From positions 44,698,046 through 44,736,869 of the forward strand of contig NC_069000.1 in the NCBI RefSeq assembly GCF_001194135.2: a DNA stretch of 38,824 bases. The letters are read 5' to 3'. Below the pieces are notes generated by a model. The model was not told the origin of the DNA. It did no database searches and saw nothing but the letters and a program-made list of their open reading frames with translations. Made by a program: the position numbers and the translations under genes. The first letter of the stretch is position 1; the number at the start of each line of letters is the position of its first letter. Of this stretch, positions 1 to 38,824 are shown piece by piece. Source of the stretch: Octopus bimaculoides (taxonomy: Eukaryota).

Positions 1-216
1 TCAACATGTAAGACAGACAAGAAGAAAAACAGTGATGTACATATTTCCATTCATAATATTCTATAATAGCCAAATATTTTATTATGATCAATCAGAGCTT
101 CAAACATCATTTAAATGTCAACTCCCTGCTCTTAAGATACTCAATCTGGGAATTTACCATTATATTTTCCCACTGCTCCTTGCAACAATTACAGAACTAA
201 AGAACTGTACACTCAC

Positions 217-405
217 CTCTTTGCTCACATCTTTGTCCATACCATCCTGTTGCACAACCTCTTATACAATAACCAGTTTGTTTGTCACATGGTTCTCTGT
301 TTTTACATTGGCCACACTTTTTAATTCCTTTGCGGAAGATATAATAGCCAAGTGGACATGTCCTTACATGATAACGAGGCTCAGGTTTTGCCACAACTCT
401 AGTTA
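217..405 (-). CDS. Linker + Cys-rich repeat exon C (189 nt, 7 Cys)
   Basis: CAG/GTGAGT; [62 protein letters not shown]. Confidence 0.9.
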
Positions 406-471
406 CTGTAAATAAAAATTTTATTTGTGTTAGAAAAAAATATTCTAAAATAATGCATATTATCATTATCA

Positions 472-506
<35 letters not shown>

Positions 507-516
507 NNNNNNNNNN

Positions 517-555
<39 letters not shown>

Positions 556-3500
556 CATCATGTTATTATTCTTATTATTATCTTCTTTCAATTTTGTTTT
601 CATTTCTTGCTGAGTGTCTTCCTAACAGCTAGGACAAAGAAATTCATTGTATACATTGGTAGGCCATCAAAATAAACATACCAGATTGTTCATGACCACT
701 AAGTCATGTGATAGAAAAAGAAGGGGAGGAAAAACAGAGAGAAAAAGGAAAAAAAAAAAATTTTATGAAAACAATAAAACAAAGAAAATAAAGGGGGAAA
801 AGGAAAGAAAATTCACTATTATTATTATTATTATTATTATTATTGTAAATGATAAATTATTAAATTTTTTATTAGAAACGGTTATAATAATATAATTTCT
901 TGCATTTACATAAATACAGAAATTAATATATTCAAGTTATAGTTGATTTTACTGACATCCAATATACAATCGTTCCAAACAGCAGCTTAATAATGTCAGA
1001 GTAATTTTGTTAAATTCCTCATAATTCTCAAAATTAATTGAAGCAAAGACAGAATATTCCAACAGAGATATGATTTACAAAAATCTTGAAGTGATTTAAT
1101 CTGAAGCTTTTCATTAAAATTTCATGATAATTTATGTTCTAATTAGCAACTTAACAATGACAAAGTTATCTTAGTAAATTCCTCATTATTTTCAAAATTA
1201 ATTGAAACAAAGTCAGTGTATTCCAACAGAATTGTGGTAACAAAAGACTTAAACTCTGCTTTTCTCAGAAATAAAAAGAGTTTTCTGACATTTACCTCTT
1301 TGCTGACACTTTCGTCCATACCATCCTGGTTCACAACCCCATCTACAATTGCCAGTCTGTGTGTCACATGGGTATCCATCTTTACACTGACCACATCTTC
1401 TACAGCTCTTATGGTGGATATATTGACCAGTTGGACATGTTATACGAAAAGGAGTGTCAGGTTTTTCATAAGTTGTTTCTGTAAATAAATAAATGAACAA
1501 TTATATTAATTTCAGTAAAGGTAATTTGTAGAAATAAAACTTCAAAAATTATTACAATGAAATATTTTTCAGAATATTCATGATCCTTAATTTACACAGA
1601 CTGGATAGAGTAGGGGGCTACTATTTGGGAGTCTAATTGAGGCCCCATCTCGTGAAGCCTTGTTTGCTTAAGAGGCCATTGCTTACATCCAGCAAACACA
1701 GGTGAAAACAGGGACAGGTATGAACTTACACAATCACGCACTTGCACACACATACACACACACACACATATGATGGGCTTCTTTCAGTTTCTGCCTACCA
1801 AATCCATTCATAATGCTTCTGTTAACCTAGGGTTGTAGTTGAACACACTTTTCCAATGTACGATGAAATGGGATTAAATCCAAAACTACATGGTTGGAAA
1901 CTACATGTTTGGACTACATGGTTGGGAAACAAGCTCCATAACCTCACAACCAATGTAAATACCTGCACACAATTATTAAGTGTTAAAAATATAACATTTT
2001 TTTAAAAATTCATTTCATTTTATATTTAATAGAATTGTGTAATCTAATTTGGATGAAAGCTTGGAATGGAAATTAATTTTTTAATTAATTAATTCTCATT
2101 TAACATTTATTATATTGCAAAATCTTGTCAGTTAGACAAGGTTTGCAGGAGAAACCTTGTTAGGCTGTGCTTAGGGTATTATTTGGGCCTTAGTGTGGCC
2201 CTGCTCTTCTCATAAGAGTTACAGAGATTTACTTGCATAGCAAATGTCTTGATTTGTGGGGTTGTGTTCTGAAACTGAAACAATTGCAGCATAGAAGACA
2301 CAAGTTAACCACACAGAAATATTCAAAGATCGTCAGCTTTGCTTAGATATTTATTTGTAATATGGTGACAAAAGTTTTGTTGCCACAAACTGCAACATTG
2401 TTACTGTGAAAACCTGAACTTTGTCTCAAAGTCTTCTAATACTTACCTCTTTGGTGACACTTCTGTCCATACCATCCTGGTTCACAACCTCGTACACAAT
2501 CACCAGTCCAGTTGTCACATGGCTGTCTACCTTTACATTGACCACATCTTCGACATCCACCTTGGTCAATATATTTACCGAGTGGACACCTCGTTACTAC
2601 TGGTTGAGGATATGGCACATGGACCACATTGTAATTAACTGTAAATAATTAATTATTCATTACATCTGTGTCAGCAAAAAATGTCAACAAGGAAAATAAC
2701 AACAACAGCAAAAAAAAAACAAAATCCCTGTAAAAAGAAAAAGAAAATAGGATAACAAAAAAACATTTCAAAATCATCAAAACATGGAATTCATTTGAAT
2801 TCCCTAAATTTAAAATTATAAAAAAAAAGGAAACTGTTTTTAAAAATATAAATACATTTTTTCATAATGCCACTTGTAAAAAATATAGACAAAAAAAAAC
2901 ACAAAATGAACAAACAATTTTATCTGAACCAAACTTGTTAACAAGAATATTTGGTATAATTTACTCACCAAATATTATTCCATCCAGTCTTAGAAAAATC
3001 AGGAATCTCCACTTACCCCAGAGTTTTTTTTTTNNNNNNNNNNNNNNNNNNNNNNNNNNNNNNNNNNNNNNNNNNNNNNNNNNNNNNNNNNNNNNNNNNN
3101 NNNNNNNNNNNNNNNNNNNNNNNNNNNNNNNNNNNNNNNNNNNNNNNNNNNNNNNNNNNNNNNNNNNNNNNNNNNNNNNNNNNNNNNNNNNNNNNNNNNN
3201 NNNNNNNNNNNNNNNNNNNNNNNNNNNNNNNNNNNNNNNNNNNNNNNNNGCCAGCCCCCTTCAATGTTTGGCAGCATAAGCACTTTTCTGACCCTTTAGC
3301 ATTCAGATTACTCTCTCAAATGTAATTCGAATTTATTCACACTGCCTTGAATTAATCCTGCATTATCTCAGAGCATCAAGATTTCAATGAATTAATTGTT
3401 TATTTTAAGAATGACATTGTAGGGTAGATATGAAAGACTCTAGCAGAATATTTGACCCGGATAAATCCCCCTTTAAATTCTAAAAAGGGTTAAACCCTTC

Positions 3501-6500
3501 GCTTCCTATGGAGCATTTGCCATCAATGATGTTTCTTCACCATTTTCAACTCTGAGATGTCTTTTCTACTTCTCCTCTTCCAAGTCTTTGATTCTTCTGT
3601 AACCTTCCTTTTTTGTTTTTTTTTATTCTAGGTGCTGGTGCCGCATGAAAAGTACCCTTGCTGATTCTACACAAGAAAGCACTGGTTCTGGTGCTACATA
3701 AAAAGCACTTAGTGCACCCTGCAAAGAAGCTGGTATTAGGAAGGGCATCCAGCTGTAGAAACCATGCCAAAACAGACAATTGAAACTTGGTGCTGCTCTT
3801 TGGTTTGCCAGCTCCAGTCAAATTGTCCAACCCATGCCAGCATGGAAGCCAGACATTATATGATGACGATGACGATGATGATGGTGGTGGTGATGTAGGA
3901 GCGTTGGCGCTACACAGACCCACTTTTAATTCTGAGAAGAAGTGGTCCATATTAGTCTAACCTCTGTCCTTTGACTTATCCGGCATGGGAAATCCTACCA
4001 GGAGCATGTGCTCTGCAGGCAAAGCTCTCAGGGTCAATGAGGCATGCATGCCACCGCCACCCCCCACAGCAAGAACTGCATCTTGTGGTGCCATTATGAC
4101 ATCAGAGGAACTGGCACAGCATTTTCACTAGTGTTGTCTCAGGTAGTCTTCAAGTAATATTTTCTCTTTTCTTTTTTCTTTTTCCATTTCACATACAGTA
4201 CTGGGTTAGGAATTGAACTTAAAATATTTATTTCTGACTATATTTGCTTCTTTAACCACTTGTTCCGCCACCTCAACACATGCACGACAGTTAGTAATTA
4301 CAAATAATGTGTTTCCAAGCAAGGTAATATTTCACTCTTGGCCTAATGTTTTTTATCACAGAAGACTAGGATCGCTTGTATGACAGTGATGCTCATTTAC
4401 GACCTTCGTGTGATGTCAAGGCAAGGATACACACTCACATACACAACAGACTTCTTTCAGTTTCCATCTTTCAAATCCACTCTTTTGCTATAGCTCGAGG
4501 CTGTAATAGAAGATACTTGCTCAAGGTGGCATGCAGTGGAACTGAACCCATGACTAGATGACTAGGAAGCAAGCTTCTTAACAACACAGCCATACTTGTG
4601 CCTTTTAATAATAAATTAAAATTGACATAGGAAAAAAGGATAAAAAGGATAGCTTGTTTTACCTCACACAATAATAATTTAAACCATTAACAGATTCATG
4701 CTGAGAAATTGGCTTTCTTATAAATATAAATTAGAGAAAAACAAATTTTAGATAATTTAATATTATTAAGGTAAAAATGTAATTTGTTAGATTCAATAGC
4801 TTTAGAATTTTAAATATTTTAAGTGTTAGCTGTAATTATTATGTATTAAAGCTTTACTAGGTTTTTGGTTTAATTTTCCAACTGTTAAGTAGCTTAGAAT
4901 AAAATATAGATTAATTTATTCAATTATAAATTTATCATTATTATACTTTTATATGAGTAAGTTATTTATGTAATTATGTATTATTATAATTTATTAATTT
5001 ATTAATTAATTATGATTATATTTATATAATATGTGCATAATTTATTTATGTAATTATATATCATAATTTATTAATTCATAAATTAAAACAGGTTTTAATA
5101 AATGAAGCATTATATTGTTGGTTTATGATGAACAAAATGTTAATTATAAATATTTTAGCAAATGTTAATTTTAATTATTTTAGCAAATGTTAATTTTAAA
5201 TATTTTAACAAAATATTACCTTAAAATTAATAAAACTTCACTTTTTTCAATCAATGTCTAGATACGATCTAAATTTAAACTTTAAAACAAAAAAACTAAA
5301 ATAAACGAACTGTTAAATTATAATTGATTAAAAATATTATGTTTTTTTTTCCTCATTATATTCAAAATAAGAAATTTTGAAGTAAGATGAAGAAAACATC
5401 ATAGCTTACTAGAATCAAATCTGTAACCACTTTTGGTATCGCAACCTAAGAATTATAATGAAAGTTTAAATTAAATCATTTATTCGTTAAAAAAAGAGAA
5501 TCTCCATTGAGTTAAATGATTACTTTGTATCCATGTATTAAATATATTCAAAATATTTATGGATATGACTTAGCAGTTCGGCAAAAGAGACCGATAGAAT
5601 AAGTACCAGGCTTAGAAGATATCCTGTTTACATTTTTACTTCACCCACAGTAAGGCTTTTTAATATTTAAATTCATTTTCTGTTCTTATGATTCATTCTG
5701 TATCATGCATAAAATAGATATAGTTTAGTTTATTGATGAGATGCCTAATTTATGACTGCTTTATATAGTAGCTGAACATTCTACACTATTTATTTGGGAG
5801 TGAAAGTGGGTAAGAATTCTCAGAGGAGTGGTCAACAAACCATGAAATATTTCATTAGAAGACTCCTTCTTCTCTTTTCCAAACATCAAAAGCATAAAAA
5901 GCAATGTATTTACATTTTTATTTAATTCACAGCAGGGCTTTGTAATATTTTATATACATTAAGGCAGCAAGCTAGCATAAATATTAGCATGCTGGGTGAA
6001 ATGCTTAGCGGTATATCGTCTGTCTTTATGTTCTGAATTCAAATTCTGCCGAGGTTGACTTTGCCTTTCATCCTTTTGAGGTCAATAAATTAAGTACCAG
6101 TTACATACTGAGGTCGATCTAATTGATTGGCCTCTTCCCCAAAAATTTTGGGCCTTGTGCTTAGAGCAGAAAAGAATATTTTATATACCTTTCTGTTCTT
6201 ATGATTTATGTTGTCATGCGTAAAAATATGTATTATTTAATTTAGTGATGAGCTGCCAAAAGCACAAATATGCAAATTACACTATCCACTGTGGTGCAAG
6301 TGTAATTTCATGACTCCTTTATATGGTAACTGAATATTTTATGCTGTTTACAGGTGAATGAAAACAGGTGGGTCTCCTCAGAGAAGCAACCAACAAACTG
6401 TGAAATGCTCAACCCGAAGACTCCCTTCTCTTTTTTCCAAGCATCAAAAGCATAAATGGAATGTGTTCACATTTTTATTTAACCCACAGCAAAGCCTTGT

Positions 6501-8574
6501 ACAAATTACTTAGAATTCAAATAAGGGTGAAGGTCTAAATTTTTCTTTCTTTTTTTTCTTTCCTTAATTTAAAGGTCCTTTAAGGTAGAGGACTGGCAGA
6601 ACCGTTGAGCACAGACAACTGCCTTGTGGTATTTCTTCCGGTTCTTTGCATTTCAGTTCAAATCCTGACAAGGTCAGGTCTCTTATCCCTCCAGAACAAA
6701 TAAAATAACCCCTCCCCTCAAAATTGCTGACTTTATGCTTAAATGAAAACCAATTTAAAGGTACATTTATGTTTTAAAGGTACATTTATTTTTCAATAAT
6801 TTAAAAAAATATTTTTACACTTGTTTTATTAGTTAAGCAAGACTCTATCAGACACAATGCTGAAATCAAGACAATGCACATGGTCACTAGAAATAGCAGC
6901 TAATCCTTCCTCAAATCCCTTGCCACCATCTTAAACAAAAGTTAGGGTATATTTATTATAATGTAGTCTTAGAAAGACCTAAATAGATTGGATGGTCATG
7001 GATGGAGTGCCTATGATCATTGGTTGACCGAATCATGATCAACCTCAAGTAAAAACAACAGCAATGTAACATAGACAAAGCAGATAATCGTAAATCTGTT
7101 TGAATCTAATGAATTGGTCTGATGGTTAACAAATCAGACAGAATAATTTGTGGTATTTCTTGTGAACCTCTGTTCTCTGAATTCAAATCACACTGAGGTC
7201 AACTTTACTATTTATTTTATTTTATTTATTTATTGGATGTCAGTAAATTGCATCTCAAAACTACAGCCAATTCTTTTCCTTCTACACCATTTCTCTTTGT
7301 CTTTCTCTTTCCTCTTTGAAAGGGCCTGGCTATGGTCAGACCTAGAGAGAGACACACAGTAGAATGCTCTGCCTGGTTTTAAAAATACACAAGAGACATA
7401 TGTCATAATGATACCCTTGTTAGTCTGTGAGGAGTTGAGAGGGGCAAGACAGGGCAAGGCAGCACAAGAAAGAGCAAGGCAGTGCTAGACAGGGCAAGGC
7501 AGCGCAAGACAGGGCAAGGCATAAAGTTTACTCTCAGCATTACTGGTATTCATTTCAACTGAGCAGGATGAAATGATGAACCCTGCTCAAAGTTATGTTG
7601 TGCAACTCAATCCAGGAATTGAATTTATGATCATCAGCACAAACCCCTAACCACTTGGTCATGTGCCCTCATTATTAAAGTTGATAATAAAATCAACATC
7701 AAATGATAAACATTCTGCATTATGTTCAGACATGGCACATCTGGAGCTACATCATCTAGGTGGCACAAATTCTAACTACACAATTTGTCTGAACATCCAT
7801 AAACATTGAATAAAATCACTAAGTTAACCCTTTCGTTACCAACCCGGCTGAAACTGCCTCTGACTCTGTAGTACAAATGTCTTATTTCCATCAGTTTTGA
7901 ATTAAAATCTTCCACCAAACCTTAGTCACAATTTATGTTCCTAACACTAGCTGAATGATAACTAAGTTAATTTATTAAATTCTTTGTGATATTTAAAGTA
8001 ATTGAAAGAAACACAGCGCATCTCAACAGAAATACAGTAACGAAAGGGTTAAACACATCACCTAATGAACCCACAAAATAAAGGTCCTCATTTAAATAGC
8101 TACACTGCTAAAATAAAATATCTTAAATATGCATTTAATTCTTGTTTATAGTGTCCAACAACTATATTTCAAGGAAAACTGATGTCATTCTAATGACTAT
8201 AAAATAATTTCAGTCTCACCTGTTTTCTTAACATTACATCTTTCACCTGTCCATCCGTCAAGACATCCAAAACGGCAATATCCAGTACGAGGTTCACATC
8301 CTACGCTATCTCGGCAATGGAGACATCTTGATTGGCACATATCACCGAAAAATCCTTGGGCACAGACTGTAAAGTGGAAAACAATTTTTTAATTAATCTC
8401 CAGGTTTCTTTTATTTTTTTCTTTGTAAACAAAACTTTTTATAAAAATTTTTGTCTCTATTCTTGCTTCCATTTTTGGAAAATTCTATTTTTTAATATTA
8501 TTTATTTATTATCCTTGAAAAAATAAACGCTTTTACTCGAAACTACAAACTTTCTATTTTCATTACACTTTCTT

Positions 8575-8605
<31 letters not shown>

Positions 8606-11155
8606 GACTACATACATATGTGCACATACACATACATCAAACAGACACATGCATACATACATGCATACATACATGCATACATACACACATTCATACTACA
8701 TACATATATGCACATACATACATATATACATACACAGATGCATGCATACATACACACACACACATACACACATACACATATACATGCATACATACACACA
8801 CACATACATATTTATAAATACATACACATAAATACACAAACATACATATGCATACATACATACACATACATACATATCCATGTTTTTCAGCCATCTTGAA
8901 ATTATCATACCCCATCATAATTATTCAAATATATTTGCATAAATCAATTATACTTACTCTCACAGATGTAAGGCTTGGATTCTTTGTTGGCACAGGAGCT
9001 GTAAAGATGGGATCCATCTACTCTCTTCCCAATGAAAGCAACGTTAGAAGAAGGTTTTGGGTGTTCTGAATACCAAAGGTTGTTCTTTACATGTTTATAA
9101 GGTGTTCCACAAGACACCCATTCGAAATGGCTGTGCACTTTCTTGGCGCCAACCCAAGTATCAGTCTGGGAAGCCATTCCTGGAGAAAAGATTATTAAAA
9201 AAAGAATGTATCAACTTGAGAAGAACTGAAAGGAAATTGCAAGGCTGGTGCCAAACACAAGGTAAAGTAAGGAATGTTAGTGTAAGAATACCGAAATTTG
9301 GGGTTATCCTCAAGACTCTGAAGAACTGGATGAAATTTCTAAACTGTTATCAGCAATTAACATTTAGCTTCTGCTTTTGCAGCAGAATCTGGGATATCAA
9401 AGAATTTTTGATATTTTGTATGGTGTACTTGTTTAAATCATCAGACTGTGGTCAAGCTGGGGCACAGCCTTGACGATTGTGTTTAGGTAAATGAATCAGC
9501 CCCTGTACTTATTCTTTTGTTCAGCCAGGTAATTTTTCTGTCAGTCTCTTTTGCTGAATCGGTAAGTTATGAGGGATGTAGACATAACAACATCGGTTGT
9601 CAAGCATTTGTGGGGGACAAACACAGACACAAAGACACACACGCACATACATACATACACACATGCAATGGGTTTCTTTCAGTTTCCATCTATCAAATCC
9701 ACTCACAAGGCTTTTGGTCAACCCGAGGCTATAGCAGACAACATATGCCCAAGGTACCACGTTGTGGGACTGAACCCAGAACCATGTAGTTGGGAAACAA
9801 ACTTCTTACCACACAACCATGACTGTGGCTATAAACGAAAAGCAAAGTCATCCCAGGGTTATTAGAACTCAGAACATAAAGAATCAGCAGAAACAATGCT
9901 AGGTATTATGACATATGTACTAACGGTTCTACCATTTAATATTTTGATTCCCAATGAAAATAATTTCTTCAAAAGATTTTTGATTAATTTACTTTGAAAC
10001 AAGAGTGATGCGATATCACCTAATTCCTATAAGACTTTCAGTTTTACAACAAAGTCTTCAAATGGAACATTAAAGATTTTTCCATTTCTCAGTCAATATT
10101 TCAATTCTCAATGAAAATAATTCTTCAAAAATTCTTTAACTTACCATCAAGTAAATGTGTTGCAACATAATTCAATTCAAAGGAACTTTCCAGCCAGACT
10201 ACATTTCCCTTCAAACTACAACATCTGTTCATTGCACCTTCATATGACTTTCTGTCAGTTTTACCGTGTCCAAAGAGATAGTAGCATGTTCCATTATGTT
10301 GGATGACTTTATCAGCATCGATTTCAGGACAGGTTCCTAAAAATAAAACAAGACAACAACAATATAGGTGACCCTAGTTTTTACAAACGCTGGTTGACCT
10401 CATTGGTCCTCTGTGTACACAACTTATTGATCACTTATTAAAGATATCGATTTCAAAGTTTGACGCTAGGCCAGCAGTTTCAGGGAAGGCGGTAAGTCAA
10501 TAACATCAATCCCAGTGTTCAACTGGTACTTATTTTATCGACTCCAGAAGGAGTAAATAGATGAAAGGAAGTCATAGATAATCAGGGAAAGTACATTGAT
10601 GATTTAAATTTCAATTAAATATAACATTTGATCACTTGTTTTCTTTATTCAAAATTCAGACAGAACTTACGGGATGACCTGATAAATGATTTATATAAAT
10701 ATATATATGAATTCGTAAGTGCCTTTCTTATCGTTGATTTTTGGTGTCGCATGGCCAAAAATTACCGTGAATTTTTTTAGAGACACTTTCAAATTTATCA
10801 GAATATCGGACTGATGATTTGGAATAGGGAAATTTTCATTCTCTTAACCATGAAACAATCGTATCCGATTAACTAAAGACTTGTTTTGTTTATGCTTTCC
10901 CCTCCGGTTTTTTGTTCTATGTGTGCCACAAATATCGCCATCCATTTAGAGAAAAATTTGTAGTTTAGAATCAGTAGTTCTTTGACTGCTATTTCTAAAT
11001 TTTCAGTATGTTGGAGAAGCAACTCAATGCTAATCCCTGTATATTTATGATGATAAATGGTTTTACCGATAAAGGTTTTTTCATACTGAACTACTTGGCA
11101 AAATTGTTAATTATTAATTCTATTATTAATTGATGATTCCCTGCCCTTATTCTTG

Positions 11156-11204
<49 letters not shown>

Positions 11205-14200
11205 GTGTGTGTGTGTGTATCTATTATATAATATATATACTACATAATACTTACTATATCATTTGTGTGTATAATGGAATAGTGGTGTTTTAAGGAGGGG
11301 TTAGTCTAAAGACAGTTAAATTCCAGATGGATTTGGTACTCACCTAGATTGCATCGTTTACCTAAGTATTCTTCAATACAGTCACAGATATAGCCATTTG
11401 CTCTGTTTTTACATGTTCCACCATTTAAGCAAGGTTGGGAATTACAGAAATTAACTGAAGAATAAAGAGAATTCTTGCAAGTGTTAAAAAGAAAAATCGA
11501 AAGAAAAATGACAAGAGACAAACGTGTTAATTCTAAAATAAAATCTAAAGATCAACAAGAAATATATAAAATATATAAAAAAAAGAAGAATTATTTTCAG
11601 GAGGGAAGGGCAGTGCCTCTGACCCTTTAACAGGGGCCCCTCGATACTGTAGGAAGCAGGGTGTCTTCACATCAAAAACATGGTCTGAATATTTGCAACA
11701 GACTGGACTCTGCTAAAGATTCCGAAGGTGCCTGATGGTAGTGTTAAACTTAGCCCCCTGGTAGGTCATAGTAAGATTTGAACCCAGAAAGCAAAAAAAC
11801 CAAAACAGATACTGCAAAACAGCTGGCCCAACATTTTACAGTTCCATCAATCAACCACCATGGATTGGTCCATATATATCAATCTCGAAAGGATAACGTT
11901 GAGCTTAGCAAGATTTGAACTCAGAGTGCCATGATTCAGAATAAATACCATGAGGTATTCTATCCATCATTCTAATGATTCTGCCAACAATGGCAAAGCA
12001 TGGCTTTTGGTTACCCTGCATGACAACCCAATTGGCTGACCTGTGCAGTCGCTTTATTGGCTGGCTCATTTCTTTATTCATCACATGGCCACCACTACAA
12101 CAAATATTTATAGGGACAACTACATTATATGCATGTATGTTACATGGCCACCCTGTGGGCTCTGCACACCCAACACACTTTATGCTATTCAACTGTCAGT
12201 CAATTCACTGCCTATATCAGTAGGAATAAGAGCAAAATGGTATACAAAAGGATAGGGTGAAAAAGAATATTGAATTTGGTGACACAGAATAGAAAATTAT
12301 ATAGCTTGTAGAAGAATATGGTAAAACAGAATATAAAGGAATGTAGAAAAGAGAATATACAAGAATGTGGTAACTTACAGCAGGGTTATTAAGAATATGG
12401 TAAAAGAGAATATAGAGGAATGTAGTTAAAGGGAACTTACAGGAATGTGGTAGTTTACAGCAAAGTATTTAAGAATGCAGTAAGAGAGAATATAGAGGAA
12501 TGTAGAAAAGGAAATTCACAGGAATGTGGTAACTTATAGCAGGGTCATTAAGAATATGGTAAAAAAGAATATGAAGGAATATAGTAAATGGAATTTAGAA
12601 GAATATAGTAAATTGTGGCAGGACATAAAGAATTATAAAAGAATATTGCAATGTAGTGAATTGGAATTGAGAGGAAAATAGTAAATTAAAATTTTTAAAT
12701 GCTGTTTTTTTTTTGTTTTTTGTTTTTTTTGCAGAATCAGAATCTCCGTACTCGAAAATGGGGGATTCTGTAAAAAAAGAAAAAAACGAAATGGGGATGG
12801 GGAGGGGGTCCACATTCTTTATGTCCACCAACCAAGAACAAAATGGTTGGATAATATCATTAGTCTTAGTTGGACATGCCTAGGATTCTCTCCAGAAAGT
12901 TCAATGATCATTGCTTCTGATAGGACCCTGTGGATGCTTCGGGATACTACCCTCCCTGGAATAGTGGGTGAAAAAAATGGGTGGATAGATGGTAAATTAA
13001 AGCAGGATTTATAAGAATATGGTAGAATAGATTATAGAGGTATAGTAAAATGGAATTTAGAGGAATATGGTAAATGTAAGCAGGATATGTAAGAATATGG
13101 TAAAACGGAAAAGGAATGTAGAAGAATATCTCGAAACTAAAGAAATGGTTATATGTTGTTTATGATTACTCACAGAGTTCACATTGTTCACCGGAATAGT
13201 TGATTTGACAATTGCAAGTGAAGGAGTAGCCAGTATTGGTACAGGTTCCACCATTTTGGCATGGTGCTGAGAAACAGGCGTTATCTGCAAACACAAAGGG
13301 AATTGAAGGAAAATTGCCAAATATAAGATGACAAATTTGGAATCAAGAATATTTTATAATAACGAGTTGGAAATTATTTTTTTTTAATACTTAATAATTA
13401 ATTAAGGTGGTGAGCTGGCTGAATCGTTAACACACCGAGCAAAATGCCTAACAACATTATGAGTCCGAATTCAGCTACGGTCGACTTTGCATTTCATCCT
13501 TTTGGCGTCTATAAAATAAGTACCAGTTGAACACTGGGGTCAATGTAATTGACTTAAACCTTCCCCCTGAAATTGAAGGCCTTGTGCCAAAATTTGAAAC
13601 CTATATTTAAATATAAGTGGAATAAGAGATTCGTTCCTTGCATAACAAATAAGGATTAGCAACAGAAAGGGTATCTGGTTATAATGAATGCATTAATCAT
13701 GTATTCATCTTACCCATGCTAGCATGAAAAAATAAAAAAGTAAAGCTGAACGAATGAATGAAACAAAAGACTATATTAAACAGTGTCACACTTACATTCT
13801 GTACATTCACTTCCAGTGTATTCTGCAGTACAATAACATTTGTGGGTGTCACCAACTCTGGAGCAGGAACCTCCATTCTTGCAAGGCTGAGAATAGCAGG
13901 GGTCGACTGAAAATCACAAGACAAGTCATGTGAAAGGACATTCAAAATATAATTGGAAATCTTTTATTTTACAAACACCAGTATGATCAATTGATATAAT
14001 AAGGCAGGAATTGTTATAAGTGTTACTTTTTTGCTTTTAATCCTTTTGGGGTCGATAAATTAAGTACCAGTTGCATACTGGGGTCGATCTAATCGACTGG
14101 TCCCCTCCCACAAAACCTTGTTCCTATAGCAGGAAGGATTATTAGTGTTCAGAATCGTTAGCACGCTAGATAAAATGCTTAACAGTATTTCATCTGTTGC

Positions 14201-28300: not shown

Positions 28301-29025
28301 AACAAACAAAAGTGAAACAGAAAGACAAGAAAAACAGAAATGGGATACTTACATTCTTCACATTTCTGACCAGTGCTGCCAGTTGGGCAAATACATAAAA
28401 ATGAGTTGCCATTAGATATACAGGTACCACCGTTGAAACAGGGGTTTGGATCACAAACATTGACTGAAAAGAGGAAGAACAGTGAAGTTTAGTTGATATG
28501 CTAACAATGTGATTAAAAGACAATGGAATTTGGGGATATTTTTGTAGGGCTTCTTTCTGTATGGATGGGAAAAGTTGAGAAAGAAATTTTTCCTCATATG
28601 TTATATTCAAAATGGACAGAGATATGGTGCTAATGCTGTAGGAGGATTCTTATTTTTATAGAACGCTGCCTTATAGGCGCAGGAGTGGCTGTGTGGTAAG
28701 TAGCTTGCTTACCAACCACATGGTTTCGGGTTCAGTCCCACTGTGTGGCACCCTGGGCAAGTGACTTCTACTGTAGCCTCGGCCCGACCAAAGCCTTGTG
28801 AGTGGATTTGGTAGACGGAAACTGAAAGAAGCCAGTCGTATATATGTATATGTATATATATATATGTGTGTCTGTGTTTGTCCCCCCAACATCGCTTGAC
28901 AACCGTTACTGGTATGTTTACGTCCCCGTAACTTACAAAGAATAAGTCCTGGGGTCGATTTGCTCGACTAAAAGGCAGTGCTCCAGCATGGCCACAGTCA
29001 AATGACTGAAACAAGTTAAACAGTT

Positions 29026-29084
<59 letters not shown>

Positions 29085-29094
29085 CTTAGATAGA

Positions 29095-29137
<43 letters not shown>

Positions 29138-29781
29138 GTAAGTAGGTAGGTAGGTAGGTAGGTAGGTAGGTAGGTAGGTAGGTAGGTAGGTAGGTAGACT
29201 AGACAGACAGACAGACGACAGACAAACAGACGACAGACAAACAGACAGACGGACAGACATAGACAGACAGACATAGACAGACAGACATAGACAGACAGAC
29301 ATAGACAGACAGACATAGACAGACAGACATAGACAGACAGANNNNNNNNNNGACATAGACAGACAGACATAGACAGACAGACATAGACAGACAGACATAG
29401 ACAGACAGACACCACACACATACACACACACACACACACACACGGATATGCATACATACATATGCATTTCAATAAACACATGTATTGTCCGTTCATCCAT
29501 GCATACAGGCTTGTGGACAGACGGACGGATGGACGGACAAAGCCGAGAGTGGAGACAAGCAAAAAGATTAAATATTTGGTGGTACGAACTTTCAGAACAA
29601 AGGTCTCCTTCGTACCCAGGACTGCAAATACATTGGAACCTGTTGCCAATCATCATGCAGGTACCACCATTCTGGCAGGGAAGAGAATAACAGACATTGA
29701 CTGGAAAAGACAAAATATAAAAATGGTCAGTTTATAAAACAAAGAGAAGGAAACAAATAGACATCAAAATTTTTTATTTGA

Positions 29782-29813
<32 letters not shown>

Positions 29814-32800
29814 AGAACTGTGATCGTCATGGTAAAAAAAAATGGGGAAAACATACTCAAAACATTATGTAAAATAACAACCATCACTGAAAAGACATTT
29901 ATAGACAGCCTAGGTTCTGTACTAAATTCTCTTTGTTCTGATTGGTTGATCTGTTTTCAGTTCGGCCAGATTTTAGCAGAAGTTTTTCTAATTCTCTCCA
30001 TATTTGAAATTCAGCTGAGAATAAAAACACTAAGAAACCAGAGAAGTGGTCTTAATACTTTTAATCTTTGTCTTCAACAAGTCTCTCGGATGTTCTTATC
30101 CATGACTGTGTTGTCTTCCCATCATCTTGTAGGTCTCCCTACTGGTCTCTTCCTATCTCCTGGATCCCACTTGAGAACTACATGGATCTGCCTTGCAATG
30201 TGCCTGGCCCAGTAGCACTTGTGCCTTCAGTGTTCTGTGACCACATCATTCACTTCACTTTATTTTTGAAATACCTCAATTCAGACACTCTCCATGAATA
30301 TCCATGTCATAGCCATTTGTGGTTCTTCCTTTTCTGTAGTAGCTGGCATCTCACAAGAGCGCAAGTAGGGTGTTCCTATTGAAGGGATTTGCACATCAGG
30401 TCTTGTGCAGCTGTACTTAGAGCACAACTTTTATCAAGGTAAACACCATCCACTCTGTTCTTACTCACAATGGGACTTCAGCATTCATGCCTTGACAGAT
30501 GGATAATGGATCACCTAATAAACTTTAAAATAAATTCCCCCACATATATGTACAAATGTTATTTATAAATAAAGTTGTCTTCTTGTGCAAAACACTTCAT
30601 TTACCATTATTCAGTGCTCACTTCCACATCTAACACGTGACACTCTGTACACCTGTTCAGGTTAATGGAAGGAGTGAACTAATGTAAACTACACACCTTT
30701 GGTTGCTGTAAACAAATCATCTGTGTAGATCTTTAGTAAGAAATTGCAGAACCCTCACCTGTCGCATACGGCAAGAGAGTTCGCAATTTATAAAGTAATT
30801 GACAGATAGATATATCAATAGACTAATAGGAAAATAACATTTATTATAATGAATACATTTATACTCACAGTATTCACAATTACTGCCACTGTAACCTGAG
30901 GAACATTCACAGTGGTAAGCGTATTCTTTAGCAACACATTTCCCACCATTTCTGCAAGGTTTCGTCGAACAGTAATCATCTGGAAATTAAAAAATAAACA
31001 TTTACATTTAACAAAATATTTTTTTTTTTCAATTAATATAGGGTTAGGAGCAAATTTTGTAAAGAAGGGTCATCACTGACTAGACAAACTCCAGTATATT
31101 ATTAGCCCAATAACAAAATTCAATTGGTCAAATTAATCTCATAAGGACTTGCTTATCAAAAGAATTAAACATTGTATTGCATTTAGTCCATGCTCTAAAA
31201 GTAGCAGTCCTGGCCCCTTATATTTTTTTAAATTACAACAGTCAAGATACAAGAGGCACTGCTGGTGACCTTTTCAGATATTCTTCCTACACAAGTGTGT
31301 GATTATTGTGACACCCAACTGACACCCAACCAGAACATTTGAATGTTAAACCTGAGCTAAAAGGCTTTGTTGGTGCAACTAGGGCCATCTCAACAATATT
31401 ATAGTTCTCCTGACAAAGCATATGGAGATTAGCAACAGGCTTCTTGGTCCATGAGACTTCCAGACTAAGAAAATTCACTGTGGCCTGTAGTATTTATTTA
31501 TTGGCAGCATATCACACTGTATATAAATTAGCAAAGAGCTCTTAGATGTGTGGGGGCCCCAAGCAAATCAATGCATTATGGCCTGTTCCTTTTTATTCAC
31601 AACAAACCATAACTTATTTAGATGAGCAATGCGATCATGGGGCCTCTGGGCAAATCCACTTGAGTCTATAATAGTTATTTATTGGCAACAAACCATAGAT
31701 TGTCAAGGGGTTCCTAGACTTGGCGGGCCTATAGAATCTATTAGGGCCTCTAAAATTTATTAGGGCCTCTAGAATCCATTTGGGTGTACAGAATTTATTG
31801 ACAACAAACCACCACAGACATAGATTGTAATTGGGTTCTCAGACATGAGGGACCTGTGAACAATGACTCTGTGTGCCAATCTTTTAAGACAATGAAGGGC
31901 GCCACCAAAAATCAACAGAAGCCATGGAAAAGTTACAGAAATATGAACAGAACACAAAAAAATGAAAAATAAGAAGAAAAAAATAGTTAGCCAGTGGGAA
32001 AAGAAAAGATTTAGAATGGTCAATGGGCTATTTATTCTGCTGGAAAGTTACAAAAATTCCTACTTACAGATTTCGCATTGGTCTCCTTTGAAGCCAATTT
32101 GACAGATACATGTGTAAACAGAGCCTTTCTTTATACAAACTCCACCATTTCTGCAAGGCTGTTTATTGCAAACATCAACTATAAAAGATTAAATGAAGAA
32201 AACCACAAAATTAGAAGAATTTAATAAAACGTTGATTCATTTGAGGTCACCAAGGAAACGTGGCTTGTGTTGAATTTCTTGAAGCTGAATGTTATTCCTG
32301 ACACCAATACATCCAAGACCACCCCTCCTGGTTCTATAATACAAACTTCTTGTTTTAAACTGATCTAAATTGAAACCATCCATCAAAATTTCATATTAAC
32401 TCTCCTGTTTTAACCGTTTTGTTACTGTATTTATTTTGAGATACTCCATGTTTCTTTCAATTAATTTTAAATATAACAAAGAATTTAGTAAAATAATTTT
32501 GTTATCGTTAAGCTAGTGTTAGGAACATAAATTGTAACTAAGATTTGGTAGAAGATTTTAATTCAGAACTTTTGGAAACAAGACATTTGTACTACAGAGC
32601 TAGAGGCAGTTTCAGGTAGGTTGGTGTCAAAAGGGTTAAGAATTGTTTCTCCATTATATATTTTAACCCTTTTGTTACCATATTTCTGTTGGGATGCTCT
32701 GCGTTTCATCCAATTAATTTTGAATATAACAAAGAATTTAGTAAAATAATTTCGTTATCATTAAACTTTTGTTAGGAACATAAATTGTGACTAAGGTTTG

Positions 32801-33873
32801 GTGGAAGATTTTAATTCAAAACTTATGAAAACATGACATTTGTACTCAGAGCCAGAACCGGTTTCAGCCAGGTTGGAAAGAGTTAAATGTCAGCTTAATA
32901 ACAACAAAGATATCTTATTAAATGTTTCATTATTTTCAAGCCTAATTAAAACAATTGCAACAGAGAAATGGTAACAAAAGGATTAAAGTGATCTAAATTA
33001 AAACCTTCCATTAAATTCTATGTTAACCTATGTTCTAAGTATGCAACATCATCATCATCATCATCTTATCATAATCATCATTTAACATCTGTTTTCCAAG
33101 TTGGCATGGGTTGGATGGCTTGAGAAGGGATGGTTAGACAAAAGACTACACCAGGCTTTGCAGTCTGTTTTGGCAGGGTTTTTACATCTGAATGCCCTTC
33201 CTAACGCTAACCACTCTACAGTGTGGACTGGATGCACCGGCACTGGCAGGGCCACCAAACAGCTTGCAAGGCAAAGATCCTTTGAGAAGTGGCGGGGGGG
33301 GGGGCACTGAAGGAGATGGTTTTGTGCCAGGTGAAGAGAAGTTAGAGTGTGACAGAGGGATAAAAACAGGTGTCTTGCTGCAGAGGAGATACATGGTTAA
33401 CCGGTAACCATGTAACATTGGAAATAATCTGGGCTGAGGACAGACTATAACTGAGAATGACATTGGGGTGGTTAGGAACGCGGGTGCTAGTGGGGTGGGA
33501 AGATGTAGAAGTGAGAAGATGTCATTGCTACTTACAGACGTTGCAGTGATTGTCAATGTATCCAATGGGACAGATGCAAGTATAGTCATTGCCAACGTTG
33601 AGGCAGGTACCACTGTTCATGCAGGGAGAAGAGACACAAGCATTATCTGGAAAGGAATGGAAAATACAATGTTACTAGTGAGAATATTCCTTTATTAATT
33701 ACTCATTATAAACATAGAATATGAAGAACACAAACATATGTGTGTGTGTGCATGTAGATGTATATATGCATGTGTGTGTGTTAGAGAGAGGCAGAGATAG
33801 ATAGATAGATAGACAGATTGTCTGTCCTTGTTTGTCCCCTCTATGTTTAGCCCCTTGTGGGCTATAAAGAAAT

Positions 33874-33928
<55 letters not shown>

Positions 33929-33937
33929 GTAGGTAGG

Positions 33938-33975
<38 letters not shown>

Positions 33976-33988
33976 CATAGATAGATAC

Positions 33989-34021
<33 letters not shown>

Positions 34022-34042
34022 AGAGATAGATAAGACAGACAG

Positions 34043-34085
<43 letters not shown>

Positions 34086-36523
34086 AACAGACAGACAGAC
34101 AGACAGATAGATATGTATATACATAAGTATGCCTGTGTATGTGTTTGTGTGACCTTAAAGACCATTATATTAATGAATTCATAGACGTTGGCATATGTAG
34201 AATTTGTACTTACAAACGTTGCATCGATGACCAGTGAAGCCAGATGGACAGTCACATTGGAAAGTATACTCGAAGGTTTTGCAGGTTCCACCATTCAAAC
34301 AAGGTGAGTTGAAGCAGGCATTGACTGTGGAACGTGAATAAATAAGAAATTCAAATGAAATTGAATGCTAACACACTTTTTGGTATCTCTTTAAAAAAAT
34401 GTCAAACTCATACCAATATGGACATTAAAAGCAGAGATAAAAAATCCTGAATATTATTTTGGCAAGTTTCAAGCGATTTCTTTTGTGCTGTAAACCATTT
34501 ACCATTTCTGCGGTGCCCCCTCCTTCCCTTGATGCCCTAAGCATATACTTATTTTGCTTAACGGTTAATCCAGTGCTGCTTTATTTACAGGGCTTTTGTG
34601 ACTGACAGATGTGCAAAAAGGACGAAAGTATCCACAGACTAGGGACCTAAGGAGATCTCATCTGTTTCTCCAGACCAATTGACAGAACAATTCAGATCTT
34701 TAGAGGGTGAATTGTAAGCACGTACCTACAATTCCAAATGCACAGGGTGGTTGGGTTTGTTGGCTGCCCCAACAGAGGGCAACCTGTAATGCCACATGGT
34801 GGACTTAAGTTTGCTACTCAAGCAGGCCATGGAGGGATTCGAACTCAGAATGCAAAAGCAATGGAAGAAACAACCACAAGGAATCTATTACGATGTCCTT
34901 GTAACTCCAGTAATTCCACTGGTCTGGAATGGTACTTTTGTGTCTCAACTTCCAAAGGGGCAAAAGGTAAAGCTAATGATGATGACGACAATGACAACAT
35001 CAACAACGGTGATGAAGGCAACAACAATGACAACGATGATGATGATGATGATGATGATATCATCATCATCATGGAGGTGGTGGTGGTAGCAGTGGTCGTG
35101 GTGATGCTGGTGATAATGATGGTGATGATGATGATGATGATGAGAGTGATGATAATGATGACGACAATGATAACATCAACAACGGTAATGAAGGCAACAA
35201 CAATGATAACAATGATGGTGATGATGATGATGATGATGATGTTGAATTTGAAAGACTTCGCCAGAACGTAAAACTACTCACAATTTTCACAATGTTCCCC
35301 GCTATATTGGTAAGAACATCTACAGGTGTAACCACTGCCACGGTTGGTACAGGTACCACCATGCTTACAGGGGCTGTTTTCACAGTAGTTACCTGAAAGA
35401 GAGAGAGAGAGAGAGAGAGACTAAGTAGTTTGATGCATAAAGCGATTGAGCATACAATAACAGTAAAAAATTTGGGGCACAAGTCTAGCAATCTTAACGG
35501 TTGGGCTTAAATGGATTGCCTTGACCTTAGTGCTTGGTTGGTATTTATTTTATTGACCCAGAAGTAATGAAAGACGAAGTCAGCCTTGGTAGCATTTGAA
35601 CTCAGAATGTTAAACCAGAAGAAATGCTGCTTAGCATTTTGTCCATTGTGCCGACGATTCTGTTAGCTTTCTGAGTAAAATGGATGTAGAGTGGGAGGAG
35701 ATGGAGGGAGGGAGATGGAAGGAGGGAGATGGAAGGAGGGAGAGCAAGAGAGACAGAGGGAGGGGGAGTGAGATGGAGTGAGAAACAGAGAGAGGGAGGA
35801 AGGGAGAAAGAGATGGAGGGAGAGAGAAAGAGAAGCGGGGAGATAGACAGAGAGAGAAAGAGGGAGAGAAAGAGAGTGAAAGTGAGGGAGAGAGAGAAAG
35901 AGAGCAAAAATAAGAGAGAGGAACTATTGTCTTTCGTTTTCCATGTCATCAATTATTTTTATAATTGGTATAACATTAAACTGCATCTGGTGGTGAGGCT
36001 CCAGCTTGGGAGTTCAGAAGTCAGTGGGGTAATCACAGAGTTATTTCTTTGTCTCCACTCTTCTCAGTTCTGCTCTGGTCCAGGCTAGCAGCACCTGTTA
36101 AGGGCCTCAGTTAGGGGTCAAATAGCAGAAAATGGTCCTGTGACTGAGGTATACAGGAGTTGGAAGAGGGTTGATCCCTACCCATGTGTTACACAGACAA
36201 AGAAACAAGGATCTTAAAATCCAGACCGATACTTTTTAAGTACTCTGGGGCCAACTAGATCAACCAGTGAGAAACATTAGATTCTGCACGACTGGTTTAG
36301 GTGTATCTCTCAATGTTGATGTGTCTCCTCAGGTGATTTCAAGAGGCATCTCGTTAAAATAAACTTTGTTTCATACAACTTATTACTGCATGCACGTGCG
36401 TGTCTGTATGTATGTGCATGTGGGTGTGCACATGTGTATGTGTGTTTGAGTATGTGTGCGCATGCGCATGTGTATGGAAATATATAGTAAGAATTTGTAT
36501 TCTAATCACTTATATATGCTTAT

Positions 36524-36587
<64 letters not shown>

Positions 36588-37003
36588 GAGAGATAATAAA
36601 TGTAGTACTTACGTGTCTCACAAGTGGGACCAGTGTAGGTAGAAATACAGTTACATCTAAAGGTTTTGCCAACCACATAGCAAGTTCCAGAATTTTTACA
36701 GGGACCATCAGAGCAATAATCAACTGGAAAAGTAAGAACAAGTTTAAAACATCTGTAAGACGTTGGATGTCTTGCAAACAAGTTATCTGTTACTGAAGCA
36801 CATTTGCATTGAAAAGACACTATTTTATATAAATAATAGTTGCTATATTTCATTTACTAATTGCCATCCCTGAAGAGTGAAGGGTTATAAAATCAGACTG
36901 TTACCTAACACTCTGTTGAGCCTCTAATGCAAAACCAGTTGGAAAGATTGGCCATAATGGATACATACTATTGTACACTTTAATCAATCAATGAATCAGT
37001 ATG

Positions 37004-37042
<39 letters not shown>

Positions 37043-37372
37043 TTGTTTAAAAGAGTTCCAACACTGTCTGTTTTTTATGTTTTATTTATATTCCTGCAGA
37101 ACTAATGTGGGGTATAGAATATGGAATATACAATATATAATATAATATACAATATACAATATAAAATAAAATAAAATAAAAATGGATGGCACCATGAAAG
37201 AAAGTATTGAATGTAGATGAAATATTGAGTGTTCAATATAAAGGATCAAATATATAAATATATAAATATAAATATATAAAGGCGACTCAAGTTTCANNNN
37301 NNNNNNNNNNNNNNNNNNNNNNNNNNNNNNNNNNNNNNNNNNNNNNNNNNNNNNNNNNNNNNNNNNNNNNNN

Positions 37373-37405
<33 letters not shown>

Positions 37406-37677
37406 GATATTTTAAAATCCATGGCAACATACATATTCACTGATTCTGTCACATCATCAATGTATCATATCTGAAAAAGAGGCACACTACAAAGCATAGA
37501 GGTGAAGAGTTACATTTGTTATAGGCTTTAGAGTTTGATGAGATGCTCACAAGGCCAAAGCCTTCATGGATGCGAAACCATTGGTCACTCTATGACCGAA
37601 CATTAACTTTATTACTTTAATATATATCCATATATATAAGAGAAAGAGAGGATAGATAGATAGATAGACAGACAGAC

Positions 37678-37712
<35 letters not shown>

Positions 37713-37930
37713 GGAACACAGATATATTTTCCTTAAGGTGAGAGAATCATATTATTCACACACACACACACACACATATGAAATATGAGTGAAATAATAC
37801 AAAAAATGCATTAACTTACATGTAGAGCAGTCAGTACCAAGATAACCGGGTCTACATCTACATGTGTAAGAAACATCAGTGGTCATACAGCTTCCACCAT
37901 TGAGGCAAGGATTTGAGTAACAGAAGTCGA
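217..37930 (-). CDS. Partial multi-exon gene: >=23 EGF-like repeats + atypical C-type lectin domain + >=4 MEGF/laminin-EGF-like Cys repeats (predicted large extracellular protein; 5' and 3' ends outside window)
   Basis: 29 manually delimited exons, all AG/GT-bounded and phase 1-1, join into a stop-free 3678-nt frame. Joining of the three exons at 217-2638 to the rest (across a 5.6-kb intron containing an N gap) is inferred from phase compatibility only. Confidence 0.85.
1296..1478 (-). CDS. Linker + Cys-rich repeat exon B (183 nt)
   Basis: CAG/GTAAAT; [60 protein letters not shown]. Confidence 0.9.
2447..2638 (-). CDS. Linker + Cys-rich (MEGF/laminin-EGF-like) repeat exon A (192 nt)
   Basis: CAG/GTAAGT; [63 protein letters not shown]. 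Confidence 0.9.
5680..6500 (+). repeat. Two diverged ~270-320-bp direct copies (~5680-5945, ~6190-6500) flanking a SINE
   Basis: Shared TTCTGTTCTTATGATT...GAAGACTCC.TTCT...CATCAAAAGCATAAA...ACATTTTTATTTAA..CACAGC. Confidence 0.75.
5961..6180 (+). mobile_element. tRNA-headed SINE, family A (Deu/Nin-like central domain)
   Basis: B-box-like GAATTCAAATTC followed by GACTTTGCCTTTCATCCTTT.G.GGTC.ATAAATTAAGTACCAG; related copies + at ~13406-13601, ~14030-14325, ~16845-17050, ~27015-27230; - at ~10450-10550, ~35535-35665. Confidence 0.75.
7441..7521. repeat. 20-bp tandem repeat (GCAAGACAGGGCAAGGCAGC)~4
   Basis: Direct read. Confidence 0.85.
7828..8048. mobile_element. piggyBac-like MITE (221 bp)
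   Basis: TTAA|CCCTTTCGTTAC...GTAACGAAAGGG|TTAA: perfect 12-bp TIR with TTAA on both sides. Confidence 0.85.
8220..8366 (-). CDS. MEGF10/SCARF-type 8-Cys EGF-like repeat exon (147 nt; absent from ORF track)
   Basis: CAG/GTGAGA; [48 protein letters not shown]. Confidence 0.9.
8578..8880. repeat. Compound (CA)/(TA)/(CATA) microsatellite
   Basis: Low complexity; source of several spurious ORFs. Confidence 0.95.
8958..9179 (-). CDS. C-type lectin-like domain, C-terminal exon (222 nt)
   Basis: CAG/GTAAGT; [73 protein letters not shown]; WIGL-like WVGA, FEW, W..xP, terminal YICE. Confidence 0.88.
9426..9825 (-). mobile_element. SINE family B copy
   Basis: Reverse complement of the 28675 element (TTTCTTTCAGTTTCC.TCTA.CAAATCCACTCACAAGGCTTT). 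Confidence 0.7.
10145..10336 (-). CDS. C-type lectin-like domain, N-terminal exon (192 nt; absent from ORF track)
   Basis: TAG/GTAAGT; [63 protein letters not shown]; fits long-form CTLD start (CP..., xCYYL, A..xC, E..YV helix 2). Confidence 0.88.
11344..11454 (-). CDS. EGF exon 23 (111 nt; only EGF exon ending in G)
   Basis: CAG/GTGAGT; [36 protein letters not shown]. Confidence 0.95.
12310..13135. repeat. Diverged ~80-bp purine-rich tandem repeat (12310-12640, resuming ~13005-13135)
   Basis: Recurrent AGAATATGGTAAAA.AGAATATA.AGGAATGTAG unit. Confidence 0.75.
12825..12990 (+). mobile_element. RTE-like LINE 3' fragment
   Basis: [35 protein letters not shown] resembles the RTE C-terminal PRT.W.D...A.DR..W pattern. 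Confidence 0.55.
13174..13284 (-). CDS. EGF exon 22 (111 nt)
   Basis: CAG/GTGAGT; [36 protein letters not shown]. Confidence 0.95.
13406..13601 (+). mobile_element. SINE family A copy
   Basis: GGTGGTGAGCTGGCTGAATCGTTA...GACTTTGCATTTCATCCTTTTGGCGTCTATAAAATAAGTACCAG. Confidence 0.75.
13796..13906 (-). CDS. EGF exon 21 (111 nt)
   Basis: CAG/GTAAGT; [36 protein letters not shown]. Confidence 0.95.
14786..14896 (-). CDS. EGF exon 20 (111 nt)
   Basis: TAG/GTAAGT; [36 protein letters not shown]. Confidence 0.95.
15714..15824 (-). CDS. EGF exon 19 (111 nt)
   Basis: CAG/GTAAGT; [36 protein letters not shown]. Confidence 0.95.
16100..16590. repeat. Compound (TG)n-rich low-complexity tract
   Basis: Direct read. 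Confidence 0.95.
16627..16737 (-). CDS. EGF exon 18 (111 nt)
   Basis: CAG/GTAAGA; [36 protein letters not shown]. Confidence 0.95.
17180..17970 (+). mobile_element. Long composite SINE with internal tandem subrepeats and (GAT)n tail
   Basis: Family-B-like head, repeated GGTGGCAC.TAAAA.GCACC units, tail ATTAGGAAGGGCATCCAGCTGTAGAAAC...CCAACCCATGCCAGCATG...(GAT)n; same tail at ~3640-3890, ~20030-20315, ~22305-22490, ~25190-25350 (+) and ~33045-33200 (-). Confidence 0.7.
18219..18329 (-). CDS. EGF exon 17 (111 nt)
   Basis: CAG/GTAAGT; [36 protein letters not shown]. Confidence 0.95.
18975..19085 (-). CDS. EGF exon 16 (111 nt, 7 Cys)
   Basis: TAG/GTATGT; [36 protein letters not shown]. Confidence 0.95.
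19120..19690. repeat. Compound (TG)/(GA)/(GATA)/(GACA) microsatellite with N gap
   Basis: Direct read. Confidence 0.95.
20423..20533 (-). CDS. EGF exon 15 (111 nt)
   Basis: CAG/GTAAGT; [36 protein letters not shown]. Confidence 0.95.
20752..20949 (+). mobile_element. 5'-truncated R4/Dong-like (RLE) non-LTR retrotransposon fragment
   Basis: With two 1-nt frameshifts: [63 protein letters not shown]; abuts (TAA)n at 20691-20748. Confidence 0.7.
21170..21600. repeat. Diverged ~40-bp tandem repeat
   Basis: Recurrent GGTACTATAGG..GTCTTTGTTGATGTT motif. Confidence 0.65.
21720..21830 (-). CDS. EGF exon 14 (111 nt)
   Basis: CAG/GTGAGT; [36 protein letters not shown]. Confidence 0.95.
22758..22868 (-). 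CDS. EGF exon 13 (111 nt)
   Basis: CAG/GTAAGT; [36 protein letters not shown]. Confidence 0.95.
24397..24507 (-). CDS. EGF exon 12 (111 nt)
   Basis: CAG/GTAAGT; [36 protein letters not shown]. Confidence 0.95.
24927..25037 (-). CDS. EGF exon 11 (111 nt, 7 Cys)
   Basis: CAG/GTAAGT; [36 protein letters not shown]. Confidence 0.95.
25718..26606 (+). mobile_element. Internally deleted Tc1/mariner-superfamily DD37D (maT-like) DNA transposon relic
   Basis: Transposase remnant ~25930-26484: ...WQQDSAPC...[17 protein letters not shown]..., 37 residues between the last two Asp, two in-frame TGA. Imperfect 26-bp TIRs: CAGGATGCGATGGATAAATCGTCATC / revcomp CAGGGTGTGGTGAATATATTGTCATC. Confidence 0.9.
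26712..26822 (-). CDS. EGF exon 10 (111 nt)
   Basis: CAG/GTAAGT; [36 protein letters not shown]. Confidence 0.95.
27015..27230 (+). mobile_element. SINE family A copy
   Basis: Same head and central domain as the 5961 copy. Confidence 0.75.
27325..27754. mobile_element. hAT-type non-autonomous element (MITE)
   Basis: 8-bp TSD GATATATG at 27317-27324 and 27755-27762; imperfect TIR CAGGGCTGGATTAAG...CTTAATCCAG; partial second copy at ~34400-34578. Confidence 0.75.
27761..28157. mobile_element. TA-flanked MITE (Tc1/mariner-type)
   Basis: 24-bp TIR TGAGGAGCTTATTTTCAAAACCAG vs revcomp TGATGAGCTTACTTTCAAAACCAG (2 mismatches), TA on both sides. Confidence 0.8.
28353..28463 (-). CDS. EGF exon 9 (111 nt)
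   Basis: CAG/GTAAGT; [36 protein letters not shown]. Confidence 0.95.
28675..29025 (+). mobile_element. tRNA-headed SINE, family B (MIR/CORE-like CCTGGGCAAGTGACTT segment)
   Basis: A/B-box-like GGCTGTGTGGTAAG...GGGTTCAGTCCC; copies on - strand at ~1740-1960, ~4365-4602, ~9426-9825, ~38740-38824. Confidence 0.7.
29025..29465. repeat. Compound (GATA)/(GGTA)/(GACA)/(CA) microsatellite
   Basis: Direct read. Confidence 0.95.
29590..29700 (-). CDS. EGF exon 8 (111 nt, weak donor)
   Basis: CAG/GTTCGT; [36 protein letters not shown]. Confidence 0.9.
30060..30480 (-). mobile_element. RTE-clade LINE 3' fragment (decayed)
   Basis: Minus frame: [37 protein letters not shown], typical RTE C-terminal WAGH...W.P..KR..GRP..RW.D. 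Confidence 0.75.
30869..30979 (-). CDS. EGF exon 7 (111 nt)
   Basis: CAG/GTGAGT; [36 protein letters not shown]. Confidence 0.95.
32068..32178 (-). CDS. EGF exon 6 (111 nt)
   Basis: TAG/GTAAGT; [36 protein letters not shown]. Confidence 0.95.
32414..32882. mobile_element. Two adjacent copies of the same piggyBac-like MITE (32414-32635, 32667-32882), inverted relative to the 7828 copy
   Basis: Same internal sequence (ACATTTGTACT, GGAACATAAATTGT, AAAGAATTTAGTAAAATAA); TTAA flanks. Confidence 0.8.
33536..33646 (-). CDS. EGF exon 5 (111 nt)
   Basis: CAG/GTAAGT; [36 protein letters not shown]. Confidence 0.95.
33790..34145. repeat. Compound (GATA)/(GACA)/(GA) microsatellite
   Basis: Direct read. 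Confidence 0.95.
34214..34324 (-). CDS. EGF exon 4 (111 nt)
   Basis: CAG/GTAAGT; [36 protein letters not shown]. Confidence 0.95.
34400..34578. mobile_element. Partial copy of the hAT-type MITE at 27325
   Basis: Shared ATTTACCATTTCTG(T/C)GGTGC...TTAATCCAG end sequence. Confidence 0.7.
34975..35245. repeat. (GAT)/(AAC)/(GGT) trinucleotide tract
   Basis: Direct read. Confidence 0.9.
35282..35392 (-). CDS. EGF exon 3 (111 nt)
   Basis: CAG/GTGAGT; [36 protein letters not shown]. Confidence 0.95.
36613..36723 (-). CDS. EGF exon 2 (111 nt)
   Basis: CAG/GTAAGT; [36 protein letters not shown]. Confidence 0.95.
37820..37930 (-). CDS. EGF exon 1 (111 nt)
   Basis: CAG/GTAAGT; [36 protein letters not shown]. 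Confidence 0.95.
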
Positions 37931-38020
37931 CTGTGAAGCAATATAAAACCATCATTAATCATTAATCATAACAAAACAACAATGATGCACTTTGATGAAA
38001 CAAAAAAACAATGATTTGTA

Positions 38021-38233
38021 TCAGAAAAATTGAAACCGGTTCAGAAACATTGAAATCGGTTCAGAAACATTGAAACCGGTTCAGAAACATTGAAACCGGT
38101 TCAGAAACATTGAAACCGGTTCAGAAACATTGAAACCGGNNNNNNNNNNAACCGGTTCAGAAACATTGAAACCGGTTCAGAAACATTGAAACCGGTTCAG
38201 AAACATTGAAACCGGTTCAGAAACATTGAAACC
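38021..38233. repeat. 20-bp minisatellite TCAGAAACATTGAAACCGGT, ~10 visible copies interrupted by an N gap
   Basis: Direct read; one copy has a C>T change. Confidence 0.95.
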
Positions 38234-38474
38234 TTATAATATTCATCCTGTGTTCTGGCACCAATGCACCTAAAACCATTTTTTCCTTTTTTTTATTCCT
38301 TTCATGTCTATAACTTTTACGTCCTTCCATTGTACTACTTTATCTACCACATCCTTTTTCACCCCTTTCAATAAAGCGCAAACAAACCATGTGGGAAGGT
38401 CGTTTTGCAGTTTTTTGTGACTGTTGTTCTTTTTTCTTTTTTGTGTCAGAGTGGAATGGGTGGGTTTGGTGTCT

Positions 38475-38548
38475 GCCCCAGGAAACATTGTTTCCAGACA
38501 CAGAACACTTGTGTCACATAGCCAACTGGAAACAATGTTTCCTGGGGC
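38475..38548. repeat. Perfect 23-bp inverted repeat with 28-nt spacer
   Basis: GCCCCAGGAAACATTGTTTCCAG (38475-38497) / CTGGAAACAATGTTTCCTGGGGC (38526-38548). Confidence 0.95.
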
Positions 38549-38824
38549 TAAATAGCAGTAGCATTCTTCCCTTTCCTGGGACTTCCACATTAAGTTGGCA
38601 ACAAACCATCACTTTATCATGCTGCTACTGTATAAGTCTCTGTCTGAGAGATTTAGAAAATGCAATATTTCTAATTTCAAGGTTATTTTATTGAATTCTT
38701 CATTATTTAAAAAATTAATTGAAACATTCTTTTTTTCTTTCATTCTTTTACTTGTTTCAGCCATTTAACTGCGATCATGCTGGAGCACCACCTTAAAGGG
38801 TTTTTTAGTCGAAGAAATTGACAC

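What the first reader, a model, noticed from the sequence alone, without database searches (positions are those of the whole stretch)
217..37930. Large modular EGF(x23+)-C-type lectin-MEGF-repeat protein built entirely from phase-1 exons
Seen: 29 exons, every intron phase 1, splicing into ~1226 stop-free codons with the order EGF x23, CTLD, MEGF/SCARF-type repeat, three further Cys repeats, running off both window ends. Known: EGF-CTLD pairs occur in lecticans (G3 domain) and MEGF10/SCARF/Draper-type repeats occur in scavenger receptors, but I do not recognise a conserved bilaterian family with this combination and order. Inference: a lineage-specific exon-shuffled extracellular recognition, adhesion or matrix protein. 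I recall EGF/C-type-lectin genes being described as an expanded octopus family; this is unverified, and the protein could belong to it.
Basis: partly seen in the sequence, partly recalled or inferred. Interest (0 to 1): 0.85.

Follow-up and report, generated by a model that had tools for sequence, protein, structure and literature searches.

The report
Octopus egg-thread protein gene, octovafibrin

Summary
The minus strand carries 29 AG/GT-bounded exons, all phase 1-1, which join into 3678 nt with no stop codon. They comprise 23 EGF exons of exactly 111 nt, a two-exon C-type lectin domain (CTLD), one 8-Cys MEGF-type module and three further related modules. All assembly gaps lie in introns.

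The gene is not an unrecognised family. Eighteen of the 22 MS/MS tryptic peptides published for octovafibrin map onto my spliced model, 15 of them exactly. Four of these span exon junctions (1/2, 23/24, 24/25, 25/26). Octovafibrin (NCBI XP_014771937.1; Wonderly et al. 2023) is the roughly 135 kDa protein of O. bimaculoides egg tethers. It consists of a signal peptide, a CTLD, 29 EGFs and a second CTLD. The window therefore encodes EGF 7-29 and the C-terminal end. The first six EGFs, the N-terminal CTLD and the signal peptide lie upstream of the window.

Exons 1-26 are thus confirmed at the protein level. The last three exons are modelled by NCBI as a separate "SCARF1-like" fragment. No published peptide maps to them, and they follow a 5.6 kb interval. 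Whether they belong to octovafibrin remains open.

Verdict: already known, low interest. The new details are the one-EGF-per-exon gene structure, a degenerate lectin site and an unreported C-terminal module.

The parts
37820..37930 (-). EGF exon 1 of the window (about EGF 7 of octovafibrin), 111 nt, phase 1-1
   Evidence: Peptide [10 protein letters not shown](S)TFDYCSDGP(C)K spans the junction to exon 2.
36613..36723 (-). EGF exon 2, 111 nt
   Evidence: Peptide [10 protein letters not shown] matches exactly.
35282..35392 (-). EGF exon 3, 111 nt
34214..34324 (-). EGF exon 4, 111 nt
33536..33646 (-). EGF exon 5, 111 nt
32068..32178 (-). EGF exon 6, 111 nt
   Evidence: Peptide [14 protein letters not shown] matches exactly.
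30869..30979 (-). EGF exon 7, 111 nt
29590..29700 (-). EGF exon 8, 111 nt; weakest donor of the set (gttcgt)
28353..28463 (-). EGF exon 9, 111 nt
26712..26822 (-). EGF exon 10, 111 nt
24927..25037 (-). EGF exon 11, 111 nt; carries a seventh Cys (GYCG)
24397..24507 (-). EGF exon 12, 111 nt
   Evidence: Peptide HYECSCR matches exactly.
22758..22868 (-). EGF exon 13, 111 nt
21720..21830 (-). EGF exon 14, 111 nt
20423..20533 (-). EGF exon 15, 111 nt
18975..19085 (-). EGF exon 16, 111 nt; carries a seventh Cys (GYCG)
   Evidence: Peptides [13 protein letters not shown] and [14 protein letters not shown] match exactly.
18219..18329 (-). EGF exon 17, 111 nt
   Evidence: Peptide [13 protein letters not shown] matches exactly.
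16627..16737 (-). EGF exon 18, 111 nt
   Evidence: Peptide QGLSFVC(S)CK matches nearly exactly.
15714..15824 (-). EGF exon 19, 111 nt
14786..14896 (-). EGF exon 20, 111 nt
13796..13906 (-). EGF exon 21, 111 nt
13174..13284 (-). EGF exon 22, 111 nt
11344..11454 (-). EGF exon 23 (last EGF, EGF 29 of octovafibrin), 111 nt
   Evidence: Peptide [16 protein letters not shown] matches exactly. [13 protein letters not shown] spans the junction to exon 24.
10145..10336 (-). C-terminal CTLD, first exon (192 nt)
   Evidence: Peptide SYEGAMNR matches exactly. CCSLK...GMASQTD(T)WVGAK spans the 24/25 junction.
8958..9179 (-). C-terminal CTLD, second exon (222 nt)
   Evidence: Peptides [39 protein letters not shown] and [13 protein letters not shown] match exactly.
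8220..8366 (-). 8-Cys MEGF-type module (147 nt), present in the thread protein; donor CAG|gtgaga
   Evidence: [22 protein letters not shown] spans the 25/26 junction. DSVGCEPR and [11 protein letters not shown] match exactly.
8197..8219 (-). Read-through of the exon 26 donor gives ...[10 protein letters not shown]-stop (TAG at 8199-8197); a possible C-terminus of the short form
   Evidence: inference only
2447..2638 (-). MEGF-type module with Pro-rich linker (192 nt); part of NCBI model XP_014771587.1; no published peptide
1296..1478 (-). MEGF-type module with linker (183 nt); about 80% nt identity to the modules in exons 27 and 29
217..405 (-). MEGF-type module with linker (189 nt), 7 Cys; its donor at 217 is still open, so the gene runs off the window
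3999..4094 (-). ATG-initiated first coding exon of NCBI model XP_014771587.1; it lies inside a dispersed repeat copy, so it is probably not a real start

Best explanation
The window is the 3' two-thirds of the octovafibrin gene of Octopus bimaculoides, on the minus strand. [quoted passage not shown] Its published layout is a signal peptide, an N-terminal C-type lectin domain (CTLD), 29 tandem 37-residue non-calcium-binding EGF domains and a C-terminal CTLD. The window encodes EGF 7-29, one per 111-nt phase-1 exon. It also encodes the C-terminal CTLD (two exons) and an 8-Cys MEGF-type module that is part of the mature protein. Shown by the published work: the thread dissolves only with reductant into one band of about 135 kDa; the three disulfides per EGF raise stiffness, toughness and energy dissipation; EGF beta-sheets unfold under load as hidden length; and EGTA has no mechanical effect. 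Proposed by the authors: the terminal lectin domains drive end-to-end assembly. Inferred here from the sequence: the C-terminal CTLD has none of the EPN/QPD or WND sugar/Ca motifs and has lost canonical Cys C2. It has seven Cys, an odd number. It is therefore more likely a protein-protein and disulfide cross-linking end-piece than a sugar-binding lectin. Two EGFs also carry an extra Cys. The three last exons (27-29) are most likely not part of the mature thread protein (about 0.6). They are either the remnant or ectodomain of a neighbouring MEGF10/SCARF-like gene, or an alternative or cleaved extension.
For: Identity: 15 of the 22 published octovafibrin MS/MS peptides match my spliced model exactly and 3 more nearly so. 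All 15 exact matches are preceded by K or R. Four of the matching peptides span exon junctions 1/2, 23/24, 24/25 and 25/26 (Table S1; mapping). The 37-residue repeat matches the published consensus (Cys at 5, 10, 16, 25, 27, 36; D/N at 3; Y/F at 23) when my columns are shifted by 2. Species: P0001 (O. bimaculoides XP_014771587.1) is 100% identical to exons 27-29. Domains: Pfam EGF and Lectin_C. None of the 23 EGFs has the cbEGF N-terminal motif, in agreement with the paper. CTLD alignment to tetranectin shows C2 replaced by Val and the QPD and WFD positions not conserved. There are 7 Cys in the CTLD. For the short form: 9-10 of the 11 predicted tryptic peptides of the CTLD plus exon 26 were reported, against 0 of 12 for exons 27-29. 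The interval between exons 26 and 27 is 5581 nt, against 419-1719 nt for all other introns. The estimated mass is about 153 kDa for the short form and at least 175 kDa with exons 27-29, against about 135 kDa on the gel. NCBI models the two parts separately.
Against: I could not retrieve XP_014771937.1 itself. It is absent from both protein libraries, so its exact ends and coordinates are not verified. Three or four published peptides are not in the window; I assume they come from the upstream EGF 1-6. Against the short form: the exon 26 donor is a consensus CAG|GTGAGA in phase 1 (top 4% of GT sites), and the exon 27 acceptor is in the top 1.8% of AG sites. Exon 26 is homologous to exons 27-29. 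The only annotated start for a separate downstream gene lies in a dispersed repeat and has no signal peptide. Table S1 may list only peptides that matched XP_014771937.1, which would bias the zero count for exons 27-29.
Confidence: 0.9

Rival explanations
1. One reading: all 29 exons make one protein, and octovafibrin continues past exon 26 into at least three more MEGF/SCARF-type modules, perhaps ending in a membrane anchor beyond the window. The thread protein would then be a shorter isoform or a cleaved product of this precursor.
For: All junctions are phase-1 compatible with no stop across 3678 nt. The exon 26 donor and exon 27 acceptor are good sites. Exon 26, which peptides prove is in the protein, is the same module type as exons 27-29. 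No credible independent 5' end for exons 27-29 exists in the window. Exons 27-29 show dN/dS of 0.4-0.6, so they are functional coding exons of some gene.
Against: None of the 12 predicted tryptic peptides of exons 27-29 appears in the published list, against 9-10 of 11 for the adjacent region. The 5.6 kb interval is an outlier. The gel mass of about 135 kDa is already below the short-form estimate. NCBI keeps the two parts as separate models.
Confidence: 0.28
2. The window holds a close paralogue of octovafibrin rather than the gene for the thread protein itself.
For: Octopus genomes hold other 37-residue EGF-array genes, for example the O. sinensis VWA-EGF-VWD protein P0018 at 45% identity and the O. 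bimaculoides protein P0019 at 36%. I could not fetch XP_014771937.1 to compare it residue by residue.
Against: Fifteen peptides match exactly, including 23- and 22-residue ones from the fast-diverging CTLD. The repeats within the gene are only about 43% identical to each other. A paralogue would need to be essentially identical over exons 2-26.
Confidence: 0.03
3. A novel lineage-specific recognition or scavenger receptor (EGF array, CTLD, MEGF repeats and a membrane anchor) acting in immunity or cell adhesion.
For: The C-terminal modules are most similar to mollusc proteins that automated annotation names MEGF10, PEAR1 or Draper-like. These have transmembrane tails, and half of those checked have an N-terminal lectin-like F5/8-C domain.
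Against: The protein was purified as the bulk component of an extracellular fibre. The CTLD lacks the sugar-binding motifs. No transmembrane exon is in the window.
Confidence: 0.05

Closest known systems
Octovafibrin (O. bimaculoides, NCBI XP_014771937.1; Wonderly et al. 2023, PMC10336842)
   Same: It is the same protein. The published tryptic peptides, the 37-residue EGF consensus, the absence of cbEGF motifs, the EGF array followed by a C-terminal CTLD, and the species all match.
   Different: The paper describes the C-terminus simply as a C-type lectin domain. The gene and the peptides show an extra 8-Cys MEGF-type module after the CTLD. The paper does not describe the gene structure of one EGF per 111-nt phase-1 exon. 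The paper also does not mention the three further modules encoded downstream.
Sea-urchin fibropellins (EGF arrays with terminal assembly domains in an extra-embryonic matrix)
   Same: Both have long arrays of Notch-type EGF domains flanked by non-EGF end domains thought to drive assembly into a fibrous extracellular layer of a marine invertebrate egg or embryo. The authors draw this comparison themselves. Fibropellin-like proteins are among the EGF hits.
   Different: Fibropellins have CUB/C1s-like and avidin-like ends, not CTLDs. Identity over the EGF array is only about 34-40%, which is generic EGF similarity.
Octopus VWA-EGF array-VWD proteins annotated as 'neurogenic locus notch homolog 1' (P0018 in O. 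sinensis, P0019 in O. bimaculoides)
   Same: These are the best database hits for the EGF array (45% and 36% identity). They share the 37-residue periodicity and have a signal peptide.
   Different: Their end domains are VWA and VWD/TIL, not CTLDs. The P0018 repeats are nearly identical to one another, whereas the octovafibrin repeats are only about 43% identical. They are paralogous arrays, not orthologues.
Mollusc MEGF10/PEAR1/Draper/SCARF-like receptors (P0002 Gigantopelta, P0005 Pomacea, P0007, P0010, P0012, P0014, P0015)
   Same: Exons 26-29 share their module pattern, CxxGxY(G)..C..CGxC.....CD..TGxC..GC.PGWxGxxC, at 32-43% identity to P0001 in the alignment.
   Different: Those proteins have many contiguous modules, a transmembrane helix and a cytoplasmic tail. 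Here only four modules are visible, three of them separated by Pro-rich linkers of about 18 residues, and no membrane anchor is in the window. Pfam EGF_laminin scores below its cut-off, and Foldseek gives no significant PDB match.
Lectican G3 domains and selectins (EGF next to a CTLD)
   Same: An EGF domain is adjacent to a CTLD in an extracellular protein.
   Different: Lecticans have 1-2 EGFs, a CTLD and a CCP at the end of a proteoglycan core. Selectins have a CTLD, one EGF, CCP repeats and a transmembrane segment, with a functional Ca/sugar site. Here there is no CCP, there are 29 EGFs, and the sugar site is degenerate.

Membership tests
Octovafibrin (the specific protein) | Sequence contains the MS/MS tryptic peptides obtained from the thread protein | tested here: met
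   15 exact and 3 near-exact matches out of 22. Four matches span exon junctions. All 15 exact matches are preceded by K or R.
Octovafibrin (the specific protein) | 37-residue EGF repeat with Cys at 5, 10, 16, 25, 27, 36, D/N at 3 and Y/F at 23 | tested here: met
   The column counts, shifted by 2, match the description read.
Octovafibrin (the specific protein) | 29 EGFs flanked by N- and C-terminal CTLDs, with a signal peptide | tested here: inconclusive
   The window holds 23 EGFs and the C-terminal CTLD. The N-terminal part lies beyond position 38824, and the record XP_014771937.1 was not retrievable.
EGF-like domain (Pfam PF00008, hEGF) | Six-Cys EGF profile match above the curated cut-off | tested here: met
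   E=5e-148 over 22 stretches. All six Cys are invariant in 23 of 23 repeats.
Calcium-binding EGF (cbEGF) | (D/N)-x-(D/N)-(E/Q) before Cys1, plus the Asx-hydroxylation consensus | tested here: not met
   None of 23 repeats has the N-terminal motif, and 9 of 23 have the C3-x-(D/N)-x4-(F/Y)-x-C4 part. EGF_CA is not among the Pfam hits. The paper reports no cbEGF by PROSITE and no EGTA effect.
C-type lectin-like domain (PF00059) | Profile match above the cut-off over the whole domain | tested here: met
   31 bits against 22.6, covering profile positions 2-106 of 107. The PDB sequence hits are tetranectin, NKG2A and codakine CTLDs.
Ca-dependent carbohydrate-binding C-type lectin | EPN or QPD motif, a WND motif, and the C2-C3 disulfide around Ca site 2 | tested here: not met
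   No EPN, QPD or WND is in the sequence. In the tetranectin alignment, C2 is replaced by Val and the WFD position reads HLY.
MEGF10 / SCARF / Draper-type receptors | Repeated 8-Cys laminin-type EGF modules | tested here: inconclusive
   The Cys pattern is shared with mollusc proteins given these names. However, EGF_laminin scores 19 bits against a cut-off of 21, there is no PDB sequence hit, and Foldseek's best match has E=0.017.
MEGF10 / SCARF / Draper-type receptors | Type I transmembrane segment and signalling tail; N-terminal EMI domain in MEGF10/Draper | not testable with these tools
   The reading frame runs off the window at position 217, and no flanking sequence could be fetched. No EMI domain was found in the window model.
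Lectican G3 / selectin | A CCP (sushi) domain next to the EGF-CTLD pair | tested here: not met
   No sushi or CCP match appears in the Pfam scans of the whole model.

The most novel reading that the evidence does not exclude
Octovafibrin may be transcribed as, or have evolved from, a longer precursor. In that precursor the C-terminal CTLD and 8-Cys module continue into MEGF10/SCARF-type modules (exons 27-29 and beyond), possibly ending in a membrane anchor. The fibre-forming protein would then be released by alternative 3' end formation or by proteolysis, loosely as zona-pellucida-type egg-coat proteins are released from membrane-anchored precursors. The egg-thread gene would in that case be a fusion of an EGF array with a mollusc receptor of the type 'lectin domain plus MEGF stalk'.
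Probability: 0.25. Interest if true: 0.45.

Novelty: already known. Interest (0 to 1): 0.15.

Why it matters
The protein matters as a model for how intramolecular disulfide-locked EGF domains give toughness to an extracellular fibre, but that case has already been made in print. This re-analysis adds small points. It gives the gene structure: 23 or more EGF domains, each on its own 111-nt phase-1 exon, with old duplications (about 53% nt identity and saturated synonymous sites). It shows that the C-terminal "lectin" has a degenerate sugar site and an odd number of Cys, which fits the reductant-dependent solubility of the thread. It identifies an unreported 8-Cys module in the mature protein. 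It finds many Notch-type O-glycosylation sequons. It also shows that the neighbouring NCBI model, "SCARF1-like" XP_014771587.1, is an unreliable fragment whose relation to octovafibrin is unresolved.

Tried and rejected
1. I looked for an annotated protein covering the exons. The search for homologous proteins with the CTLD/MEGF part returned only the 227-aa fragment P0001 at 100% identity. With the EGF array plus CTLD, nothing exceeded 45% identity. Neither octovafibrin itself nor any cephalopod orthologue is in that library, so I draw no conclusion about lineage restriction.

2. The look-up of encoding contigs for P0001 found no record, so the flanks could not be extended.

Run with CTLD exon B alone, it gave only spurious hits to repetitive proteins and no self hit.

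4. I predicted the structure of P0001 from a 9-sequence alignment. The modules are confident (pLDDT about 90) and the linkers disordered. Foldseek against the PDB found nothing significant; the best matches were Jagged, Notch, integrin I-EGF and R-spondin, all at E of 0.017 or worse.

5. PDB sequence search with the four C-terminal modules gave no hit.

6. Poly(A) signals occur after the exon 26 read-through stop (ATTAAA at 8139, AATAAA at 7976), but not more often than the background of 2.7 per kb. This is not informative.

7. Splice-site PWM scores for the exon 26 donor and exon 27 acceptor are intermediate and do not decide the question.

8. Pfam scans of eight intronic ORFs gave nothing above the curated cut-offs; the only hit, CED4_WHD, scored below its cut-off. 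An Rfam scan of the window gave no family.

9. Literature searches found no support for an octopus EGF/C-type-lectin family expansion.

10. I considered that the CTLD second exon might be terminal, because read-through gives YICESKYN-stop. I rejected this because the peptide [22 protein letters not shown] proves splicing to exon 26.

Full report
**1. What is in the sequence**

The window is AT-rich (36% GC) and contains eight runs of N. All coding signal lies on the minus strand. A pattern scan of the six-frame translation found 23 stop-free segments with a six-Cys EGF signature, spaced about 1-2 kb apart.

Each segment has one clear acceptor, a pyrimidine tract followed by AG, two codons before Cys1. 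Each has a GTAAGT- or GTGAGT-type donor exactly 111 nt later. The apparent seventh "Cys" at the end of many segments is the T|GT of the donor.

Downstream lie six more exons:
- two exons that together encode a C-type lectin-like domain (10336-10145 and 9179-8958);
- one 8-Cys module (8366-8220);
- three longer modules (2638-2447, 1478-1296 and 405-217).

All 29 exons are AG/GT-bounded, are multiples of three in length, and are separated by phase-1 introns. Joined, they give 3678 nt with no stop codon.

**2. Gaps**

No N run touches an exon. Seven lie in introns and one lies upstream of exon 1.

Because every exon is phase 1-1, an exon lost in a gap would not be visible as a frame break. The DNA alone therefore gives a minimum exon count.

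Three gaps are flanked by near-identical sequence: 24235-24282 matches 24293-24340 at 100%, and 19170-19259 and 38034-38117 match the far sides of their gaps at 94-99%. This looks like overlapping contig ends.

**3. Domains**

Pfam finds EGF in 22 stretches (E=5e-148), with no EGF_CA match. It finds Lectin_C at 31 bits against a cut-off of 22.6 when the CTLD is scanned alone. EGF_laminin scores below its cut-off for the C-terminal modules (19 versus 21 bits).

The 23 EGF repeats align without a single indel. All six Cys and Pro7 are invariant, while Asn10 (21 of 23), Gly12 (22 of 23) and Gly31 (22 of 23) are nearly so. Overall identity between repeats is only 43% at the amino-acid level and 53% at the nucleotide level, and neighbours are no more alike than distant repeats. 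Synonymous differences between repeats are saturated (pS 0.77) and pN is 0.40. The array is therefore old and held under structural constraint.

**4. Identification**

The last three exons are 100% identical to XP_014771587.1, "scavenger receptor class F member 1-like", of Octopus bimaculoides. This fixes the species.

A full-text search for Octopus bimaculoides, C-type lectin and EGF returned Wonderly et al. 2023 (PMC10336842). That paper describes octovafibrin as follows:
- Its NCBI accession is XP_014771937.1.
- It consists of a signal peptide, an N-terminal CTLD, 29 EGF domains of 37 residues and a C-terminal CTLD.
- The EGF consensus has Cys at 5, 10, 16, 25, 27 and 36, D/N at 3 and Y/F at 23.
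- None of the EGFs is calcium-binding.

That consensus is identical to mine once my columns are shifted by two.

The paper's Table S1 lists 22 MS/MS tryptic peptides. I mapped them to the spliced model.
- Fifteen match exactly. All fifteen are preceded by K or R.
- Three more match apart from one or two dropped residues, which look like transcription slips.
- Four of the matching peptides cross exon junctions: [10 protein letters not shown](S)TFDYCSDGP(C)K (1/2), [13 protein letters not shown] (23/24), CCSLK...GMASQTD(T)WVGAK (24/25) and [22 protein letters not shown] (25/26).
- Three peptides (NGGICIIDGYEYKCK, CKCPKPYFGK, CTCKPAYVGPR) are absent from the window, and FTCHCR finds only a poor match there. 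All are EGF-like and presumably come from the six EGFs upstream.

The window is therefore the octovafibrin gene from about EGF 7 to the C-terminus.

**5. How it works**

Shown in the paper:
- The threads resist extraction until a reductant is added, and then release a single band.
- Reducing the disulfides lowers stiffness and toughness.
- WAXS and coarse-grained simulation indicate that EGF beta-sheets unfold under load as hidden length.
- EGTA has no mechanical effect.
- Thread calcium equals that of ambient sea water.

Proposed by the authors: end-to-end assembly through the terminal lectin domains.

Added here from the sequence:
- None of the 23 EGFs has the (D/N)-x-(D/N)-(E/Q) cbEGF motif.
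- The C-terminal CTLD has no EPN, QPD or WND motif. In HMMER alignments to tetranectin, canonical Cys C2 is replaced by Val. Ca-dependent sugar binding is therefore unlikely.
- The CTLD has seven Cys, so at least one should be unpaired or paired between chains. This is a candidate for the intermolecular disulfides implied by the need for a reductant. It is inference only.
- EGF exons 11 and 16 each carry an extra Cys at the same position, GYCG.
- Consensus sequons known from Notch-type EGFs (my own knowledge of the POGLUT1, POFUT1 and EOGT consensus motifs) are frequent: C1-x-S-x-P-C2 in 17 of 23 repeats, C2-x4-(S/T)-C3 in 15 of 23, and C5-xxG(Y/F)(S/T)Gxx-C6 in 8 of 23. The paper does not discuss glycosylation.
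- The mature protein contains an 8-Cys MEGF-type module after the CTLD, shown by peptides [19 protein letters not shown] and the 25/26 junction peptide. The paper's domain scheme does not separate this module.

**6. The open point: exons 27-29**

Evidence for a break after exon 26:
- NCBI models the two parts separately.
- The interval is 5581 nt, whereas all other introns are 419-1719 nt.
- Reading through the donor gives GETEIIL and then a stop.
- Nine or ten of the 11 predicted tryptic peptides of the CTLD plus exon 26 were reported, but none of the 12 predicted for exons 27-29.
- The estimated mass is about 153 kDa without exons 27-29 and at least 175 kDa with them, against about 135 kDa on the gel.

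Evidence for continuity:
- The phases are compatible.
- The exon 26 donor is a consensus CAG|GTGAGA, and the exon 27 acceptor is good.
- Exon 26 is homologous to exons 27-29.
- The only annotated start for the downstream fragment, at 4094-3999, lies in a dispersed repeat copy (3904-4094 resembles 23013-23199). It lacks a signal peptide, and its junction to exon 27 cannot be reproduced with canonical sites.

Exons 27-29 are about 80% identical to each other in DNA and show dN/dS of 0.4-0.6, so they are real coding exons of some gene.

Their nearest relatives are mollusc proteins that automated annotation calls MEGF10, PEAR1 or Draper-like. These have transmembrane tails, and four of the eight checked have an N-terminal F5/8-type-C lectin-like domain. 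This makes a "lectin domain plus MEGF stalk" receptor a plausible ancestor of the octovafibrin 3' end.

I put the short form at about 0.6, a long precursor or isoform at about 0.25-0.3, and leave the rest undecided.

**7. Limits**

Neither protein library contains octovafibrin. There is no 100% hit, and no self hit. The absence of cephalopod orthologues in those searches therefore says nothing about lineage restriction.

The closest array proteins found are paralogues with VWA and VWD ends (P0018, P0019).

**8. Verdict**

Novelty: already known. Interest is low. The only point of moderate interest is whether the egg-thread gene continues into, or was built from, a MEGF10/SCARF-like receptor gene.

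Noticed in passing
window 24235-24340, 19170-19433, 38034-38233: N gaps are flanked by near-identical sequence: 48 nt at 100%, 90 nt at 94% and 84 nt at 99%. This suggests overlapping contig ends or collapsed tandem repeats rather than truly missing sequence.
   Followed up: partly
window 3689-3897, 17779-17975, 20081-20283, 22324-22486, 33046-33204: A dispersed repeat family of about 170-200 nt (70-80% identity, both orientations) sits in several introns of the gene. No Rfam family or Pfam domain was found for it.
   Followed up: partly
window 3904-4094 versus 23013-23199: The ATG-initiated first coding exon of NCBI model XP_014771587.1 (4094-3999, MAPQDAV...) lies in a second dispersed repeat, which has a 69% identical inverted copy in another intron. 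Its splice to exon 27 is offset by 3 nt from the canonical AG. The model's N-terminus is probably an artefact.
   Followed up: yes
window 7824-8057, 32406-32639, 32661-32876; 9562-9834 versus 28671-28936; 5959-6160 versus 27013-27215; 27603-27752 versus 34430-34577: Further intronic interspersed repeat families at 78-86% identity. One is present as a tandem pair at 32406-32876, with an inverted copy just downstream of exon 26.
   Followed up: no
window 25876-26223 (+): A 115-aa ORF inside the intron between EGF exons 10 and 11 looks to me, from memory only, like a fragment of a DDE transposase. Pfam gave no match at E<=0.01.
   Followed up: partly
window 8576-8924, 16072-16608, 18424-18940, 19052-19800, 29089-29650, 33699-34294, 35069-35950: Long microsatellite and low-complexity tracts, for example (CA)n, (TC)n and TATC-type repeats, fill many introns. 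They create long spurious Cys-, Ser- or Leu-rich ORFs on both strands.
   Followed up: no
window 12312-12687 and 38021-38233: Tandem duplications of about 80 nt and about 20-60 nt units lie in the intron after EGF exon 22 and upstream of exon 1.
   Followed up: no
P0018 (O. sinensis) and P0019 (O. bimaculoides), not in the window: Octopus genomes encode other secreted proteins with long arrays of 37-residue EGF repeats, flanked by VWA and VWD/TIL domains and annotated as 'notch homolog 1'. The P0018 repeats are almost identical to each other, unlike those of octovafibrin.
   Followed up: partly

Follow-up and report, generated by a model that had tools for sequence, protein, structure and literature searches.

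A regular array of at least 23 class 1-1 EGF exons in Octopus bimaculoides and its potential for exon skipping

When a gene carries a long run of equal-sized exons, each encoding a single EGF domain, is the run used to generate many isoforms by combinatorial skipping, or is its skippability a by-product of its architecture? An earlier note on this locus of Octopus bimaculoides had favored the first answer, by analogy with Dscam, and had also proposed that exon number might vary between individuals. We addressed these proposals in the 38,824-nt stretch of DNA analyzed here, referred to as the window.

Anatomy of the array and of the exons that follow it

A six-frame EGF pattern scan combined with exon extraction located exactly 23 EGF units in the window, all on the minus strand (the earlier note names no strand), running from position 37930 down to 11344, in agreement with the limits given in the note (Table 1); on the plus strand, the loose EGF pattern matched only microsatellite translations. 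All 23 exons are 111 nt long, encode one EGF domain apiece, lie between an AG and a GT, and retain intact open reading frames. Each is of phase 1-1, i.e., its first two nucleotides (TC, TT, AT, AC, or GT) complete a codon and its last nucleotide (T in 20 exons, and C, A, or G in one each) opens the next, and the introns between these exons measure 419 to 1719 nt. The exon length, phase, domain content, and intron sizes given in the earlier note were all recovered in this way, with the domain content also seen by Pfam. Donors of the strong consensus GTAAGT or GTGAGT are found at 20 of the 23 exons, the weaker ones being those of exons 8 (GTTCGT, the weakest), 16 (GTATGT), and 18 (GTAAGA), and the acceptors are pyrimidine-rich. 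Strong donors together with such acceptors resemble the splice sites of constitutive exons. Exon 1 itself starts in phase 1, and 37931-38824 yielded no exon upstream of it, which leaves the 5' end of the array open and makes 23 a minimum for the number of EGF exons. Neither tRNA nor Rfam families were found within the window.

Six more phase 1-1 exons lie 3' of the array, two of them encoding a putative CTLD-like domain and four encoding Cys-rich EGF-like repeats. In phmmer searches of PDB, exons 24-25 weakly matched chains of CTLDs, with E-values from 7e-4 to 0.14, among them the tetranectin-derived CTLD 3l9j_C (E=7e-4), NKG2-A (6e-3), tetranectin (0.07), and codakine (0.08). Pfam Lectin_C did not match these two exons at E<=0.01, and a search with the 73-aa CTLD exon among representative proteins returned one match, a repetitive yeast adhesin, which is spurious. 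These matches hint that exons 24-25 might encode a divergent C-type-lectin-like domain. Pfam EGF_laminin matched the exon 26 region weakly, below the cutoff (E=0.0014), and the Cys-rich repeats had no PDB match. No exon was found in the 5.5-kb stretch between exon 26 and the exon at 2447..2638; agreement in strand and phase is the sole basis on which we infer that the exons below position 8200 belong to the same gene as the array. Both ends of the gene lie outside the window. Each of the 29 exons located is of phase 1-1 with a length divisible by 3, and the 23 EGF exons and the six downstream exons all qualify as symmetrical modules of class 1-1.

Table 1. Exons located in the window, in the order of transcription
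Feature	Position	Strand	Description
EGF exon 1	37820..37930	-	111 nt, phase 1-1; AG/GTAAGT
EGF exon 2	36613..36723	-	sole exon ending in C
EGF exon 3	35282..35392	-	starts GT; 1-to-3 join would make a Cys codon
EGF exon 4	34214..34324	-	exon extraction
EGF exon 5	33536..33646	-	exon extraction
EGF exon 6	32068..32178	-	exon extraction
EGF exon 7	30869..30979	-	exon extraction
EGF exon 8	29590..29700	-	weakest donor, GTTCGT; last nt A
EGF exon 9	28353..28463	-	exon extraction
EGF exon 10	26712..26822	-	exon extraction
EGF exon 11	24927..25037	-	seventh Cys, in GYCG
EGF exon 12	24397..24507	-	exon extraction
EGF exon 13	22758..22868	-	exon extraction
EGF exon 14	21720..21830	-	exon extraction
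EGF exon 15	20423..20533	-	exon extraction
EGF exon 16	18975..19085	-	seventh Cys, in GYCG; donor GTATGT
EGF exon 17	18219..18329	-	exon extraction
EGF exon 18	16627..16737	-	donor GTAAGA
EGF exon 19	15714..15824	-	exon extraction
EGF exon 20	14786..14896	-	exon extraction
EGF exon 21	13796..13906	-	exon extraction
EGF exon 22	13174..13284	-	exon extraction
EGF exon 23	11344..11454	-	last nt G; join to exon 24 gives Gly
Exon 24	10145..10336	-	192 nt, phase 1-1; putative N-terminal half of divergent C-type-lectin-like domain (CTLD); AG/GT, frame continuous with exon 23
Exon 25	8958..9179	-	222 nt, phase 1-1; putative C-terminal half of CTLD-like domain, ends ...KPYICE
Exon 26	8220..8366	-	147 nt, phase 1-1; Cys-rich laminin/MEGF-type EGF-like unit
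Cys-rich repeat exon	2447..2638	-	192 nt, phase 1-1; CPxGxY...CGQCK..PCD..TG.C..GC.PGWYG..C
Cys-rich repeat exon, second	1296..1478	-	183 nt, phase 1-1; paralogue of 2447..2638 (78% nt identity)
Cys-rich repeat exon, third	217..405	-	189 nt, phase 1-1; paralogous, 73-80% nt identity

Domain type, divergence, and copy number

The cysteine spacing C-x4-C-x5-C-x8-C-x-C-x8-C is invariant in all 23 exons, as the earlier note had it, with an extra seventh cysteine in exons 11 and 16. The array was matched by Pfam EGF (PF00008; E=5e-148, 21 stretches, 480.7 bits versus a cutoff of 21.5) and hEGF (PF12661; E=2e-78, 256.7 bits versus a cutoff of 29.3); EGF_CA was not among the matches, and the cbEGF N-terminal motif D/N-x-D/N-E/Q-C before C1 was present in 0/23 repeats. 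Judged from their sequence, the repeats are Notch/fibropellin-type, non-calcium-binding EGF domains. The glycosylation consensus of Notch-type EGF domains is C1-x-S-x-P/A-C2 for O-glucose and C2-x4-S/T-C3 for O-fucose, and the two sequons are present, as motifs only, in 17/23 and 15/23 repeats, respectively. The linker before C1 reads [FY]-[DN]-x-C, and at 20 of the 22 native EGF-EGF junctions, the split codon encodes Phe or Tyr.

The closest database proteins are fibropellin-like, Notch-like, and crumbs-like, with 30-45% identity. Word-index protein searches with the 850-aa array, with a tail of 299 aa, and with a concatenation doubled to 2450 aa returned only multi-EGF proteins (27-50% identity), and exact look-ups of two window ORFs gave no match; these searches retrieved neither a transcript or protein of the locus itself nor an ortholog. 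The array is like the sea urchin fibropellins (uEGF/SpEGF I) in its long run of 37-38-residue Notch-type repeats, and fibropellin-1-like proteins were among its best matches (34-40% identity). According to the fibropellin literature of 1989-1993, each EGF repeat is reportedly a separate exon, and two mRNAs are said to differ in repeat number via alternative splicing. We rejected assignment to the fibropellin family, or as a fibropellin ortholog, on the grounds that identity is only 30-45% and that a CTLD-like domain and Cys-rich repeats, not an avidin-like C-terminal domain, follow the array; Pfam found no avidin domain within the window, the 3' end of the gene lying beyond it. Compared to Notch, the array consists of repeats that are not of the calcium-binding type and leads into a CTLD-like domain, and no Notch LNR, heterodimerisation domain, TM segment, or ankyrin repeats were seen in the window, outside which the gene ends lie; the visible architecture is not Notch-like.

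The exons are as divergent as the earlier note had claimed, with a mean pairwise identity of 53% at the nucleotide level (range 41-65%), 41% at third codon positions, and ~43-46% at the amino acid level (maximum 59%). Despite ~46% amino acid identity, there is not a single indel among the 23 units. Neither a gradient of identity with distance nor a block duplication was seen in the array, and the EGF introns have nothing in common but short dispersed transposon fragments in differing positions and orientations. Repeat (transposon) families of the window matched the Octopus sinensis contig VCDQ01001822.1 in alignments of up to 528 bp at 70-90% identity (E=1e-98), which fits DNA of an octopus-like cephalopod. 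A Tc1/mariner transposase remnant called by eye at 25876-26223 was dropped, as it had no Pfam support. The pattern of divergence suggests that the EGF exons are ancient tandem duplicates. The array appears to have been shaped by purifying selection after duplication, since, divergent as they are, all 23 exons keep an open frame, canonical splice sites, and six cysteines at invariant distances. The invariant length agrees with selection for interchangeable units but is no proof of it.

The assembly has five gaps (N runs), which fall in introns 1/2, 8/9, 12/13, 15/16, and 16/17, touch no exon, and raise no question of frame. They are surrounded by (CA)n, (GATA)n, (CATAGACAGACAGA)n, or AT-rich repeats, and the two flanks of 4 of the 5 have a motif, or a 47-90 bp sequence, in common; an exon hidden in one of them is unlikely. 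A gapped assembly, with duplicated flanks at two gaps, could suggest that the array is an artefact of assembly duplication, or else a set of decayed pseudo-exons with no working gene segment. We give this reading hardly any credence: a duplicated assembly would yield near-identical copies, whereas the 23 units all differ (at most 65% nucleotide identity), and decay would bring stops or lost cysteines, whereas frames are open, six cysteines are present, and splice sites are canonical throughout.

The tandem layout, and gaps that could in principle conceal collapsed copies in five introns, would also be compatible with the proposal that unequal crossing-over makes EGF exon number vary between individuals or haplotypes. 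Unequal homologous recombination is disfavored because the repeats are only ~53% identical at the nucleotide level and their introns are unrelated, leaving no long identical tract; moreover, the gaps fall in microsatellites with matching flanks, and an assembler cannot collapse copies this divergent. In copy-variable arrays of the LPA KIV-2/CR1 LHR type, by contrast, units and introns are nearly identical. Variation in exon number at this locus is thus very improbable. The Cys-rich exons at 217-2638, with 73-80% identity and apparently younger, are a separate case; they are better, although still weak, candidates for copy-number variation.

Frame neutrality and the extent of exon skipping

We then considered what the frame of these exons permits. 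All 231 non-adjacent joins among the 23 EGF exons are in frame and form sense codons from the exon ends and starts listed above, as the earlier note had found for the joins it checked, and 196 of them regenerate the native Phe/Tyr linker residue. The claim that any subset can be skipped in frame was therefore correct, but the property is not special to the EGF cassettes, given that all 29 exons in the window are of phase 1-1. In-frame joining follows from class 1-1 exon-shuffling architecture: class 1-1 modules predominate in extracellular proteins built by exon shuffling, and symmetrical exons are readily skipped without loss of frame (Patthy; PMC8001218, PMC6335736). Frame-neutral exons encoding one EGF each permit skipping without showing that the octopus gene uses it.

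A documented version of the proposed process is found in CD97/ADGRE5 and EMR2/ADGRE2. EGF-domain exons of CD97 are skipped whole, giving the isoforms EGF(125), EGF(1235), and EGF(1-5), which differ in ligand binding (PMC9101421). Unlike the octopus array, these vertebrate genes have 3-5 mostly calcium-binding EGF domains in an adhesion-GPCR stalk, and they are related to it by domain type only. Nearer in form are several invertebrate RefSeq sets, all computational models, in which whole units of 37-38-residue EGF arrays are missing singly or in combination. The models X2-X6 of Nematostella LOC5507636 and X2 of a Littorina fibropellin-1-like gene equal X1 minus 39-190 aa, cut at the inter-EGF linker; Mercenaria LOC123523940 (X1-X12) combines deletions of 38, 76, 114, and 152 aa that fall at no fewer than 10 positions; and O. 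sinensis X6/X7/X8 (XP_036356789-91), from a gene with a 37-residue period and a motif similar to those of our array, differ by 37 and 111 aa. The repeats of most of these comparators are more alike (mean 50-83% aa, some identical) than those of the octopus array (46%, maximum 59%). A Delta-like gene of O. sinensis was rejected as a skipping precedent, as its EGFs are encoded in one 2.1-kb exon and the 73 aa by which its isoforms differ do not reflect a skipped exon.

With these precedents, the array could be read as a substrate for combinatorial cassette skipping, its isoforms varying in EGF number and composition and serving recognition or adhesion diversity. Such a reading is consistent with the in-frame joins and restored linkers, the strictly invariant unit length, the weaker donors of exons 8, 16, and 18, the layout of 111-nt exons between ~1-kb introns, which has been linked to skipping (PMC6335736), the whole-unit variation of RefSeq isoforms in related genes, and the distinct binding of CD97 isoforms (PMC9101421). 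Against it, donors are near-perfect consensus in 20 of the 23 exons, the EGF introns lack common conserved elements, and frame neutrality is uninformative, being common to all 29 exons and to class 1-1 genes. The comparator isoforms are computational models, and several come from near-identical repeats (up to 100% aa identity), for which mis-mapped reads can fake junctions. Furthermore, if exon 11 or exon 16 were skipped without the other, a cysteine would be left unpaired, and joining exon 1 to exon 3 would create a cysteine. On balance, we consider broad combinatorial skipping unlikely. Still less probable is its strongest form, in which cell-specific combinatorial splicing yields a great many isoforms at the cell surface or in the matrix and the unit length and Phe/Tyr codon were selected for interchangeability.

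The Dscam analogy is not supported either. Dscam1 and the arthropod Dscam-hv genes do share with the array tandem, equal-sized paralogous exons that encode one (half-)domain each, with a fixed framework and a variable surface. However, Dscam picks one exon per cluster by docking-site/selector RNA pairing, whereas the octopus exons encode consecutive domains of one polypeptide and the mode proposed for them is skipping; mutual exclusivity of the Dscam kind would leave a single EGF. The octopus introns share no docking- or selector-like sequences, and 20 of 23 donors are strong.

Alternative splicing on a limited scale has a considerably better standing, falling just short of an even chance: one or a few cassettes, e.g., exon 8, might be skipped in some tissues to give a handful of length isoforms. 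Both the precedents in CD97 and annotated isoforms of related multi-EGF genes and the uneven donor strength at exons 8, 16, and 18 point this way. This possibility does not conflict with the explanation we prefer, which in part includes it. Because related genes have isoforms lacking whole EGF units, some skipping at the octopus locus is plausible by analogy.

A probable class 1-1 mosaic gene

The explanation we prefer, and hold as a whole to be probable, is that of a class 1-1 mosaic gene with an ancient EGF array under purifying selection, its skippability being a by-product. The window would cover at least 29 internal exons of a large minus-strand gene whose product is a mosaic protein, either secreted or in the membrane; these exons would encode at least 23 tandem EGF domains, then a CTLD-like domain, and then at least 4 Cys-rich laminin/MEGF-type repeats. 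Tandem duplication of exons in the distant past (exon shuffling) would have produced the array, after which selection would have preserved the residues that define the fold, a unit length of exactly 37 residues, the aromatic linker residue of the split codon, and the O-glucose/O-fucose sequons. In-frame skippability would then be a by-product of class 1-1 architecture, with no evidence of a dedicated diversity generator. Because the splice sites are strong and the exons conserved, most of the 23 EGF exons are predicted to be included by default, with at most a few alternatively skipped. Given the many cassette isoforms annotated in related genes, skipping could nonetheless exceed what we assume here.

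The array is like the class 1-1 EGF modules described by Patthy in having one EGF per exon, phase 1 introns on both sides, and lengths that are multiples of 3, and likewise in its tandem layout via exon duplication and its 1-1 neighbors (CTLD-like and Cys-rich). It does not differ essentially from such modules in general, except that it is unusually regular, with 23 equal units at ~46% amino acid identity. Skipping of EGF cassettes and its tie to symmetrical exons have already been described, and the locus opens no new question in this respect. Were the combinatorial reading correct, skipping would represent a new route to cell-surface diversity in a neurally complex animal group, and the array would be a skipping-based counterpart of Dscam or clustered-protocadherin diversity. 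Either way, the locus offers a clean class 1-1 EGF array that is useful to illustrate exon shuffling, and, unlike the near-identical arrays of several related genes, its exons are divergent enough to make junction reads unambiguous, which makes it convenient for long-read cDNA.

Anatomy of the EGF array and its neighboring exons

A six-frame scan of the whole window for the EGF cysteine pattern revealed 23 EGF units, each encoded by the minus strand; elsewhere in the window, the pattern matched microsatellite translations only. Upon exon extraction, each unit proved to lie in a segment exactly 111 nt long, with AG just ahead of it and GT just after, and in phase 1-1 (2 nt before the first complete codon and 1 nt past the last). 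The spacing C-x4-C-x5-C-x8-C-x-C-x8-C is kept in 23/23 units, and the intervening introns measure 419 to 1719 nt. The exon size and phase, the intron range, and the cysteine spacing described in the earlier note were thus borne out in every detail; the note leaves the strand unstated. The last nucleotide is T in 20 exons and C, A, or G in one each, while the first nucleotide pairs are TC, TT, AT, AC, and GT. The joined exons (2553 nt, no stop) encode an 850-aa array that matched the Pfam families EGF (E=5e-148) and hEGF (E=2e-78). Since exon 1 starts in phase 1 and no exon was found upstream of it (37931-38824), the array may extend further in that direction.

The EGF array belongs to a longer transcription unit, with downstream exons on the same strand and in continuous phase (see table). 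Together, the 192- and 222-nt exons nearest the array may encode a divergent C-type-lectin-like domain (CTLD): a Pfam search of these exons reported nothing, and the segment matched four different CTLD proteins among PDB sequences, i.e., a tetranectin-derived chain (E=7e-4), NKG2-A (6e-3), tetranectin (0.07), and codakine (0.08). The three paralogous Cys-rich exons at the low end, approximately 1.1 kb apart and 73-80% identical in nucleotides, share the motif CPxGxY..CGQCK..PCD..TG.C..GC.PGWYG..C; their tandem duplication is much younger than the EGF array, and this second array runs past the window's low end. For the Cys-rich repeats, Pfam yielded only a laminin-EGF match below threshold, and PDB sequences yielded no match. 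Between the 147-nt exon and these paralogues, no convincing exon was found in 5.5 kb of the minus strand (2650-8200, including a 216-N gap at 3034-3249), which may be either a single long intron or the border of two genes. Neither the protein of this locus nor a close ortholog was among the database protein matches, the best being an Octopus sinensis multi-EGF protein with 45% identity.

Features of the window, with EGF exons numbered in transcript order
Feature	Position	Strand	Remarks
EGF array	37820-37930 (first in transcript) to 11344-11454 (last)	minus	
EGF exon 8	29590-29700	minus	
EGF exon 11	24927-25037	minus	
EGF exon 16	18975-19085	minus	
Exon, 192 nt	10336-10145	minus	AG/GT, phase 1-1; CTLD-like part
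Exon, 222 nt	9179-8958	minus	AG/GT, phase 1-1; CTLD-like part
Cys-rich EGF-like exon, 147 nt	8366-8220	minus	AG/GT, phase 1-1
Cys-rich exon, 192 nt	2638-2447	minus	AG/GT, phase 1-1
Cys-rich exon, 183 nt	1478-1296	minus	AG/GT, phase 1-1
Cys-rich exon, 189 nt	405-217	minus	AG/GT, phase 1-1
Repeat family 1	9426-9832, 28673-29136, 4427-4608, 1745-1900		Also in O. sinensis contig
Repeat family 2	5959-6180, 27013-27229, 13454-13613, 14030-14143		Also in O. sinensis contig
Repeat family 3	32408-32879, 7824-8053		
Minisatellite, 20-bp unit TCAGAAACATTGAAACCGGT x ~11	38021-38233		10-N gap inside; just upstream of EGF exon 1
Minisatellite, 79-bp unit x ~4	12312-12687		Last EGF intron; related copy 12990-13129
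Minisatellite, 20-bp GC-rich unit	7442-7521		
Gap	18553		(CA)n flanks
Gap	29342		CATAGACAGACAGA repeat flanks
Gap	19260-19343		~90-bp duplicate flanks, 19170-19259 vs 19344-19433, 94% identity
Gap	24283-24292		~47-bp identical flanks, 24236-24282 vs 24293-24339
Gap (fifth)	37297		AT-rich sequence on one side, (AT)n on the other

Age, constraint, and number of the EGF exons

Pairwise identity among the 23 EGF exons averages 53% in nucleotides (range, 41-65%) and 43% in amino acids, with third codon positions at 41%, near saturation. Comparison of all 23 exons revealed neither a distance gradient along the array nor a block-duplication pattern, and comparison of their introns found in common only short transposon fragments of varying position and orientation. 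Because the exons are divergent without gradient or blocks and the introns are unrelated, the duplications are old. In all 23 units, the reading frame nonetheless remains open, the six cysteines and canonical splice sites are retained, and the length is identical; this retention despite age points to purifying selection on each. Conservation extends beyond the cysteines, with the consensus [FY]-[DN]-x-C-x-S-x-P-C-x-N-G-G-[TS]-C-...-G-x-x-[YF]-x-C-x-C-x-x-G-[YF]-x-G-x-x-C. Judged by motif presence, the O-glucose sequon (C1-x-S-x-P/A-C2) occurs in 17/23 units, the O-fucose sequon (C2-x4-S/T-C3) in 15/23, and the calcium-binding N-terminal motif in none of the 23; the units are Notch/fibropellin-type non-calcium-binding EGFs.

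Variation in exon number between individuals, proposed in the earlier note, is disfavored by this divergence. Unequal homologous recombination requires long near-identical tracts; with exons at most 65% identical and introns unrelated, frequent polymorphism of this kind is therefore highly improbable, and an assembler would not merge exons so divergent into collapsed copies. Five flagged N runs lie in introns 1/2, 8/9, 12/13, 15/16, and 16/17, four of them with matching flanks, and look like small or false gaps inside simple repeats; the two with duplicate or identical flanks look like unmerged overlapping contig ends, i.e., a small artificial duplication with no missing sequence. Neither exon nor reading frame relies on these runs, and an extra exon hidden within one is unlikely.

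The interspersed repeats of the introns are SINE-like, with 70-86% identity between copies and no tRNA-like head detected by ARAGORN or Rfam. Window repeats (for example, 9426-9832, 28673-29136, 4436-4608, and 5979-6180) find matches in VCDQ01001822.1, an unrelated contig of O. sinensis, at 70-90% identity over up to 528 bp (E=1e-98), a divergence about the same as that between copies within the window; G+C is 36% in both sequences. This sharing assigns the window's source to an octopus-like cephalopod. Microsatellites of the types (GATA)n, (AC)n, and (AG)n also abound in the introns. A 115-aa open reading frame in intron 10/11 (25876-26223, plus strand) resembled a Tc1/mariner transposase remnant by eye, an assignment left unsupported, with no Pfam match at E≤0.01 and no exact gene-position-index match.

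Skipping of EGF cassettes

The earlier note had proposed that the cassettes may be skipped in combination, as the joins it checked gave sense codons; we found this to be true of all 231 possible non-adjacent joins. Because the split codon is T/TY or T/AY, encoding a linker Phe or Tyr, at 20 of 22 native junctions, a native-like linker is restored in 196 of these joins; the others yield Leu, Ile, His, or Asn, and one (1 to 3) Cys. As paralogues split at the same codon, the cassettes would be interchangeable at the protein level, which exceeds a mere sense codon. Such interchangeability is also what defines class 1-1 modules, the symmetrical modules to which the domain types of metazoan exon shuffling belong, and symmetrical exons arising from exon duplication have an intrinsic tendency to frame-preserving skipping (Patthy reviews; PMC8001218, PMC6335736). 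Skipping is thus structurally possible but not particular to the cassettes, since every exon in the window is frame neutral. Some limited skipping is plausible, with a likelihood approaching even.

No support was found for the comparison to Dscam. Donors are GTAAGT or GTGAGT in 20/23 EGF exons, with good polypyrimidine tracts and weaker donors only at exons 8 (GTTCGT), 16 (GTATGT), and 18 (GTAAGA), and comparison of the EGF introns found no common docking/selector-type elements; marks of regulated or stochastic exon choice are absent. Exons 11 and 16, which are among each other's nearest paralogues (62% nucleotide and 56% amino acid identity), each have a seventh cysteine in matching position (..PGYCG..). 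These odd cysteines could pair mutually or with some other partner, and they would make it harder to skip one exon independently of the other; together with the Cys-creating 1-to-3 join, they argue against free combination of cassettes. A combinatorial splicing system on a Dscam scale is quite unlikely. Exon 8 has the array's only clearly non-consensus donor (AAA/GTTCGT) and belongs to the two EGF exons in which the codon spanning the 3' junction does not specify Phe/Tyr. It would be the first candidate if any cassette is alternatively skipped.

EGF-cassette skipping is documented for CD97, whose isoforms EGF(125), EGF(1235), and EGF(1-5) have distinct binding (PMC9101421). Among the array's database relatives, RefSeq isoform sets, which are computational models from clusters chosen for carrying isoform labels and hence a biased sample, vary by entire EGF units: O. 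sinensis X6/X7/X8 (1535, 1498, and 1424 aa; deletions of 37 and 111 aa), Nematostella LOC5507636 X2-X6 (X1 minus 39, 76, 114, or 190 aa) and Littorina X2 (X1 minus 40 aa), both cut in the inter-EGF linker, and Mercenaria LOC123523940 X1-X12 (combined deletions of 38, 76, 114, and 152 aa at at least 10 positions), with junction artefacts possible in several of these genes that have near-identical repeats. An O. sinensis Delta-like gene was rejected as a precedent, its isoform difference not being exon skipping. Another precedent comes from sea urchin fibropellin mRNAs, which vary in EGF number.

Altogether, the feature is real and regular: class 1-1 EGF modules, with exons easily told apart in sequence, were duplicated in tandem long ago within a large cephalopod mosaic gene, and the possibility of skipping is generic, having been described before in principle and in examples.
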